NCBI GenBank assembly: GCA_041651055.1
Contig: JBAZJW010000001.1
Location: 20,737 to 84,736, forward strand
Reading direction: 5' to 3'
From: Minisyncoccota bacterium
GTDB taxonomy: Bacteria; Patescibacteriota; Minisyncoccia; Phycocordibacterales; UBA5272
DNA length: 64,000 bases
Part shown: positions 1 to 64,000 of the stretch, one piece after another
Layout: every line of letters starts with the position of its first letter
Position numbering within the stretch: position 1 is the first letter of the stretch
Position numbers and translations under genes: made by a program
Notes under the pieces: model-generated
Databases searched by the model: none
What the model saw: only the letters and a program-made list of their open reading frames with translations
What the model was told of the DNA's origin: nothing

Positions 1-40
1 TCAGCCCGCGGTATTCCGCGGGCTGATTTTGGTATACTGG
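1..40 (+). terminator. Rho-independent terminator of an upstream gene (11-bp GC stem tcagcccgcgg/ccgcgggctga followed by a T-run)
   Basis: Perfect inverted repeat at 1-26 followed by tttt. Confidence 0.6.
30..38 (+). promoter_or_regulatory. Extended -10 promoter (TGgTATACT) giving a leaderless UDG transcript
   Basis: TGnTATAnT element ends 8 nt before the ATG at 46; no SD. Confidence 0.4.
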
Positions 41-45
41 CCCAT

Positions 46-645
46 ATGACCAAGATAGAAAAGATGCAGGCTATCACAGACGAGATTACCGCTCGCGCTG
101 ATTCTTCACTTTATGCGTATCGAATTGAAAACAATTATATTCCGGTGATCGGAGAAGGATCTCTTAATGCAAAAGTATTTTTTATAGGAGAAGCGCCAGG
201 GAAAAAAGAAGGGGAGACAGGGAAACCTTTTTGTGGTCGCTCTGGGAAATTCTTGGATGAAATGCTTACCTCTATTTCTCTCGAAAGAAAGAATGTGTAC
301 ATCACGAGCGTTGTAAAAGATAGACCACAAGATAATCGTGACCCAACGCAAAAGGAAATAGACCTTTACGGTCCGTACTTACTCAGGCAGCTTGAAATCG
401 TTAAACCAAAAATAATTGTCCTCTTGGGGAGAATTAGTATGAAGTATATGTTTATGTCTGCGGGTATAGAAAATGAATTAGACACCATTGGAGAAATGCA
501 TGGCAAAGTATACAAAGGGAAGCTTTCATATGGCGAGGTGATATTTCTTCCTTTGTATCATCCAGCTGCAGCGCTCTATAATCCAAAGAATAAGGCTGTT
601 CTCATGGAAGATTTTAAGGTTGTAAAAAAGTTTATAGAGAAATAA
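46..645 (+). CDS. Uracil-DNA glycosylase, family 4
   Basis: GEAPG...GRSGK and HPAAALYNP motifs typical of family-4 UDG. Confidence 0.85.
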   Translation: MTKIEKMQAITDEITARADSSLYAYRIENNYIPVIGEGSLNAKVFFIGEAPGKKEGETGKPFCGRSGKFLDEMLTSISLERKNVYITSVVKDRPQDNRDPTQKEIDLYGPYLLRQLEIVKPKIIVLLGRISMKYMFMSAGIENELDTIGEMHGKVYKGKLSYGEVIFLPLYHPAAALYNPKNKAVLMEDFKVVKKFIEK

Positions 646-675
646 AAAAGCCCATCCGTAGATGGGTCAGTTTGT
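646..675. terminator. Bidirectional terminator hairpin (cccatc-cgta-gatggg)
   Basis: Hairpin between convergent genes, A-run before and T-rich after. Confidence 0.5.
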
Positions 676-689
676 CGGCCGAGGCAAGC

Positions 690-1073
690 TTAGAGCACTG
701 CGACTATTCCCCAACCCAAAGCAAAGCCGAAGATAAGTGCGATGATCGTCGTGGCCCAAAACTCAACAGGGGAGACGAACAGGTCTTTTGCGCATTCCTC
801 GAAAAGATCTTCTTCACGAATCTCTTTTTGGGTCCATACCCTGTCTTTCCCGTAGACGTTTTCGTCAGCCGTGGCCATTTTCGCTTTTAGGGCGACCACT
901 TTTCGGTCTAGTCCGCCAGGAATGCTGAAAAGAAATTCTTCCCAGAACATTTTTGGTGTTTTCGACCAGATGTTGCCCGAGCTCGTGCCGGCAAAACGCA
1001 GCACAAAGTAAGCATAGAGCGAAAGAACAGCAGTCAGTACGCCTCCAACAATATACGGAGCATAGTTTTTCAC
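690..1073 (-). CDS. Small membrane protein (GTG start)
   Basis: ORF with AAAGGAAG RBS; N- and C-terminal hydrophobic helices. Confidence 0.55.
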   Translation of the reverse strand: MKNYAPYIVGGVLTAVLSLYAYFVLRFAGTSSGNIWSKTPKMFWEEFLFSIPGGLDRKVVALKAKMATADENVYGKDRVWTQKEIREEDLFEECAKDLFVSPVEFWATTIIALIFGFALGWGIVAVL

Positions 1074-1219
1074 AAGAGCTTCCTTTCTTTTTTGTTTTGC
1101 CGGAATAGCAAAATCTATTGCTATTTAATAGGAATTCGCTGTGTTTGTCAAACCCATGTCTAGGCAAGACCTAGACAGAAATTATGTTTTCAAAAAACAA
1201 GAAACAGATACCTATATTG

Positions 1220-1792
1220 TTACGCAGATTCCTTTATTTTATTTAAGAACTTTTGGAAGTGTTGTTCTTTTTTCTCACCCTGCCATTTATCTAAATTGCC
1301 GCAGATTTTCATATCAACAACATCAATTCCAACGAAACCAAAAAGACTTGTTTTCCAAAATGATGCAAGTGGCATGATGGGGAGATAGTGGAACCACGCT
1401 GGTCCGCCAGATGTGGCGAAGATTTTCGCGGTTTTACCAGTGAGAAGCTTCTGTATTTTTCCTTCAGGAGTGAATTTGTATGCAAAGTGAACCCAGAAGG
1501 TAAGGTCTACCCAGTTTTTCATGATTGCTGGCGGCATTGACCACCATATCGGATGAACTACAACGATTTCGTGTGCCCATGCTACTTGGTCCTCAAATGT
1601 TTTTTGTATTGTTGGGGGAACCATTTCTCGTATATTCGTAAAAGTGAGGAATTCTTCTCTGTTCTCTTTTGCGTACAAGTCGACAATTTTCACTGTGTGG
1701 CCTTTTGCTTTTTTTGCATTAGCGTAGGTCTTAGCGATGACGTGTGCGTGTCCGGCTGGAGATGGGTGTGCGGTGATGATGAGCGTATTCAT
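1220..1792 (-). CDS. Flavodoxin-like fold NAD(P)H dehydrogenase (quinone) family protein
   Basis: MNTLIITAHPSP...N-terminal flavodoxin_2-type signature. Confidence 0.7.
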   Translation of the reverse strand: MNTLIITAHPSPAGHAHVIAKTYANAKKAKGHTVKIVDLYAKENREEFLTFTNIREMVPPTIQKTFEDQVAWAHEIVVVHPIWWSMPPAIMKNWVDLTFWVHFAYKFTPEGKIQKLLTGKTAKIFATSGGPAWFHYLPIMPLASFWKTSLFGFVGIDVVDMKICGNLDKWQGEKKEQHFQKFLNKIKESA

Positions 1793-1868
1793 AGGGATAG
1801 TTTATAGGTAATAGGTTTTAGTTGCCAGTGGATAGAAGAAGTCTTTAAGGTTTAAAGTTCATAAAGTG

Positions 1869-1877
1869 TGTTAGAAT
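1869..1877 (+). promoter_or_regulatory. Extended -10 promoter (TGtTAGAAT)
   Basis: Sequence match, 30 nt upstream of ATG 1908. Confidence 0.35.
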
Positions 1878-1907
1878 ATTTTTAGATTGAACAACAGGAG
1901 AAAATCG

Positions 1908-2132
1908 ATGACACAACCGATTAATGAATCAAGAAATGAAATCACTTTGGCAAATTGGATTGCTGAAGTGGTCGCTGCTTCACCGGGAAGAGTTGCGGCG
2001 CAGAAACAAAATGTTGCCGGACCAGAAGTGGTTCGGTCGATTCGTCCGAGAGATGCAGATCTCCTGCGGCGGCGTGTTGCTGCGAGAAGTAAAAGGGATG
2101 GAGAGATATTCTCCTGGATTTCAGAGTTATGA
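1908..2132 (+). CDS. Hypothetical small protein
   Basis: ORF with AGGAG RBS 8 nt upstream of the ATG; competing overlapping frame rejected. Confidence 0.35.
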   Translation: MTQPINESRNEITLANWIAEVVAASPGRVAAQKQNVAGPEVVRSIRPRDADLLRRRVAARSKRDGEIFSWISEL

Positions 2133-2281
2133 GTTTTGCAGAGAGGAGTGGCTAATGTGTCACCCTCTTTTTATGTATAATTATCGCCACGGCACTTTGT
2201 GGAAAAGTGGTGAGTATATTGACTTTGTTTTTGTATACGCTTAGGATGAGCGAAAGTTCGTAGTACAAGGAGGAGGTCTAT

Positions 2282-2863
2282 ATGAACATTGAAGAATTGC
2301 TCGCCAGAAGCACGTGGGTTGATGAGTATGAACAACGCTGGGTCAATGAAGACATTGAAGGAGTTGATCTCTTTCGCGCTTTGCGTGTGATGAGAAAACA
2401 TCTTCCGACAGCTCAAAGCTATTTGGAAACAAGAGGGGAAAAGTTCCCTTGGGCAAAGACGTGGCTGAAATACGGCCGAACATTCCCAACACCGACAAAA
2501 AAGCTCTGCCAGCTTATGTTCGATCGTGGTCTTATGCTTGAGAAAGGTCATTGTCACTTCAATGCTCTTGTTATGAGTAATGACATGAGAAGTTGGACTG
2601 ATGAAATTTCACAAACAACCAGATATGTTGAGGGAATTGCAGTGTGTCCCATGGGAGCACACCCTCACTCATGGGTCGTTGTTGGCGGCAGGGTTCTTGA
2701 TCCGACGTGGACGTGTGCATACATGACTACGTATTACGGTGTTTCATTTGAGCCTGATCGGGTTCAATCTGTTGCAAAGGCTAATGGCTTCCGTGGCATT
2801 ACCAGTCATTGGGACAAATGCGGCGAGCTTGTCATTGAGCACCTGGAAAGCCGAAGTGCTTAA
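2282..2863 (+). CDS. Hypothetical protein (Cys/His-containing, possible thiol peptidase-like fold)
   Basis: AAGGAGGAGG RBS; GHCHF...CPMGAHPHSW motifs; no confident family. Confidence 0.6.
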   Translation: MNIEELLARSTWVDEYEQRWVNEDIEGVDLFRALRVMRKHLPTAQSYLETRGEKFPWAKTWLKYGRTFPTPTKKLCQLMFDRGLMLEKGHCHFNALVMSNDMRSWTDEISQTTRYVEGIAVCPMGAHPHSWVVVGGRVLDPTWTCAYMTTYYGVSFEPDRVQSVAKANGFRGITSHWDKCGELVIEHLESRSA

Positions 2864-2888
2864 ATTACATTTGTCGCCAAAGTTCACT

Positions 2889-2920
2889 AAAAAAGCCCGC
2901 CATCGGTGGGCTTTTTCTTT
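2889..2920 (+). terminator. Rho-independent terminator
   Basis: aaaaaagcccgcc-atcg-gtgggct then a T-run. Confidence 0.7.
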
Positions 2921-2975
2921 TTGATAAAATAGTAATAAGGAGTAGAATATGGATGTCTAACAACTGGAGAAAGAC

Positions 2976-3251
2976 ATGAAGCTCATTTATTATCAACTGG
3001 GTATCTGGATTTTTCCAGAGAACTCAGCGGCGCACAGACGGTGCAAAGCCGGGGTGATTGTGCACCTCAGGGCGGAACTGGCCAGGTACGACCTGGAATA
3101 CAGAAAGATGGTGGTTGAGCGTGATAGCTATCTCACCAGTCTCGGCCCTGAAACTCCGAAAACCGGCCCGCTGGGTCTGTCTCGGCCAGGTTTGCGCGAT
3201 CCGGATAAACAGCTTTTGGATCCGTTCGACATGTTCAGGCCAAATCACTGA
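2976..3251 (+). CDS. Hypothetical protein in a self-contained GC-rich cassette (TTGATA-17-TAGAAT promoter, GGAGA RBS, terminator)
   Basis: Much higher GC than flanks; complete expression unit between two terminators. Confidence 0.45.
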   Translation: MKLIYYQLGIWIFPENSAAHRRCKAGVIVHLRAELARYDLEYRKMVVERDSYLTSLGPETPKTGPLGLSRPGLRDPDKQLLDPFDMFRPNH

Positions 3252-3274
3252 CATCGGACTGATATAACGCTCTC

Positions 3275-3303
3275 AAAAGCCCGCAACTTCGCGGGCTTTT
3301 TCT
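3275..3303 (+). terminator. Rho-independent terminator (gcccgc-aacttc-gcgggc-tttttt)
   Basis: Hairpin plus T-run. Confidence 0.75.
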
Positions 3304-3350
3304 TTATCAACAGCTTCTAGCTTCAAGCTGTTTACTTCTAGCTTTCCCCA

Positions 3351-3359
3351 TGGTATAAT
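3351..3359 (+). promoter_or_regulatory. rpoB extended -10 promoter (TGgTATAAT)
   Basis: Sequence match; about 130-nt leader follows. Confidence 0.5.
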
Positions 3360-3467
3360 CCCACCACTATTGACCACTGATTGAGTACTGAGCGAGGACA
3401 ATAAAGTAGTGAAGAAAAGTGAATATCTAAGGGGAATTATTAACGGGTCTCATTATTTTATGATAAA

Positions 3468-3493
3468 GCCATAACAAAAAGGTTTGTTATGGC
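3468..3493 (+). promoter_or_regulatory. Perfect 11-bp hairpin sequestering the rpoB SD (loop AAGG) and AUG
   Basis: gccataacaaa-aagg-tttgttatggc; the ATG 3489-3491 lies in the 3' arm. Confidence 0.5.
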
Positions 3494-6400
3494 GACATTT
3501 GTTGTTATGCCAAAAACACACCAGTCCACAACTGTGCGCCCACAAAAGACCTTCGCGAAATATCGCGAACCACTTACTCAACTTCCTAACCTCGTCGAAA
3601 ACCAGATCATTTCATACAAGGACCTTACAGAAAAAGGTATCGTAGAAATTTTCCGCGAGTTCTCACCACTTCGTGATTACTCAGAGAAAAAGTTTGACCT
3701 CGAATTCATTTCTTTCGAACTTTCACCAGCAAAGTACGATGAAGTGTACGCAAAGGAAAACAAGCTTACCTATGAAGCTCCTCTCCGTGCCCGTGTAAAG
3801 CTCACCAATAAAATATTGAATACCGTAAAGGAACAAGAAATCTTCATGGCAGATTTTCCTTTGATGACGGTTCACGGTACATTCATTATCAACGGTGTTG
3901 AACGTGTTGTCGTTCCTCAGCTCGCCCGATCATTCGGTGTTTTCTTCGATTCTGAAGAAACAAAAGGAAAGCGTTACTTCGGTGCAAAAATAATCCCTTC
4001 ACGTGGTGTATGGATTGAATTAGGCACAGAAGCAGATGGTGGTATTTATGTACGTATCGACAAGAAGCGCAAGTTCTCAGCTATCGCACTCCTTCGTGTT
4101 CTCGGTCTTTCTACAGATGACCAGATCAAAGACGCATTCAAGGATCACCCAATCACAGGGCCTCTCATGGCGACACTCGTTGAACGTGATGAAGTAAAGA
4201 CTATTCACGATGCGTACATCGAAATTTACAAGCGTCTTCGTGATGGTGACCTAGCTACGCCAGAAAATGCAAAGGAGCACATTGACTCTATCGTTTCCCC
4301 TGAACGATACGATCTTTCTCCTGTTGGACGTTTTCGTTTCAATAAGCGCTTCGGAAAGTCTATTGATGCAAAGGATAAAGAATCACAGCGTCGTACACTT
4401 TCAAAAGAAGACATGATTGAGATTATTAACCACATGGTTGAACTCAACAACAATCCAAATGCTGAAGAAGACGATATCGACCACCTTGGATCACGTCGTG
4501 TGCGTTATGTTGGTGAAATGATGGCACAGAAAATCCGTACAGGTATGATGCAGATGAAGCGAAACATTCAGGATAAGATGTCTGTTATCGACACCGATAC
4601 GACACTTCCTATCGCTATCATCAACCAGCGTCCACTTCAGGCTCGTATCAAGGAATTCTTTACAACAAACCAGCTTTCTCAGTTCATGAACCAAGAAAAC
4701 TTGCTTGCAGAAGTAGAACACTTGCGTACACTCTCAGCCCTCGGTCCCGGCGGTCTTACTCGTGAGCGAGCCGGATTCGAAGTTCGTGACGTTCACACAT
4801 CACACTACGGTCGTGTGTGTCCTATTCACACACCAGAAGGTCCGAACATTGGTCTTATTCTCCGTCTTTCGAACTACGCACGTATCAATGACTTCGGTAT
4901 TATCGAAACACCATACGTAAAGGTAAAAGATGGAAAGATTTCTAAAGAAATTGTGTACATGAACGCGCTTGAAGAAGAACGTTACATTATTGCGCATGCC
5001 GGAAACGTGTATGACAAGGATGGAAAGTTCGTTGAAGCAGAAATCGAAGTTCGTAAAGCTGGACAGCCAGGACTCGCTCCTGTAGCACAGGTAGAATTTA
5101 TCGATGTTGCGACAAACCAAGCATTCTCTGTTGCGACCTCAATGATTCCATTCCTCGAGCACGATGAAGCAACACGTGCACTGATGGGAAGTAATATGCA
5201 GAAGCAAGCTGTGCCACTTATGTGTCCAGAAGCGCCGCTTGTAGCAACGGGTATGGAAGGAGAAGCTGCGAAGCACATCGGACGTCTTATTCTTGCAGAA
5301 GAAAATGGTGAAGTGAAGTATGTTGATGCAAAGAAAATTGTTATTAAGGCAGACCCTTCGAAGTCCTCAGGGCAGGGAAAGGAATATGAGTACAACCTCA
5401 TTAACTTCGCTCGTACGAACGCCTTTAACCTTTTCCACCAGCGACCTATCGTTTCTCTTGGAGATAAAGTAAAGAAAGGACAGGTGCTTGCTGACGCTGC
5501 GACATCAGACAATGGTCAGATCGCACTCGGTCACAATATCCGTGTTGCCTTCATGACATGGAATGGTGCGAACTACGAAGATGCTATCATTCTTTCAGAA
5601 CGTCTCGTGAAGGAAAGTAAGTTTTCTTCTATTCACATTGAAGAATTCGTATGTAATGTGCGTGATACCAAGCTCGGTGCTGAAGTAACAACACATGATA
5701 TTCCAAACGTTGGTGAAAATAAATTGAAGAACTTGGACGAAGACGGAATCATCCGTATCGGTGCTGAAGTTCGCCCAGGAGATATCTTGGTTGGTAAAAT
5801 TACACCAAAGGGAGAAACAGAACTCACGCCAGAAGAAAGACTTCTTCGTTCTATTTTCGGTGAAAAGGTACGTGATGTGAAAGATTCATCACTTCGTCTT
5901 GATCACGGAAAGCGTGGACGTATTATCGGTGTGAAGGTTTTCTCACGTGAACGAGGGGACAATCTCGAAAGTGGCATCATCAAGCGTATTCACATTGAAG
6001 TTGCGCAGGTGCGTAATATTTCAGTGGGAGACAAGCTTGCTGGTCGTCACGGAAACAAGGGAGTTATCTCAACGATTCTTCCTGTCGAAGAAATGCCGTT
6101 CGCTGCAGACGGAACTCCTATCGATATCTTGCTCACACCACTCGGTGTGCCATCACGTATGAACCTTGGACAAATCTTGGAAATGCACCTCGGTCTCGCT
6201 GCAGATACACTCGGCTACCAGGCTATTGTTCCTTCATTCCAGGGAGCATCAGATGCTGAAATTAAAGAAGAACTTGTGAAAGCAGGATTCAAGGAATCAG
6301 GAACCGTACAGCTCTACGATGGTCGTACCGGTGAAGCCTTTGATCAGGAAACTGCCGTTGGTGTTATGTACATTATGAAACTGCACCATATGGTGGAAGA

Positions 6401-6746
6401 CAAGATTCACATGCGTTCTATCGGCCCTTACTCTCTCATCACACAGCAGCCACTCGGTGGAAAGGCTCAAGGTGGAGGTCAGAGATTCGGAGAAATGGAA
6501 GTATGGGCTCTCGAAGGATACGGAGCAGCTCATATTTTGCGTGAAATGTTGACGGTGAAGTCAGATGATATCGTAGGACGTTCACAAGCATTCGACAGTA
6601 TTATTAAGGGAGAAGATGTGAAGGAACCGAATACTCCAGCGTCGTTTACGGTTATGTTGAATACACTTCGTGGACTTTCACTCGATGTTATTCCTCGAAA
6701 GATAGAAGGGTACGATGCCCCAATGATCGGTGAATCATCTCTATAA
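3489..6746 (+). CDS. rpoB: DNA-directed RNA polymerase subunit beta
   Basis: 1085 aa; GRHGNKGVIS and other beta-subunit signatures. Confidence 0.97.
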   Translation: MATFVVMPKTHQSTTVRPQKTFAKYREPLTQLPNLVENQIISYKDLTEKGIVEIFREFSPLRDYSEKKFDLEFISFELSPAKYDEVYAKENKLTYEAPLRARVKLTNKILNTVKEQEIFMADFPLMTVHGTFIINGVERVVVPQLARSFGVFFDSEETKGKRYFGAKIIPSRGVWIELGTEADGGIYVRIDKKRKFSAIALLRVLGLSTDDQIKDAFKDHPITGPLMATLVERDEVKTIHDAYIEIYKRLRDGDLATPENAKEHIDSIVSPERYDLSPVGRFRFNKRFGKSIDAKDKESQRRTLSKEDMIEIINHMVELNNNPNAEEDDIDHLGSRRVRYVGEMMAQKIRTGMMQMKRNIQDKMSVIDTDTTLPIAIINQRPLQARIKEFFTTNQLSQFMNQENLLAEVEHLRTLSALGPGGLTRERAGFEVRDVHTSHYGRVCPIHTPEGPNIGLILRLSNYARINDFGIIETPYVKVKDGKISKEIVYMNALEEERYIIAHAGNVYDKDGKFVEAEIEVRKAGQPGLAPVAQVEFIDVATNQAFSVATSMIPFLEHDEATRALMGSNMQKQAVPLMCPEAPLVATGMEGEAAKHIGRLILAEENGEVKYVDAKKIVIKADPSKSSGQGKEYEYNLINFARTNAFNLFHQRPIVSLGDKVKKGQVLADAATSDNGQIALGHNIRVAFMTWNGANYEDAIILSERLVKESKFSSIHIEEFVCNVRDTKLGAEVTTHDIPNVGENKLKNLDEDGIIRIGAEVRPGDILVGKITPKGETELTPEERLLRSIFGEKVRDVKDSSLRLDHGKRGRIIGVKVFSRERGDNLESGIIKRIHIEVAQVRNISVGDKLAGRHGNKGVISTILPVEEMPFAADGTPIDILLTPLGVPSRMNLGQILEMHLGLAADTLGYQAIVPSFQGASDAEIKEELVKAGFKESGTVQLYDGRTGEAFDQETAVGVMYIMKLHHMVEDKIHMRSIGPYSLITQQPLGGKAQGGGQRFGEMEVWALEGYGAAHILREMLTVKSDDIVGRSQAFDSIIKGEDVKEPNTPASFTVMLNTLRGLSLDVIPRKIEGYDAPMIGESSL

Positions 6747-6763
6747 TCTTCTACTAAACTACT

Positions 6764-9700
6764 ATGAAAACAATCGATACAAATAATTTTGACGGTCTAG
6801 GAATCAAGATTGCTTCTCCTGAAGCTATCCGTTCTTGGTCATTTGGTGAAGTTACGAAGCCAGAGACGATTAACTATCGTACAGGACGCAGTGAACGTTA
6901 TGGACTTTTCGACGAAAGAATTTTCGGTCCAGAAAAGGACTATGAATGTTATTGTGGAAAATATCGTCGTATTCGCTATAAGGATATTGTGTGTGAGAAG
7001 TGTGGTGTTGAAGTAACAAAGTCTATCGTTCGTCGTGAACGAATGGGACACATTGAACTTGCATCTCCTGTCGCGCATATTTGGTTCTTGCGAACTGTGC
7101 CATCTCGCATCGCACTTATTCTCGCACAGCCAGTGTCTGATGTTGAAAAGGTTGTGTACTTCGCAGGGTATGTCGTGAAGTCAGTGAATCAGGCTGCAAA
7201 GGAACAACTCCTCGCTGATCTTGATAGTGAATTTAAGGCGAAAGTAAAGTCTGCAAGTGATGAAAAGACACAGGATAAACTCCGCGAACTTCTCACTGCA
7301 ACAAAGAAGGAAATTGAAGAAATTAAGCCAACGAAGATTTTTGACGAACTTACCTATCATCGTTATTCGATGAAGTACGGAACATGTTTCGAAGCAGGAA
7401 TCGGAGCTGAGGCTATCTTTGATATTTTCAAGACTATGGACTTGAAGGATATTGAAGGAAAAATCGTTCTTCAGCTTGAAAAGGCAGGAGCACTCGAACG
7501 TGAAAAAGCTGAGAAGCGTTTGTCACTTATTCGTGCATTCCAGAATGCAAACATTCGTCCAGAATGGATGTTCATGACAACTATTCCAGTTATACCTCCA
7601 GGTATTCGTCCTATGGTTGCTCTTGAAGGTGGACGCTACGCTGCATCAGACGTGAACGATCTCTATCGTCGCGTTATCAACCGAAACAATCGTTTGAAGA
7701 AGCTCATGGAAATCGGTGCACCAGATGTAATTTTGCGAAATGAGAAGCGAATCCTTCAAGAAGCGGTAGATGCACTCATCGACAACTCTGCTCGTCATGG
7801 ACAGGATGCTGTCATGAGTCAGTCACAGAAGCGTCAGCTTAAGTCACTCTCTGATAACTTGAAAGGAAAGCAAGGTCTCCTTCGTGGAAACCTTCTCGGT
7901 AAGCGTGTAGACTACTCTGCACGTTCGGTTATTGTGGTTGGTCCATCACTCGCGCTTAACGAGTGTGGTCTTCCAAAGCACATGGCTCTTGAACTTTTCA
8001 AGCCATTTATTATTTCAAAGATTCTTGAACGTGAACTCGCATTCAACATTCGTGGTGCGAACAAATTGATAGAAGATAGTATTCCAGAAGTGTGGGCAAT
8101 TCTTGAAGAATGTATCGAAGGTAAGTATGTGCTCCTAAACCGCGCACCGACACTTCACCGCCTCGGTATTCAGGCCTTCAATCCAAAGCTTATCGAAGGA
8201 AACGCTATTCAACTTCATCCACTCGTATGTCAGGCCTTCAACGCTGACTTCGACGGTGACCAAATGGCTGTTCACTTACCACTCTCTGTAGCGGCACAAG
8301 AAGAAGCTCGTACGCTTATGGCTGCGAACCGAAACCTTCTCCGTCCTGGATCTGGAGACTCTATTGTGAACCCTCGAATGGATATGGTTCTCGGTGCGTA
8401 TTGGATGACAAAGGTTATTGAAGGAGAAAAGGGTGAAGGTAAATACTTCGCTTCGCCGAACGAGGCCATTACGGCATACGATTTTAGTATCGTATCATTC
8501 CGTGCCAAGATTTGGGTTTCTCCATCTGATAAGGGTAAGTACGCAGCATTCGGTGGCAAGCCATTCGAAACAACTGTCGGACGTCTTCTCTTTAACTCAG
8601 TGTTTCCATCTGACTTCCCATACATGAACGATGAAGTAACAGGAAAGAAGATGAACCTCATTATCGATGAAGTTATTCTTACGTACGGTCTTGATACTGC
8701 TCCTTCTGTTATTGATAAAATCAAAACATTCGGTTACAAGTATGCAACTGTATCTGGTACAACATGGAACATCGACGCTGTTAAGGTTCCAAAAGAAAAA
8801 GGAGCACTTGTACAGGAAGGATGGGATAATGCAGCTCGTGTAGAAGAAGATTTCAACGAAGGTCTTCTCTCGGCTGAAGAGCGTTATGAGCGTACTATCG
8901 ATGTATGGCAGGGTGTTCGTACGAAGATTGAGAAGCTCGTTCCTGAATCATTTGCAAAACATGGTTCAGTGTATGACTTGATCACATCAGGTGCGAGAGG
9001 TTCTATCGCGCAGATTATTCAGATGTCTGGTATGAAGGGTATTATCGTGAACAACTCAGGACGTAACATTGACTTCCCTGTTATTTCATCATACAAGGAA
9101 GGATTGAACCCACTTGAGTACTTCATTACAACCTACGGTGCTCGTAAAGGTAACTCCGACACAGCGCTCAAGACTGCTCAGGCTGGATACCTTACTCGAC
9201 GTCTCGTGGATGTGGCACAGGATGCTATCATTACAGAAATTGATTGTGGTACAAAAGAAAGTAAAGTGGTGCGTACAGAAAATGCTCTCGGAATCGAAGT
9301 TCCAATTTCAAAGAATATTCGTGGACGTATTATTGCAGAAGATATTGTGAGTGATGGTGCTGTTCTCTTCAAAAAGAATCACCTCATCAACAAGGATGAT
9401 GCGATGACGGTTGAAAATGCTGGTGTGAAGGAGGTGATGGTGTTCTCACCACTTGCCTGCCAGTCACTACACGGTATTTGTCAGAAATGTTATGGACTCG
9501 ACATGGGTCGTAACAAGAAGGTGGACTTGGGAGAAGCAGTGGGTATCGTCGCGGCGCAAGCTATTGGTGAACCAGGAACACAGCTTACGATGCGTACATT
9601 CCATGCCGGAGGAGTTTCCGGAGTCGACATTACACAAGGTCTTCCTCGTGTTGAAGAAATCTTCGAACGTCGTATGCCAAAGAATCCTGCTATCATTGCA

Positions 9701-10357
9701 CATGAATCAGGTTCTATTATCGGTATCCGTGAAGAAGGAAAAGAAAAGATTATTCTCCTCCTTGCGGACGATGATGGATCAAAGGGGAATAAGAGTGGAA
9801 AGCAAATCGAATACACCGTACCATTCCGTCGTGCACCTATTGTTAAGGTTGGTGACACCGTAGTGAAAGGTCAGATGATGACTGATGGTTCGTGTGATAT
9901 TGATGAGCTCTTTACATATGCCGGCAAGGAAGTTGCAGCAGAGTACATTGTGAGTGAAATCAACAAAGTGTACGAACTACAAGGTGCCGCAATCTCTCGA
10001 AAGCACGTCGAAGTGATCATTAAGCAGATGTTCGGACGTGTGAAGATTACGAATCCTGGTGAGACACGATTCACACAAAGTGATGTCGTTGAAGTTTCTA
10101 CGTTCCGTGCAGAAAATGCTCGCGTGAAGGAAGAGGGGCTCACAGAAGCAAAGGGACGCAACTTGGTACTCGGTATCACCGATGTGGCTCTCTCTACGGA
10201 CTCATGGCTTTCATCAGCATCATTCCAGAATACGACACGCGTGCTTATCACCGCATCGACAAGAGGACAGATGGATGAGTTGCGTGGGTTGAAGGAGAAT
10301 GTTATTATCGGACGCTTGATCCCCGCCGGTACAGGATTGCGTGGTAAGAAAGCATAA
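6764..10357 (+). CDS. rpoC: DNA-directed RNA polymerase subunit beta'
   Basis: 1197 aa; [12 protein letters not shown] catalytic motif; zinc-binding Cys cluster. Confidence 0.97.
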
Positions 10358-10406
10358 ACCGCTTCCAAAATTGACGACCTGCTTGTTATTTTTCGGAAAA
10401 AGTGTT

Positions 10407-10431
10407 TCAACGTACCCGTTAGTACGTCTCC
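10407..10431 (+). promoter_or_regulatory. Conserved 25-nt motif tcaACGTACccgttaGTACGTctcc (palindromic ACGTAC-N6-GTACGT) downstream of rpoC
   Basis: 22/25 identical copy occurs downstream of rpoD at 14655-14679. Confidence 0.4.
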
Positions 10432-10504
10432 AAACTTTTTCCTAAAAACAACTGCGCATTTCATTCAATTTTGAAACCGGTTGACGTTTACGGAATACGA
10501 ATAC

Positions 10505-10546
10505 AAAAAGCAAAAGCGCGACCGAAGGTCGCGCTTTTGCTTTTTA
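10505..10546 (+). terminator. Rho-independent terminator (gcaaaagcgcgacc-gaag-ggtcgcgcttttgc-ttttt)
   Basis: 14-bp stem plus T-run. Confidence 0.85.
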
Positions 10547-10607
10547 TATTCATTTTGTGTAGTATCTTAGCCAGAACCGTACCTTCGTATGGTCAAGGAG
10601 ATATGAC

Positions 10608-10886
10608 ATGGAAAAAGTTTGGATTTCCGGCCTCTTTATTGTGGCCATTGTTGCAGTTGTCTTGTTCCTTGTGATGAGGTCAAGACATCTTTCCGTACAG
10701 GAGCAAGGTTTTGTGGTCTACGTACAAGCAGTGGCCAAGAAACAAGGTCTTGACAAGGCTCGTCTGCAAAAGCTCTTGTTCGAGGAATGGGACAAGTTGC
10801 TGTTCACGTATGGGGTACGTGCCGGCCCATTCTCTCTCGGCAATGTTCCTTTGGTCAAGAAGACCATTGTGGAAACCTACGAATAA
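10608..10886 (+). CDS. Small membrane-anchored protein
   Basis: AAGGAG RBS 7 nt upstream; N-terminal TM helix. Confidence 0.55.
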   Translation: MEKVWISGLFIVAIVAVVLFLVMRSRHLSVQEQGFVVYVQAVAKKQGLDKARLQKLLFEEWDKLLFTYGVRAGPFSLGNVPLVKKTIVETYE

Positions 10887-10894
10887 GGCAAGGT
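10876..10894. promoter_or_regulatory. Perfect 9+1+9 palindrome GGCAAGGTGaCACCTTGCC (candidate operator)
   Basis: Inverted repeat; 13-nt core AAGGTGaCACCTT recurs at 11160-11172. Confidence 0.35.
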
Positions 10895-10934
10895 GACACC
10901 TTGCCGCCTCCGCCAACTATATTAAGGTGTATCA

Positions 10935-11107
10935 TGAAATCGACTATTGTAATTCTTCTTTCCCTCGGCTACTCCTCTTATCTTGTGCACAAAGGGGCGT
11001 ATGGTTTTGGAAAATGGTCCAAGGATGCAAGGAATGGTTTTCATTGGGGCATTGCGTTCGCTGCGGTCACTGTTCTCGTTGTATTCTTGTTCTTCTTATC
11101 TGAATGA
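10935..11107 (+). CDS. Small membrane protein (57 aa), bracketed by the AAGGTGaCACCTT palindromes
   Basis: ORF with two predicted TM helices. Confidence 0.3.
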
Positions 11108-11341
11108 CCATAAATAAACACCAAGTGTGACCACCTGTGAAAGCTCTTGTGAATATGATAAGGTGACACCTTGCCACTCTTTGACCGCATGACTCCGCCT
11201 TCCGTGGGGTTTTTCTTTTTCTAAAGTCTAATCTCTAACATCTGAAGTCTGTCCTCCTGTCAACTAGCAACTATAAACTATAAACTATAAACTGTAGATA
11301 CGAGTTTGGATGTATTCATCTAATGTCTAAAATCTAAAGTC

Positions 11342-11347
11342 TATAAT
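11342..11347 (+). promoter_or_regulatory. -10 box (TATAAT) giving a leaderless dnaG mRNA
   Basis: TATAAT ends 8 nt before the ATG; no SD. Confidence 0.35.
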
Positions 11348-11355
11348 CTGCCCCC

Positions 11356-12987
11356 ATGAATCCAAAGGATCAAATCAAAGAAAATCTCTCCATTACGGAC
11401 GTGGTTTCGACATATATTCGTCTTGAAAAGTCGGGTGCACAATTTCGTGCGCGTTGCCCATTCCATAACGAGCGCACGCCGTCGTTTTATGTTTCACCTG
11501 AGAGAAAATCATTTCACTGTTTTGGTTGCCAAACACACGGTGACATTTTTACCTTCGTAGAAAAAATTGAAAACATTCCATTCTTCGAAGCTCTTAAAAT
11601 CTTAGCCGATCGTGCTGGAGTCGAGCTCACGAATTCACAAAAGAATAAAGAAGACACTCGACTCATTTCACTTTTGAAAGATGCCACTGATAACTTCGAA
11701 AAGAACTTGAAACAAAGTCCCGAAGCCATGCATTACCTTATCGATCGTGGTCTCACAGAAGACACCATCAAAACATTTCATATAGGGTATGCTAAGAATG
11801 AATGGCGCGACACATTCATCGCTCTTGTAGCTAAAGGGTATCAACCAGAAGAGATTGAATTATCCGGCCTCGCTATCAAAGCGACAGATGATAATGGTAA
11901 TACGAAGGGTTGGTATGATCGTTTTCGTGGGCGTGTGATGTTTCCTATTCGCAATGTATCCGGTGCCACAGTGGGCTATTCTGGGCGTATTATGCCATCT
12001 CTGGTGGACCCCTCAGTTGCACAAGGTAAGTATGTGAACACTCCCGAGACAGCTCTCTATCATAAGTCCAAAATTTTATTTGGCTATGACACGGCGAAAA
12101 AGAAAATGGCAGAAACAAAATCGGTTGTGGTCGTGGAAGGACAGATGGATTTGTGTATGAGTTATCAGGCAGGAGTGCACAATACTGTCGCAGTATCAGG
12201 GACTGCGTTTACAGATGAACATATTCATATCATTAAACGATTTTGTGATACGGTAATCCTTTCTTTTGATACGGATACAGCAGGGAAGAATGCACTGAAA
12301 AAAACAGCACTCCTTTGCTTGCTCGGTGGACTCGATGTGTATGTTGTCGGAGATATTGGCACGAAGGATCCGGCAGATTTAATTAAAGAGCGTCCCGAAG
12401 CGTGGATACAAGCAGTGGAAAAGAAAAAGCACGTCGTGGAAGTAATGCTCTCTCATATAATGGAAGAAGAAAAAGATGATCGTAAGCAAGGACAGAGAAT
12501 CGTCACAGAAGTGTTGCCATTTTTGCGCGCTATTTTGTCACCGATCGATAGAGCACATTTCATAAAAGTAATTAGTGGTAAATCTCATATCCCAGAGAGT
12601 ACACTCACAGAAGAATTGAATCGTGGTGCGGTAACTATTGTCGAAGAAGCGAAAGAAGTAACAGCATCTCTTCCGAGCAAGGAGCGTCTAACGAGAGAAA
12701 TTATTGCGTACGCGACACTCACAGGGAAAATGGCTGATGAAAAGTTACAAGCACTCGCACTTGATATGAATCAATTTCCAGAAGCTATTTTGCAAGAAGA
12801 GATGTTTAAGTTAGAAGAACGAGTGATTGCAAACAAAGAAGAATACTTCGAGGATCTTATCAAGACATACAAAAAAGTAGAACACAAAGAAAAGTTGACA
12901 TCTCTTCAGAACAAGCTTCGTGAAGAGGGGGCGGATCATGAAGCTGTTTTGAAAGAAATTTACGATCATGCGAAAAAGGCCACTTGA
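11356..12987 (+). CDS. dnaG: DNA primase
   Basis: CHC2 zinc finger CPFHNERTPSF...HCFGC, toprim region. Confidence 0.92.
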   Translation: MNPKDQIKENLSITDVVSTYIRLEKSGAQFRARCPFHNERTPSFYVSPERKSFHCFGCQTHGDIFTFVEKIENIPFFEALKILADRAGVELTNSQKNKEDTRLISLLKDATDNFEKNLKQSPEAMHYLIDRGLTEDTIKTFHIGYAKNEWRDTFIALVAKGYQPEEIELSGLAIKATDDNGNTKGWYDRFRGRVMFPIRNVSGATVGYSGRIMPSLVDPSVAQGKYVNTPETALYHKSKILFGYDTAKKKMAETKSVVVVEGQMDLCMSYQAGVHNTVAVSGTAFTDEHIHIIKRFCDTVILSFDTDTAGKNALKKTALLCLLGGLDVYVVGDIGTKDPADLIKERPEAWIQAVEKKKHVVEVMLSHIMEEEKDDRKQGQRIVTEVLPFLRAILSPIDRAHFIKVISGKSHIPESTLTEELNRGAVTIVEEAKEVTASLPSKERLTREIIAYATLTGKMADEKLQALALDMNQFPEAILQEEMFKLEERVIANKEEYFEDLIKTYKKVEHKEKLTSLQNKLREEGADHEAVLKEIYDHAKKAT

Positions 12988-13146
12988 TACCTTGAAGCAA
13001 TATTCAATAACATACTATTTAATATTCAAACAATACCAGATTTAGTATTGTGATTTCGTGTTTATGTTGAATATTGATTATTTTTTTTATTAAACATTGA
13101 AACCTAAGCGGTTTCTTGTCCCCTCGACTTTTTTGTATTTCCATAG

Positions 13147-13152
13147 TATAAT
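13147..13152 (+). promoter_or_regulatory. rpoD -10 box (TAgTATAAT); short leader
   Basis: Same ccatRGTATAATcc context as the rpoB promoter; ATG 15 nt downstream. Confidence 0.45.
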
Positions 13153-13166
13153 CCGCGGTACGTCCT

Positions 13167-14600
13167 ATGGCGAAAAAAGTATCTTCACAAAAAAAGAGTG
13201 TACAGAAAAAAACTACGACCAAAACCGTAGCAAAAAAATCAAATAAAAAAATGGCGGTCAAGAAAGCAAAAGTGACCCCAATCAAAAAGACATCTGTAAA
13301 GACCCCGATTAAGAAGACCGCGAAAAAAGTCATACCTACAAAAAAGGCAAATAATGTACGTCCAAGACGGGCACTTGCTAGTTCAAAAGTAACCAAGGTT
13401 GTGCCAAAGAAGGTTGTTGCAAAGAAAGTTGCAAAATCAACACCAAAAGTTGAGGTTCAAGCAAAGCCAAAGTACAAGCCAAAGGCTTTCACGATTAAAA
13501 CTGGTCCATCAAAACCAAAAATAGAAGTAAAGACCAAAAAAATTCTGACGCGTGATCAGAATGAAGAAGAGTTGCTTGCGAAAGGTAAGGAACGTGGTTT
13601 CATTACGTATGACGAAATCATTCGTTATTTCCCTACGATTGAAACAGACATTTTATATCTCGAAGAATTGTATGAGAAAATGGGGGCTGCAGGTATCGAT
13701 ATTCTTGAAGGTGGAAACCTTCTCGATATGGATGATGACCTCCTCAAAATTGAAGGACGCGATAGTACACACGATAGTATTCAAATGTACTTGCGTGAAA
13801 TCGGCCAGTATCCACTTATTTCAGGAGATAATGAACGTGAACTCGCACAGCGTATTGAAAAAGGGGATATAGAAGCAACAGCGCTCCTTGCAAAAGCGAA
13901 CCTTCGTCTCGTGGTGTCGATTGCCAAGAAGTATGTCGGACGATCATCTGACCTTACGTTGCTTGACCTTATTCAAGAAGGAAATCTCGGCCTTTTCAAA
14001 GCGGTTGAGAAATTCGACTGGAATAAAGGGTACAAGTTTTCAACGTATGCCACATGGTGGATTCGTCAGGCTATTACACGAGCACTCGCGGATCAGTCAC
14101 GTACGATTCGTATTCCTGTACACATGGTAGAAACTATCGCCAAGTACAAGCAAGTGGTACGTCGTCTTTCACAAGACTTGGGACGTGATCCTCTTGCAGA
14201 AGAAATTGCTGTTGAAATGGGTGTGGATGTAGAAAAAATTCACATCATTGAAAATATTAATCAGGATACCGTGTCACTCGAAAAACCGATTGGAGATGAT
14301 GATGACAAGTCTACACTTGGAGAATTTATTGCAGATGATAAGATTCTTTCACCGGATGCTGAAGCTTCACACAGAATTCTCGCAGATCAGATCAATGAAA
14401 TCTTGGACGATCTTTCACCAAAGGAGCGCAAGATCGTAGAAATGCGAAATGGTCTCGGAGAATTCGATGGCGTTATGCATACACTTGAAGAAGTGGGCGC
14501 GGAATTCGGTGTCACACGTGAACGTATTCGTCAGATTGAAGCGAAGGTACACGAGAAGATACGAAGTCATGAGAAGTCGGAACGACTTCGAAACTATTAG
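13167..14600 (+). CDS. rpoD: RNA polymerase sigma-70 factor with ~130-aa lysine-rich N-terminal extension
   Basis: Sigma regions 1.2, 2, 3 and 4 ([13 protein letters not shown], region 4 HTH); N-terminal AKK/KKT low-complexity tail. Confidence 0.93.
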
Positions 14601-14654
14601 AATAGAATCAATTCTCTAACCCCATCTACTTTGTTACGGAGCCTCTCTCGTTCG

Positions 14655-14679
14655 TCAACGTACCAGTAAGTACGCCTCC
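14655..14679 (+). promoter_or_regulatory. Second copy of the 25-nt ACGTAC-N6-GTACG motif (downstream of rpoD)
   Basis: tcaacgtaccagtaagtacgcctcc versus the 10407 copy. Confidence 0.4.
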
Positions 14680-14752
14680 TCTCTCTCTTCTCCGTGCCTC
14701 GTATCTGGGGTCATATAATTGATTATTCTGTGTTTGAGTTTTTCTTTTCATG

Positions 14753-14790
14753 AAAAAGGGAACAAAGAGCGATCACTTCGTGGTCGCTCT
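14753..14790 (+). terminator. Rho-independent terminator
   Basis: aaagagcgatcac-ttcg-tggtcgctcttt plus T-rich tail. Confidence 0.7.
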
Positions 14791-14887
14791 TTGTATTTGG
14801 TCACATATTTGCCAGAAGATACCTGTAAATGATACTATCAGTACTCAAAGTGTTTTTTGTTCTTTTTTTTGGGGGATGAAATGAGTG

Positions 14888-15345
14888 ACTTGGTAAGTAA
14901 TGTGGATTCTGTGGAAATTTGTCCGCATCAAGTGTGGCGTCGTCGAATTCAACGGGAAAGTCTGCCGGGTATTCTTATCCTTGAAAAAGGGGACCCTTTG
15001 CGCCTCCCAGCGTTTATAGTGATGGCTTTCCACATTGAAAACAATGTCCCTATTAAGAAAAAAGTTTTTCCACTTAGCGTCGATGAACTTCTTCGACTTT
15101 ATCAATATGTTGGCTTTCGTAAGCCTCTTCTTATTGGACAGAAAAGTGTTCTTATGTACAAAAGCGGTCCTAATAAAGGATGTCTTGTGAAGGTTGTAAG
15201 AGTGGAAGAAATTTACTGTGTGGTGCATCCATTGGGTCTAGACAAGAAGATTCATCCTGAGGGAATACGCCATAACCGCGTCCTGTTTGACTCTGATTTT
15301 TGGGAAACATTCGAAATTGTTCCCGAAATTGTTCCGAGGAAATGA
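14888..15345 (+). CDS. Hypothetical protein
   Basis: ORF followed by two terminators; no family recognised. Confidence 0.5.
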
Positions 15346-15373
15346 TTTCCTGTCATCCTGTTTGTAACTTCGT

Positions 15374-15403
15374 CCTGCGTTTTTTACGCAGGGCTTTTTT
15401 TAT
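15374..15403 (+). terminator. Rho-independent terminator (cctgcgt-ttttta-cgcagg...ttttttt)
   Basis: Hairpin plus T-run. Confidence 0.65.
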
Positions 15404-15420
15404 TGTCTCGCCCTCAATAC

Positions 15421-15452
15421 AAAGAGCGGTGCCGTAGGCACCGCTCTTTTGC
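15421..15452. terminator. Bidirectional terminator (aaagagcggtgcc-gtag-ggcaccgctcttt)
   Basis: 13-bp stem flanked by an A-run and a T-run; serves the convergent genes. Confidence 0.75.
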
Positions 15453-15498
15453 ATTTCCGTATTTCTCTTAACTGTCGACTATTGACTCTCAACTATCT

Positions 15499-16074
15499 TT
15501 AGTAGCATGCCTGATACCCTCCCGACCAGTAGCAACCATTGTTTGAGTTGTTGGAATATGAATTGTTGTAATTGTAGTTATCGTAGGTGTTGCTCGAAGC
15601 GTTGTTGTTGAAGATGTAGGTGCCGAGGGCATTTGGATTTGAATATCCTGCATACCAGCTTCCATTCGCATAGCCGTATGTCGTATATGCCGAAGGACTT
15701 GTATACGATGTCTGTACAGGGTAACTATAATTCTGGGGTGTGTATGAATTATACGATGGATAGTATGTCTGTGCTGTGTATGAATTCTGATAATTGTATC
15801 CAGTGTTCACTGGATAGCTGTAATTATTTGAATAACTGTTCGAATAATTATTTTGATATCCCGTCTGTGTTTGACACGTTGATCCGATGAGTGATGTCAT
15901 TTGTGTGTATCTATCATATTGATACGAGTAACATCCTTGATTGTAAACATAGGAATTCGATGTCGGCGCGTTTTGATACGTGTTGTAGTAAGGTGTGTAA
16001 TATGCAGAAGCAAACAAAGTACCGCTTATGAATAATGTGGCTACGATCGTTGTTGTTTGTAATATCTTTTTCAT
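15499..16074 (-). CDS. Secreted Tyr/Asn/Ser/Thr-rich low-complexity protein with signal peptide and 4 Cys
   Basis: MKKILQTTTIVATLFISGTLFASA signal; about 25 percent Tyr afterwards. Confidence 0.6.
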   Translation of the reverse strand: MKKILQTTTIVATLFISGTLFASAYYTPYYNTYQNAPTSNSYVYNQGCYSYQYDRYTQMTSLIGSTCQTQTGYQNNYSNSYSNNYSYPVNTGYNYQNSYTAQTYYPSYNSYTPQNYSYPVQTSYTSPSAYTTYGYANGSWYAGYSNPNALGTYIFNNNASSNTYDNYNYNNSYSNNSNNGCYWSGGYQACY

Positions 16075-16144
16075 ATACCCAGTATAGTCTTCGTACAAAT
16101 GTGCGCAAATAGACAAAACTTGTATTCTGTTTCGTAATATATAA

Positions 16145-16180
16145 TAAAAAAACCGCTTCGAACATTGAAGTCCGAAGCGG
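16145..16180 (-). terminator. Rho-independent terminator for the 16204-16608 gene
   Basis: ccgcttcg-aacattgaagtc-cgaagcgg with an A-run on the plus strand (U-run on minus). Confidence 0.6.
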
Positions 16181-16203
16181 GTAGTCTTGCGCCCGTTTTG
16201 CCT

Positions 16204-16608
16204 TTAAACGGAGGAAGACAGTAGTAAGGTTTGTCCCACCTTCCCAAAGGTCTCCGCCGCCGTGTGGCCGATCTCAAAAAAGACCCGAGCTTGTCCACCA
16301 GTTTCCATTTTCATGGTGATGGACAGGATTGTGCCGGCCGGGATCTTGAGGGTGATGCCCTCAATCAAGCTGCCTGCAGCCCCGGAAAAAACAAGGCGGA
16401 GGAGCTCGGTCTCTTTTTCACCAGAGATTTCGTCTGCATTGGCTGCAGAAGAGAACTTCAACGGAAAGTCCGAGACTGGACATCCGTTCACGGTGATGTT
16501 CCACCAGGGGAACTGTGAAAGGAATCCTTGGATCTTCCGACGGACCCCTCTTGTGTTGTTGAGGCTCTCCCCTGTGATTTCCATGGGGTATTCGGGTAAC
16601 TTTGCCAT
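16204..16608 (-). CDS. Hypothetical protein, markedly GC-rich versus flanks (likely acquired)
   Basis: AAGGAG RBS 7 nt upstream; compositional island 16200-16610. Confidence 0.55.
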   Translation of the reverse strand: MAKLPEYPMEITGESLNNTRGVRRKIQGFLSQFPWWNITVNGCPVSDFPLKFSSAANADEISGEKETELLRLVFSGAAGSLIEGITLKIPAGTILSITMKMETGGQARVFFEIGHTAAETFGKVGQTLLLSSSV

Positions 16609-16808
16609 GGGTGTACTCCTTTTTGGCGGTGAATGAACAGTCTTTTATTATATAACTTATTAACTACTATGTCAATAGTTCCTTGCAAAAGCCCTTTAAA
16701 TATGGTATTATCTAAGTCTATAAAGTTGAAAGTTCATAAAGTTTAGAAAGCAGAATTCTTGGGTTCACTTTTGACTTTAAGGACTTTACAAACTTTCAAC
16801 TAATACCT

Positions 16809-17786
16809 ATGTTAATCGATCACGTATCATTACAAGTAAAAGCTGGCAAGGGCGGTGACGGTGTAGTCCGTTGGCGTCGTGAAAAAGGAATACCATTCGG
16901 TGGACCTGCTGGCGGAGACGGAGGAAAAGGCGGAGACGTCTACTTTCGAGTTGTTCGTGATATCCAAGCGCTCTCGGTGTATAAGCACAAAAAAGAATGG
17001 GATGCCCCAGAAGGTGAAGCTGGTCAAAAGAGAAGTATGCATGGAAGTGGTGCTGAAGATATGTACTTACAGGTTCCTCTAGGATCTGTTGTTTACAATC
17101 GTGAATATGATAAGAAGTATGAATTCATGGAAGAGGGAGACTTCTTGGTGCTTCGTGGTGGTAAAGGTGGACTGGGAAATGAAAATTTCAAATCATCAAC
17201 GAACCGTGCACCAGAAGAATTTACAAAAGGAGAGCTTGGCGAATTCGGAACCTTTGATGTTGAATTGAAATTGATCGCAGATGTCGGACTCATTGGACTT
17301 CCTAATGCTGGCAAGTCATCACTTTTAAATGCACTCACTCGCGCTGGTGCGAAGATCGGAGACTATCCATTCACCACGCTTGAACCAAACCTCGGTGTGT
17401 ATTTCGGCTACGTACTCGCAGATATTCCAGGACTTATCGAAGGTGCGAGTGATGGAAAAGGACTCGGTCACAAATTCCTTCGTCACATTACACGTACACG
17501 TATTCTCGTACACCTCGTATCATGTGAAAATGAAGATGTCGCGAAGACATACACAACCATTCGTGAAGAGTTGGGTAAATATGATCCAGAACTTTTGAAA
17601 CGTGAGGAAGTTGTTGTACTTTCAAAGACAGATACTGTGGATGCCGACACTGTGAAGACAAAATTGAAAGCTCTAGAAAAAGCTTCAAAAAATAAAAATG
17701 TTATTACACTTTCCCTCTACGAAGACACTACGATTAAAGCATTCGGAGATTCGTTGATGAAAATATTGGAAACGCCTAATAGTTAG
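16809..17786 (+). CDS. obg: GTPase Obg/CgtA
   Basis: Obg fold N-terminus with GGDGGKGGDV, G1-G4 GTPase motifs. Confidence 0.93.
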   Translation: MLIDHVSLQVKAGKGGDGVVRWRREKGIPFGGPAGGDGGKGGDVYFRVVRDIQALSVYKHKKEWDAPEGEAGQKRSMHGSGAEDMYLQVPLGSVVYNREYDKKYEFMEEGDFLVLRGGKGGLGNENFKSSTNRAPEEFTKGELGEFGTFDVELKLIADVGLIGLPNAGKSSLLNALTRAGAKIGDYPFTTLEPNLGVYFGYVLADIPGLIEGASDGKGLGHKFLRHITRTRILVHLVSCENEDVAKTYTTIREELGKYDPELLKREEVVVLSKTDTVDADTVKTKLKALEKASKNKNVITLSLYEDTTIKAFGDSLMKILETPNS

Positions 17787-17886
17787 GGTGTTATTCGTTA
17801 GGACGTTAGGGGTTGAATACAAGAAACAAGAAGCGCGCCGTAGGCACGCTTCTTGTTTTTCGTCCTAACGAATAACGTCTAACGGG
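17781..17886. repeat. CGTTAGG-type heptamer arrays in inverted orientation around the obg terminator hairpin (17825-17860)
   Basis: gttattcgttaggacgttaggg ... terminator ... cgtcctaacgaataacgtctaacgg. Confidence 0.7.
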
Positions 17887-17891
17887 GTGCC

Positions 17892-18485
17892 TTATTTTTT
17901 CAAAAGATTCACCGTTTCTCCCGGAGTGAGTAGTCCTACATGTCTAGCGTCTAATCCCATACAGAGCGTGAGTGTGTAGGCTACAGAATTTGAGTTTTCG
18001 GTATCACCGTTCATGTTCACACCAAACGGTGGATAGGGAATTTTCTTTTCGTTCAATGGGTCTTTACATGCGAGAGCATTTGTCCAATGATTTTTCATGT
18101 CAGCATCTTTTCCTTCTGTAAGAATGATTCCTGGAAATGTTTTTTCGGCGAGATAGTAACGTGGACTATCGAATTCCCACACTTGAAGTGTGTCTGTTGC
18201 ACGTGTTCCAACGTATTTCCATTGTCCTGTTGTTGTGTTTGTTGCTAGACCGTGTAACTCCTTAACGATATCTCCATTTTGATCTTTGAGGGCCAAATAA
18301 TTATGTCCTGCAAATCCAAAAAAGAGCGGATGTTGCATGAGCTGTATGCTCCAGTCACCCGGAACTGGTTGTGGTATAGGTCGCACAATGGGGTTGTGAG
18401 TAATCGCATATGCGCATAACAAAAAAACAACACTCCATCCGAGATCTTTAATGAATTGATTAGTGAACAATCTTTTCCAGAACAT
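17892..18485 (-). CDS. Hypothetical membrane-anchored/secreted protein
   Basis: N-terminal TM helix; no recognisable family. Confidence 0.55.
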   Translation of the reverse strand: MFWKRLFTNQFIKDLGWSVVFLLCAYAITHNPIVRPIPQPVPGDWSIQLMQHPLFFGFAGHNYLALKDQNGDIVKELHGLATNTTTGQWKYVGTRATDTLQVWEFDSPRYYLAEKTFPGIILTEGKDADMKNHWTNALACKDPLNEKKIPYPPFGVNMNGDTENSNSVAYTLTLCMGLDARHVGLLTPGETVNLLKK

Positions 18486-18510
18486 GAGGTGTAGTATACA
18501 ATAATTCGTC

Positions 18511-18662
18511 AGTTAGGAGTTAGTCGTTAGGACGTTAGGAAATACAAAGAGCGGCCACGATTTATCCTGAGCTTGTCGAAGGAAGTGGCCGCTCTTTGTA
18601 TTTTGTATTCAGTCCCTAACGTCCTAACGAATAACGCCCTAACTATTAAGTGCTCCTAACTG
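18511..18662. repeat. CGTTAGG-type inverted heptamer arrays flanking a terminator (18541-18602); right arm overlaps the gatB stop
   Basis: agttaggagttagtcgttaggacgttagg ... cctaacgtcctaacgaataacgccctaact. Confidence 0.7.
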
Positions 18663-20069
18663 GGTCTTTAATATCTCCTGAAATATCGCTGGATTCCCTG
18701 ACCCTTTTGATTTCTTCATACACTGTCCGACGAAGAACATAAACATGCTTTCTTTTCCGGATTTGTAATCTGCTACCTGTGTAGGATTTTCTTCGATAAC
18801 TTCCGCGACAATTATTTTTAATGCTTCAGGATCATTCTTTTGTATGAGACCGAGCGTGTCTGCTACATCACGAGGTGAAGCAGTCCTGTCTTCAAGTAAT
18901 TTCGGAAGAATGTCTTTTGCTCCACGTGATGAAAGTTCTCCTGCCTGTACCATTTCGATGAGGGTGCGAAAAGTTGAAGCTGTAGGCAGGTTTTCTACTG
19001 CAATCTCTTTGCCTTCTTTTTTGAGAAGTCCAAGGACATCAGAGATGAGATAGTTCGAAGTAAGCTGTGCGTAGGCATTGTCTTTGCCTTCTACAACACT
19101 GTCGAAAAAGTGCGCGAGGAGTGGTGAGTCCACGATGATTTCAATCGTGTCGTCTTTGATACCGAAGTCACTTGCATATCGTGCACGTTTTACCTTTGGC
19201 ATTTCTGGCAGTGATGCTTTTATTTCGTCAGTATTAAATAATTTACTCAAATATAATTTTGGTAAATCTGGATCAGGGAAGTATCGGTAGTCATGAGCAT
19301 TTTCTTTCTTTCGCTGTGAGAAGGTTTCTAATTTTCCTTCATCCCATCCGCGAGTTTCTTGGACAATAGAGCCACCTTCTTCGATGAGGGCAATGTGACG
19401 AGCTACTTCGTAATTGATAGCACCGAATACAGAGGCGAATGAGTTGATATTCTTCACTTCTACTTTTGTGCCGAACTTATTCGGATCACGCGATACAGAA
19501 ATATTCGCTTCGATACGCATTTGACCCATTTCCATATTTGCTTCTGATGCGCCGACGTAGCGAAGTATGCGCTGGAGCTCACGTGCGAAAGCCACCGCTT
19601 GTTCTGCAGAATGAATCACTGGTTCGGTCACGAGTTCCATCAAAGGGACACCAGCGCGATTGTAGTCCACGAGTGTCATGCTATTTTCATGGGACGATTT
19701 CGCAGTATCTTCTTCAAGGTGAATGCGAGTGAGTTCTACGTCGTTAATAACACCACCTGAGACGATAGGGAGGAGGTATTGGGAGAGTTGATATCCTTTT
19801 GGAATGTCTGGATAGAAATAATTCTTTCGATCGAATTCTGTGAAGTCTGCAATGGTGGCACCGATAGCGCAACCGACGGTCACTACTTTTTTGATGGCTT
19901 CTTTGTTCGGAACAGGGAGTGTGCCAGGGTGCGCCATACACACTTCGCAGATGTTTTGATTTGGCCGCTTTTCTGTTGGGTCGTTTTTACAACCACACCA
20001 CATTTTGGAATTGGTGTGTAATTCGGCGTGAATTTCGAGGCCTATAGTTGTGATATATGGGTCAGACAT
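18639..20069 (-). CDS. gatB: Asp-tRNA(Asn)/Glu-tRNA(Gln) amidotransferase subunit B
   Basis: 476 aa, IGLEIHAELHTNSKMWCGC N-terminus. Confidence 0.93.
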   Translation of the reverse strand: MSDPYITTIGLEIHAELHTNSKMWCGCKNDPTEKRPNQNICEVCMAHPGTLPVPNKEAIKKVVTVGCAIGATIADFTEFDRKNYFYPDIPKGYQLSQYLLPIVSGGVINDVELTRIHLEEDTAKSSHENSMTLVDYNRAGVPLMELVTEPVIHSAEQAVAFARELQRILRYVGASEANMEMGQMRIEANISVSRDPNKFGTKVEVKNINSFASVFGAINYEVARHIALIEEGGSIVQETRGWDEGKLETFSQRKKENAHDYRYFPDPDLPKLYLSKLFNTDEIKASLPEMPKVKRARYASDFGIKDDTIEIIVDSPLLAHFFDSVVEGKDNAYAQLTSNYLISDVLGLLKKEGKEIAVENLPTASTFRTLIEMVQAGELSSRGAKDILPKLLEDRTASPRDVADTLGLIQKNDPEALKIIVAEVIEENPTQVADYKSGKESMFMFFVGQCMKKSKGSGNPAIFQEILKTQLGALNS

Positions 20070-20149
20070 GGTATGGAGTATAGCATCTAAAAGCCTTATG
20101 TTGAAGGCTTGTTTGGGTGCTTGTGTGAATTGACTGAGCGATGTTTTTA

Positions 20150-20158
20150 TGGTATAAT
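20150..20158 (+). promoter_or_regulatory. Extended -10 promoter (TGgTATAAT)
   Basis: Sequence match 30 nt upstream of GGAGGA RBS and ATG 20189. Confidence 0.45.
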
Positions 20159-20188
20159 ACGGTTCGTTTTAACCACTGGAGGAATCCA

Positions 20189-21055
20189 ATGCGCTCTTTG
20201 AGTTTAGGGTTTTTGAAGTCCACCCTAAAGGACTTCGCCATGAATCGGCTCCTGCCGATTCTGCCAGTATGGGCACTGTGCTGGATCTTCGACAACATCA
20301 TGCTTCCGAAGGCAGAAGCTGACAGGAAGCTCGTAGACAAAGCATTCGCAACTCTTGTCGCGAATGAAGTCATACTTCAAGTGCCGGCCTTTTCAAGAAG
20401 AACGACGGGCCCGCTTGTTGTTGCCATGGTTGGCCTTCCTCAATCTGGAAAGACGACGGCCGCGAGGATTCTCGCAAGGCGCGCGGAGCTCTCACACATC
20501 AACAGTAACGATGTGCGTGGCTGGCTTATTGATGCGGGTAGCAATTATGCCAACATCAATGCGCTGGTGCTTTACTTCATGGTGTGCCGACTGGAATCCG
20601 GACTGAACGTGGTCATGGACAGTGATCACATGTTGCCCGGCAAGCGCGCCTTCGTGGAAGCGCTTGCAAAACGAGCGGGTGCACAGGTTGAATTCGTTTC
20701 CATCGAAGTAGAGAAGACTCTTCTTTTGCAGCGAATGTACTCCTTGGAAAACTTCCATCGCCTGTACCACGATGGATTTCGTCGTCACGATCCATCGTTT
20801 CAGGACAAGACAGTGTCGATTCCCATTCATACCATTCGAACGTGTGTCTGTGGTGAAATCGCAAGGCAGGCGCCGGGGCATGTGAAATACGGCGCAGGTT
20901 TGAAGTCTTTTGCTTCGCTGTCCAACAACGACACAAAGGAAATTTTGATCCTGGAAGCCGAGCACGTCGCCCGCAGATTGCTGATGACCTATGGCAACCA
21001 ATGTACCAAGGAGTCTGTTCGTCAAGATGTCATTGGCGAAATGAAGGCATGGTGA
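20189..21055 (+). CDS. P-loop kinase (AAA_33/zeta-toxin-like fold), GC-rich
   Basis: Walker A VAMVGLPQSGKTT; GGAGGA RBS; GC content far above flanks. Confidence 0.6.
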   Translation: MRSLSLGFLKSTLKDFAMNRLLPILPVWALCWIFDNIMLPKAEADRKLVDKAFATLVANEVILQVPAFSRRTTGPLVVAMVGLPQSGKTTAARILARRAELSHINSNDVRGWLIDAGSNYANINALVLYFMVCRLESGLNVVMDSDHMLPGKRAFVEALAKRAGAQVEFVSIEVEKTLLLQRMYSLENFHRLYHDGFRRHDPSFQDKTVSIPIHTIRTCVCGEIARQAPGHVKYGAGLKSFASLSNNDTKEILILEAEHVARRLLMTYGNQCTKESVRQDVIGEMKAW

Positions 21056-21236
21056 GTTGTCCGCGATTTTTAGCTTCGGCTGAACTTCGCGGATTTTTTA
21101 TTGTAAATATAGCAATGCTAGCACAGATCTATAGTCCTTCATATTTGTCACCCCAATGAAAATTGGGGTCCAGTGTCCACTGGATTCCAAATTAAATTTG
21201 GAATGACATATACTTTCGTATCTGTATTTTCTGAGC

Positions 21237-22139
21237 TTACTTCACTTCAATGATATGCGCTAAGGGTGCATACTTTTTATTCCATGTCTGTTGGCGTTTT
21301 GCGTATTGCATTGATTTTGTAACGAGCTCCTCTTTCATTTCTTCGGGCGACAGTGCTCCTTCAAGATATTTTCCGATAGTTACATATTCAAGGCCAAATT
21401 TTTTCATATCGTTACTCGTATATCCTTTGCTCATAACATCTCGCACTTCTTCGATCATACCTATGGCGAGACGGCTTTCGAGACGCTTTGTGATACGTTC
21501 GCGTAAGAGTTCACGTGTAGGATTCATGAGATAGATTTCTGTATCATAGAGAAGCGTAGGTGTAGTCTGCGCCGGAACAGTACCGAGGGCGTCGACTATT
21601 TCAAGCGCACGAATGAGACGCACACGATTGTGCGGGTCGATGTTTCCGCTACGTATGGGGTCGCGTGTCGTAAGACGCGCGACGAGCTCTTCGCTTGAAA
21701 GCATTTCAAGTTCTTCGCGGAGTTTTTGGTTCGGAGGAACCGGTGGAGTCGTTGTATCAAAAATAAGTGCGTCGATATATTGTCCTGTGCCACCGCAAAT
21801 GATAGGTGTTTTACCACGAGAGAGAATATCTGCAAGGATAGGGGTAGTGTCGCGCGCGTAGCGCGCGACACTTACCTCATCATGCAGTTCATACACCGAA
21901 AGCATGTGATGCACGACACCTTTCATTTCTTCTTCAGTGATTTTACCTGTGCCGATATCTAAACCTTTGTATACCTGACGAGAATCGGCAGAAATAATCT
22001 CATATTGTATAGGGATGGTGTTTCCTACTTCATCCCTCGAGTTTACTCGGGATAAATTTATGGCTAAATTTACAGCAAAATCACTTTTTCCACTGGCGGT
22101 AGGACCGACCACCACTAGTACTTTAGGGTTTGTTTCCAT
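21237..22139 (-). CDS. miaA: tRNA dimethylallyltransferase
   Basis: VVGPTASGKSDFA P-loop and MiaA-family core. Confidence 0.9.
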   Translation of the reverse strand: METNPKVLVVVGPTASGKSDFAVNLAINLSRVNSRDEVGNTIPIQYEIISADSRQVYKGLDIGTGKITEEEMKGVVHHMLSVYELHDEVSVARYARDTTPILADILSRGKTPIICGGTGQYIDALIFDTTTPPVPPNQKLREELEMLSSEELVARLTTRDPIRSGNIDPHNRVRLIRALEIVDALGTVPAQTTPTLLYDTEIYLMNPTRELLRERITKRLESRLAIGMIEEVRDVMSKGYTSNDMKKFGLEYVTIGKYLEGALSPEEMKEELVTKSMQYAKRQQTWNKKYAPLAHIIEVK

Positions 22140-22162
22140 GTTTGATATACTACATGGTAATT

Positions 22163-22252
22163 AATCATTAGTCGACACTAGTCATTCGTTGTTCGTTAGG
22201 GCGTTAGTCGTTAGGTAATAACGAATAACGAATAACGAAGAACGCCCTAACG
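22163..22252. repeat. CGTTAGG / AACGAAT heptamer arrays in inverted orientation (no internal terminator)
   Basis: cgttagggcgttagtcgttagg taataacgaataacgaataacgaagaacgccctaacg. Confidence 0.7.
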
Positions 22253-22257
22253 AATTT

Positions 22258-22488
22258 ATGCTTATTTTATATACCAAAGACAACTGCACCTATTGCGACA
22301 AAGTAAAAAAAGTTTTTGCTGAACGCTCTATTGCTTACGAAGAAAGAAATATTAAGAATCCAGAATTTTTGAAAGAAGTGCAAGCGCATCATGCACGAAC
22401 TATGCCGTTTTTGGTCGATACTTTTGCGAATGTAGCGATGGGGGAATCAGATGAAATCATTGATTACGCAAGTGAGTATAGTTTTTAA
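22258..22488 (+). CDS. Glutaredoxin-like protein (CTYC active site)
   Basis: 76 aa, CxxC motif near the N-terminus, thioredoxin-fold length. Confidence 0.7.
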   Translation: MLILYTKDNCTYCDKVKKVFAERSIAYEERNIKNPEFLKEVQAHHARTMPFLVDTFANVAMGESDEIIDYASEYSF

Positions 22489-22501
22489 ATAAAATTGAAA
22501 T

Positions 22502-22540
22502 AAAAAAGCGCGCGGTCCAACCAAATGGATCCGCGCACTG
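22502..22540. terminator. Bidirectional terminator (gcgcggtcc...ggatccgcgc)
   Basis: GC stem flanked by an A-run and followed on the minus strand by a T-run. Confidence 0.6.
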
Positions 22541-22556
22541 TGTGGCTGTCGCCGTT

Positions 22557-22838
22557 TCAGGCGACAGCAGATTCTTTCGACTGAATTGCTTCTGCAAGTA
22601 GTCGGGCAACCCTGAACTCACCTTCGTGGCTCAAGTAGTGATTGATGTCGCCCACGACATCAATCAGCCCTTTTCTTTTCAGCGAATCCCTCAGGCGTGC
22701 GAGATGGGAGATATTGCATCCGTACCCATCTTTGATCAGCATTTCTTTAATGCCGGCGAGGTCTTTTCCGGATTCATGCGATAGTGCAAGCAGTATCGCA
22801 TCTTCTGAAATTCCGGCCGCATGAATTATTTTTCTCAT
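22557..22838 (-). CDS. Hypothetical small protein (paralog of 22868-23134)
   Basis: Shared IKEML..K motif with the neighbour; GC-rich region. Confidence 0.45.
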   Translation of the reverse strand: MRKIIHAAGISEDAILLALSHESGKDLAGIKEMLIKDGYGCNISHLARLRDSLKRKGLIDVVGDINHYLSHEGEFRVARLLAEAIQSKESAVA

Positions 22839-22867
22839 TGGAGATTCTTGGTTTTGACCGTTACCAA

Positions 22868-23134
22868 TTAACCTGCCATGACGGGGACTGTCGCCAACTG
22901 TTGTTGACCAAGGGGTGTCAGGGTATGGACGTACCCCGTTTGTTCGACGAATCCTTTGGTCACCGCTTCGGTCCGTGCTTTCGCAACGTCCAACAGCGTG
23001 AAGGTGATCTCTGGGTATTTTTTAGCCAGCATCTCCTTGATGCTGCTGATCGTGCATCCACCCTCGATGGACTGGTTGTTTGCAACAATCTCAAGGAAGT
23101 CGCTTTCACTTACCAGGTTTTTGTTAGGGACCAT
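22868..23134 (-). CDS. Hypothetical small protein (paralog of 22557-22838)
   Basis: GGAG RBS; paralogous to the neighbour. Confidence 0.45.
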   Translation of the reverse strand: MVPNKNLVSESDFLEIVANNQSIEGGCTISSIKEMLAKKYPEITFTLLDVAKARTEAVTKGFVEQTGYVHTLTPLGQQQLATVPVMAG

Positions 23135-23279
23135 TTTAAAGAATCTCCGGTAGTTCTGCCTTCCAAAATTGGTCGGTCAGGTTTTGTATACTAACACTCA
23201 ATTCAACTATTGTAAAGTATTCATTGTGAATATAAAAGGCCACCGTGGGGTGGCCTTGATTGTGCGCACCTTGTTTTGG

Positions 23280-23630
23280 TTACGCGCAGGCTTCTTCTTT
23301 GATGTTCGGAGACGTCGACCATCCAAGATGGGCGGGCCTCCATTGCCCGATTTCATCAAGGAATTCCTTGCCGGAATCCGTGATCTCGAAAACTGCATGT
23401 CCACGTTCATCGTCCGAACGATAGATGTAGTTGTCGCGGGCAAGCTCAGAGCAAGGGTGTTCGATGCCCCCAATTTCGTAGAGCTTGCCAAAAAGCTTTG
23501 CCACTTCGGATTGAATACTTTCTCTGGCCAAAGGGCCCGACGTGTACAAAACATGCAGAATGCGTGCATGGCGCTTCGCAACGGTTTCAATTTGAAGTGG
23601 CGGCACAGGGCTGATCGTAAACTGATTCAT
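23280..23630 (-). CDS. Hypothetical protein
   Basis: AGGAG RBS 6 nt upstream; GC-rich. Confidence 0.5.
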   Translation of the reverse strand: MNQFTISPVPPLQIETVAKRHARILHVLYTSGPLARESIQSEVAKLFGKLYEIGGIEHPCSELARDNYIYRSDDERGHAVFEITDSGKEFLDEIGQWRPAHLGWSTSPNIKEEACA

Positions 23631-23645
23631 TCGATGCTCCTAGGT

Positions 23646-23677
23646 ATTCTGTGTTTCGAACAACCGAAACACAGAAT
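23646..23677. promoter_or_regulatory. Perfect 13-bp inverted repeat ATTCTGTGTTTCG-N6-CGAAACACAGAAT upstream of the 23280-23630 gene
   Basis: Perfect palindrome 16 nt upstream of the start; candidate operator. Confidence 0.4.
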
Positions 23678-23900
23678 ATAAATACTACTACGACTTTTCC
23701 CTTTCGTAAAGAAATACGGTATAATCACCATTACTTGCCGGAGTGGTTCAAGGAACGAAGGTGACGCAGACGTCCGTAGCTAGCAAGCGAATTAGCAAAT
23801 TCGTGGCTTGGCCCTAGGACGATGAATGGTTCCATTCCGTACAGATGTATAATACTTATGTAATGATATATGAGTAAAAATAAACAATAAAAATAATAAT

Positions 23901-23981
23901 GCCGGAGTGGCGGAATGGTAGACGCGCACGACTCAAAATCGTGTATCGCAAGGTGTGAGAGTTCGAGTCTCTCCTCCGGCA
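23901..23981 (+). tRNA. tRNA-Leu(CAA), no encoded CCA
   Basis: Cloverleaf hand-folded: acceptor gccggag/ctccggc, anticodon loop ctCAAaa, long variable arm, T-loop ttcgagt. Confidence 0.85.
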
Positions 23982-23984
23982 CAT

Positions 23985-24030
23985 ACAAAGAAAAATACCT
24001 CATTTAATAATGAGGTATTTTTCTTTGTAT
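23985..24030 (+). terminator. 20-bp perfect hairpin terminator after tRNA-Leu
   Basis: acaaagaaaaatacctcatt / aatgaggtatttttctttgt. Confidence 0.7.
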
Positions 24031-24070
24031 AGTGTTGGGTACGAGAAAGCAAGCCAACTGCTTGGCTTGC

Positions 24071-24153
24071 GGAGACGAGAATACGGGGTCGCGAAACTAC
24101 TTCGATCCGCCAGCTGGCGGAGAGGTAGTTTTGTGACCGAGTCCCACCTCCGA
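24071..24153 (+). repeat. tRNA-linked hairpin element copy E1 (conserved GAATAcGGGGTCGCG ... GGTAGTTTTGTGACCGAGTCCC; 3' arm resembles the tRNA-Leu(CAA) T-arm)
   Basis: Shares arms with E2, E3 and E6; loop carries its own palindrome tccgcc-agct-ggcgga. Confidence 0.6.
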
Positions 24154-24167
24154 CAAATACTCAGAAA

Positions 24168-24192
24168 AAGCCTTATTTTAAAGGCTTTTCTC
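24168..24192 (+). terminator. Terminator hairpin (aaaagcctt-atttta-aaggctttt)
   Basis: Hairpin plus T-run. Confidence 0.55.
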
Positions 24193-24353
24193 TATTGACT
24201 TTTAAAGTATATTGTGCTATGATACATAGGCTACTAAATAAATTTAGAGAATCGCTGAATAAGCTTTTCTCGGATTAATTTAGGGTTGTTTCTGAAGGGG
24301 TGGTCATACTCATTCGGAAGCATTGTACTTTGCACAACCAAAAAGGAGTGCAC

Positions 24354-24756
24354 TATGACTACTTCGAAAGAAGCGTTTGATTTAGCTCTTGCCTTCACGG
24401 GAAAAAGCGTCGTCGTTCGGAACATCAAGACCGGCGATAAGTTGGCCATGGATCTGATCCAGCTGATTCCGGGACTTCCTGTGATCGGCGTCTGCTTGCA
24501 TAACGGCGAGCCCAAGAACTGGTCCTCAACACCAGTTACCTTTATCACTGCCGGTGATTCTAGTGGGCCTGGAGAGTTGGCCGACGGCGAACTGATGGTT
24601 CGCACAACTTCTGGGGGATATATTTTGTCACCTGTGTTGTCCAGTGGACGCATGCAGGGCGGAGTGATCTTCGAAGAGAAGGTGTACTGCGGTATCACGC
24701 GCTCAGTCTCGAGCAGGGTTGAGGTTAGCTTTTACCATCACGGTCACAAGGGGTAA
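24354..24756 (+). CDS. Hypothetical protein, GC-rich
   Basis: AAAGGAG RBS; no family recognised. Confidence 0.5.
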
Positions 24757-24759
24757 TAT

Positions 24760-25123
24760 CATGCAAGTCAAAGACTACATCGCGAGCCGCGAATCGTTCG
24801 TCAAAAACGGAATACGGTTCCAGATCGTCTCCGTTGCAGGGGGTGCCGACACGCACATGTCTGACAGGATGATGTGCTCAAGCATTCGTAAGTCGAACAA
24901 GGAAGGAACCAACGGCGTGAGGATTCCTTACACCGGTGGTTTCATGCCAGGCTTCTATGCTTTCATGACCGAATCGGACCTTTCCAGGGCCGTGGATGTC
25001 TTGGCTGAGGAATCTCGGGAGAACGAAGTCCAGTTCATTCTGGATGACGAACTCACCGAAGAACTGGGCGCCCGCGCTCGGTACTTCTATCAGATGCGAG
25101 TGCTCCGTTCACGCGTGGTCTGA
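24760..25123 (+). CDS. Hypothetical protein, GC-rich
   Basis: AAGGGG RBS; followed by a terminator. Confidence 0.5.
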
Positions 25124-25140
25124 GTTTTTGTTTCCAACAC

Positions 25141-25170
25141 CCCCGCAGTCTCATGACTGCGGGTTTTTTA
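25141..25170 (+). terminator. Rho-independent terminator (cccgcagtc-tcat-gactgcggg-tttttt)
   Basis: Perfect 9-bp stem plus T-run. Confidence 0.85.
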
Positions 25171-25243
25171 TGTTTAATCTTCTTAAAAACCAAAAAATAA
25201 TTTATCTTCCTCTTTACTATAAACTGTCGACTCTAGACTATCT

Positions 25244-26416
25244 TTGATATACTCTCCTCATAATCATATGGCAGGACAAATCGAAGGCTCAATTTTTTGG
25301 ATAGAGATAGACAAAATTATACCGAACCCGTATCAACCACGGCGTGAATTCGATCAGGACAGATTGAAGGAGCTTTCGGATAGTATTCGTCAGTACGGAG
25401 TGCTGCAACCACTTGTGGTTTCTCGTCAGGAGACAATGCTCGAAAATGGCGGTGTAAAGGTGGAATACGAGCTCATTGCAGGAGAACGTCGTCTTCGCGC
25501 TTCCAAGCTCGCTGGACTCACTCAGGTGCCTGTGGTGGTGCGTACAGGGGACGACAGTAGAGCAAAACTCGAGCTTGCTATCATCGAGAACCTTCAGCGT
25601 GAAGATTTGAATGCCGTCGAACGTGCTCAGTCCTTTCAACGTCTTGCAGATGAGTTCAAGCTCACCTGGGCAGATGTCGGACGAAAAGTAGGAAAGAGTC
25701 GTGAGTATGTTTCCAACACGGTGCGTATTCTCATGCTTCCTCAGGATATTCTAGACGCTCTTTCAAAAGGGCAGATTAGCGAAGGACATACTCGCCCACT
25801 TCTCATGCTCATCGATAGACCAGCAGAGCAGATGACACTCTTCAAAGAAATGATGGTGCGAAAAATGACCGTGCGCGAGGCAGAGCAAATTGCTCGTCGT
25901 ATCGCTTTTGAAAAAGTTCGTAAAAAGGATTTGTTTATGACGCCAGAAGTAGTAGATATGGAAGAACGTCTCGCAGAGACGCTCGGTACACGTGTACAAA
26001 TAGAACCGCGCGAACGTGGTGGTCGTATTTGGATTGATTATTTTTCACACGAAGAATTACTCGCACTCTCTATTGCTATTCGTAAGGCAGGGGAGGAAAA
26101 GACACACAAGGGTATGTTTGATAAATTAAAAGAGGAAGACATGGCGACATTGCAAGCAGTGCCAGATACTGAGCGCTACATCAAGCCGGTGACGGAGTTT
26201 ACCCACCTTGGACAAGAAGAGCACGTAGTGGAGAGGGAAGAGCAAAGAGGTGAGAGTGAAATACATAACGCCGGAGTGACAGAGACATCCAGTGAAGCTA
26301 TTGAAATTGATGATTACAAAACAGAAGCTGTTTCTGCTGATGACAGATCAACAGATGATGTAAAAGCTGAAGAGCAGAATGATGATTTGTACAACGTGAG
26401 GAATTTTGCACTCTAA
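25244..26416 (+). CDS. parB: Chromosome partitioning protein ParB/Spo0J with acidic C-terminal tail
   Basis: ParB N-terminal domain GERRLRASKLAGL, HTH, long Glu/Asp-rich C-terminus. Confidence 0.9.
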   Translation: MIYSPHNHMAGQIEGSIFWIEIDKIIPNPYQPRREFDQDRLKELSDSIRQYGVLQPLVVSRQETMLENGGVKVEYELIAGERRLRASKLAGLTQVPVVVRTGDDSRAKLELAIIENLQREDLNAVERAQSFQRLADEFKLTWADVGRKVGKSREYVSNTVRILMLPQDILDALSKGQISEGHTRPLLMLIDRPAEQMTLFKEMMVRKMTVREAEQIARRIAFEKVRKKDLFMTPEVVDMEERLAETLGTRVQIEPRERGGRIWIDYFSHEELLALSIAIRKAGEEKTHKGMFDKLKEEDMATLQAVPDTERYIKPVTEFTHLGQEEHVVEREEQRGESEIHNAGVTETSSEAIEIDDYKTEAVSADDRSTDDVKAEEQNDDLYNVRNFAL

Positions 26417-26420
26417 GATA

Positions 26421-26528
26421 CGTTAGGGGCTAACAGTTAGGGGTTAGGAGTAGATGCGAAAAAGACAAGAGGCGCGCCTCTTGTCTTGTATTAACCCACA
26501 ACTCCTAACTGCCAACCCCTAACGGCCC
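26421..26528. repeat. GTTAGGG-type inverted heptamer arrays around terminator 26462-26490
   Basis: cgttaggggctaacagttaggggttaggag ... actcctaactgccaacccctaacggccc. Confidence 0.7.
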
Positions 26529-26531
26529 TCA

Positions 26532-28016
26532 TTATCTCGTCAAAAGTTTATCCAAAATACCTCCATGCTCGCGTATGTGTTGGCGAATCTTTCTTTTGGC
26601 AAGTGTGGTGCGTGCCATATCTATCCATTTTCTTTTTGGTGAAGCGCTTTCTTTTACATCAATTTCCACAACGTCACGACTTTGCAGTACGGTGTCGAGT
26701 GGTACGAGCTTTCCATTTACTTTTGCCCCTGCAGTATGGTCACCTATGTCTGAGTGCACAGTGTATGCGAAATCAATGGTCGTCGACCCTTCTGGAAGAT
26801 CTATGACGTCACCTTTTGGTGTTAAAATAAATACACGTTTTTCAAAAAAGTCTGTTTTTAAATTGCTCATGAACTCTTTATGATGTTCGACATCCTTTTG
26901 CCATTCGAGTAATTCTTTGGTCCAGCCAATTTTCTTTTTTATTTCTTGTTCACTACCATTCTTTCCAACTTCTTTGTAATTCAAATGAGAGGCGATACCA
27001 TATTCAGCTTCTTTGTGCATGTCTTTCGTGCGTATCTGTATTTCAAGTGTATTCCCGTCACCAGAAAATATCGTAGTGTGAAGTGAACGGTAGCCGTTTG
27101 GTTTCGGTACAGCAATGTAATCCTTGAATCGTCCAGGAACAGGTCTATAGAGACCGTGAATCACGCCGAGCGCCTGATAACAATCTCCGACAGTGGGCAC
27201 AATGATACGCAGTGCGACGACATCGTGAATTTTTGAGCTATCCATCTTATATCGTTTCAATTTTTGCCACAATGAATAGAGATGCTTCACGCGGTGATCG
27301 ATGCGTTCTATTTCTACATCAAAGGTGGTGAGCTCTTCCTCAAGCGTTGCTACAACTTTCTCTAGTTGCTCGTCAGACACAGGGCGAATGCCTTCGAAAA
27401 GTTCAAGAGTCTTTTTGTATTCCTCTGGATAGACGTAAGGGAAGGCGGCGTCTTCGAGTTGTGCTTTTAAGCGTCCCATTCCGAGTCTATCGGCGAGACG
27501 AGCGTGTATTTCAAGGGTTTCTAAGGCGATTCGCTTTTGCTTTTCTGGAGAAACATATTCTAGTGTCTGGATATTGTGAAGTCTGTCACAGAGTTTAATA
27601 ACCACGACACGGATATCATCTGCCATAGCAACGAAGAATTTTCGAAGTGATTCGACGTGACGTTCTGCTCCTGAATAGCGAAGTTTTCCGAGCTTGGTTA
27701 CACCTTCGACAAGTTTGGTGATATGTTCGCCGAATTCTGCGGTCATTTCTTCATGGGTTATCGAAGTGTCTTCGAGGACATCATGCATGATACCGGCGGC
27801 GATTGTTTCGGCGTCCATTTTGAGTGTTGCTAGGTTGAAGCCCGTTGCGAAGACGTGATTGTAGTAGGGTTCACCGGACTTTCGAAGTTGACCTTCGTGT
27901 GCTTTTTCTGCAAAAACACATGCCCGCAAAATGAGATTCTTATCTTCCTCTTTCATGTCCGGAAGAAGTGCAAAAATGCGGCTTGGGTTTGTGTCTGCAA
28001 AGTTCTGTGATTCCAT
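26532..28016 (-). CDS. rel: Bifunctional (p)ppGpp synthetase/hydrolase, RelA/SpoT family (short form)
   Basis: HD domain HDVLEDT and RelA_SpoT synthetase core ...YRSLHTTI. Confidence 0.85.
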   Translation of the reverse strand: MESQNFADTNPSRIFALLPDMKEEDKNLILRACVFAEKAHEGQLRKSGEPYYNHVFATGFNLATLKMDAETIAAGIMHDVLEDTSITHEEMTAEFGEHITKLVEGVTKLGKLRYSGAERHVESLRKFFVAMADDIRVVVIKLCDRLHNIQTLEYVSPEKQKRIALETLEIHARLADRLGMGRLKAQLEDAAFPYVYPEEYKKTLELFEGIRPVSDEQLEKVVATLEEELTTFDVEIERIDHRVKHLYSLWQKLKRYKMDSSKIHDVVALRIIVPTVGDCYQALGVIHGLYRPVPGRFKDYIAVPKPNGYRSLHTTIFSGDGNTLEIQIRTKDMHKEAEYGIASHLNYKEVGKNGSEQEIKKKIGWTKELLEWQKDVEHHKEFMSNLKTDFFEKRVFILTPKGDVIDLPEGSTTIDFAYTVHSDIGDHTAGAKVNGKLVPLDTVLQSRDVVEIDVKESASPKRKWIDMARTTLAKRKIRQHIREHGGILDKLLTR

Positions 28017-28100
28017 CTCTTTACTATACAGTTTCTCGTTTTTAGTTTCAAGTTTTTAGTAAACAAAAAAGTGGCCCACCAATTGATGGACCACCCGAAG

Positions 28101-28805
28101 TTACATGCGGCGATTAATGCCGAAGATATAACCTTTGATATTCAGTTCATTGAAGAGCGACCGTGATCGTAAAGCGGCCTTCTCCTTCTGTTCTGCTTCG
28201 CAGGAAATCAGACGGAGAACTCCTAGTGCAAATGAAAACAGCTGACGAGGTCGTTTCTCGAGAACGGTTTCGATACGCTCAAGAGCTTTCCCTTCTATGG
28301 TTGAACCGATCTTGTGGTATTCGGCCGACATGAGAGTGATACGTTCCGGCAAATTCGGATGTTTCTTGTCCATCTTTGTGACTTTGCCTTCGTACCACTC
28401 GAGGTACAGGGCTCCACCGTTGGTTAAGCAGAATCGCGTGAGGAGCTGTACGTCTCCCAGTTCCCAAGAGGCTTTCGGCTCTTTGAATTCAGGAAGAAGT
28501 ACATAGTCGGCACTCAGTGTTGCTATCCGGGTTTGCGTGTTGTAGTCTGAGTCACTTGGACGAAGACCAGCATCCATGCCTTGAATGTAGTACCGCCGCA
28601 CACTATGTGTACTCAAGGGGTCACCGAAGTTGTCCGAGTGCCACGAACGAAAACCTGTGCCGCCTTTGTGTCCACCGCTATAGTGACTCTCCAAAGGTCT
28701 GACATACATTCGAAGTAATTTCAGGCGTTCGAACACGTTTAGTTCATCGATAGAGACGCTGACGTCTCCATCGGCGATCCCGACCACGTCAAGCTGACTT
28801 TTCAT
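28101..28805 (-). CDS. Hypothetical protein, GC-rich
   Basis: AAAAGGAG RBS; no family recognised. Confidence 0.5.
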   Translation of the reverse strand: MKSQLDVVGIADGDVSVSIDELNVFERLKLLRMYVRPLESHYSGGHKGGTGFRSWHSDNFGDPLSTHSVRRYYIQGMDAGLRPSDSDYNTQTRIATLSADYVLLPEFKEPKASWELGDVQLLTRFCLTNGGALYLEWYEGKVTKMDKKHPNLPERITLMSAEYHKIGSTIEGKALERIETVLEKRPRQLFSFALGVLRLISCEAEQKEKAALRSRSLFNELNIKGYIFGINRRM

Positions 28806-28984
28806 GGTCTTTCTCCTTTTGCTCATTAAAGAGCTTTGGTTAACCGGAATACACCGGCACTTGTATCATCCTATTATTTTGTAGATATAAAGTCAAAAAA
28901 GTAATAGATAGTTATGTTTATGGAAAATACGAAAGAAACAGAGCCTTCGCCAGCAGGCGGAGGCTCTGTTTCTTGTGTTGTATG

Positions 28985-29008
28985 AACTAATTACCAATAA
29001 CTAATTAC
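28985..29008. repeat. TAATTAG-type heptamer array (aactaattaccaataactaattac) just past the topA stop
   Basis: Near-identical to the 62840-62870 inverted-repeat arm. Confidence 0.6.
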
Positions 29009-31215
29009 TTCTTTTGATCCATTTTATGAGGATTATGCATTGGGCAGAGTTTATCGCTGCATCGTTCTGGAATTGTTTTGGTTCCCTCCATCATGAGTTC
29101 GCCGCATTCTGTTCCGTCTTCTTTTCTGTAGGTACAGCGATTGCCTGTTGGTCGTGTCTTGATAATGTGTTTACAGTCAGGATAATTTGAACATGAAAAG
29201 AAAATTCCAAAGCGACCTTTTCGTTCTTCCATGTAGCCGTCTTTACACTTATTACAGCTCACACCCGTTGAGTTTGCTTTTCGCATCTCTTCATCTTGTT
29301 CGATATATTTACACTTCGGATAGTTTGAACAGGCGATGAACTTGCCATACTTTCCTTCACGTTCCATCAGATCTCCTTTTTCACACTTTGGACATTTCTT
29401 ATCGAGTTTCTTTGGTCCTTCCATGACTTCACCATCCATCTTTCTCGCTCCCATACAATCTGGATAACGAATACATGAATAAAACTTTCCATTTTTGGCA
29501 AGCTTGATTACCATGTTCGCATCACACAGTGGACATTGCATTCCTTCTGGAGCGTCTCCCATGTTGGTTGCTTTCTCGAGACTTTCCTTTGACTTCACGT
29601 CTTTCAAAAATGGACCATAAAAGTCAGTGAGCGTTTTTAGGTATGTCGCTTTTCCATCCGCAATGGCGTCTAACTTATCTTCCATCTCAGCCGTGAAGGT
29701 ATCACTAATGTATGCTGCGAGATTATCTTCAAGGAACGAAATAACTACTTCACCGGTATCTGTCGGGTGCAATGCTTTGTTTACTTTTTCTACATAGCCA
29801 CGAGCTTCAATGGTTGAAAGAATAGATGCGTATGTCGAAGGTCGTCCGATGCCACGCTTTTCGAGTTCCTTCACGAGACCTGCTTCGGTGTAGCGGTTTG
29901 GTGGTTCGGTTGCTTTTTCGATGGCTTGCAAGGTTTTTAATATCAAATCATCGCCAACTTTTAATTCAGGCAAAAGGACGTCATCGCCGCGCGCATCTTG
30001 ATCTACTGTTAACCATCCAGGGAAAACAACAATAGAACCATTTACAGAAAAGTTCGGAATACTCTTCGAAGGAATATTCGCGATGACTTTACTACGCTTC
30101 AACTTCGCATCTTTCATTTGACTTGCGACGGTGCGTTCCCAGATGAGTGAATAGAGACGCTTTTCATCGTCTGTAGTACCTGCGCTTCGCGATGTGGCAT
30201 GCGTCGGACGGATAGCTTCATGGGCTTCCTGTGCGTTTTTTGATTTTGTTTTGTACTGACGCACCTCGAGCAATTCTTTTCCGTAATTTTTTTCGATGAC
30301 AGAACTTATTTCGGCAACAGCGACAGCAGAAATAGTCGTACTATCGGTACGCATGTAGGTGATGAGACCTTTTTCGTATAACTTTTGAGCGATACCCATC
30401 GTGCGAGATGGTGAATAGCCGAGACGAGATGACGCGGCTTGTTGAAGGGTCGATGTCGTAAATGGTGCTTTTGGTGAACGTGATACTTCGGTGCTTTCGA
30501 CAGACACAACTTCCCAGTTTGAATTCTTTCCTTCTTTTACAATTCTCTCTGCTTCCGCTTTTTCTTTTGGTTGTACTTCACATTCGAGAATGAGCGTGTA
30601 GGTTTTGCTTTCCTTCATGCGACCAACGGTTGTGTATTCACCCGCGATGACGTAGTAGGTGACAGGAATAAACGCGCGGATTTCACGTTCGCGTTCCATG
30701 ATGATGCGAAGTGCGGGGGACTGTACACGGCCAGCCGAAAGTCCGTAGCGTACTTTTTTCCAAATGATGCCAGAGAGATCATAGCCTACGAGACGGTCGA
30801 GCACGCGGCGCGCTTCTTGCGCTTCTTTCAAGTTCATGTCGATTTCTCGAGGGTGAAGCAACGCTTCTTTGATAGCTACTTCTGTGATTTCGTGGAAGGC
30901 GACACGCTTTGCACCTTTCAAATCGCACGCCTCTTGTATGTGCCACGCGATAGCCTCTCCTTCTCGGTCGGGGTCGGTTGCGAGAATGACTTCATTAGAT
31001 CGCTTGGCGAGAGCCTTGATATCCGCGATAACTTTTTCCTTCCCAGCACTCACTTCGTAATGAGGAATGAATCCGCCTTCGATATCCACGGCCTTCTTGT
31101 TACTCTTCGGCAGGTCTCTCACATGACCAATAGACGCACGCACTTCGTATGCACCGTCTAGATATTTTGCAATTGTTTTTGCCTTCGAAGGGCTTTCTAC
31201 GATGAGGAGTTTCAT
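29005..31215 (-). CDS. topA: DNA topoisomerase I with C-terminal C4 zinc ribbons
   Basis: Toprim plus topoisomerase IA core, 4 zinc-ribbon repeats. Confidence 0.95.
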   Translation of the reverse strand: MKLLIVESPSKAKTIAKYLDGAYEVRASIGHVRDLPKSNKKAVDIEGGFIPHYEVSAGKEKVIADIKALAKRSNEVILATDPDREGEAIAWHIQEACDLKGAKRVAFHEITEVAIKEALLHPREIDMNLKEAQEARRVLDRLVGYDLSGIIWKKVRYGLSAGRVQSPALRIIMEREREIRAFIPVTYYVIAGEYTTVGRMKESKTYTLILECEVQPKEKAEAERIVKEGKNSNWEVVSVESTEVSRSPKAPFTTSTLQQAASSRLGYSPSRTMGIAQKLYEKGLITYMRTDSTTISAVAVAEISSVIEKNYGKELLEVRQYKTKSKNAQEAHEAIRPTHATSRSAGTTDDEKRLYSLIWERTVASQMKDAKLKRSKVIANIPSKSIPNFSVNGSIVVFPGWLTVDQDARGDDVLLPELKVGDDLILKTLQAIEKATEPPNRYTEAGLVKELEKRGIGRPSTYASILSTIEARGYVEKVNKALHPTDTGEVVISFLEDNLAAYISDTFTAEMEDKLDAIADGKATYLKTLTDFYGPFLKDVKSKESLEKATNMGDAPEGMQCPLCDANMVIKLAKNGKFYSCIRYPDCMGARKMDGEVMEGPKKLDKKCPKCEKGDLMEREGKYGKFIACSNYPKCKYIEQDEEMRKANSTGVSCNKCKDGYMEERKGRFGIFFSCSNYPDCKHIIKTRPTGNRCTYRKEDGTECGELMMEGTKTIPERCSDKLCPMHNPHKMDQKK

Positions 31216-31345
31216 GGGTAGTAATTGGTCATTAGTTATTAGTAATTAGTTACGGAAATATGTTCGCATTCCATGTATAGTATCACATCACTGGGTGGAG
31301 GTTCATGTATTTACTAATGACTAATACCTATAAACTAATGACTAC
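31216..31345. repeat. TAATTAG-type heptamer arrays in inverted orientation spanning the topA-dprA intergenic region
   Basis: gggtagtaattggtcattagttattagtaattagtt ... aactaatgactaatacctataaactaatgactaccc. Confidence 0.65.
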
Positions 31346-31346
31346 C

Positions 31347-32231
31347 CTACACTATTCTTCGCACTTCGCCAAATGTTTCTTGTATGACACCTTTCATTTC
31401 GAGCGATGAAAGAGTGATGAGGAATGCAGTCGGAGTGAGCTCGCTTTTGATAAGTAGTAAATCTTTTTCGGTGGGTTCGATGAGAATATCGAGAATCTTT
31501 TTTTCTTGAGGTGAATAATCGTACGCTACTTCTTTTGTTTCTTTTTTTGAAAGATGAAGGAGGGCGTAGAGGTCCTCGGCGTTTGTGATACTGTACGCGC
31601 CGTCGCGGATGAGGAGATTGGTACCGGCGGATGTTGGGGAGAATATTTCTCCAGGGACGGCTCCGATATCGCGTCCGAGTTCGAGGCCTTGTCTTGAGGT
31701 GATGAGGGCACCAGACTTGTCAGACGCTTCGATAACAAGTATGGCGTCAGAAAGCGCAGCGACGATACGATTGCGTGAGGGGAATGTCCACTGTGCTGCG
31801 CCAGTTTCAGGTGGTAATTCTGAAATGAGTACACCGCCTGCTGTTACGATGTCAGAAGCGAGATGGACATGGGCACGAGGGTACAAAACTTTGTGATCGA
31901 GTCCACTTCCGGGGATGGCGATTGTTTGTATATTATTTTTGAGAGCGGACATGTGGGCTATACCATCGATACCGAGAGCGAGACCAGAAAGAATGACAAC
32001 TTCTTCGCCTGCCAGGTCTCGCAGTAATTTCTCGACAACATTTTTTCCATAGCTTGTATGTTTGCGCGAGCCGATGATAGAGAGAATGCGTGGTGTGGCT
32101 CTGCCGTACTCGTCGATGGTGATGTTGGGAAGGTCTCCTTCTATATAGAGTGTGTCGGGAATATCGTGAAGTTCGAGGAGGCGGGAGAGGAGGGGATGAT
32201 TTTGAAATTCATTTTGAGAAATGATATGCAT
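31347..32231 (-). CDS. dprA: DNA processing protein DprA/Smf
   Basis: Rossmann-like DprA core IGSRKHTSYG...LSGLALGIDG. Confidence 0.88.
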   Translation of the reverse strand: MHIISQNEFQNHPLLSRLLELHDIPDTLYIEGDLPNITIDEYGRATPRILSIIGSRKHTSYGKNVVEKLLRDLAGEEVVILSGLALGIDGIAHMSALKNNIQTIAIPGSGLDHKVLYPRAHVHLASDIVTAGGVLISELPPETGAAQWTFPSRNRIVAALSDAILVIEASDKSGALITSRQGLELGRDIGAVPGEIFSPTSAGTNLLIRDGAYSITNAEDLYALLHLSKKETKEVAYDYSPQEKKILDILIEPTEKDLLLIKSELTPTAFLITLSSLEMKGVIQETFGEVRRIV

Positions 32232-32258
32232 GGATTAAGTATAGCGTGAACTTGGATA

Positions 32259-32368
32259 AATTATTCACAACGATGTGTAAACCAAACGATGTATCCGCCT
32301 ACTGGCGGATCATCTCACTCTCCCGCCGTCGCGGTCCGAGAGTTGGTTTACACATCGTTGTGAATAAT
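32259..32368. repeat. MITE-like element: 26-bp perfect inverted repeat (ttattcacaacgatgtgtaaaccaa) around a 57-nt core with inner hairpin atccgcc-tact-ggcggat
   Basis: Perfect long IR in the 5' region of dprA. Confidence 0.6.
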
Positions 32369-32568
32369 CATTTTCAAAATTGAAGGGAGGGGTGAAGGGG
32401 CGCGGCTTTGGCCGCGCCCCAGGGGATACATACAATAAAAAACAGGGGCAACTGTTTCCGTGTACATCACTGGTGTGGTCTCGCGTTACGAGCCCAACTG
32501 TTTTGTATGCGGAAGCAAATTGCTCCTGCTATGATTTGTTGTCGCTGTTGTCTCAGCGTAGAAAGGTG

Positions 32569-32838
32569 TCAGTGTTTGGCCTCGTCTTTTTTGGCCTCTT
32601 CCTTCTTGGCTGCCGGCGGCGGAGACGACTTATTCCTGTTGATAAGGTAGACCGCCGTTCCGACCGCCATCATCGTGATACCTCCGGTAATGAGGGCCGG
32701 GTACTGCTGCGCAACCGGGCCGAACCACCCGAGACCCATCGCGAGTCCACCAAGGACTGAGAGGATTGCTCCTCCTGCTCCAAGGCCAATTCCGAAGATT
32801 TTCCCACCCGTTATCCCGCCACCGTGTGAATCGCTCAT
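32569..32838 (-). CDS. Glycine-zipper membrane protein
   Basis: GxxxG-rich TM segments; AAGGAG RBS. Confidence 0.55.
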   Translation of the reverse strand: MSDSHGGGITGGKIFGIGLGAGGAILSVLGGLAMGLGWFGPVAQQYPALITGGITMMAVGTAVYLINRNKSSPPPAAKKEEAKKDEAKH

Positions 32839-32862
32839 GCTTTTTCTCCTTAGAAATTTGAA

Positions 32863-33483
32863 TTACCGTGTGATGACACGGAAAAATCCGTTAACCACCT
32901 TCACCCCGAGTCCTTTCCCTGCGGCTTGTTCGAACCACTCCATTTGGCAGTTCTGTTCACCAGGAAAGATATCTCCACAGGAGTTCTGTGGATCGTCCAC
33001 CACAAAAATGTGGTAGTTGTGTGCAGCATACGCTGCCACACCAGTCACCTGGACATGACTGCACCCTGTCTCGTTGAATTCGAGGGTTCTGCCCCCCTCC
33101 AGATATTTCACTGGAGTGTTCAGAAACCCAATCCGTGTTTCCTCTGCGTTGTTGCAGGGGAATTGCACGATTGACCCATTGACGGGTGAAAAGGTTGTCG
33201 TTGCTGGTTTTGCCGGCTGAGTCGCCGCTGTTGCCACTACCGGCTCTTGACGATCCGGCAGTGGGGCACCTTTTGCTCCAAAGAGGCCGATCGATGACCC
33301 AGGATTTTGCAGAGCGATCTGCTTGGTTTTCTCCTCCTGGATCTTCCTCTCCTCGGTTTTTATCTGCTGCTGGACCACTTCGGGGTTTGGACCTTTTACA
33401 TATATGGCTATCGTTGCCAGTGTCCCTACTGAGCCGATAAATATAACGAGCGCAATCTGGAGATTTTTAACCCAATTACTCAT
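32863..33483 (-). CDS. Membrane-anchored secreted protein (TM, coiled coil, Pro-rich linker, Cys-containing domain); translationally coupled (ATGA) to the upstream gene
   Basis: Start MSNWVKNL overlaps the stop of 33480-34631; GC-rich. Confidence 0.5.
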   Translation of the reverse strand: MSNWVKNLQIALVIFIGSVGTLATIAIYVKGPNPEVVQQQIKTEERKIQEEKTKQIALQNPGSSIGLFGAKGAPLPDRQEPVVATAATQPAKPATTTFSPVNGSIVQFPCNNAEETRIGFLNTPVKYLEGGRTLEFNETGCSHVQVTGVAAYAAHNYHIFVVDDPQNSCGDIFPGEQNCQMEWFEQAAGKGLGVKVVNGFFRVITR

Positions 33484-34631
33484 GATATTTCCTTTCTTGG
33501 GTGTTCGATGTAAACCGTGACGATGTTTCCTGAAAACACCTCCACGTTGAAATATGCTCCGGGGTGACTTTTCGTCCACTCGAAGCAGTCGTCGGAGACC
33601 AATGCTACACATTTGTCACCGTCGAACTTTGTCGCATCCCATACGGTGAAGTTCTTCCCTTCGATCCTTATACGGAGAGGATTGACGGCAATCAGATTGC
33701 CATCAGTGCCTCTCGCGATGTCTCCAACAGCAAACGCGAAGAATTGGAAACTCGGATGAGCCCTTCCTTCTGCATCCACTATTGGGTCGTATGCATGGCC
33801 GTTGCTGTTGTCCAGCGTCAGACATGCACCAGTGTTCAGCAGGTGCCTTTCCCAGTTGGGGAAGGCACGCGTGTAATACCGACATGTCGTGAATGGCTTC
33901 ACAGGTGGACCTGTCGCCACCTGAGGGCTGGCCTCGGGTGCGACTTCGGATGTCGGTGCTTGTGCGACCGCAGCAGTGACGACAGGGGTTTGCATTTGAT
34001 TGCTTGCTCCAGTCATATGTTTGCTGTTGTTGTACACCACAAGTCCGATCGCTACTGCGATGCACAGCAGGACCATCATCACGCCGATAACTACGCGCGC
34101 GCTGACGCCCCCGCCAATTTCCTGCTCAACTTGTTTGTGGACAGGGGGCGGTGTTGCTTTCGGTTGTGTGACTCCACCTCGGATGGGATTCATTGGCGAA
34201 CCAATGCGGTAATGGGGATCACCACATCCTTCATTTCCATCTCCATCACGACCCCATCCACCCCCACTGCGTGGGGGTCTCGGGGGAGGGCTTCCACCTC
34301 GTGTCGCCATTTCCTCACGCATTCTGGCAAACATTGCGTAAGTATCGGCATCTTTCTTGGCGGCGTCAGCGACAGCCTTTTGGCGCCTTTTTTGATCGGC
34401 GTCGTAAGCTTCCTGTTCCCTCTTACTCTTCTCCTTCTTTTCTTTGTCTGAAGGAGTTGGGGTGGGGGTCGCAGGTGTAACCGGCCTCTCCTTTTTCGGG
34501 GGAGGTGCAGTCACTGTTGGTGGTGTAACCTTCGGAATCGGTGACTCCTTCGGATTTCCACCAAGCAACTTCATCAGTTGACGTGTTGCCCAGCTGTCCA
34601 TCTTTGGATCTATCTTTTTCAGATCAGCCAT
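33480..34631 (-). CDS. Bitopic membrane protein with Pro/Lys-rich cytoplasmic N-terminus and Cys-containing extracytoplasmic domain
   Basis: Single central TM VVIGVMMVLLCIAVAIGLVVY; GC-rich. Confidence 0.55.
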   Translation of the reverse strand: MADLKKIDPKMDSWATRQLMKLLGGNPKESPIPKVTPPTVTAPPPKKERPVTPATPTPTPSDKEKKEKSKREQEAYDADQKRRQKAVADAAKKDADTYAMFARMREEMATRGGSPPPRPPRSGGGWGRDGDGNEGCGDPHYRIGSPMNPIRGGVTQPKATPPPVHKQVEQEIGGGVSARVVIGVMMVLLCIAVAIGLVVYNNSKHMTGASNQMQTPVVTAAVAQAPTSEVAPEASPQVATGPPVKPFTTCRYYTRAFPNWERHLLNTGACLTLDNSNGHAYDPIVDAEGRAHPSFQFFAFAVGDIARGTDGNLIAVNPLRIRIEGKNFTVWDATKFDGDKCVALVSDDCFEWTKSHPGAYFNVEVFSGNIVTVYIEHPRKEIS

Positions 34632-34910
34632 GGCTGGCCTCCTTTCTAAATTTGTTTGTTAATGAACCGTTTCTTTTAGACTCTTGTGTTCCCACAGGAA
34701 TCCCTTGTTCGTAATACTACAGTATTATAGAGATGTGTCAAGGGTGATTTGGAAAATCAGGAATGATGATTTTTGACCTCTCGTATGGCAAAAAAATACA
34801 CACAAGAGCACGTGGTATTGGTTTGTCTACTTTGTTTCTACACCACTACTTGCTACTATTTATATAAATCTTATCGTCCCGATAAGAACGCACTTTGAAG
34901 GAGACACATC

Positions 34911-35633
34911 ATGGGACAAATGATTGATGGTTACCGTCGTGCAAAAGGGGAAGCGTTAGGGAACGCTGCTGGTTCAACCCCGATGCTATTTCGAGATTGG
35001 TTGATAAACATCGGCTACATCGCTTCCTTAATTTGGGGGCTTGGGACCGCTTTTTCTTTACAACCTGTACCACAAACTGAACATGTTTTCACGGAATTCG
35101 TGAGACGGTTTGGAATCGAGGGAACGTTTCCCTTTATGTTCACGCTGCTTGCGTTCTGTCTGTCTGGAATAATCTACGGATTCATTCTGGTTATGCGAGA
35201 ATCAGGTAGCGATCTTGGTGATACAGGTAACGCCTTCATGTATTTGTCTTTCTCGTGTGTGTCTTATTCACTCATGTATGATTGCGCATATCAGATTGGT
35301 AATCACTGTACACCACTAGGTTACGGATGTGAGAATTTTTCGAACACTGCGTGGTGGTTTGGTATGAGTGCTGCTGTCGTGTATATTTTGCGTGAAGCAT
35401 CAATGCCTTTACCAGGGGAGAAGGCGGTGATTATGTGGAATGGTAGACCTATACGGGTCGTGCAAAATGGAGGCATCCTTTTTATACCCGGAGCGCCTAT
35501 TCCACACAATCTTTATGTTTTTCTCAAAACTCTCGGGCGAGGTGCTGTTCACTTTATGTGGCATTGTCACATTGAAGAAGACGGACGGCACAATCCGAAG
35601 ATGGTGGTTCATCGTCATCGTTTTGAAGAATGA
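34911..35633 (+). CDS. Polytopic membrane protein, hypothetical
   Basis: Multiple hydrophobic helices; terminator follows. Confidence 0.55.
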   Translation: MGQMIDGYRRAKGEALGNAAGSTPMLFRDWLINIGYIASLIWGLGTAFSLQPVPQTEHVFTEFVRRFGIEGTFPFMFTLLAFCLSGIIYGFILVMRESGSDLGDTGNAFMYLSFSCVSYSLMYDCAYQIGNHCTPLGYGCENFSNTAWWFGMSAAVVYILREASMPLPGEKAVIMWNGRPIRVVQNGGILFIPGAPIPHNLYVFLKTLGRGAVHFMWHCHIEEDGRHNPKMVVHRHRFEE

Positions 35634-35652
35634 ACATTGTTTCTTTGAAGGA

Positions 35653-35680
35653 AGTGCGATCGTAAGATCGCATTTTTTTG
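35653..35680 (+). terminator. Rho-independent terminator (tgcgatc-gtaa-gatcgca-ttttttt)
   Basis: Hairpin plus T-run. Confidence 0.8.
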
Positions 35681-35794
35681 ATTTGGAACTTTCTCACTTC
35701 GTGAGATGCGGGTGGGATTTTCCGACAAATCTTTTTGAGTCTCATGACATGATTTACTAATCAGCCGTCGCTCACTATTCCATCTTTTGGAAAG

Positions 35795-35866
35795 TGGGAT
35801 TTGGTCACAGAACCTGTTCTTCACTTTGTTCAGAACAGATGGTTCCGCGACCCCTATTCAAATCCC
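35795..35866 (-). repeat. tRNA-linked hairpin element copy E6 (downstream of tRNA-Cys; GGGATTTG-AATAGGGGTCGCGG...GTGACCAAATCCCAC)
   Basis: Same architecture as E2/E3; 3' arm CAAATCCCAC equals the tRNA-Cys T-arm 3' strand. Confidence 0.6.
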
Positions 35867-35892
35867 AACAGAAGCCAAGCAGTTGGCTTCTT

Positions 35893-35936
35893 CCCGCGTC
35901 TCAAAAAACGCTTCGCTTATTTTTTTGAGACGCGGG
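35893..35936 (-). terminator. Hairpin formed between the tRNA-Cys 3' end and an inverted copy 24 nt downstream (cccgcgtctc-A/T-rich loop-gagacgcggg)
   Basis: 16-nt perfect inverted repeat incorporating the tRNA acceptor 3' strand. Confidence 0.5.
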
Positions 35937-36001
35937 TGGGATTTGAACCCACGAATGACGGTTTTGCAAACCGTAGCGTTAAACCACTTCGCCACCGCGT
36001 C
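35928..36001 (-). tRNA. tRNA-Cys(GCA), no encoded CCA
   Basis: Acceptor gacgcgg/ccgcgtc, anticodon loop ttGCAaa, T-loop ttcaaat; hand-folded (D-arm atypical). Confidence 0.7.
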
Positions 36002-36247
36002 TTATTATTTTATTTTTTATTAATTTACAGTTTAATTTTAATCACTGTTATGATTAATTTCAATCTTAGCACGCTTGTGGAACCACTAGCATCCTTCGAT
36101 TACTATCTCCGGATGTCTTCGCAACCAAGTTGCTCGAGCTACCGCGTCTTATGTTCTTTCTTTCAAAAGTTTTTTCATTCTACCATATTTATGAAAAGGA
36201 CTCTAGAAAAAAAAGACATAACGTGGTATAGTATTCTCCGTATATAT

Positions 36248-36320
36248 GCCCCTATAGCTCAGCTGGTAGAGCATCGGACTCTTAATCCGCAGGTCGTAGG
36301 TTCGATCCCTACTGGGGGCA
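36248..36320 (+). tRNA. tRNA-Lys(CTT), no encoded CCA
   Basis: Acceptor gccccta/tgggggc, D-stem gctc/gagc, anticodon loop ctCTTaa, T-loop ttcgatc. Confidence 0.8.
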
Positions 36321-36324
36321 CAAT

Positions 36325-36368
36325 AATGAAAATACTCCACATGTAATCCTGTGGAGTATTTTCATTAT
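36325..36368 (+). terminator. 17-bp hairpin terminator after tRNA-Lys
   Basis: aatgaaaatactccaca-tgtaatcc-tgtggagtattttcatt. Confidence 0.7.
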
Positions 36369-36379
36369 CAGTGACAACA

Positions 36380-36473
36380 GAGCACATGAACTGCTTCATG
36401 TGCGTAAGGGATCGAATAGGGGTCGCGAAACTACTTCGAGCAAAGCGAGGTAGTTTTGTGACCGATCCCTACC
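36380..36473 (+). repeat. tRNA-linked hairpin element copy E2 with leading 9-bp hairpin GCACATGAA-ctg-TTCATGTGC; outer stem GGGATCG/CGATCCC, bulge AATAGG, 17-bp inner stem with 3 G:U pairs
   Basis: 3' arm CGATCCCTAC equals the tRNA-Lys T-arm; near-identical leader plus element recurs at 52562-52667. Confidence 0.65.
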
Positions 36474-36592
36474 TTAGAATAGTATGATGGTTAGCGCAAG
36501 TAGTAACTCGTGACCACAAGGTTCTTACTTTTGTTTGTTGTTGATCCCTATTTAAAAATCCCACCCACGTCTCCCAGGTGCTATACTTTCTC

Positions 36593-37196
36593 TATGTCCA
36601 CACTAAAAAAATATTTTCCACACGTATTACTTTTTGCATACATCGTAGAGTTCATTGTTTTAGCTATTCATCCATACGATAGAGCTGTATGGCTAACAGA
36701 AAATCTCACAGTACTTCCCATTGTTCTTGTCCTCGTTATTCTCTATTACAAGAATGTACGTTTTTCAATGGTGTCCTATGCGCTTATGAGTGTGCTTATT
36801 TTTATGCACACATGGGGAGGACATTACACATTCGCACTCGTACCTTTTGATTGGTTTAATAATTTCTTTGGCTTTGAAAGAAATATGTATGATCGTGTCG
36901 CGCATGCGACTGTCGGATTTTATGCATATCCAATGATAGAGGCTCTCATTAGATATAAAGTGGTCAATAAAAAGTGGTTTGCATACTTGGCGGCCTTTAG
37001 TATTATTCCTGCACTTGCGGCTTTTTATGAAATGTTTGAATGGAGATATGCTATCGGAGGCGATCCAGAAGCTGGCCTTGCTGTACTCGGATCTCAAGGG
37101 GACATATGGGACGCACAGAAGGATATGCTCATGGATACACTTGGTGGATTATTTGCAACAGTGCTCTTTTTTGTGCTCAATAGAAATAAGAAGTAA
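36593..37196 (+). CDS. Polytopic membrane protein, hypothetical
   Basis: Start MSTLKKYF; 5-6 TM helices. Confidence 0.55.
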
Positions 37197-37227
37197 AGAT
37201 GTGGTAGAATACTACCTACAAAACCCT

Positions 37228-37309
37228 GCCCGGGTGATGGAATGGTAGACATAGAGGACTTAAAATCCTCAGCGCGTTTGCGCGTGCGGGTTCGAGTCCC
37301 GCCCTGGGC
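37228..37309 (+). tRNA. tRNA-Leu(TAA), no encoded CCA; integration target
   Basis: Acceptor gcccggg/cctgggc, anticodon loop ctTAAaa, hairpin variable arm, T-loop ttcgagt. Confidence 0.85.
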
Positions 37310-38867
37310 ACAAGACAGGACAATCTGGTACGAAAGTATCAGATTTTCCTTTTTTAGCAGTACTTTTACGTGGTTCGAAATTATTTTGACTATCTATTTT
37401 CTGTTGAACCCTTTGAGCGAGTACTTCAACTGGCCTCTTTAATAATGACAACACTTTTTCATCTTTAAGAGTGATGTTCGAAAAAATATGAGATAAAAGA
37501 GTTCTTCTTTCTTCGGGTGTTCTTTTCTTATAGATTTCCTCCGCTCGAAAAGCAAGATCCAAAATGTTTAACCATATTTCAAAATACCTAGTTTCTATAT
37601 TTTTAATTTTTGATATTTGCTCCTGAATACCTTGCTGCTCTTTGTTAATTTCGGTCTGTCTCTTTTCCCATGTGTCGGTACTAATCTTCTGGTCTAATCT
37701 ATCGTTATACAGTATGTCTAGACGGCTCTGTAATTGAATGTAGCGAGCGTTTAGTGTCTTGAGGGTGTTTTCTTTGTATTCTATTTCTTGAATATGGTTT
37801 GCCTTAATTTTCTCCTTTATACGTTCGGCTTCTTCAGGTTTTATATTCTTAAAGAAATTAAAAACTCCTAAAAGTTGCTCTTCAATTTTTGATTCTGGGG
37901 TATATGGTTTCTGTGTACACTCGTTATAGTGATTACAATGATAGTAGACAATACCCTTCTGTATTTCTGCGGTAATCGTACCATTGCACTCGCCACACTT
38001 CATCATTTTCTTAAATTGAAAATTATGTTTACTGTATGAAGGAGTAAGTTTTCCTCTTTTCACTGATTGTGCTTTATCAAATAGTTCTTTTGTAATTATC
38101 GGCTCATGTTTTGCTTCTGGGTAAAGTACATCATTCCAGACCATCGCACCATAATAAAAAGGTTCATTGAGAATCCTCTCTATTCTACTTTTTGCTAACT
38201 TTCTACCTGCACGAGTTCTGAAGCCCTCTTTATATAATTGCTGACGTACTGCTTCCATTGAGTGATTACTACTAGAATACAACTCAAATGCTTTCTTTAT
38301 AAAAGGAGCAACCGATGTATCGATGACATGTGTCTTGTGGCCTTTATCTCCAACTGTTTGGTAACCAAGAGGGGATCTGGTTGGTAACCATCCTTGAGCA
38401 AGTTTCTCTGCTTGCCCCTTGCGTACCTCTTCAGAAAGATTTGAAATATATTTCTTGGCTAGGACAATTTCAATATCCCAACGAAACTTTTCATCAGATT
38501 TAGCGTTTTTATGAATAATAAGGTTCTGTTTAACAAAGTGTATTTTTCTTTGATCATCTTCATCGATCCAATCGTTTGCAACTACTGCTTCTTTCAAATT
38601 ACGCGTAAGGCGGTCTACTTTTTCTACTATAAGGTTTTTAACCTTGTTTTTATCTATATATTCCATCATTTCAGCAAAAACTTTTCTCTGTTTTGTTCCG
38701 CTTGCGCTTTCAGCGACAGAGAATACTTTGTTAACTGTAAAACCCTTGCGATTCGCATATTCTTTTAATAACTTCTCTTGTGAAGGTAGTGAGTACCCGG
38801 TCTCTTCTTGTTCCTTTGTTGAAACTCTACAATAGAGAACTGAGTTATTAGTATCAATGTTTTTCAT
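37269..38867 (-). CDS. Large serine recombinase (integrase); C-terminus overlaps the tRNA-Leu(TAA) 3' end
   Basis: Resolvase-type N-terminal domain with catalytic [10 protein letters not shown], recombinase and zinc-ribbon regions, coiled-coil tail. Confidence 0.85.
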
Positions 38868-38914
38868 ATATTTATTTTATCATTTTTAGTTTGATTGTCG
38901 TACAACGATATTCT

Positions 38915-39508
38915 CTAAAATGGAATGTCGTCTAGGTTTACATTTCCAAAGGATTGGTCTACTAGTTCTGTTTTTAAGGTTTTTCCAATTTCTTTATATC
39001 TTTTTCTTGCTTCATCAGGAGTTAATTCTTTTGCTGGCGCTATGTTGGTTTTCTTACATTGGAATATTTTTATATTAGTATTCTTAATATTAGTATTCTT
39101 ACTGTGACTTTCTGTCACTTGGTATTTGTTGTTTTTGTCACTTGGTGATGCTTTTTTTGTCACACGGCCAGGTGACTTTTTGTCACCTGGTTGATACCAA
39201 GAATCTCTATTTGTAAGAACGTAACCATAATTAGCCCAATGGCCACCCCGTCTTCTTTTTTCCATAATGACTAGATTGTATTTTTCTAAAAGATGTATAT
39301 TTCTAATTATTGTTCGTTTTGATATATTAAGTTCTTGAGCAAGGAGGTCATGTGTTGGCCATGCGTAACTTTCAAGATTAGAGTGCCTTTTTAAGCAAAT
39401 GTAAATTGCTAATGCCACATGACCAATTTTAGGTGAATATTCGTCAATTAAAATATTATCAACTGAAAACCACTGACCACTTTTAGTATTGTTGTTCAAC
39501 TCTTCCAT
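38915..39508 (-). CDS. Winged-HTH DNA-binding protein (putative replication initiator or regulator of the element)
   Basis: ELNISKRTIIRNIHLLEKYNLV HTH; basic C-terminus. Confidence 0.5.
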   Translation of the reverse strand: MEELNNNTKSGQWFSVDNILIDEYSPKIGHVALAIYICLKRHSNLESYAWPTHDLLAQELNISKRTIIRNIHLLEKYNLVIMEKRRRGGHWANYGYVLTNRDSWYQPGDKKSPGRVTKKASPSDKNNKYQVTESHSKNTNIKNTNIKIFQCKKTNIAPAKELTPDEARKRYKEIGKTLKTELVDQSFGNVNLDDIPF

Positions 39509-39512
39509 GGTT

Positions 39513-39704
39513 TCATTTTGAGAAATTAGAACCCAATTCCGACACCCTAGGAGTTGAAACTAAGATGTCGGAATTGACCTCCGATTTTTCTTTTTTATGA
39601 TCCTCATAATCAAAACGAGCAAGTAAATCAAAAAAGGACGACAAGTTATCTATGTCTTCATTAGTTAGGTTCAACTCTTTTTGTAATATCAACTCTTTAC
39701 TCAT
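39513..39704 (-). CDS. Hypothetical small acidic protein
   Basis: 63-aa ORF 5 nt upstream of the next gene (operon). Confidence 0.4.
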   Translation of the reverse strand: MSKELILQKELNLTNEDIDNLSSFFDLLARFDYEDHKKEKSEVNSDILVSTPRVSELGSNFSK

Positions 39705-39811
39705 TACATAAGTAAAACAAATAAAAAATCTTCGGTAACTTATGCTTCTCTTATGATAAAAAGAAAATAAAACCCTGATTTATAAGGATTTATTTTGCTT
39801 GATCAAGAGTA

Positions 39812-40557
39812 TTATTTTAATACTTTTACTGTAAATGATTTATTTAAGAAATACCCAACTTTATTGTTAGAATCTATAACATTTTCTTTTATTCCTAGCC
39901 GTCTTTTTGCAATAATATTAAATTGAGAAATACCAACAGACAGATTCCCTTCTTTTTGGTCTAATTTAGACATGAGTTCCTCTCCGCTTAGTGGTCCATG
40001 AGTATGGAGAAGTTCAAGATATTGTTCTCTTTTTCCTTTAACAGGGTAAACCTTTTTGTTTAATTCATTTTTTAAACCTATATTCGAGAGAGTAAGGATA
40101 ACTTTTTTATTATTTTTAACTGGCCGTAACTTATTTTTTAATTCTAGGTTAACCACTCTTAAGAAAGATACTTTTTCTTTCACAGATGAAATAATGTTTT
40201 GTAACATCCTTATTCCAGATTCATCTGCATATATTAAACCATCTTCATCTTTAAAGAAAGTGACTATCGGGACAGTGTTATTCAATCTTTGTTCTAATGA
40301 GTTAAGAGTATGAACACGTACCATATCTGGTTCTGAAAGAAAATCATCAGCACTCTTTTCATTTACCTTTTTAAGTACTTTATATGTATCTAAAACCCAG
40401 TTACCATAGAAACGTTCAGCAATCTCAAAGTTTTTCGTAGTTGGATTGTTGATTGCGTTTTGGGTTATGTTTATTACTAATTTAGAATCAGATATATAAC
40501 TGTTTATTACATCTATACTTGAAGATTTTATTTTATTTTTTGAGGTCAACTCTCTCA
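39812..40557 (-). CDS. Hypothetical protein with C-terminal OmpR-type winged-helix DNA-binding domain
   Basis: Start MRELTSKNK; C-terminal ...LSGEELMSKL...VGISQFNIIAKRRLG resembles trans_reg_C. Confidence 0.5.
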
Positions 40558-40593
40558 TTACCACATTGTAACAAAAATATTGTATAATTAACT

Positions 40594-40745
40594 TGCTGAC
40601 AAACCAATATCGTTGCCCGAACAAGACCACAGGTCTTTGTTGTTGATTGTGTGCTGAATAAGCACCATATGTTTGAGGAAACATAATCAACAACCTTCGG
40701 GTTATTGGTTTGTCAGCACCTCTTACTGTGGTGCTTATTTTGTTT
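40594..40745 (+). promoter_or_regulatory. Structured ~150-nt leader for 40753-41052: TGtTATAAT promoter at 40581-40589, nested stems (16-bp TGCTGACAAACCAATA/TATTGGTTTGTCAGCA outer stem), an alternative 11-bp pairing, and a terminator-like hairpin AGCACC-9-GGTGCT plus U-run (40715-40745)
   Basis: Mutually exclusive pairings of attenuator/riboswitch type directly upstream of the start codon. Confidence 0.45.
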
Positions 40746-40752
40746 TATAAAA

Positions 40753-41052
40753 ATGAAAAAACTAATCTTTAAATGCTCAAATGTTTACTGCTCTTTTGAA
40801 GAAATCCTAAAATCAGATACAACAGCAGTAAAAGTTGGAGACGTATGTTTTATATGTAATGAAGGGAAGATTTTTTCTGGAGAATTGTACAAGAAAATAG
40901 ACCCTTTGAAATATCCAACACTATCAAAGTATCCGCCAGAGGTAGTTTGGGCGACAGTATCTAACTTAATAGAGAGATACCCTGATATGACAGATAATCA
41001 GTGTCTAACTAATTTAGAAATGGACTTTGCCCAGAAAGAACAAATGGCCTAA
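40753..41052 (+). CDS. Small Cys-rich protein (putative zinc ribbon)
   Basis: Start MKKLIFKCSNVYCS...CFIC; 4 Cys in CxxxxC...CxxC spacing. Confidence 0.45.
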   Translation: MKKLIFKCSNVYCSFEEILKSDTTAVKVGDVCFICNEGKIFSGELYKKIDPLKYPTLSKYPPEVVWATVSNLIERYPDMTDNQCLTNLEMDFAQKEQMA

Positions 41053-41190
41053 TATGAACAAGTTTTTTAACTATATTATAAATAAATGGGAACGTATATA
41101 TTCGTTTTTTGACCATTGGTGGTGGAAAAATGGAGAAGATGTAGTGCTGTTTGCTTTTGTTGTATTTGTTATATATATACTAGGAAAATA

Positions 41191-41595
41191 ATGACTGAAA
41201 TTAACCCCCACAAAATCCTCATAGGAATAAGAGCAGAACAAATTAAAAATGGAGATCCTGACTTTATTGTTAATTTACTCACTGATTTTGAAAAAGATGA
41301 TACTGAAAAGATTAAATCCTTACGCGGTAGTGTTTCTCTTATGTTCCCCAAGGTTAGTGAGTACCCCTTTGCCTTTCTGATGTGGTCTATGGGTTTGTAT
41401 ACTAAATATCCTAATTTTGCCTATTTCCTTGATAAGGAAAGTGGAGATTTTATCGTAGAAAGTATGTTGTACGATATGAAATCACCACCAGCAGATAAAG
41501 GTAAGTTATTAAACAATCTTTACAGCAAGGCAGTTGATTTCGGAATTAAATATGGTTACTCAAAAGAAGAGATGGCTACTTACTTTTCCCACTGA
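41191..41595 (+). CDS. Hypothetical protein
   Basis: Start MTEINPHK with AGGAAAATA RBS. Confidence 0.45.
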   Translation: MTEINPHKILIGIRAEQIKNGDPDFIVNLLTDFEKDDTEKIKSLRGSVSLMFPKVSEYPFAFLMWSMGLYTKYPNFAYFLDKESGDFIVESMLYDMKSPPADKGKLLNNLYSKAVDFGIKYGYSKEEMATYFSH

Positions 41596-41942
41596 AAACT
41601 CATTACGTTATTATCCTCCTCTTCAATACTATCTAATAGGTCGCCCATTCCAATAGAAGTATTTTTAACTCCAATCTCTTGTGCAGGTTTTCCAAAAGCA
41701 CGATTAAGAAGTAACTCAATAACCCGAGGATCTGGTTTTCCTCCATTACCAGTAAGTGCAACCTTAATTTGTGCGTCAATAAGTTTATCTGCCTTCTCAA
41801 GAATCTTTGCCTGTATTTGCTTGTAAACCTCTTCCTTAAGCAGTGTTTCTTTTCGTTTTCCGTGTTTACCTATTTTTGGAGACAAAAGCGCCCTCTTAAG
41901 GGCTTTCTTCTGCACTTCTGGTTTTGTTGCAAAGGTATTCAT
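41580..41942 (-). CDS. Hypothetical small basic protein, co-oriented downstream of the HerA-like ATPase
   Basis: 120-aa ORF 55 nt after the ATPase stop. Confidence 0.45.
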   Translation of the reverse strand: MNTFATKPEVQKKALKRALLSPKIGKHGKRKETLLKEEVYKQIQAKILEKADKLIDAQIKVALTGNGGKPDPRVIELLLNRAFGKPAQEIGVKNTSIGMGDLLDSIEEEDNNVMSFQWEK

Positions 41943-41996
41943 TACTGTTTAAGTATACAACAAGTAAAATGAAACCTATTAAAACGTATTGAAACC

Positions 41997-44189
41997 TTAA
42001 AAAGAAGAACCTTTTTCAACCTCTACAACTGCTGTGGTAATAGGAACAACTTTAACATTAAGAGCAACACTCGCATCATACTTTGTCTTATCAAACTCTC
42101 TCTTTGCAAGAAGAGGTCTTTCGCTCTTCACTGCCTTACCGTGCGCAACAAACTCTAAAAACTTAAGATTAGGAATTGCTTTAATGTGTTCGGAACTGTA
42201 TACACTACCTAAATACTCTAAACTAGTTTTATCTACCAAACTATGTGTGAAGTAAGTGTTACATTGAGACAAAACTGTCTTGCTAACTAGTGCTGTACGC
42301 TGAGACACAATGAGTAATCCAACGCCATATTTACGACCCTGTAAAGCAATCTGCCCGATTCTTCCAACGACCCACTGTGTTTCAGAGTCAAAACCAGAAC
42401 TGTATACTTCGGGAATTATTGTGTGTGCCTCTTCCAGAACAATCATTATCTGTTTTGCTTTGCGATTATTCCGTGCCCAGTTCATTATCGCTGATAGATA
42501 GAGTTCTGTTGTCCTTAATGTTGCTTTGGTGTTAGTTATTTCAGCAAGTTCAAATATACCAAGTAGGTCGTCTTTACTAGTTAGAAAATCTTCAATCTGA
42601 TTAGTTACTTGTGGTTTTATTCCATCTATAAATGTTTTCAATTCTCTCTTCTCATTTGGTGCACCGTAAGTGCCTATTTCTACTGCAAATAGATGTGTTT
42701 CTAAATCTGAACCTTGAGTAATAGATAAACCGATGGACACTGGATCTAGGTCTGCGAGACGCTTCTTATATTCCCCAGTGAAATCAACGCAAAATACTTT
42801 TCTGCCACGAGCAACTGCTTCGCGAATAATGTCTAGCACAAGTTCTGTTTTTCCTGTTCCTGTTACACCCAATACTGCTGTATGGTACTCAATTAAATCA
42901 TCTAACACGACAGGAATACCAAAGGAAGTAGAGGGGACTTTACCTATCATAAACTCATTCTCCTTGAGGTTTTGTGTATGAACTTCCGTTTCTGATGTGA
43001 GGAATAGAGGTTGATTCATTTCTGGAAGCCAAGAATACTTTTCAAAACCTCTATTTGGATCATAGCAACCCAATTGAGCAGCAGAAACTATATGCACTCC
43101 ATAAGGATTTTGATGAAAACTTTCTTCGTTAGTACTTGCATCTAGTATTTGATAATAAACCTTCTTTCCACGAATACAAGCAAACACGACAACTCCTTCC
43201 TCCAACTTAATACCACTTACGGATTGAAACTTTATATTAGAGATTGAAGACCCTTCAACTGTTATTCCCACAACTTTACTGTTTCTTTCCTCTCCACTGA
43301 GTATGACGCCTAATGTTTCTGCAAGACCTTCTTCGTTAATACTGTAAACTTCTCCTGTTTTAGTAGATTCATATTTCTTTCCGTCAGTTATTTCACAACA
43401 TAAACCTGTTCCTATCACTTGTTCATTTTGTATTTGTGAAAATAAAGGCAAAACGTAAGTTATCTTCCCACCAGAAAGATGCGCAATATGAACATATTCA
43501 GAAGTCCAATTATCTATATTTTCTTCAAGAGTAATTCTAACCAAGTTCGGAGCGTCAATTCGTAAAACAGAGCCAGTTAATTCTAGTACAGATTTTGTTG
43601 TCTTTGTTCCGTTAAGATAAAGGATTACTTGAATAATATGTTCCACTGGACGTGCCACAACCATAAAAGTCCAAAACCCAAGAATTGTAACCATCCATTC
43701 TGGTTCACTTTGGTAAAATCCAAGAGCACTTATAAGGACTGCAGGTGTAAAAAGTATCTCTCCTTTGCCAAAAACACCGCTCAGGCGATAAGTTACTTTC
43801 CCAAGTTGGGTATTTTGTTGAAAAGCAGATACCAGAGCACATGTAGCAACAAAAATTGCTATTACTATTGTAATGGTATTAGCAGTTTGGAGGCCGAAAC
43901 TAAAATCGGACACATTAGTAAAATCTAAAGGGGCGAGAAGAAGTACCAAAGAAATAGCAGTTGTCAAAGAGTCACGTGGAGGTAAAAAGAATGGTGCTGA
44001 AACTAAATGAAGTAACCAGTAGGCCATAGCCGCCAAAAGCCAAACACTCGCACCAGATCCAGTTGGAAAGAAACTTCCTGTTGCAAAATAATAAATTACC
44101 CACGCTATTAAAACATTTATTGCTAAAACTGTGATTCTCCATGTTTGGCTCAAAGGTTCTATGGATTTTATTTCTTGTTCTTTTGCCAT
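41997..44189 (-). CDS. Membrane-anchored HerA/FtsK-like (DUF87-type) P-loop ATPase
   Basis: About 200-aa N-terminal polytopic domain, then Walker A GVTGTGKTEL and Walker B IVLEEAH. Confidence 0.7.
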   Translation of the reverse strand: MAKEQEIKSIEPLSQTWRITVLAINVLIAWVIYYFATGSFFPTGSGASVWLLAAMAYWLLHLVSAPFFLPPRDSLTTAISLVLLLAPLDFTNVSDFSFGLQTANTITIVIAIFVATCALVSAFQQNTQLGKVTYRLSGVFGKGEILFTPAVLISALGFYQSEPEWMVTILGFWTFMVVARPVEHIIQVILYLNGTKTTKSVLELTGSVLRIDAPNLVRITLEENIDNWTSEYVHIAHLSGGKITYVLPLFSQIQNEQVIGTGLCCEITDGKKYESTKTGEVYSINEEGLAETLGVILSGEERNSKVVGITVEGSSISNIKFQSVSGIKLEEGVVVFACIRGKKVYYQILDASTNEESFHQNPYGVHIVSAAQLGCYDPNRGFEKYSWLPEMNQPLFLTSETEVHTQNLKENEFMIGKVPSTSFGIPVVLDDLIEYHTAVLGVTGTGKTELVLDIIREAVARGRKVFCVDFTGEYKKRLADLDPVSIGLSITQGSDLETHLFAVEIGTYGAPNEKRELKTFIDGIKPQVTNQIEDFLTSKDDLLGIFELAEITNTKATLRTTELYLSAIMNWARNNRKAKQIMIVLEEAHTIIPEVYSSGFDSETQWVVGRIGQIALQGRKYGVGLLIVSQRTALVSKTVLSQCNTYFTHSLVDKTSLEYLGSVYSSEHIKAIPNLKFLEFVAHGKAVKSERPLLAKREFDKTKYDASVALNVKVVPITTAVVEVEKGSSF

Positions 44190-44641
44190 GTTAAATACCC
44201 CAATAATAGCATAATAACCAACCTTTTAATTGTCTGTTTTTTTATTAAAAACAGCATCAAATAAAATATCAAAAGCCCTGTCCATTCTCCTTTGGAGTTC
44301 TTCCGGTGATAGCGATACCTTCTTGTACCTTATTTTTAGTTTTTTACTTTTTTGTTTTGTCATAAAATACCCCAACTTTTGGGTTTGAGTTCTCTAACAG
44401 GAAAATGTGTGTACTTTGGCCTCTCGCTCGTCCTAGACGATTTTGTGGCCAAATGAATCGTTGGATATTTAGTGTCTGACTATAAAAGAAAGACACTTAC
44501 TGCAACATTAAGTATATACCAAATAAAATCTGCTTAAAGTTAGAAGTTATTAAATCCTCTAATGTGAGATAAAGTGTTATAATTAAAATTATATTAAGCG
44601 TGAAAAGTTGAGATATCTTTCTTACATTATAAATAAAAAGT

Positions 44642-47032
44642 ATGGCTGTTAAAAAATCGCAATTGTATAGTTCTCTTTGGAAGAGTTGTGACGAACTCCG
44701 TGGTGGTATGGATGCCTCACAGTATAAGGATTATGTTCTTGTTCTCCTCTTCATAAAATACATCTCTGACAGATATGTAGGTGTTCCTTTCCCTCCTATT
44801 GTTGTGCCTAAAGGTGCAAGTTTCAAGGATATGGTTGCTCTTAAGGGCTCAACAACCATTGGAGATGACATCAACAAAAACATCATACAAAAAATAGAAG
44901 AAGCAAACCCTACACTGGGTAAAATTGCTGTTGATTTCAATGATCCTGTAAAACTTGGTAGTGGAAAAGATATGGTTGATAGATTAACCAAACTTATTGC
45001 TATTTTTGAAAACCAAAATCTTGATTTTAGTACAAACCGTGCCGAGGGGGACGATATTCTCGGAGATGCTTATGAATACCTTATGCGACACTTTGCATCA
45101 GAGAGTGGTAAGAGTAAAGGTCAGTTCTATACTCCTGCTGAGGTTAGTAAGATAATCGCAAAAGTAATAGGTATTTCAAATACTAAAGTACTTACTCCGA
45201 CTGTATACGATCCTGCGTGTGGATCTGGTTCTCTTCTTCTAAAAATTAGAGATGAGACAGATAAAAATGTTACCTTACGTGGCCAGGAAATGGATAATGC
45301 AACTGCCGCACTTGCTCGTATGAATATGATACTCCATAACAACCCGACATCTATCATTGAAAGAGAGAACACTCTTTCAACACCACTCTTCAAAGAAAAT
45401 AACCAACTGATGACATTTGATTTTGTTGTTGCTAACCCGCCGTTCTCTACAAAATCGTGGACTAATGGCGTTAAGGTTGGAGATGATGATACTTATGGAA
45501 GATTCACTGGATTTGGCACACCTCCGGAGAAGAATGGCGACTATGCTTTTCTTCTTCACATAGTTCGCTCACTTAAAGAGAAAGGTAAAGGTGCTGTTAT
45601 TCTCCCTCACGGTGTACTTTTTCGTGGTGGTAGTGAGGCGTCTATTCGTACTAACTTAATTCGTCGTGGATATATTAAGGGAGTTATCGGGCTACCTGTA
45701 AACCTCTTTTACGGTACAGGTATTCCTGCGTGTATTATTGTGATAGATAAAGAAAACGCAGACACTCGTAAAGGTGTCTTTATGGTTGACGCAAGTAAAG
45801 GATTTATAAAAGACGGCAACAAAAACCGACTCCGTAACCAAGACCTTCATAAAGTAGTAGATATATTCAATAAGCAACTAGAGATAGAAAAGTATTCTCG
45901 TATGGTAAGTATGGTGGAGATTGAAAAGAATGAATACAACCTCAATATCCCTCGCTATATAGATAGTCAGGAGGCAGAGGATATGCAGGATATAGAGGCA
46001 CATCTACAAGGTGGTATACCAACTAAAGATATAGAAGACCTAGGTAATTACTGGGGTGTTTACCCAACCCTCAAATCCTCCCTATTCACCGACAGTAAAA
46101 GAAAAGGATATAGCAACCTAAAAATTAAACAAGAGGAAATTAAGAATACTATTTTTTTACACCCAGAGTTCACTTCTTATTCCAAAACAATGGAAGCAAC
46201 TTTTTCTACTTGGAAAATAAAGAATAGTTCTATCTTAAAAAAGATAACTAAAGGAGTGAAACCAAAGGAAATAATTCCGACAATATCAGAAGATCTACTC
46301 TCTGCTTTTAGTAATACCAATCTTATAGATAAGTATGATATTTATGAACACCTTATGGTTTATTGGTCAGAGACAATGCAAGACGATATGTATCTTATTG
46401 CAGACGATGGATGGAAAGTAACTCTCCAAATAATAGATGCAAAGAAAGGCACAACAGAGTGCGACCTTGTTCCAAAGCATCTTATTATTAACCGTTACTT
46501 TGCAAAAGAAAAGCAAACTCTTGATGATTTACAAACTAAACTAGACACATCAACACGAGAAATAGAAGAAGTAGTTGAAGAGTACAGTGATGACAGTGAA
46601 AAAGGGTATTTTACTGATTTTGAAAAAGTAAGTAAGACAACAGTAACTTCAAGAGTTAAGCAGATGAAGAACAGTGTTCAAGATAAAGAAGAACTTATGG
46701 TAATGGAAAAGTACCTTTCACTTGTTGAAGAAGAGTCAAGAGCAAAAAAAGAAATTAAAGATGTGGAGATTTCTCTTGAATTGCAAGTTGTCGCAAAGTA
46801 TAAAACTCTAACAGAGGAAGAAATCAAGGTTCTAGTAGTAGATGACAAATGGTTAGCAACGCTTGAACAAGCAATTCACAGTGAAATGGATCGTATTAGT
46901 CAGCGCCTTACAGGGCGTATTAAGGAACTCGCAGAGAGATATGCAACACCTCTCCCCCTTCTTGTTACAGACACGGAGGTACTTACCAGTAAGGTAGATG
47001 GACATCTTAAAACAATGGGATTTGTATGGTAG
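44642..47032 (+). CDS. hsdM: Type I restriction-modification N6-adenine DNA methyltransferase subunit (long form with coiled-coil C-terminal extension)
   Basis: DPACGSGSLL (motif I) and NPPF (motif IV); 796 aa. Confidence 0.9.
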   Translation: MAVKKSQLYSSLWKSCDELRGGMDASQYKDYVLVLLFIKYISDRYVGVPFPPIVVPKGASFKDMVALKGSTTIGDDINKNIIQKIEEANPTLGKIAVDFNDPVKLGSGKDMVDRLTKLIAIFENQNLDFSTNRAEGDDILGDAYEYLMRHFASESGKSKGQFYTPAEVSKIIAKVIGISNTKVLTPTVYDPACGSGSLLLKIRDETDKNVTLRGQEMDNATAALARMNMILHNNPTSIIERENTLSTPLFKENNQLMTFDFVVANPPFSTKSWTNGVKVGDDDTYGRFTGFGTPPEKNGDYAFLLHIVRSLKEKGKGAVILPHGVLFRGGSEASIRTNLIRRGYIKGVIGLPVNLFYGTGIPACIIVIDKENADTRKGVFMVDASKGFIKDGNKNRLRNQDLHKVVDIFNKQLEIEKYSRMVSMVEIEKNEYNLNIPRYIDSQEAEDMQDIEAHLQGGIPTKDIEDLGNYWGVYPTLKSSLFTDSKRKGYSNLKIKQEEIKNTIFLHPEFTSYSKTMEATFSTWKIKNSSILKKITKGVKPKEIIPTISEDLLSAFSNTNLIDKYDIYEHLMVYWSETMQDDMYLIADDGWKVTLQIIDAKKGTTECDLVPKHLIINRYFAKEKQTLDDLQTKLDTSTREIEEVVEEYSDDSEKGYFTDFEKVSKTTVTSRVKQMKNSVQDKEELMVMEKYLSLVEEESRAKKEIKDVEISLELQVVAKYKTLTEEEIKVLVVDDKWLATLEQAIHSEMDRISQRLTGRIKELAERYATPLPLLVTDTEVLTSKVDGHLKTMGFVW

Positions 47033-48321
47033 AAATAACTATTAAAAAAGGATATAAGCAAACTGAAATTGGGGTAATTCCGGAAGATTGGGATATTGTC
47101 TCATTTAAAAAAATTGCTGATAAGAATAAAAAATGGAGTATAACAGGGGGCCCTTTTGGTTCAAACTTAAAGAAATCAGATTACACCAATGACGGTGTTC
47201 AAATTATACAATTACAAAACATAGGAGATGGTAGATTTATTGACGATTACCAAATTTTTACTTCAAAAGATAAAGCCGATGAACTTTTGAGTTGCAACAT
47301 TTATCCAAATGAGATAATTCTTTCAAAGATGGGAGACCCTGTTGCTAGGGCTTGTTTTGTTCCTGAAAAAAACGAAAGATATCTTATGGCGTCAGACGGT
47401 ATCAGATTAGTTGTAAATGAAAATGAGTTTTCTAAAAAATTTATTCACGATTATATTAATTCTGCCTATTTTAGAAACAGAGCATTTGAGGTAAGTATGG
47501 GCTCAACTAGGTTGAGAATAGGGTTACCGAAATTAAAAGGACTTAGTGTGGTTAAGCCACCAAAAGAAGAACAGGATCTTATTGCCACAATCCTCTCCGA
47601 TACAGATGCGCTCATTAACCACTTGGACAAACTAATCACAAAAAAGAAAGCAATTAAACAAGGAACAATACAACAACTTCTTACTGGTAAAAAACGCCTC
47701 CCTGGATTTAGTGGTGAGTGGGAAGAAAATAAATTGGTGAAGATAGCAGATTTTTTTAAAGGTAGAGGTCTTTCTAAAAGCAAAATTGAAAATAACGGCC
47801 AATATTCTTGTATTTTGTATGGCGAGTTATTTACAACATACGCTCGGGTAATAGATGAAGTAAAAAGTAAAACAAACTTCACTGAGGGATTAACCTCAAC
47901 AGAAGGAGATATTCTTATGCCTGGATCAACGACTACTGTTGGGATTGATCTAGCCGTAGCGTCCGTTTTAAATAAAAATGATGTACTGATTGGTGGTGAT
48001 GTAATTGTAATTAGGAAGAAAAAGCAAGAGTTCTACAACCCTAATTTTCTTGCAAATTATTTAACTCACGTCTCAAAATATAAAATAGCCGGAATTACAC
48101 AGGGTATAACAATAATTCATTTGCACGGTAGTAGGTTGCAGGAAATAATGGTAAAGATACCAAAAGACGTGAGCGAACAAACTGCCATTGCTACAATTCT
48201 CTCTGATATGGACAAAGAAATTGAACTCATAGAACATAAACGAGATAAATATATAATGCTAAAAAATGGTATGATGCAACAATTACTAACAGGCGCTATT
48301 CGTATATATGGAAACAAATAA
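47026..48321 (+). CDS. hsdS: Type I restriction-modification specificity subunit
   Basis: Two target-recognition-domain halves with conserved spacer; overlaps hsdM and hsdR. Confidence 0.8.
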   Translation: MVEITIKKGYKQTEIGVIPEDWDIVSFKKIADKNKKWSITGGPFGSNLKKSDYTNDGVQIIQLQNIGDGRFIDDYQIFTSKDKADELLSCNIYPNEIILSKMGDPVARACFVPEKNERYLMASDGIRLVVNENEFSKKFIHDYINSAYFRNRAFEVSMGSTRLRIGLPKLKGLSVVKPPKEEQDLIATILSDTDALINHLDKLITKKKAIKQGTIQQLLTGKKRLPGFSGEWEENKLVKIADFFKGRGLSKSKIENNGQYSCILYGELFTTYARVIDEVKSKTNFTEGLTSTEGDILMPGSTTTVGIDLAVASVLNKNDVLIGGDVIVIRKKKQEFYNPNFLANYLTHVSKYKIAGITQGITIIHLHGSRLQEIMVKIPKDVSEQTAIATILSDMDKEIELIEHKRDKYIMLKNGMMQQLLTGAIRIYGNK

Positions 48322-57319: not shown

Positions 57320-57994
57320 ATGAAAACTCTACAACGTTCTACAGTGACAAAGGTTCTTACTCCTGCTTTCGCAGCAGCAATTCTCGGTCTCGGTCTCTTT
57401 TCTACAGCATCAGCTGCAGACATGCTTACATCACAGCTTGATTTCGGTGCACGCGGTATTAATGTTACAAACCTCCAGTCATTCCTCGCTGAAACGCCTT
57501 CTATCTATCCACAAGGATTGGTAACAGGCTACTATGGGTCTCTTACCGTTCAAGCTGTAAAGAATTTCCAGGCAGTATACGGATTTGATCAGGTTGGTCG
57601 TGTTGGTCCACAAACACTTGCTAAAATCAATTCATTGATTGCAAATGGTGGGTCAGTAAGTGCTGATGTTTCAGGTCCGGCACTCTACTCTGTTGCTCAA
57701 AATATTGGACAGACATACAACACGTTCTCATGGGCAACTAATGAAAATGCATCTGCTCGTGTTTTCTATAGTACATCTCCAGTACAGTTCAATGAAGGAG
57801 ATATCACATCAGCTGGATTCGGAGCACGTACAGGACAAGTTGCTTCAACAGATAGTAACTTCCGCACAACGCACTCAGTGTCAGTTATGAATCTTCAACC
57901 AAATACAATCTACTACTACACACTCGTCTCAACTGACGCGTCAGGTAATGTAAGTGTGTTCGGTCCAAACAACACATTCCGAACAAATCAGTAA
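57320..57994 (+). CDS. Secreted protein with peptidoglycan-binding domain and C-terminal FN3/PAP-like beta domain
   Basis: Signal peptide; PG_binding_1-like GYYGSLTVQAVKNFQ. Confidence 0.6.
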   Translation: MKTLQRSTVTKVLTPAFAAAILGLGLFSTASAADMLTSQLDFGARGINVTNLQSFLAETPSIYPQGLVTGYYGSLTVQAVKNFQAVYGFDQVGRVGPQTLAKINSLIANGGSVSADVSGPALYSVAQNIGQTYNTFSWATNENASARVFYSTSPVQFNEGDITSAGFGARTGQVASTDSNFRTTHSVSVMNLQPNTIYYYTLVSTDASGNVSVFGPNNTFRTNQ

Positions 57995-58022
57995 TACTGG
58001 TTGAAGGGGAATAGGGTTTAAC

Positions 58023-58056
58023 AAAAACCACATCTACGTTCGTAGATGTGGTTTTT
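58023..58056. terminator. Bidirectional terminator (aaaaaccacatctacg-ttcg-tagatgtggttttt)
   Basis: 16-bp stem flanked by A- and T-runs. Confidence 0.85.
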
Positions 58057-58057
58057 G

Positions 58058-58459
58058 TTATTGGTCCTCTCGTTGACGATTGATACTTGCTTGGTATTCT
58101 TCCTGAGCTTTCTTTTCTTTTCGAAGGAGCTCATCGATATGTCTGCGATTTTTTTCTCCGTAATCAATTTCTATTTCAAAAAATGGAATGACTTTTACAG
58201 GGAGGCGCTTCATAACAGTATGACGAAGTTCACTTCTCATGCGCTTTGCGAAATCTAGCGCTGCGGGCTCCTTTTCTTCAGGAATAGCAGTGATATAAAT
58301 CGTGCCATGCTTCATGTCTGCGGACACTTCGGCGCGAGTAACTGTGATGAGCGAAAGACCAGAGGATTCACGCTGGAAAAAATCTTGAGCAATACCAAGA
58401 ATCTCAAGTGCGATTTGAGTTTGGCGTTTACTTGGTAATTTGTTTGCGTCCATTAACAT
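58058..58459 (-). CDS. rbfA: Ribosome-binding factor A
   Basis: Follows infB as in the nusA-infB-rbfA operon; RbfA KH-like core. Confidence 0.75.
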   Translation of the reverse strand: MLMDANKLPSKRQTQIALEILGIAQDFFQRESSGLSLITVTRAEVSADMKHGTIYITAIPEEKEPAALDFAKRMRSELRHTVMKRLPVKVIPFFEIEIDYGEKNRRHIDELLRKEKKAQEEYQASINRQREDQ

Positions 58460-58502
58460 AGATGATAGAAATAAAGGTGATAGGTGAGAGGAATGCAGAT
58501 TG

Positions 58503-60016
58503 TTAAATACGAGACTTCTCAACTAAAATTGCTTCGAGTATGTCCGATGGAATCATTTCAACTTTACTTTCAACCATGAGACCACATTCGTTTCCCTCGT
58601 TTACGACGTCTGTTTTAATTTTTTGTGACTGTAGTTCGATAATGCGTCCACGACCGAGTTCGACACCGCGACGAATGATTTTGACAACAGTGTTGTTTTG
58701 AATTTTACCAGTTTCAACTCTTCCTCCGATAACATGCTTGTCCTTTTGTGAACTAAACGTACGCATAAGCTTGAGTGTGCCGAGAACAACCTCTTTCTCT
58801 TCGTATGGAAGGCGGCTCTCTACGATAGTGTCGAACCACTCTGAAAGTTTGTAAATAATATCGAAAAGTTGTGGGGTGATTTTGAAACGATCTGCTTGGT
58901 CACGGGCTTTTGCTTCAAGCTTGACTGCAAAGCCGATGATAACCGTCTTTTCATCTGATGATGCGAGCATAATATCTCCTTCTGAAATAGTCCCTACACC
59001 TTCAGCGATGATTTTAATTTTGATATCATCTGTCTCACGTTTCTTCAGTTCACGTTTTACAGCATCGAGTGTACCAAGTGAATCAGCTTTAATAACAACA
59101 GGGATTACAACCTTCGCATTGCGATAGATTTTCGGATCAAGAACAGCTCGGATGGTGTTTTGTTTTGTTTCTGATTGAAGCACTTCCATGACTTTTTTAT
59201 CAGAAGAAGAAACGAAAATGGCACCAGACGCAGGGATTTCATCGAAACCTGTAACTTTGATAGGCTGGCCTGCATGAGGAGATTTGATTGGACGCCCTGC
59301 AAAGTCTTCGATAATACGAATAGGGGAAAGTGCTGTACCTGCGACGATTGCACCTGATGTTGCGAGTGTTCCATCTTTGATGATGAGCGTCGCTGATACA
59401 CCACGCTTTTGATCGACAAAACTTTCAAGTATGTATCCTGTAGCATCAGTACTTAGGTCTGCCTTTAATTCATTCATTTCAACCATAAGCAAAAGGGTTT
59501 CGAGAAGGAAGTCGACACCTTGGCCTGTCTTTGCAGAAATTTCTACACAAGGAATGTCTCCTCCGTATCCTTCGATATAAATTCCATGTTCAACGAGTGA
59601 GTTTTTTGTTTTTTGGATATCTGCACCCGGTTTGTCGACTTTGTTGATAGCAACAACATACGGAAGCTTGTGCTCGTCGATCGTCTTCCAGGCTTCTACG
59701 GTTTGCGCCTTTACACCATCTTCGGCAGAGACGATAAGAATAGCGATGTCTGCTATTTCCACACCTCGTTCACGCATACTTTGGAATGCGGCATGCCCTG
59801 GAGTATCCAAGAATGTGATGGCTTTAGTTGATCCATCTCCTAGTTTTTGATTAACTTCGTACGCTGAAATACGCTGTGTGATTCCACCAGCTTCACCGTC
59901 TACAACGTTTGATTTTCGTATGAAATCAAGGAGAGATGACTTTCCGTGATCGACATGGCCAAGAACCGCGATAACGGGTTGACGAGAAACAGCCTTCAAT
60001 TCAGAAGTTTTTGGCA
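58503..60016 (-). CDS. infB: Translation initiation factor IF-2 (short form)
   Basis: G domain AVLGHVDHGKSSLLD...EAGGITQRI, domains II-IV. Confidence 0.9.
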
Positions 60017-60030
60017 TAATTTTATGGTGC

Positions 60031-60039
60031 AATTATACC
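60031..60039 (-). promoter_or_regulatory. Extended -10 promoter (TGgTATAAT) about 14 nt upstream of the infB ATG (near-leaderless)
   Basis: Reverse-complement reads gtggtataattgcaccataaaattATG. Confidence 0.4.
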
Positions 60040-60091
60040 ACAAAAATCCTTAAAAGGATAGGCAAGAGGTGAGAGGATAAAGGGAAGAGAA

Positions 60092-60147
60092 AGAAGGAGT
60101 GACCACTTCCTTCGACAAGCTCAGGATAAATCGTGGTCACTCCTTCT
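60092..60147. terminator. 15-bp hairpin (agaaggagtgaccac ... gtggtcactccttct)
   Basis: Perfect inverted repeat between infB and the 60174 gene. Confidence 0.5.
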
Positions 60148-60173
60148 TATCTGTATTTTCTATAAACTATAAA

Positions 60174-60656
60174 CTACCCCTTGTGTTCCTTCTTTGCTGC
60201 CCCGATAACAGACAGCTCTTCTTCGGTAAGTTCGTACGAACTCGCATATTTTTCTACAGGTTTTGCGAAGGTGTTGATACGATCACGAGCATGAAGAGAT
60301 GAGATGACTACACCGTTTCCTTTCTCATTCAAGAGTGCGATAGAGAAGCTTTGATTCGATCCTCCAACTTCGAAGGCTTTGTAACGAATTGTCTGTGCGT
60401 TGCGAAGAGCATTTGACACACGAGCGTCAAGTGTGAGAGCGTGTGAAGAAATGAGCTCGTTTCTTTTTTCTATTTCTGAAACAGCATCCACACATGATTT
60501 GATAACTGATTCAAGTGAAGCACCAGATTGACCTCGTGTGAAGCGGGCGATTTTGTAATGAAGGTATGCAATGTAAAGTAGTAAAAAAGAAAACAAGGTC
60601 ACAGCCAGAGTGTTTGGGTGTTGTGTCGTGTAGTTGAGGATCTGTGAAATATTCAT
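60174..60656 (-). CDS. Hypothetical membrane-anchored protein
   Basis: N-terminal TM helix. Confidence 0.5.
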   Translation of the reverse strand: MNISQILNYTTQHPNTLAVTLFSFLLLYIAYLHYKIARFTRGQSGASLESVIKSCVDAVSEIEKRNELISSHALTLDARVSNALRNAQTIRYKAFEVGGSNQSFSIALLNEKGNGVVISSLHARDRINTFAKPVEKYASSYELTEEELSVIGAAKKEHKG

Positions 60657-61091
60657 GTGTGATGAGTGTAGCAGAAAAGTGATTGTCGCGGCAGGTGTGT
60701 ATAACCTTTCCTCGTATATCTTTTCTCTGACAAAAAGATATGATAGAATTATTACAGGTGCTCATTTGGAGTCTATCGCGGCTAAGGGCCGCACGGACTG
60801 AAAAATGTTTTCTATGGGTCAACTGACTACATTATATGTACTCATTGATTTTCCATAGAAAACATTTTTTTATTTGGTATGATAGAGTATCTCTTAAGCA
60901 GTGTGATCGTACATTGTGTATCTTCGCTCTTTAACAAGCAAAATATATTGCAGGTAGAGAACGCCGCACGGCGACTCCCTAAGCATTGCAGACTCAGGTC
61001 TGTCCTTCGTAAGATGCTTTTGAAAATACTGCACCGAAAGCCCGCACGCGAAAGCCTCTGTGGGTTTTCCTTTTTATGATAGAGTAAAGAC

Positions 61092-62426
61092 ATGAATATG
61101 TTTTCTTTTTTCACACCTAAACAAGAACGGGTTTATTTGGATAACGCAGGGGCGACACCTCTTTCTGCTAGATCACAAACAGCGCTCACAGAATCTCTTT
61201 CTTTATATGGTAATCCATCAGGGATTCATAAAGAAGGGACGCAAGCTGGACTGCTGCTCGATAAGGCACGCGTACTCTGTGCGAATGTGCTCAATGCTCA
61301 TGCGTATGAGATTTATTTTGTAGGAACTGGAACAGAATCCTGCAATCTCGCAGTTTTGGGTACGTATGAGGGGTATAAGAAACAAGAAGTAAGAAGTATG
61401 GAGCAAGAAACTCCTGACGAAGAACGAAGAACGAAGAACGAGTTGCCTCATGTAATTGTTTCTACCATTGAACATCCAGCGGTACTGGAGCCAATTAGAA
61501 AACTCGAGAGAGAAAAAAAGATTCGTGTTACGTACCTTCCTGTTTATGAAAATGGCATTGTAAAAGTAAAGGATATACGTGATGTATTATGTGAAGAAAC
61601 TATTTTGGTTTCTGTTATGTATGCGAATAATGAAATAGGAACTATACAGCCAGTAAAAGAAATTGGTCGCGCCCTTGAAGAATGGAAAAAGGAACAGAAT
61701 CGCACGCATACCGCGTATCCATATTTTCATATCGATGCATGTCAGGCGGCGAATTATTGTAATCTCGATGTGGTACGGTTGCGCGCTCATTTGATGACGG
61801 TAAATAGTAGCAAGGTCTACGGTCCGAAAGGCGTAGCACTTTTATATAAACGTGAAGGAGTGAAGATTGAAGCACTTACGCACGGTGGTGGGCAAGAACG
61901 AGCCCTACGGAGTGGCACAGAGTCTGCGCCACTTGCGTACGCATTCGGTGTCGCGCTCAAAGAATCTCATGATATGAAAGAAGTGGAGTCTGTTCGACTA
62001 CGCATGCTTCGCGATGCATGTAAAAAAGAATTACAGCAAGCACTTCCAGATATTACATTTTATGGAGCGTGGGATGAGGGAAGACTTCAGACAACAGACG
62101 ACAGACAACAGAAGAGTCCAACAACACACGAAGAACGAAGAACAAAGAACGAGTTCAGACTACCAAATAACATTAATTGCCGGGTGCCGGGAATATCGTC
62201 GGAGGAAATGATTCTCAGGTTGGATGCGAAAGGGTTCGCAGTCTCACACAAGAGCGCATGTGCTTCTTCTGAAACAGACGGTAGTTATGTGGTGCAAGCA
62301 CTCGGTGCGTCAGAAGAAGAGTCTCTCGAGAATGTGCGCATTACACTTGGCCGTGCTACTTCAATGCAAGACCTGCACAGATTGGTGGAAGCAATGAAAG
62401 AGATTGTAATTAAATACAGGAAGTAA
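61092..62426 (+). CDS. Cysteine desulfurase (IscS/NifS family, class V aminotransferase) with two in-frame heptamer-repeat insertions
   Basis: PLP-fold motifs (…SSKVYGPKGVALLY, HKSACASS); extra EERRTKNE-containing loops. Confidence 0.85.
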   Translation: MNMFSFFTPKQERVYLDNAGATPLSARSQTALTESLSLYGNPSGIHKEGTQAGLLLDKARVLCANVLNAHAYEIYFVGTGTESCNLAVLGTYEGYKKQEVRSMEQETPDEERRTKNELPHVIVSTIEHPAVLEPIRKLEREKKIRVTYLPVYENGIVKVKDIRDVLCEETILVSVMYANNEIGTIQPVKEIGRALEEWKKEQNRTHTAYPYFHIDACQAANYCNLDVVRLRAHLMTVNSSKVYGPKGVALLYKREGVKIEALTHGGGQERALRSGTESAPLAYAFGVALKESHDMKEVESVRLRMLRDACKKELQQALPDITFYGAWDEGRLQTTDDRQQKSPTTHEERRTKNEFRLPNNINCRVPGISSEEMILRLDAKGFAVSHKSACASSETDGSYVVQALGASEEESLENVRITLGRATSMQDLHRLVEAMKEIVIKYRK

Positions 62427-62870
62427 TTAGTTATTAGTAATTGGTAATTAGTTGAAATACAAACAAATTAAAGTGGTATACTTTTCTTATGAAGACATTT
62501 AAAGATTTAGATGTTTGGCGGAGGTCTGTTTCTTTTGCAACTGATATTTATAGCGTAACTAAAACTTTTCCTAAAGAAGAAACGTATGGTTTAGTTTCTC
62601 AGTTACGAAGAGCTGGAGTTTCGATTGCTTCAAATATTGCAGAAGATAGCAAGAAAGGGAAGAAAGAATTTTCTCATTTTATTAAAATCTCACAAGGTTC
62701 TGGTGCAGAAATAGAAACTCAATTAATAATTGCTAAAAATTTAAATTATATAAAAGAGAATGATTTTGATAGACTAATTACTGAATTAGAATCAATTATG
62801 AGAATGCTTACAAATCTCTATAAATCTGTAGCTGAGGTTAACTAATTACCAATTACTAATAACTAATTAC
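62423..62870. repeat. Cassette bounded by perfect 31-bp inverted repeats GTAATTAGTTATTAGTAATTGGTAATTAGTT (62423-62453 and 62840-62870) enclosing a four-helix-bundle gene
   Basis: Exact reverse-complement arms built of TAATTAG heptamers; arms overlap the iscS and 4HB stop codons. Confidence 0.8.
62489..62845 (+). CDS. Four-helix-bundle protein of the 23S rRNA intervening-sequence / Avd-like family
   Basis: FKDLDVWRRS...FPKEE.YGLVSQLRRAGVSIASNIAE family signature. Confidence 0.75.
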   Translation: MKTFKDLDVWRRSVSFATDIYSVTKTFPKEETYGLVSQLRRAGVSIASNIAEDSKKGKKEFSHFIKISQGSGAEIETQLIIAKNLNYIKENDFDRLITELESIMRMLTNLYKSVAEVN

Positions 62871-62879
62871 TTTTAAAAT

Positions 62880-63440
62880 ATGTATACACCAAAAGATTTT
62901 TCATCGTTACTCGGGCTTGCAGGTATGAGTGATGCCATGCTTACCAATCACTTCACCTTGTATCAAGGATACGTGACCAATACCAACAAACTCGCAGACC
63001 TTTTGAAAGACAAAGAAGCGGGGACACCAGAGTACGCAGAACTTCACCGTCGCTTTGGATGGGAATGGAATGGTATGCGACTTCATGAGCTTTACTTTGG
63101 AAACCTCGTGAAAGGAGGAGTGAATTTAAGTGATAGAATTTTGAAACAAAAAATTGAAAGCACATGGGGGTCTGTCGAAAACTGGCAAAAAGAATTCGTT
63201 GGCATGGCCGCTATGCGTGGTATCGGATGGGTTATTCTTTCTCATGATAAGCGTGAAGGAAAACTTTTCAATGTATGGGTGAACGAACACGATGCCGGAC
63301 ATCTAGCAGGTGCGACACTGCTTCTTGTGATGGATGTGTTTGAACATGCGTACATGACGGATTACGGAATAAAGCGCGCGGATTATATCAATGCGTTTAT
63401 GTCAGCAATCGATTGGCACGCAGTGGAGGAAAGACTATAA
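62880..63440 (+). CDS. Fe/Mn superoxide dismutase
   Basis: N-terminal helical hairpin with His ligands, C-terminal D..EHAY motif. Confidence 0.85.
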   Translation: MYTPKDFSSLLGLAGMSDAMLTNHFTLYQGYVTNTNKLADLLKDKEAGTPEYAELHRRFGWEWNGMRLHELYFGNLVKGGVNLSDRILKQKIESTWGSVENWQKEFVGMAAMRGIGWVILSHDKREGKLFNVWVNEHDAGHLAGATLLLVMDVFEHAYMTDYGIKRADYINAFMSAIDWHAVEERL

Positions 63441-63476
63441 AATAGTTAGGGGTTAACAGTTAGGAGTTAGGAGTTG
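63441..63476. repeat. GTTAGG-type heptamer array (aatagttaggggttaacagttaggagttaggagtt)
   Basis: Same family as the 17781 / 18511 / 26421 arrays. Confidence 0.6.
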
Positions 63477-63548
63477 ATGCAAAATAAAAGATAGTAATCG
63501 TGACCAAAAAATACTATCACATACGAGGCTTAATCATATACTTACATT

Positions 63549-63890
63549 ATGTTTCAATTCATATATAATCCAATGTTTGCATGGCCGTTAGTGGTGACGG
63601 CAACTATTGTTGAGACTATTTGGTTTGTCGTACTAAAGAAATCTGGAGGGTTAGAAGTTTGGCCGTATAACTTACTAAGTATAATTATTGTGCTGATAGA
63701 TTTGCCTCTCCTATCGATTGCCATGAAGACTATCCCATCTGGATCTGTTTACGCTTTTTGGACAGGAGTTTCTGCTATTTGTATAACCGCTCTTGGAATT
63801 TACTTTTTCCATGAGCCTGTAACTTTTTGGAGATTATTTTTTATTGGTGTGGCTGTGCTTGGTGTGGTCGGTTTACAACTTAACTCATAA
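63549..63890 (+). CDS. Small multidrug resistance (SMR/EmrE/SugE) family transporter
   Basis: About 110 aa, four TM helices, conserved Glu in TM1. Confidence 0.75.
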   Translation: MFQFIYNPMFAWPLVVTATIVETIWFVVLKKSGGLEVWPYNLLSIIIVLIDLPLLSIAMKTIPSGSVYAFWTGVSAICITALGIYFFHEPVTFWRLFFIGVAVLGVVGLQLNS

Positions 63891-63895
63891 TTATG

Positions 63896-64000
63896 AACAT
63901 AGTTTTAGCTGGGTCGATGGTATTTTTTGAAAAGATGCAGGAGATAAAACGAGAACTGGAATCTAAAGGTCATCATGTCGTCGCTCCAGTATTTTCAAAA
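63896..64000 (+). CDS. Partial ORF (N-terminus only), possibly a nucleoside 2-deoxyribosyltransferase-like Rossmann protein
   Basis: MNIVLAGSMVFFEKM...; truncated by the window end. Confidence 0.3.

Follow-up and report, generated by a model that had tools for sequence, protein, structure and literature searches.

In the tiny genome (~0.56–0.78 Mb) of a CPR/Paceibacteria bacterium, short runs of seven-nucleotide repeats recur at the ends of unrelated genes, raising the question of what they are and why they stand where they do. An earlier note read them as two heptamer families, CGTTAGG-type (family A) and TAATTAG-type (family B), arranged as inverted arrays around terminators and gene ends. 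The window, the whole 64,000-nt stretch of DNA that was analysed, supplies the coordinates used here, and the sequence examined amounted to 83 kb. At a threshold of at least 15 self-matches in 21, 17 arrays were observed at lag 7 against 0.55 expected from Markov shuffles, and the other lags within 4–13 gave 0–4 arrays, near background; at the stricter threshold of at least 18 in 21, arrays were found at lag 7 only (five, versus none in shuffles). Sixteen of 24 arrays are non-coding, although non-coding DNA makes up 12.6% of the sequence. In the window scan, a low-GC island carried no heptamer array.

Architecture of the arrays

The two supposed families are the arms of a single class of composite palindrome that is dispersed through the sequence. 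On its 5' side is a G/T-rich array of 7-nt (sometimes 8-nt) units, separated by a core from the C/A-rich array that complements it. Three copies (A1, A2, A4) have a bidirectional intrinsic terminator hairpin as their core, two (A3, B2) a short spacer, and one (B1) a gene for a four-helix-bundle (4HB; S23p/23S-IVS) protein. All six arm pairs of the window are convergent, with the G-rich strand 5', and arm pairing gives predicted stems of 25–45 bp. As had been proposed, the outer arms are predicted to pair and to lengthen the terminators into long stems (dG −53 to −74 kcal/mol, z −7 to −12).

At A1 the G/T-rich 5' arm (17781–17812; AGTTAGG-GTGTTAT-TCGTTAGG-ACGTTAGG) includes the obg stop codon TAG (17784–17786) in its first unit. 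The terminator hairpin (17819–17863), lying between obg (+) and a 197-aa ORF (−), is followed by a CCTAACG-type 3' arm (17862–17886) that pairs with the 5' arm through a perfect 16-bp core (16/16). A2 comprises a left arm, G-type on the + strand (18511–18540), a terminator with a 19-bp stem (18540–18603) whose 26-nt loop (18559–18584) occurs a second time at 60107–60132, and a right arm (18614–18662) that, read as its reverse complement, provides the last eight gatB codons (QLGALNS*) and continues past the gatB stop. The 5' arm of A4 (26421–26449) begins 5 nt past the parB stop, its terminator (26455–26492) separates parB (+) from relA (−), and the reverse complement of its 3' arm (26500–26527) follows the relA stop; the element ends here, and the rest of the range first given for it (to 28528) is relA and another gene. 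A3 (22157–22254), in the divergent miaA/glutaredoxin spacer, has two arms back to back, a G-type array (22157–22216) abutting a C-type (AATAACG)n array (22217–22254) with no terminator between them, while A5 (63441–63476, + strand) is a lone G-type arm immediately 3' of the sod stop, with a degenerate hairpin. In family B, B2 has its left arm (31216–31250) against the topA start codon, and its right arm (31308–31346), taken as the reverse complement, begins right after the dprA stop. B3 (28933–29008) consists of a terminator hairpin (28933–28974) and a lone arm (28985–29008), the reverse complement of which starts with the topA stop codon.

Arrays are present at all eight loci listed previously (8/8), but a terminator is bracketed at three (17781, 18511, 26421) and not at most. 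The remaining five are the back-to-back arms at 22163–22252, arms at 31216–31345 that bracket a 60-nt segment other than a terminator, an entire 4HB gene within the arms at 62421–62872, which had been overlooked, and single arms at 28985 and 63441. Nor are the heptamers confined to two types. Further arrays lie at 1796, 3312, 11215–11350, 15460, 16722, 25212, 28031 and 60149, and in iscS (61371 and 62079). At 11215–11350 (+), ~130 nt of C-type heptamers (CTAAAGT, 3.6 copies of AACTATA, ATCTAAA) have a terminator on one side and the dnaG start codon on the other, and the divergent spacer upstream of obg holds an inverted AAAGTTN/NAACTTT pair (16722–16808). C-type arrays abut the start codons of dnaG, parB, clpB and topA, where a Shine-Dalgarno sequence is absent. 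Two blocks are in frame within iscS/nifS (+): the first (61371–61448; TAAGAAG and 3.6 copies of ACGAAGA) encodes an insertion missing from solved IscS structures, and the second (62079–62156; CAGACAA, ACGAAGA) encodes ~30 inserted residues. Single or degenerate arrays are common in the window.

The constant feature of the elements is their location directly on or after a stop codon. An arm begins 0–8 nt past the stop in 10 genes, and nine of these 10 arms are G-type in the sense strand. Elements supply the final codons and stop of unrelated genes. The overlap with coding ends claimed for gatB, topA and iscS holds for gatB, and extends to obg; at topA and iscS it is limited to the stop codon.

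Several copies are alike beyond their repeat units. A1 and the reverse complement of A2 are identical at 51/59 nt; the match opens at ‘AAT AGT TAG’, codons of both obg and gatB, and takes in the arm, the linker TGAATACAA and half of the terminator stem. A4 and A5 agree at ~50/61 nt, the parB and sod stop codons being part of the match. The common unit order, linker and stem show that these copies are related by descent, and they behave as the small, non-autonomous dispersed repeat that the note had suggested. Presence/absence variation is also seen at the same gene junctions: four relatives (L006, L008, L011, L012) have compact spacers of 3–19 nt and no element, the B2 spacer measuring 131 nt here versus 19 nt in L011 and L012, and three others (L003, L004, L010) carry inverted arrays of different units (CAGACNN, AAGTCTG) around a similar terminator. 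As the family-A terminator is part of the repeated unit, and other copies are terminator-less, the idea that the repeats home to terminators is not supported; a strict test of array-to-hairpin proximity (19% versus 28% at random) was non-significant, with a detector that misses family-A arms of mixed 7- and 8-nt units. Terminal inverted repeats, as in MITEs, are present. By-eye inspection of the A1, A2, A4 and B1 boundaries found no consistent target-site duplication, and no transposase or other mobility enzyme was noted among the Pfam-annotated genes of the flanking regions. Nor did a RAYT gene come to light in the window, whose arms consist of tandem heptamers and not of single palindromes.

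The four-helix-bundle gene and its flanks

B1, a 452-nt element between iscS and sod, carries the sole cargo found between such arms. Its 5' arm (62421–62453; GTAATTA-GTTATTA-GTAATTG-GTAATTA), with the iscS stop TAA (62424–62426) inside the first unit, and its 3' arm (62840–62872), which contains the 4HB stop codon, are complementary at 33/33 nt (100%) and enclose the ORF; TRF assigns each a period of 7 and 4.4 copies. The core (62489–62845, +) encodes a 118-aa four-helix-bundle protein of the 23S rRNA IVS type (TIGR02436/PF05635), scoring 123 bits against the TIGR02436 cutoff of 24. PF05635 and PF22296 are on record for an identical protein (P0001), and the closest solved structure is PDB 2GSC (XCC0516; E 1.5e-20). 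Judging from an extended −10-like sequence, TGGTATACT (62474–62482), the gene seems to have its own promoter between the arms and, as this motif lies 6 nt upstream of the ATG, its transcript may be leaderless. Rfam detected no rRNA in the window, and B1 therefore stands outside the 23S rRNA context (helix 25 or 45).

The association of 4HB genes with heptamers extends well beyond this genome. Inverted-repeat flanks (flank-to-flank score of at least 16) accompany 33/76 metagenomic 4HB genes (43%), compared with 0.9% of 1558 control ORFs. Among 150 individual 4HB flanks, 47 are periodic at lag 7 and 12 at lag 8, with at most one at any other lag, and arrays are 20-fold denser within 200 nt of a 4HB gene (2.5 per kb) than elsewhere (0.12 per kb). 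The 5' arm is G-rich at 24/29 4HB loci. Heptamer flanks also occur at 5/6 4HB genes of cultured cyanobacterial plasmids, and at both other Paceibacteria 4HB genes compared (L030, L069). The unit sequence diverges fast relative to the 4HB protein. The proposal of a lineage-specific system is not supported, since diverse metagenomes and cultured cyanobacteria show the same inverted heptamer arrays, with the G-rich arm 5', around their 4HB/S23p genes, and this architecture has also been published for Xanthomonas (PMC4692102) and the Coxiella 23S IVS (PMC4990558). The basic architecture, namely inverted heptamer pairs and heptamer stems around S23p, is thus already known from these two genera; the literature yielded no paper on a general 4HB-heptamer link.

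Origin and possible function of the elements

The reading favoured here, to which a probability of roughly one half is attached, is that the elements are IVS-like palindromes residing in intergenic and mRNA space, the counterpart of the S23p IVS and of the Xanthomonas and cyanobacterial inverted heptamer repeats. New copies would arise through some copy-paste or conversion process. Where RNA polymerase reads through, the transcript would fold into a long double-stranded stem that RNase III could cut, by analogy with IVS stems, uncoupling neighbouring transcripts and leaving hairpin-protected ends; the stop-codon-rich units would meanwhile end translation in three frames. By the same analogy, the role in RNA processing or stability suggested earlier is plausible. 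Counting against this reading, the central terminator of A1, A2 and A4 should halt most transcripts before the 3' arm, confining the long stem to read-through RNA, and the fast divergence of units relative to the 4HB protein means that arrays could evolve in place. The apparent promoter of the 4HB gene, the non-significant result of the strict array-to-terminator test, and the lack of a target-site duplication or mobility enzyme in the sequence covered were also counted against it.

A wider proposal, offered tentatively, treats inverted heptamer arrays and 4HB (S23p/Avd-like, PF05635) genes as parts of a single genetic unit, widespread and so far unrecognised. Its ‘autonomous’ form would be the palindrome that bears the gene, with the 4HB protein acting in trans to bind, propagate or maintain the arrays. 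ORF-less arrays would be non-autonomous derivatives, among them cyanobacterial STRRs, the GGGAATC pairs of Xanthomonas, the elements that enclose terminators here, ORF-less rRNA IVSs, and in-frame protein insertions.

Evolution in place is the substance of the strongest competing account, in which the arrays are neutral, immobile and functionless simple-sequence repeats that arise by replication slippage and are copied to the opposite side of a hairpin when the template switches within the molecule (quasipalindrome correction). Among the long simple-sequence repeats of bacteria heptamers are the commonest, at least as Mrazek 2007 is cited in PMC4679880; Coxiella strains differ by one heptamer (PMC4990558), units turn over fast, relatives have different units at the same junction, and many window arrays are single or degenerate. 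Slippage alone, however, does not explain why unlinked loci have several units in the same order along with the same non-repeat sequence (linker, stem and the surroundings of the stop codon), and it leaves unaccounted for both the 20-fold concentration around one gene family and the constant polarity (24/29 loci); this account is considered unlikely.

The preference for stop and start codons could instead mean that the arrays are RNA or DNA sites for a repeat-recognising protein controlling translation termination or initiation, or transcript fate, with G-type arrays in 3' UTRs, C-type arrays in 5' UTRs, and the inverted symmetry a secondary product, mostly, of convergent genes each needing an array. 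The arms at the stops of 10 genes fit such a scheme, as do the C-type arrays that adjoin the starts of dnaG, parB, clpB and topA without a Shine-Dalgarno sequence. Inverted pairs, though, are also found where the neighbouring genes are tandem or divergent (A2, A3, B2), arms match one another (33/33, 16/16) more closely than a shared motif would need, and unit sequences vary so widely within the genome and among relatives that one sequence-specific binder is hard to accommodate; this scheme is considered improbable. A role in DNA structure, through cruciforms or other non-B forms that influence how the DNA is supercoiled, replicated or organised in the nucleoid (a role proposed for REP/BIME and for G-quadruplex repeats), is very improbable, for although the symmetry is identical on both strands and G4 formation has been published for the Xanthomonas GGGAATC repeats (PMC4692102), the window units GTTAGG and TAATTAG lack the regular runs of at least three Gs expected of G-quadruplexes, there is no positional relation to replication features, and the tight link to stop codons speaks for expression.

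Comparison with known systems

One small CPR genome brings together two long-unexplained features, heptamer repeats and an S23p-type gene, and the comparison prompted by the window ties them by a strong statistical link (43% versus 0.9% inverted flanks, with a period of 7 almost exclusively). Such elements also bear on genome annotation: they provide genes with stop codons, change their C-termini and add low-complexity loops to enzymes such as iscS, and they disrupt assembly from short reads. The record of heptamer tandem repeats goes back to ~1990 (cyanobacterial STRR, later Xanthomonas and Beggiatoaceae), that of the S23p ORFs of rRNA intervening sequences to ~1993; to our knowledge neither has an explanation.

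Among dispersed bacterial repeats, the Correia/NEMIS elements of Neisseria, ERIC, REP/BIME and the Rickettsia palindromic elements (RPEs) resemble the window elements in their size (~100–150 nt), their inverted ends at gene boundaries and the hairpins that arise when they are co-transcribed. RNase III cuts the Correia hairpins, which can also serve as terminators, and RPEs insert in frame into genes, comparable to the iscS arrays. Their arms, however, are unique sequences and not tandem heptamers, and transposase partners are known or suspected, such as RAYT for REP; typical of REP/BIME are imperfect palindromes of 20–40 nt, a conserved GTAG/CGTC head and an accompanying RAYT gene. We know of no 4HB gene in any of these families.

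The TAACTGA direct repeats of marine Beggiatoaceae, cyanobacteria and Bacteroidetes (MacGregor 2015, PMC4679880) are likewise heptamers with in-unit stop codons and a patchy phylogenetic distribution; they are intergenic, often stopping a few bases upstream of a start codon, with occasional copies inside ORFs. Nearly every one of these arrays is a solitary direct repeat, with one inverted pair among 170, whereas inverted pairs and stop-codon-proximal arms dominate the window.

Closer still are the Xanthomonas (GGGAATC)n and Nostoc STRR/GGGGA(C/T)T repeats (PMC4692102), also 7-nt tandem units. These are ~90% intergenic, as the window arrays mainly are, and mostly form convergent inverted pairs with the G-rich strand inward, near the end of the upstream ORF (70–75 pairs for GGGAATC; Rehm et al. 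2015), with no conservation at the same genes between related species. The window units differ in being AT-rich, stop-codon-bearing and incapable of regular G-quadruplexes, and the copies share a composite structure with a terminator. At XCC0516, whose product is the closest homologue of the window 4HB protein with a solved structure, a GGGAATC array overlaps the gene start; PMC4692102 draws no 4HB connection, though its table lists an array at this gene.

The S23p IVS of 23S rRNA in Coxiella burnetii and Leptospira (PMC4990558) provides the nearest parallel to B1. B1 lies in a protein-coding operon (iscS-sod) and not in helix 25 or 45, and most copies here are ORF-less, with a terminator instead. 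RNase III cleavage, demonstrated within the 28-bp terminal stem of the Coxiella IVS, would by analogy apply to the window elements. In both, a PF05635/TIGR02436 ORF occupies the loop of a terminal-inverted-repeat stem, accompanied by heptamers, which in Coxiella are tandem GACAGAT units of strain-variable copy number between stem and ORF, and in B1 lie in the stem itself. Even the sizes agree, at ~430–450 nt for the S23p IVS and 452 nt for B1.

Architecture and folding of the heptamer elements

The heptamer arrays of the window, which is the DNA of a CPR bacterium, are real, and at all eight loci reported in the earlier note the sequences match their description. They neighbour obg, gatB (70–76% identical to MAG versions labelled Candidatus Nomurabacteria or Paceibacterota), miaA, parB, relA/spoT, topA, dprA, iscS/nifS and an Fe/Mn superoxide dismutase gene (sod). 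At a threshold of at least 15/21 self-matches, lag 7 yielded 17 arrays compared with 0.55 in shuffled sequences, the other lags between 4 and 13 yielding 0–4; at 18/21 or more only lag 7 scored, and TRF agreed on a period of 7. The division into two families proved too narrow, as there are many more arrays, with units AACTATA, ATCTAAA, AGCTTCT, GACTATC, AAAGTTN, CAGACAA and ACGAAGA.

Complete elements run from a G/T-rich array through a core to a complementary C/A-rich array, with the same polarity from either strand; every inverted pair of the window has a G-rich 5′ arm and a C-rich 3′ arm, as do the Xanthomonas pairs (PMC4692102). In the CGTTAGG-type family A, the core is a bidirectional terminator in A1 (17781), A2 (18511) and A4 (26421, ending at 26527 and not at 28528 as first given), and is lacking in A3 (22157). 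In the TAATTAG-type family B, the core is a 60-nt spacer in B2 (31216–31346) and, in B1 (62421–62872), a gene at 62489–62845 for a 118-aa four-helix-bundle (4HB) protein of the S23p/23S-IVS type (TIGR02436, E 5e-36; PF05635), whose nearest solved structure is XCC0516 (PDB 2GSC, E 1.5e-20). What had been taken as one array at 62423–62870 is thus two 33-nt arms, 100% complementary, enclosing this gene. B2 was considered as a deletion derivative of B1, and rejected on the dissimilarity of their interiors (best local score 15, shuffle mean 17.8).

Folding showed that the outer arms pair and lengthen the central hairpins, giving −53.5 kcal/mol (z −9.4) at 17778–17890, −74 kcal/mol (z −10.9) at 18508–18657, −57 to −60 kcal/mol (z −7.3 to −7.6) at 26417–26531, and −31 kcal/mol (z −6.0) at 22185–22257. 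A terminator is bracketed at only three of the eight loci, not at most of them. A strict test of array-to-hairpin proximity was non-significant (19%, compared with 28% for random placement), and a banded 6–9-nt self-alignment detector was too strict, still missing the family-A arms, so no statistical association with terminators is claimed.

An Rfam scan of the window returned five tRNAs and nothing else, and several further repeats were seen. Two terminator hairpins with different stems (..GCGGCCAC and ..GTGACCAC) have the same 26-nt loop, GATTTATCCTGAGCTTGTCGAAGGAA, at 18559–18584 (+) and 60107–60132 (−). No further copy turned up in about 170 other loci, and the sequence has the look of a very small insertion within the loops. 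Terminator stems with the common sequence AATACAAAGAGCGG.. / ATACAAAAGCGCG.. occur at 14762, 15419 and 18544, at about 14990 and 15790 of locus L164, and in the relatives L003, L004 and L009, and this common sequence makes the terminators of the clade look like a repeat family. A hairpin-like repeat, GGGGTCGCGAAACTACTTCGA...GGTAGTTTTGTGACCGA, without an Rfam match, lies near tRNA genes at 24085–24140 and 36419–36465, with a third, weaker copy at 35842–35884. Finally, a low-GC (33–37%) island at about 37300–55050, flanked by tRNA-Leu(taa) (37228–37311) and tRNA-Leu(tag) (55048–55130), is probably a recent acquisition. It contains no heptamer arrays, and the layout of three adjacent large ORFs at 44642–51376 (796, 431 and 1022 aa) suggests a putative type I restriction-modification system.

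Dispersed copies at gene ends

Arms begin 0–8 nt past the stop codon of ten genes (obg, gatB, parB, relA, a 197-aa ORF, sod, iscS, topA, dprA and the 4HB gene), and in nine of these the sense strand carries the G-type. The stop codon itself may belong to the element: obg and gatB both end in an element-encoded AAT AGT TAG (N-S-stop), and iscS and topA both in AAG TAA, the TAA lying within the first GTAATTA unit. TAG or TAA occurs in the units on either strand, so that a stop codon falls in every frame within three units, as can be read directly from the sequence. Other arrays lie in frame within iscS/nifS (61092–62426), where units of ACGAAGA, CAGACAA and TAAGAAG at 61371–61448 and 62079–62156 specify inserted hydrophilic segments (..KQEVRSMEQETPDEERRTKNE.. 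and ..RLQTTDDRQQKSPTTHEERRTKNE..), each falling in a gap of the alignment to solved cysteine desulfurases. C/A-rich arrays also abut the start codons of dnaG (11316–11355), parB (25212–25243), topA (31216–31235) and clpB (L164, 12170–12225), with no Shine-Dalgarno-like sequence where they meet; these resemble the TAACTGA repeats reported 5′ of start codons in Beggiatoaceae, a further heptamer case extending to cyanobacteria and Bacteroidetes (PMC4679880).

The elements at stop codons are palindromic composite copies. A1 and reverse-complemented A2 agree at 51/59 nt, a stretch that takes in the terminal codons, four identically ordered units, the linker TGAATACAA and one half of the terminator stem; A4 and A5 (63441) agree at about 50/61 nt, the parB and sod stop codons included; and family-B arms have a common unit order at three loci, B3 lying at 28933–29008. 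Array slippage with template switching, operating in place, is a serious rival; however, the agreement of A1/A2 and A4/A5 in unit order, linker, stem and stop codons indicates dispersed copies and not independent slippage, as the earlier note's small dispersed repeat implied. As expected of multi-copy sequence, two short-read contigs of the same strain from another sample break exactly in the repeats, L002 ending (~18560) in the 26-nt loop repeat and L165 starting (~62843) within the right arm of B1. L165 is 100% identical to the window over 10.6 kb, leaving no strain polymorphism to be read. No transposase was seen among the Pfam-annotated genes of the flanking regions, nor, by eye, a target duplication at the ends of A1, A2, A4 or B1.

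Presence and absence is evident among relatives (L003–L014) that keep the gene order, the comparison proposed earlier having revealed compact junctions. The gatB/197-aa ORF junction is 15–18 nt in L006 and L008 and 153 nt in the window; the 197-aa ORF/obg junction, 3 nt in L011 and 105 nt in the window; the relA/parB junction, 4 nt in L011, overlapping in L012 and 115 nt in the window; and the dprA/topA junction, 19 nt in L011 and L012 and 131 nt in the window. Elements are therefore gained and lost. In L003 and L004, inverted CAGACNN/CTGACTN arrays enclose a similar terminator 3′ of gatB, and the L010 units are AAGTCTG; on these sequences, the unit varies by lineage and the architecture stays constant.

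Heptamer flanks of four-helix-bundle genes

The association of 4HB genes with heptamer arrays extends well beyond the window. Among 80 Paceibacteria loci, the other two 4HB genes have inverted 7/8-mer array flanks with units different again. In 80 metagenome loci with 4HB genes of 39–59% identity, each 130-nt upstream flank was aligned locally to the reverse-complemented downstream flank, and a score of at least 16 was reached at 33/76 4HB genes (43%), compared with 0.9% of 1558 control ORFs and 0.75% of small ORFs. The arms are heptamer arrays of very diverse units: among 150 4HB flanks, a period of 7 was seen in 47, one of 8 in 12 and any other in no more than one, and arrays number 2.5 per kb up to 200 nt from a 4HB gene compared with 0.12 per kb elsewhere. 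G exceeds C in the 5′ arm at 24/29 loci. On finished plasmids of cultured cyanobacteria, heptamers flank five of six 4HB genes, three of them inverted. Together with the inverted pairs of Xanthomonas (PMC4692102), these findings contradict the view that the system is lineage-specific.

Units may differ between two 4HB genes of one contig (L141, and L112/L115). Co-variation of unit and protein was examined and rejected, since units agree only above about 70% protein identity, probably at orthologous loci; at 55–70% identity, mean unit distance is 2.9 compared with about 3.3 in unrelated pairs, and sequence-specific protein-unit pairing has no support.

The cyanobacterial 4HB genes of L166 (Nostoc edaphicum pNe_5), L167 (Calothrix) and L170 (Pseudanabaena) lie in operon spacers, between ribonucleotide reductase beta/alpha genes, two toxin-secretion genes, and cas6/cas4; the L170 flanks are 15 direct AAAAGCT units, not an inverted pair. 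Four metagenomic cassettes of 4HB gene and heptamer arms lie within large host ORFs, at L110 2484–2920 (leuS), L104 2951–3381, L118 about 2600–3100 and L133 about 2050–2560, the host products being LeuRS (in its editing domain), a BadF/BcrA-type activase and a pair of methyltransferase-like proteins. The reading frame of the host, +2 to that of the 4HB gene, runs through these cassettes with zero stops, compared with a mean of 8 in that frame of other 4HB genes, and the arms code for linkers rich in Gly/Ser and in Pro/Ser. An open alternative frame is not a general 4HB trait, being present in only 4/83 genes.

Possible role and known counterparts

By analogy with the IVS precedent, read-through RNA would fold up as a long stem, a possible substrate of RNase III, and cutting would insulate adjacent genes and leave structured ends. 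Two points weigh against stem cutting: central terminators should usually block synthesis of the 3′ arm, and in B1 the 4HB gene seems to be served by an extended −10 of its own (TGGTATACT, 62474–62482) between the arms. A regulator binding the repeats is likewise a serious rival. An assembly artefact is rejected, as the architecture recurs in independent assemblies and finished genomes. From the earlier interpretation, the small dispersed repeat and the transcript-end structures are retained, and lineage specificity and homing to terminators are abandoned.

Xanthomonas carries about 185 intergenic (GGGAATC)n arrays, 70–75 as convergent inverted pairs whose mean distance to the upstream ORF is 28 nt (PMC4692102); one array in the supplementary table overlaps the XCC0516 start, and the paper makes no mention of S23p. 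No published general 4HB-heptamer association was found, which, the searchable literature being incomplete, amounts to no more than a lack of evidence. In the Coxiella 23S IVS, GACAGAT heptamers of strain-variable copy number lie 5′ of the S23p ORF, and the IVS terminates in a 28-bp inverted-repeat stem within which RNase III cleaves (PMC4990558). The architecture is of a known, functionally unexplained kind, already described in Xanthomonas and in the Coxiella IVS; what merits pursuit is its link to S23p/4HB genes, which is both strong and general.

Follow-up and report, generated by a model that had tools for sequence, protein, structure and literature searches.

The locus considered here raises the question of what a membrane-anchored HerA-type ATPase carried by a mobile island does, and whether a small basic protein encoded next to it shares in that function. 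In the 64,000-nt stretch of DNA that was analysed (the window), the two co-oriented ORFs lie at 41997..44189 (730 aa) and 41580..41942 (120 aa) on the minus strand, with a gap of 54 nt (given as 55 nt in an earlier note made from the sequence), and the hsdM gene of a type I restriction-modification (R-M) system, divergent from the ATPase gene as that note had described, starts at 44642 on the plus strand. The surroundings bear out the proposed mobile island: the host element is 15.4 kb long, has a GC content of 0.31-0.38 vs. 0.42-0.51 in its flanks, and is integrated at tRNA-Leu(UAA) (tRNA-Leu(taa), 37228-37311), the 3' end of which contains the attL core, a 16-nt direct repeat (CGAGTCCCGCCCTGGG, 37293..37308, plus strand) present in identical form as the attR core (52652..52667, plus strand). 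The element backbone includes a large serine recombinase (37269-38867), an HTH_36 replication-initiator-like protein (38915-39508; both from Pfam and PHROGs) and a 293-aa protein (39812-40693), all on the minus strand.

The 730-aa product, here termed TM-HerA, was delineated from the ORF call, the Pfam DUF87 match, an AF2 model (pLDDT 82) and Foldseek. It comprises an N-terminal polytopic membrane domain (residues 1-200; 43590..44189, minus strand) with about 6 TM helices and 2 interfacial helices, a beta-rich domain equivalent to the HAS-barrel region of HerA (residues ~203-400; 42990..43583, minus strand; from AF2 secondary structure and the full-length alignment to HerA chains), and a RecA-like ATPase core (residues ~410-712; 42054..42962, minus strand) with the Walker A motif GVTGTGKT (residues 441-448; nt 42846-42869, minus strand) and the Walker B motif LEEAH (residues 585-589; nt 42423-42437, minus strand). 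The motifs GxTGxGKT, LEEAH and QGRKYG are invariant among 26 TM-HerA homologs. Both sequence and model present the product as a full HerA-type protein, a predicted hexameric motor with HAS-barrel, RecA-like ATPase and intact catalytic motifs. The membrane domain of about 200 aa, claimed earlier from the sequence, is recovered as Kyte-Doolittle hydrophobic segments (17-41, 49-69, 75-93 and 96-126) and in the AF2 model, where eight helices extend to residue ~196 and are followed, after a very short linker, by the beta-rich domain and then the ATPase. This polytopic domain is confined to the TM-HerA family and conserved within it: it contains 11 invariant residues, a level of conservation equal to that of an enzyme, and the motifs PPRD (70-73), G(K/R)GE (141-144) and (R/K)PVE (180-183), polar motifs that we tentatively assign to loops on the cytoplasmic face from the charge distribution (positive-inside reading). 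No solved structural relative of the membrane domain was found, which makes it a target for structural work. Shorter matches, considered as possible alternative architectures, proved to be fragments truncated at the ends of contigs, in which DUF87 lies near residue 410.

Judged by sequence, TM-HerA falls in the HerA clade and not in the FtsK or VirD4 clades. Pfam PF01935 (DUF87/HerA, COG0433) matches residues 414-573 with 44.8 bits vs. a cutoff of 23.2, upholding the earlier identification of a DUF87/HerA core. Foldseek aligns TM-HerA with HerA chains over 440-590 columns (~550) at probability 1.0 and E of 3.6e-19 to 1e-13, the best matches being the defence-system HerAs 8wiv, 8wld, 8xav and 8ziq (SIR2-HerA and DUF4297-HerA), with Sulfolobus HerA 4d2i next in line; when PDB sequences were searched with a profile, only HerA chains came up. 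The NCBIfam anti-phage HerA equivalogs NF042943 and NF042944 score 70.5 and 69.2 bits vs. cutoffs of 800 and 850, indicating that TM-HerA and the known defence HerAs are not orthologues. The PADLOC HerA models cover its ATPase part only, and PADLOC mad8 matches residues 414-666 (E 1e-13), a resemblance that is limited to the ATPase core; in contrast to MADS, the island contains no other mad genes. Archaeal HerA of the HerA-NurA end-resection helicase shares the fold and ATPase motifs (4d2i, 9x1m), whereas TM-HerA has no NurA-like neighbour, is fused to a membrane domain, and occurs in bacterial hosts with a mobile, patchy distribution. As the earlier note had supposed, the protein is uncharacterised: no library searched names it as a system, and no description of the family was found by full-text literature searches for TM-fused HerA/DUF87 proteins in defence, though the FtsK-HerA paper of Iyer et al. 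2004 may contain an earlier mention. What these searches retrieved dealt with SIR2-HerA, Synechocystis Sll0284, archaeal dark matter and lactococcal Abi proteins.

The TM-HerA family is widespread and so far undescribed. Its members come from 210 or more GTDB species of many phyla; a phage origin was rejected, as 50,697 phage records yielded no homolog. When 8,230 ORFs of 80 loci and the window were compared all-vs-all by BLASTP (E 1e-8, 50% coverage), and genes within 1.5 kb of the ATPase in a relaxed search (E 0.01), nothing recurred in the 80 loci apart from members of generic families (ABC ATPase, SDR, Fic, transposase, integrase, AddAB and GGDEF/EAL). Association with defence was assessed from 12 annotated contexts and crude family counts. 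In 8 of the 12 contexts, no more than 10 kb separate the ATPase from recognised defence genes (type I/II R-M, Shedu, Pycsar, DRT, AbiE, NACHT), and 2 others are ambiguous. Adjacent to the ATPase are type I R-M in the window and in L107 (gap of 4 nt), Eco47II R-M, Zeta, GmrSD and PDDEXK in L091, Shedu and Pycsar in L095, NACHT in L097, and AAA_15 and RT in L082; further contexts hold REase, Abi, Fic, NERD and HipA genes, and another AbiE with two RTs. In the set of the 137 genes closest to the ATPase, the Pfam families that recur are chiefly DNA methylases, Mrr, RVT_1, SIR2_2, UvrD and AAA_21; in a set of 98 genes at a distance of 7 kb or more, they are those of ABC-transporter ATPases (ABC_tran, along with AAA_21 and AAA_29). 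PADLOC families matched per protein amount to 309/137 for the near neighbours vs. 72/98 for the far genes. The mad3/mad8 matches among the neighbours were discarded as a signal, being equally present in the far control set. In two Bradyrhizobium loci (L017 and L018), the stop codon of the ATPase gene overlaps the start of a SIR2_2 gene, in the order HerA then SIR2, and one homolog cluster (P0271) has a C-terminal extension with sub-threshold DUF559/PDDEXK_1-like matches (E 0.005-0.015).

The explanation that we favour, with moderate confidence, is that TM-HerA is a stand-alone candidate anti-phage or anti-mobile-DNA gene, a one-polypeptide counterpart of SIR2-HerA and DUF4297-HerA, for which we infer a membrane-coupled mechanism. 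With SIR2-HerA (Nezha/Gao_Her_SIR) and DUF4297-HerA (Gao_Her_DUF), TM-HerA shares the HAS-barrel and HerA ATPase motor, as well as its best fold and sequence matches; all three occur in defence islands, TM-HerA with recognised defence genes nearby in most of its annotated contexts, and the likeness to SIR2-HerA extends, in the Bradyrhizobium subclade only, to the overlapping SIR2 gene. It differs from both in lacking a separate effector gene in the window and at most loci (its neighbours in the window are the family-less 120-aa protein, a micro-ORF and hsdM, with no SIR2 or DUF4297 gene) and in the unique 6-TM domain fused N-terminal to the HAS-barrel. In SIR2-HerA and DUF4297-HerA, the HerA hexamer is the platform for a partner effector, which is assembled on the HAS-barrel side. 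The membrane domain of TM-HerA takes the position N-terminal to the HAS-barrel, so that the hexamer channel would face the inner membrane. In this arrangement, the motor would engage invading linear DNA at the expense of ATP and relay this event to the membrane domain, most likely with the outcome that the membrane is opened or disturbed (abortive infection), less likely that the DNA is held or expelled where it enters. The 120-aa protein would have no part in this mechanism. A more specific proposal, which we regard as improbable, is an entry-stage immune or transport machine made of a single protein, in which the HerA-hexamer channel would be continuous with a 36-helix membrane assembly of novel fold; it would act on nucleic acid during passage through the inner membrane, for example by gripping injected phage or plasmid DNA and expelling or jamming it, or would serve as an ATP- and DNA-gated pore; entry-stage action or a gated pore, if true, would have no described precedent among HerA systems.

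To our knowledge, every HerA-based immune system known so far consists of two genes, with a soluble SIR2 or nuclease effector. If the defence reading is true, one-gene, membrane-embedded HerA immunity would be new, and HerA-based immunity would extend to a new effector type or to a new membrane site of action. The TM-HerA gene ranges from CPR bacteria to rhizobia and travels as a cassette of 2.2 kb, and since no partner is needed, it would be easy to test.

Among the alternatives, we first consider a non-defence accessory role at the membrane (for example in secretion, in envelope stress or in DNA repair at the membrane), in which case the location in defence islands would reflect shared integration hotspots. 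Such hotspots are common to many accessory genes and defence genes, the membrane domain has no recognisable relative, and 2 of the 12 annotated contexts are purely housekeeping (L106 and L109). However, the family is patchily distributed and has spread by horizontal transfer, CPR and alphaproteobacterial members being about 50% identical, its gene is often degraded in IS-rich islands, there are the SIR2 and nuclease-like links, and the top-scoring relatives among the solved structures searched are defence-system HerAs. We consider a non-defence role unlikely, if the foremost of the alternatives.

A second alternative is a membrane DNA pump, that is, a one-protein dsDNA translocase that would carry the element, or some other DNA, across the membrane in conjugation, export or uptake, close to the transfer ATPase of a minimal mobilisable element that the earlier note had offered as its other possibility. 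An N-terminal TM domain joined to a hexameric motor is the architecture of FtsK, TraB and VirD4, and TM-HerA has in common with FtsK/SpoIIIE, Streptomyces TraB, clostridial TcpA, VirD4/TrwB and archaeal CedB/CedD the combination of an N-terminal membrane segment and a ring ATPase of the FtsK-HerA superfamily. The gene lies within an integrative element that has recombinase and Rep-like genes, and a strongly conserved membrane domain that abuts the motor channel, directly under it, suits a transmembrane DNA conduit equally well. Weak matches to NCBIfam CedD and CedB and to TrwB_AAD_bind point the same way, but the Ced scores (55.7 bits vs. a cutoff of 600, and 19.8 bits vs. 700) are below one tenth of their cutoffs, and the TrwB match is limited to the Walker A stretch (residues 431-479, 49 residues of the P-loop; profile positions 12-60 of 387), with no full-length TrwB/TraG domain. 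No FtsK_SpoIIIE motor domain was found in TM-HerA at E <= 0.01 (Pfam, NCBIfam), no T4CP chain appeared in the PDB-sequence profile search, and no membrane domain of solved structure is related to that of TM-HerA. Nor are there transfer genes nearby: annotation with Pfam and PHROGs revealed no relaxase or T4SS genes within the element, and genes for a relaxase, a T4SS, a pilus or any other transfer function are not among the recurring neighbours of the family in the 80 loci. Only 9 of 72,556 plasmids carry a homolog, the copies being within defence islands and away from MPF genes; two sister elements (L083 and L102) that share the flanking backbone genes and carry a serine recombinase lack the ATPase; and a SIR2 operon partner and a nuclease-like extension would make no sense for a transfer pump. 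Neither a transfer ATPase nor orthology to a canonical coupling protein with a linked relaxase is borne out, and we regard the pump as improbable.

The same sister elements bear on the proposal that the ATPase and the 120-aa protein form a two-gene system, either a sensor with its effector or a motor with a DNA-binding adaptor. The 120-aa protein is indeed basic (pI 9.4): its first 60 residues include 16 K/R vs. 7 D/E, whereas the C-terminus is acidic. It has 37 homolog clusters and no family match in Pfam, PADLOC, NCBIfam, PHROGs or PDB sequences. Its gene follows the ATPase gene in the same orientation across 54 nt without a terminator-like site (by a promoter/terminator scan that is uninformative there), and the adjacency recurs in the related CPR elements L081 and L098-L101. 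However, the 120-aa gene is found in 0 of the 80 species-level ATPase loci (phmmer, tblastn), the ATPase of L082, which is 73% identical to TM-HerA, has other neighbours, and L083 and L102 retain the 120-aa gene at 82-87% identity without any ATPase. In these two elements, the 120-aa gene is abutted on its upstream side by a conserved micro-ORF (45-49 aa; 44226..44375, minus strand), which in the window lies directly upstream of TM-HerA; genes of 40-45 aa are called at its position in L083 and L098-L101. The earlier note had overlooked this micro-ORF. Alignments by blastn of L102 and L083 to the island jump from window positions 44233 and 44228 to 42000 and 41997, respectively, delimiting a single-gene cassette of 2.23 kb (41998..44232, minus strand) that consists of the ORF and a leader of ~40 nt, with AAGGTT at both edges. 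The cassette is either there or missing as one unit, in a clean presence/absence polymorphism, and the order of micro-ORF, cassette and 120-aa gene places it within a small backbone operon. The 120-aa protein is a backbone gene product of CPR integrative elements and only a neighbour of the ATPase, the apparent operon of the two being a false one created by adjacency inside a mobile element. The earlier note had named a lack of conservation of the pair in other genomes as a result that would count against it; the pair is not conserved outside one lineage of CPR elements, and a joint function is very unlikely. Of the defence module first suggested, the ATPase as a plausible defence gene stands, whereas the pair as a functional unit does not; this negative outcome is itself informative, assigning the small basic protein to the element backbone.

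The remaining cargo of the element is a complete type I R-M system with a YgjP-like gene (44642..52091, plus strand; all by Pfam), comprising hsdM (44642-47032), hsdS (47026-48321), hsdR (48308-51376) and the YgjP-like metallopeptidase (51366-52091). That TM-HerA is an accessory to this system, for example a motor cooperating with HsdR or a membrane tether for restriction, has very little probability: type I R-M or N6-methylase genes are its commonest neighbours (window, L107, L048, L057, L038, L076), but most loci are without any R-M system, the orientation and spacing relative to hsd genes are variable, the hsdMSR-YgjP block is intact in L102, which has no ATPase, and the ATPase in L098-L101 is accompanied by quite different cargo. 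The R-M block is a separate defence cargo, and exchange of such cargo is documented here in integrative elements of Candidatus Paceibacterota.

The ATPase (730 aa; ORF 41997..44189, minus strand) and the small basic protein (120 aa; ORF 41580..41942, minus strand) that the earlier note took to be its partner are both present, co-oriented and separated by 54 nt. Within the ATPase, the Walker A motif GVTGTGKT occupies residues 441-448 and the Walker B motif LEEAH residues 585-589, and the Pfam DUF87/HerA model matches residues 414-573 (44.8 bits vs. a cutoff of 23.2). The AlphaFold2 model (mean pLDDT 82) places a beta-rich domain (residues 203-400) before the ATPase domain, and in Foldseek comparisons the entire model C-terminal to the membrane domain aligned (~440-590 columns, E 3.6e-19 to 1e-13) with HerA chains of the SIR2-HerA and DUF4297-HerA anti-phage complexes and with archaeal HerA. 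All eight matches of a 26-homolog profile among all PDB sequences were HerA as well. The protein is thus a genuine HerA-clade ATPase, as the motifs had indicated; kinship with FtsK or VirD4 was rejected because both the fold and the profile matches are to HerA and the Pfam TrwB_AAD_bind match covers a 49-residue P-loop stretch only. Given that its scores fell far under the cutoffs of the NCBIfam equivalogs for anti-phage HerA, archaeal HerA, CedD and CedB, and that the PADLOC HerA models and mad8 matched the ATPase part only, the protein belongs to the HerA family at large, outside every named subfamily or system. Neither Pfam-A, NCBIfam 20.0, PADLOC-DB 2.0.0 nor PHROGs 4 holds a model of the full-length family, in agreement with the note's failure to recognise a named system, and a full-text literature search, which did not extend to the 2004 FtsK-HerA survey, found no description of it. 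An identical 730-aa protein has been recorded on a 775-kb MAG contig of Candidatus Paceibacterota (CPR).

The HerA motor is intact, and only a very short linker separates it from a membrane domain that is both unique and conserved. Correctly described as polytopic from the sequence, the first ~200 residues are markedly hydrophobic: Kyte-Doolittle analysis delimits segments 17-41, 49-69, 75-93 and 96-126, and AlphaFold2 predicts eight helices. Across phyla, this domain is about as well kept as the motor (mean column identity 45%), with invariant P42, W50, W58, L62, P66, P70, P71, L85, E144, W173 and P181 and the motifs PPRD, G(R/K)GE and (R/K)PVE. The distribution of positive charges suggests six transmembrane helices in an N-in/C-in topology, which would put the motifs on the cytoplasmic face. 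When residues 1-205 were compared with 1.84 billion representative proteins, 141 clusters matched, and the domain was N-terminal in all 141. Because each matching protein was either a full-length fusion of ~700-760 aa or a fragment at a contig end, with DUF87 from about residue 410, the domain occurs solely in this HerA fusion.

The ATPase resides mostly among defence genes. We compared 12 independent annotated contexts, in 8 of which recognised defence genes adjoin it: type I R-M in the window; an AAA_15/SMC_N ATPase and a reverse transcriptase (L082); Zeta toxin, Fic, Eco47II R-M, PDDEXK, bAvd, PIF1, EcoRI methylase and GmrSD (L091); Shedu SduA_C followed by Pycsar PycTM and cyclase (L095); NACHT (L097); type I R-M at a 4-nt gap (L107); restriction endonuclease, Abi, Fic, HipA, RelE and NERD on Bradyrhizobium plasmids; and AbiEi/AbiEii with two reverse transcriptases on an Aminobacter plasmid. 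Two further contexts (L085 and L098) are ambiguous. The remaining two (L106 and L109) contain housekeeping genes only and would fit an accessory membrane function unrelated to defence, which we regard as unlikely. From 210 confirmed ATPase matches we took 80 loci, one per GTDB species, covering CPR, Alpha-, Delta- and Gammaproteobacteria, Acidobacteria, Planctomycetes, Verrucomicrobia, Gemmatimonadota, Chloroflexi, Firmicutes, Actinobacteria and Leptospira. Among their 137 nearest neighbours, the recurring Pfam families were mostly N6_Mtase, N6_N4_Mtase, Eco57I, Mrr_cat and RVT_1, together with SIR2_2, UvrD, AAA_21, SMC_N and PDDEXK_1, whereas in a control of 98 genes, all 7 kb or more distant, the only repeated families were ABC_tran along with AAA_21 and AAA_29, two P-loop families taken to be hits on the same ABC ATPases. 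By a crude measure, the near proteins matched 309 PADLOC families (E <= 1e-10) vs. 72 for the far ones. The family was found on just 9 of the 72,556 plasmids and was absent from the phage records. Neither relaxase nor T4SS genes recur as neighbours of the family, and we consider a DNA pump for gene transfer, the alternative raised in the earlier note, improbable.

The window's ATPase lies in a low-GC, 15.4-kb island bounded by an identical 16-nt repeat (37293-37308 and 52652-52667), the first copy of which falls within the 3' end of tRNA-Leu(taa) (37228-37311, plus strand). At the left end are a large serine recombinase (37269..38867, minus strand) and an HTH_36 replication-initiator-like gene; hsdM, hsdS, hsdR and a YgjP-like gene (Pfam) run divergently from the ATPase, starting at 44642, so the mobile island noted previously, with hsdMSR beside the ATPase within it, is indeed present. 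Within related elements the ATPase is mobile as a single gene. Nucleotide alignment of the window with ATPase-less relatives shows a clean presence/absence polymorphism: the alignment to L102 runs from 47081 to 44233 and jumps to 42000-40848, and that to L083 covers 44460-44228 and then 41997-41577. The 2.23-kb segment absent from both comprises the ATPase ORF and about 40 nt of leader, with AAGGTT at each edge. Upstream of it lies a conserved, basic micro-ORF (44226..44375, minus strand; 45-49 aa; ...SPEELQRRMDRAFDILFDAVFNKK...), whose counterparts are called as 40-45-aa genes in L083 and L098-L101 and matched by homologous sequence at the same position in L102; in sister elements such as L083 it immediately precedes the 120-aa gene. 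Since these elements keep the flanking genes without the 2.23-kb piece, the micro-ORF and the small protein (pI 9.4; highly basic over its N-terminal half, with a C-terminal tail that is acidic) belong to the element backbone, and the ATPase is a single-gene cassette inserted between them.

The proposal that the ATPase and the 120-aa protein form one module is therefore very improbable. The two genes do occur together in L081 and L098-L101, the latter with different upstream cargo, but the small gene was absent from all 80 species-level loci (phmmer and tblastn) and persists without the ATPase in L083 and L102; its homologs (37 clusters) are found in related integrative elements of CPR bacteria, some of which have the ATPase and some of which lack it. 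An all-vs-all comparison of every ORF in the 80 loci found no neighbour family recurring with the ATPase. That the ATPase serves the adjacent type I R-M system is similarly hard to credit, because the R-M block is intact in the ATPase-less L102 and is separate, independent cargo.

We have moderate confidence in the membrane-fused HerA as a candidate stand-alone defence protein. Its membrane domain would replace the SIR2 or DUF4297 effector, which in published complexes docks onto the HerA ring from the HAS-barrel side. The channel of the ring would then face the membrane, so that the ATP-driven motor, on engaging foreign DNA, would trigger an event in the membrane. For that event, disruption of the membrane (abortive infection) seems to us likelier than a block at the entry stage or expulsion of the DNA. 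HerA-based immunity itself is already known; if the defence role is true, the fused membrane domain is the added feature, and HerA-based immunity of this form is a candidate novelty. In Bradyrhizobium japonicum and B. zhengyangense (L017 and L018), the start of a SIR2_2-domain gene (12154-12966, 271 aa, and 12154-13911, 586 aa, respectively) overlaps the ATPase stop codon (gap -3). This looks like a SIR2-HerA-like pair built on the membrane-fused HerA, differing from SIR2-HerA in its reversed gene order and membrane anchor. One family representative (P0271, 1273 aa) carries a ~530-aa C-terminal extension (residues ~740-1273) that matches DUF559 (E 0.015) and PDDEXK_1 (E 0.005) at sub-threshold level, weak scores from one cluster, and has a RecB-type IVDWK...QQSIY motif spotted by eye.

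Other features of these loci were recorded. On the Bradyrhizobium plasmids L104, L111 and L112, the ATPase gene is N-terminally truncated or frameshift-split and sits in IS256/IS3/IS21-rich islands, which suggests ongoing gene decay there. In a Parcubacteria locus with a 65% identical ATPase (L001), an Imm26 + DUF7674 gene (12198-13178) lies 17 nt downstream; Imm26 is an immunity-protein family of polymorphic toxin systems. Upstream of the cassette in L098-L101 (e.g., L098 5424-7345) are a Palm_thioest gene and a Tad4-family gene (PF25186), which, if anti-Thoeris as the name suggests, would place an anti-defence gene next to a candidate defence gene. The sister CPR element L083 (2416-9656) encodes hsdM, a 508-aa reverse transcriptase (RVT_1), a 367-aa protein with no Pfam match, and hsdR; no gene between hsdM and hsdR was called hsdS by Methylase_S annotation. 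In the window, the serine recombinase ORF and tRNA-Leu(taa) overlap at their 3' ends by about 43 nt (37269-37311), and the recombinase reading frame therefore crosses the att core. Finally, a ~90-125-nt sequence containing the hairpin GCACATGAA...TTCATGTGC occurs in three copies (36380-36466, 52562-52658 and 55184-55309; 72-91% identity), two of them 54-60 nt downstream of tRNA-Lys (36248-36321) and tRNA-Leu(tag) (55048-55130) and the third within the island, adjoining attR. The copies may represent arms bound by a recombinase, scars left by related elements, or a small RNA.

Follow-up and report, generated by a model that had tools for sequence, protein, structure and literature searches.

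Genes of the PF05635 four-helix-bundle (4HB) family are bracketed, as a family-wide property, by inverted arrays of tandem heptamers, and one such gene lies between a cysteine desulfurase gene (iscS-like) and a superoxide dismutase gene (sod) in a genome of Candidatus Paceibacterota. The window analyzed here is a stretch of 64,000 nucleotides of that genome, to whose first letter all coordinates refer. We consider the chances about even that the bracketed gene represents a cassette of the intervening sequence (IVS) type that resides among the genes of a protein-coding operon and not within an rRNA gene, and that its arms would pair in read-through RNA to form an RNase III substrate.

Anatomy of the iscS-sod cassette and its protein

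A perfect inverted repeat of 33 nt (62421-62453 and 62840-62872, 100% complementary, 386 nt between the arms) encloses the gene for a 118-aa 4HB protein (62489..62845, forward strand). The initial annotation had described this repeat with arms of 31 nt; the perfect complementarity is confirmed, and the arms are corrected to 33 nt, with AAG/CTT extending the pairing by 2 nt. The upstream host gene encodes a 444-aa class-V aminotransferase/cysteine desulfurase (iscS/nifS-like; 61092..62426, forward strand) and the downstream host gene a 186-aa Fe/Mn superoxide dismutase (62880..63440, forward strand). As had been claimed, the arms overlap two stop codons: the TAA of the iscS-like gene (62424-62426) falls within the left arm and that of the 4HB gene (62843-62845) within the right arm, which ends 7 nt before the ATG of sod.

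Both arms are period-7 arrays of 4.4 copies (62422-62452 and 62841-62871). On the forward strand the left arm is G-rich and C-free and reads as the tandem heptamers GTAATTA, GTTATTA, GTAATTG and GTAATTA followed by GTT, and the right arm, its exact reverse complement, contains C and is free of G. The 29-nt core of the arm occurs at only two places in the 64-kb window, the two arms themselves, and is matched nowhere in 100 dinucleotide-preserving shuffles. When scored for inverted repeats across the gene, the 4HB gene ranks first among the 61 window ORFs tested (66; median 16). The order of the unit is a G-rich heptamer array, a short leader with the gene's start signals, the PF05635 gene and a complementary C-rich array.

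The proposed four-helix-bundle (rRNA-IVS) identity of the protein holds in profile searches, which return matches to PF05635 (23S_rRNA_IVP; E 2.4e-37, 127.8 bits, curated cut-off 33.8) and TIGR02436 (123.2 bits, curated cut-off 24). Its predicted model (pLDDT 92.7) consists of four long helices in an up-and-down bundle like that of XCC0516 (PDB 2GSC), with a TM-score of 0.93 and 37-39% identity to the latter; XCC0516 and BT_0352 (PDB 2RLD) both share its family and fold (E 1.5e-20). The motif R-x3-S-x3-N-x2-E is conserved (R41, S45, N49 and E52, all invariant in alignment A1). A dN/dS of 0.06-0.12 places the ORF under purifying selection, and the protein is functional; the GC content of its gene (29.4%) is the lowest among all window ORFs. 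The solved entries 2GSC and 2RLD contain five chains each, and by analogy with these relatives the protein most likely forms a pentameric ring that binds nucleic acid. We know of no function for XCC0516, BT_0352 or the window protein. A reading of the locus as a defense system was dropped, since a PADLOC search of the locus gave no match.

The accessory protein Avd of diversity-generating retroelements (DGRs) is a pentamer that binds reverse transcriptase and RNA. It is a homologous four-helix bundle (PDB 4DWL and 8UB7), and the initial annotation had entertained the 4HB gene as an orphan Avd-like gene. The structural resemblance to Avd (TM about 0.8) speaks for this idea, as do two weak profile hits, one to bAvd (28.7 bits) and one to PHROG 3206 'Avd protein of DGR'. 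The scores nonetheless fall under the curated cut-offs (28.7 vs 40 for PF22296, 18.6 vs 80 for NF033474), and identity to Avd is 8-10% vs 37-39% to XCC0516. The proposed check for a reverse transcriptase or template repeat was negative: no reverse transcriptase lies in the flanking 10 kb on each side or in the ~53 kb of the window that is annotated, and the locus has no template/variable repeat pair, with no direct repeat of more than 19 nt in 61500-64000. Since all relatives also keep the same gene between iscS and sod, we abandon the Avd assignment as wholly improbable.

A GTGGTATACT box of extended -10-like type (62473..62482, forward strand) ends 6 nt before the ATG of the 4HB gene. A TATACT-type box 8-12 nt before the ATG is kept in all orthologous cassettes, and a similar box ending 6-9 nt before the ATG occurs at 17 of 61 window ORFs. 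Judged by its sequence and position, the GTGGTATACT box is a candidate leaderless-type promoter that probably belongs to the 4HB gene itself. Neither a promoter box of its own for sod nor a terminator-like site between iscS and sod was found, and iscS, the 4HB gene and sod are presumably co-transcribed.

Gain, loss and co-variation at the iscS-sod site

Close homologues of the 4HB gene (at least 69% identity; loci L002-L007 and L170-L178) occupy the same iscS-sod site in 14 of 14 distinct related loci, with the order iscS-4HB-sod throughout and with complementary arms. The arms vary in sequence among these loci, yet both arms change together, and more distant cassettes at the iscS-sod site carry other heptamers (GTTAATA/GTAGCTA, TTATTTG, TTATTCG) that are likewise mirrored in both arms.

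The cassette was gained in this lineage and later lost in some relatives. Outgroup genomes lack it and have an iscS-sod spacer of only 4-18 nt; within the clade, one locus contains a decayed cassette (L089), another a lone arm (L105), and two are emptied sites in which the promoter box is still kept (L097 and L103). Insertion of the gene into a pre-existing hairpin is ruled out, because outgroup and emptied sites have no inverted arrays; the arms therefore came with the cassette. No second genomic site, as expected from recent transposition, was found for the close homologues, every one of which lies at iscS-sod. Given this single shared site and the purifying selection on its ORF, the cassette is here an old, vertically inherited resident. 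The earlier suggestion of a mobile IVS-like insertion thus stands for the long time scales over which the cassette is gained and lost, and fails for the present element, which is confined to one iscS-sod site with a dN/dS of 0.06-0.12.

Heptamer arrays across the family and in the window

To place the cassette within its family, we surveyed 80 homologues from many phyla, using 176 other ORFs of the same loci as controls. The median inverted-repeat score across the gene is 34.5 for 78 homologues vs 16.5 for the control ORFs (Mann-Whitney p = 1.6e-27), and 68% of the homologues exceed the 95th percentile of the controls. The best period of the arms is 7 in 40 of 51 cases. In 50 of 54 loci it is the G-rich arm that precedes the gene, and in 51 of 54 the upstream neighbor is co-oriented with the 4HB gene. 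The fit between the neighbors is tight, the median distance being 3 nt from the upstream stop to the left arm and 13.5 nt from the right arm to the following start. The 4HB gene is lower in GC than the rest of its locus in all 79 loci compared. Among 40 homologous loci tested, none lies within an rRNA gene, and no known RNA family matches the arms in 40 loci. The IVS layout, a heptamer-array stem with a PF05635 ORF in its loop, is thus the normal genomic setting of this large family, mostly between the cistrons of operons, and the recurrence of bracketed 4HB genes across phyla suggests a kind of gene cassette that is widespread and little described. The full texts searched lie mostly outside subscription journals, so an earlier description is possible; none of them connects PF05635 genes with heptamer inverted repeats at their flanks, the heptamers of the Coxiella IVS forming a partial exception.

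This fixed polarity bears on whether the cassette is an invertible DNA segment that, by flipping, would reverse the internal promoter and switch sod on or off. Perfect 33-bp inverted repeats around a promoter-like box and a gene are what such a switch would look like, but frequent inversion would randomize both the upstream position of the G-rich arm and the co-orientation with the upstream gene. Furthermore, the orientation is identical in all orthologous loci recovered, an invertase gene is absent nearby, and the sole recombinase (37269-38867) is part of an integrated element at a distance of 23 kb. We reject the inversion switch on the fixed orientation across loci and hold it to be very improbable.

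Two simple accounts of the arrays themselves were also set aside. Median array lengths are 4.3-4.6 units and individual arrays vary widely, so that comparing arm length with five protein subunits of 7 nt each is uninformative. Stops in all three frames, considered as the reason for the arrays, occur in the upstream arms of 24 loci on the sense strand vs 11 on the antisense strand, a modest enrichment only, and many arms have no stop codon at all (for example L050 and L074).

The initial annotation had likened the arms to arrays flanking topA, a resemblance borne out by nine matches to the heptamer family at these arrays vs 0.04 expected. The arrays lie at 28985-29008, 31219-31252 and 31307-31342. 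The latter two make up an ORF-less counterpart of the cassette at the dprA-topA junction (31219..31342, reverse strand), which reads on the gene strand as the dprA stop, a G-type array, a spacer with a GTGATACTAT box and a C-type array abutting the topA ATG. The third array (28985..29008, reverse strand), which overlaps the stop codon of topA, shows 92% complementarity over 24 nt to the array that precedes this gene. Heptamer arrays are also found at other junctions without any 4HB gene, both in the window and in outgroup loci, so these genomes may have them as a general feature between cistrons, which would account for part of the signal.

Such ORF-less arrays are central to an alternative in which the arms act as DNA. 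A recombination or transposition activity would here recognize the inverted arrays, in hairpin or cruciform shape, as ends. The 4HB gene would represent a 'master copy', its flanking repeat also being found without an ORF at scattered places in the genome, comparable to RAYT and REP or to an autonomous element and its MITEs. Beyond the arrays at dprA-topA and after topA, loci from other phyla speak for this view: 12-mers derived from the arms reappear outside the arms within the 6-kb locus in 13 of 55 loci (vs 8 of 275 for foreign arms), and clear ORF-less inverted pairs exist in L081 and L087. The uniformly low GC of the 4HB genes fits an element of this kind, as do the concerted changes of the arms, expected if one arm is copied off the other, and the lack of a G:U wobble signature described below. 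However, profile searches find no recognizable nuclease or transposase family match for the protein, a small helical bundle; the arm ends of the iscS-sod cassette show no target-site duplication; the single site of the close homologues gives no sign of recent transposition; and arm sequences vary between loci, contrary to transposon ends. Co-orientation with the upstream gene and the fit between stop and start point instead to a constraint at the level of the transcript. We regard action of the arms as DNA as unlikely.

In a REPtron, inverted REP sequences flank a RAYT transposase gene, and REPINs are dispersed in the genome. The cassette is similar in having inverted copies of a short repeat on either side of a gene, with the repeat also present, minus the gene, in other intergenic regions. 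It differs in its protein, a 4HB protein for which no catalytic motif is known (RAYT is an HUH transposase), and in its arms, which are tandem arrays that vary between loci. Of the hallmarks of TIR transposons, MITEs and REPtrons, the cassette shows a dispersed gene-free repeat and lacks a transposase, a target-site duplication and identical ends.

The predicted RNA stem and its known relatives

The whole cassette is closed by a predicted long-range RNA stem (62414..62881, forward strand) of 37 contiguous pairs, a 6-nt internal loop and 5 further pairs. The predicted fold of the cassette RNA (MFE -119.5 kcal/mol, z -6.2 vs 100 shuffles) is dominated by this stem, which is the same in the MFE and centroid structures and which, in a polycistronic transcript, would supply the duplex of at least ~20 bp expected of an intercistronic RNase III site. 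Rfam families in the window are limited to tRNAs, and no RNase III gene was seen in its annotated part (~53 kb).

These features suggest a route through which the operon would have accommodated the cassette. The junction between iscS and sod was ancestrally tight, and the element entered it precisely between the stop of the one gene and the start of the other. Read-through transcripts from iscS would then contain both arms, which probably pair in vivo as a perfect duplex of at least 33 bp, and by analogy with rRNA intervening sequences RNase III would be expected to cut this duplex. The iscS, 4HB and sod RNAs would come apart as a result, leaving the start region of sod, 7 nt from the stem, accessible, and the operon would thereby tolerate the insertion. 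Because the promoter box lies inside the loop of the stem in this genome, a share of transcripts would carry no left arm; those starting at the cassette's own leaderless-type promoter would contain the right arm only and continue into sod unprocessed. Elsewhere in the family, arm and start codon are separated in L050 (Acidobacteriota) by a Shine-Dalgarno sequence alone, which requires that both arms be transcribed together with the host genes. Counting against this route, RNase III accounts neither for the 7-nt periodicity nor for the strict upstream polarity of the G-rich arm. Mismatches between arms of homologous loci are G:U-compatible in 46 cases on the sense strand vs 43 on the antisense strand; with no sense-strand excess, selection specific to RNA pairing is not demonstrated.

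The stem could also work uncleaved, shielding the enclosed mRNA from exonucleases or occluding the start of sod, or the arrays could be generic intercistronic punctuation that supplies all-frame stops and unstructured starts, with complementarity secondary. The proximity of the right arm to the sod ATG favors such roles, as do the sense-strand bias of all-frame stops and the heptamer runs that span the iscS stop in relatives without the cassette. Start-proximal heptamers in Beggiatoaceae, cyanobacteria and Bacteroidetes, for which a translational role has been proposed (PMC4679880), are consistent with them as well. Neither version explains, however, why inverted pairing is enriched at PF05635 genes specifically or why both arms co-vary. 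A perfect 33-bp duplex is much longer than start occlusion needs and is a classic RNase III substrate, and the many arms without a stop codon do not fit punctuation. We regard these roles as unlikely.

Among the closest known parallels to the cassette are the ORF-bearing 23S rRNA IVSs of Coxiella burnetii, Leptospira and others. The claim that the cassette shares their architecture, set between protein-coding genes, is upheld: both have a terminal inverted repeat with a stem of about 28-33 bp, a PF05635 (S23p) ORF in the loop and an overall length of about 430-450 nt. In Coxiella, the 23S IVS has a 28-bp terminal stem, GACAGAT heptamers at its 5' end and an S23p/PF05635 ORF, and RNase III cuts at the first repeat (PMC4990558). 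Unlike the 23S IVSs, the cassette lies between an iscS-like gene and sod, outside any rRNA helix. Its ORF has a promoter-like box and is under purifying selection; that of Coxiella is in decay and probably not translated. Intercistronic RNase III sites of phage T7 early mRNA and the stems flanking 16S and 23S rRNA also place a long duplex in a polycistronic transcript where it splits cistrons, as predicted here; these are local hairpins or host spacer stems, not tandem-repeat arms travelling with an inserted gene.

To the best of our knowledge, rRNA IVSs and their S23p/4HB ORFs, known for about 30 years, have no accepted origin, mobility mechanism or protein function, and we know of no explanation so far for the intergenic heptamer repeats of several phyla. 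The present data join these two puzzles. The arms resemble bacterial heptamer repeats (cyanobacterial STRR; GGGAATC in Xanthomonas; TAACTGA in Beggiatoaceae, cyanobacteria and Bacteroidetes), which are intergenic tandem 7-mers often placed by start or stop codons. In Xanthomonas, about 70 convergent (inverted) pairs of them are reported, and the papers describing heptamer repeats make no mention of PF05635 or four-helix-bundle genes (PMC4692102, PMC4679880). We propose a link between the two. In its broadest form, which we offer tentatively and consider rather unlikely, PF05635 genes with inverted heptamer arrays would constitute a widespread, unrecognized class of operon-embedded elements of which the 23S IVS is the best-known special case. 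The heptamer repeats of cyanobacteria, Bacteroidota, Xanthomonas, Beggiatoaceae and CPR would be their ORF-less derivatives or targets, and an Avd-like pentamer would bind, maintain or spread the arrays as RAYT does REPINs. If these ideas are right, operon mRNAs should show ends that depend on RNase III, the protein should bind its own arms, and gene and repeat families should co-occur from genome to genome. The bracket further provides a simple sequence rule for finding such cassettes and accounts for the annotated 'four helix bundle protein' genes that break into otherwise conserved operons. In one surveyed locus (L020), the arms flanking the 4HB gene are themselves of the GGGAATC type.

A four-helix-bundle gene enclosed by inverted heptamer arrays

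A repeat search identified a 33-nt inverted repeat of perfect complementarity, its arms (62421-62453 and 62840-62872) separated by 386 nt, enclosing the four-helix-bundle (4HB) gene (62489-62845, + strand) that lies between an iscS-like gene (61092-62426, + strand) and sod (62880-63440, + strand). The perfect repeats described in the initial annotation are thereby confirmed, with arms 2 nt longer than reported, as is their overlap with stop codons: the upstream gene has its stop (62424-62426) inside the left arm, and that of the enclosed 118-aa ORF (62843-62845) falls within the right arm, which ends 7 nt short of the next ATG. Each arm is a tandem array of period 7, consistent with the proposed kinship to the arrays flanking topA, near which ORF-less arrays of the same family do occur. 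The 29-nt arm core is absent elsewhere in the 64 kb and has zero matches in shuffles of the window. When 61 window ORFs were scored for inverted repeats across the gene, the 4HB ORF ranked first (66 vs a median of 16), followed by an unannotated ORF (17892-18485) and then topA. The inverted-repeat cassette is real, and chance is ruled out.

The enclosed ORF matches PF05635 (23S rRNA intervening sequence protein) with 127.8 bits against a cut-off of 33.8, and also TIGR02436 (four helix bundle protein), so that by profile the 118-aa protein clearly belongs to this family. A protein of identical sequence is on record for a Candidatus Paceibacterota metagenome-assembled genome. Its confident AlphaFold model (pLDDT 92.7) consists of four long helices and superposes most closely on XCC0516 from Xanthomonas (2GSC; TM 0.93, 37-39% identity), with BT_0352 (2RLD) next. 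Superposition on Avd, the accessory protein of diversity-generating retroelements (DGRs), is distant (TM about 0.8, 8-10% identity). The suggestion that the gene is an orphan DGR Avd-like gene fails, since both Avd models score below their cut-offs, no reverse transcriptase is present within 10 kb on either side or in the annotated ~53 kb of the window, and a repeat pair is absent too. The gene is the only PF05635 member in the window and its lowest-GC ORF (29.4% vs 42.3 +/- 5.9), and it is under purifying selection (dN/dS 0.06-0.12 for ortholog pairs with unsaturated dS). Profile matches identify its neighbors as a class-V aminotransferase/cysteine desulfurase and an Fe/Mn superoxide dismutase.

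Inverted arrays across the PF05635 family

With a profile built from 21 homologues, 80 loci were recovered in species genomes of many phyla, including Bacteroidota, Acidobacteriota, Clostridia, Proteobacteria, Planctomycetota, Nitrospirota, Gemmatimonadota and several CPR groups. Briefly, each locus was scored by aligning the 150-nt upstream flank of the gene to its 150-nt downstream flank in reverse complement. In this sample, made up of the top matches of an AT-rich query, with crudely called start codons, the 4HB genes have a median score of 34.5 vs 16.5 for 176 other ORFs of the same loci (Mann-Whitney p = 1.6e-27), and 68% exceed the control 95th percentile. Inverted tandem arrays occur in nearly every homologous locus, and the unit differs from locus to locus (for example CAAGTAC x4 in L050, GGCGGCG-type in L074, TTTCTGG/TTTTCGG x10 in L060, GGGAGTA in L070 and GGGAATC-type in L020).

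Arm statistics were drawn from the 55 loci exceeding the control 95th percentile. The best period is 7 in 40 of 51 arms and 8 in about 10, with a median of 4.3-4.6 units per array. A G-rich, C-poor upstream arm on the sense strand of the gene is seen in 50/54 loci; the upstream neighbor shares the orientation of the gene in 51 of 54, and both neighbors do in 40 of 55. The left arm starts a median of 3 nt past the upstream stop codon (within 10 nt of it in 34/51 loci), and the median distance from the end of the right arm to the next start codon is 13.5 nt. GC content is lower in the 4HB gene than in the rest of the locus in 79 of 79 cases (median gap 8 points), and none of 40 homologous loci examined lies in an rRNA gene. 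The arrays also recur without an ORF, with arm-derived 12-mers reappearing within the locus in 13/55 cases compared with 8/275 for foreign arms. Near two cassettes the heptamer family of the cassette itself forms clear ORF-less inverted pairs (L081, 4690-4780; L087, 1550-1625), and near a third it forms a very long array on one side only, with some 20 CCAACAA units (L019, 3440-3590).

PF05635 genes have been noted earlier inside operons, for example between cmr3 and cmr2 (PMC3936711), and in CPR rRNA insertions (PMC11270868). Heptamer repeats have been described as unexplained in Xanthomonas, with about 70 convergent pairs, and in Nostoc (PMC4692102), and are reported from Beggiatoaceae, cyanobacteria and Bacteroidetes (PMC4679880); neither of these two papers mentions the PF05635 family. 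We found no statement of a general association between PF05635 and inverted heptamers in full-text searches of mostly non-subscription literature; an earlier description may exist. This link between a large protein family of unknown function and inverted heptamer arrays across bacterial phyla outweighs the single locus in interest. That the locus marks a broader, unrecognised element class also accounting for bacterial heptamer repeats is a speculative and rather unlikely proposition.

Residence and loss at the iscS-sod junction

All 14 distinct loci with close homologues (69-87% identity; L002-L007, L170-L178), representing every close homologue that could be placed, have the order iscS-4HB-sod, and in each complementary heptamer arms bracket the 4HB gene. 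A metagenome search anchored on sod added 80 loci. Among these, more distant cassettes at this site (~60% protein identity) have arms made of other heptamers, namely AGTTAATAGTTAATCGTTAATAGTT, mirrored perfectly, in L099, GTAGCTA mirrored by TAGCTAC in L100 and L102, and TTATTTG units in L090; L170 and L176 likewise have TTATTCG/TAATTCG mirrored by CGAATAA/CGAATTA. A left arm pairs far better with right arms from its own group than with right arms from another, and the two arms are therefore evolving in concert. Nucleotide identity between the window and L002 is 85% in the 4HB gene (somewhat inflated by its low GC3), 39/39 in the right arm, 67% in iscS and 73% in sod; the excess in the gene and right arm points either to nucleotide-level constraint or to later cassette exchange.

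In more distant relatives (iscS identity 36-42%) the iscS-sod spacer is just 4-18 nt, the mark of a tight operon junction in the ancestral state. Within the clade the site is filled with the cassette, decayed with both arms and the last 40 codons retained (L089), truncated (L098), left with the right arm alone (L105) or emptied (spacer 18-117 nt). In two loci an unrelated ORF without heptamer arms occupies it (L096, 1779-2488, 162 aa, + strand; L101, 1957-2500, 123 aa, - strand), and the junction is a recurrent insertion point. The cassette's TATACT box and arm remnants persist in several empty spacers (L097, L103, L094), which are best read as deletions. On a neighbor-joining sod tree, weakly resolved over 186 residues, the site states are interspersed, and decayed and lone-arm loci are sister to filled ones. 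The simplest history has a single ancient insertion and then repeated loss. Thus the earlier proposal of a mobile IVS-like insertion holds for an ancient insertion at a tight junction, but the cassette relatives examined show no sign of recent transposition. The cassette is an old, conserved and dispensable resident of this junction.

Distant relatives lacking the 4HB gene carry C-containing (C-type) heptamer runs (ACTAAAA..., ACTTTCG...) at cistron junctions, either across the iscS stop (L106, L127, L133, L153, L156) or in the short iscS-sod spacer (L136, L152); single junction arrays thus also occur apart from the cassette.

Expected transcripts, predicted pairing and possible roles of the arms

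A TATACT-type -10 box ends 6-9 nt before the ATG in 17 of 61 window ORFs (for example 15499-16074, 18639-20069, 26532-28016, 31347-32231, 36594-37196, 52829-53329, 61092-62426 and 63549-63890), the background being about 2 per kb per strand. This position suggests leaderless transcription, and leaderless mRNAs may be common in this Paceibacterota genome. One such box (GTGGTATACT, 62473-62482) precedes the 4HB gene and is retained in all orthologous cassettes. Because no TATACT-type box of its own was found for sod and no terminator-like site in the iscS-sod interval, two transcript classes are expected: iscS read-through transcripts would carry both arms, and transcripts from the cassette promoter would carry the right arm only and continue into sod. 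In the predicted fold of the read-through RNA, 37 contiguous pairs plus 5 more close the whole cassette (MFE -119.5 kcal/mol, z -6.2). In the Acidobacteriota cassette L050, the upstream stop lies inside the first heptamer, eight units lead directly into GGAGGAGG and a GTG start, and the right arm abuts the next ATG; since there is no room for a promoter, expression must come from the operon transcript.

The best-supported reading is that an rRNA-IVS design has been moved into an operon. Within the polycistronic RNA the arms would pair, RNase III would cut the duplex, and cleavage would free the flanking cistrons from an insert that would otherwise bury the downstream start region; co-transcription, pairing in vivo and cleavage at the cassette are inferred. 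This reading has a direct precedent in the Coxiella 23S IVS (428 nt), whose 28-bp terminal stem, GACAGAT heptamers at the 5' end and PF05635 ORF have counterparts in the window cassette, and which RNase III cuts at the first repeat, as demonstrated in vitro and by RACE (PMC4990558). The IVS-like reading of the initial annotation is broadly right, with stem arms and a PF05635 ORF, here between protein-coding genes. Since the cassette would work like an IVS but lacks the defining location in an rRNA gene, we class it as an IVS-type cassette in an operon rather than as an IVS.

The RNase III account does not explain the 7-nt periodicity, the fixed G-rich-upstream polarity or the missing G:U bias (arm mismatches show no wobble excess, 46 vs 43). 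These features keep alive the alternative that the arms act at the DNA level, which is strengthened by the ORF-less arrays at the dprA-topA junction, after the topA stop and in other phyla. An invertible segment is ruled out by the fixed orientation and polarity.

The ORF-less counterpart of the cassette (31216-31346) lies between the minus-strand genes dprA (31347-32231) and topA (29005-31215); the dprA stop is followed by a G-rich (G-type) array, a spacer with a promoter-like GTGATACTAT box and, up against the topA ATG, a C-type array. The third array, which also belongs to the TAATTAG/TTATTAG family (28985-29008), overlaps the topA stop; it is able to pair with the array upstream of topA (24 nt, 92%). 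Within the iscS-like ORF, in-frame heptamer arrays of TAAGAAG, GAAGAAC and CAGACAA units (61376-61441 and 62088-62152) encode EERRTKNE-type segments, which correspond to two indel-rich, poorly conserved protein loops in an alignment with five orthologues. The sod stop is immediately followed by a G-type array (AGTTAGG x4, 63444-63477), with no complementary array downstream within the window; next come a TATACT box and the gene of an SMR-family transporter (63549-63890). A second heptamer family (GTTAGGN/CGTTAGG/AATAACG; 17766-17883, 18511-18643) forms inverted arrays bracketing terminator-like hairpins on both sides of the unannotated 197-aa ORF 17892-18485, and a tight inverted pair at 22192-22254.

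Two further repeats are not heptamer-built: a perfect 32-nt palindrome over the 3' end of tRNA-Leu(tag) (55120-55185) and a perfect inverted repeat of 26 nt, its arms 57 nt apart, upstream of dprA (32260-32368). A probable integrated element (37228-52091) adjoins tRNA-Leu(taa). Besides a large serine recombinase (37269-38867) and an HTH protein, it encodes a DUF87/TrwB-like ATPase (41997-44189) and a complete type I restriction-modification system (44642-52091), and several of its ORFs rank near the bottom of the window in GC content.
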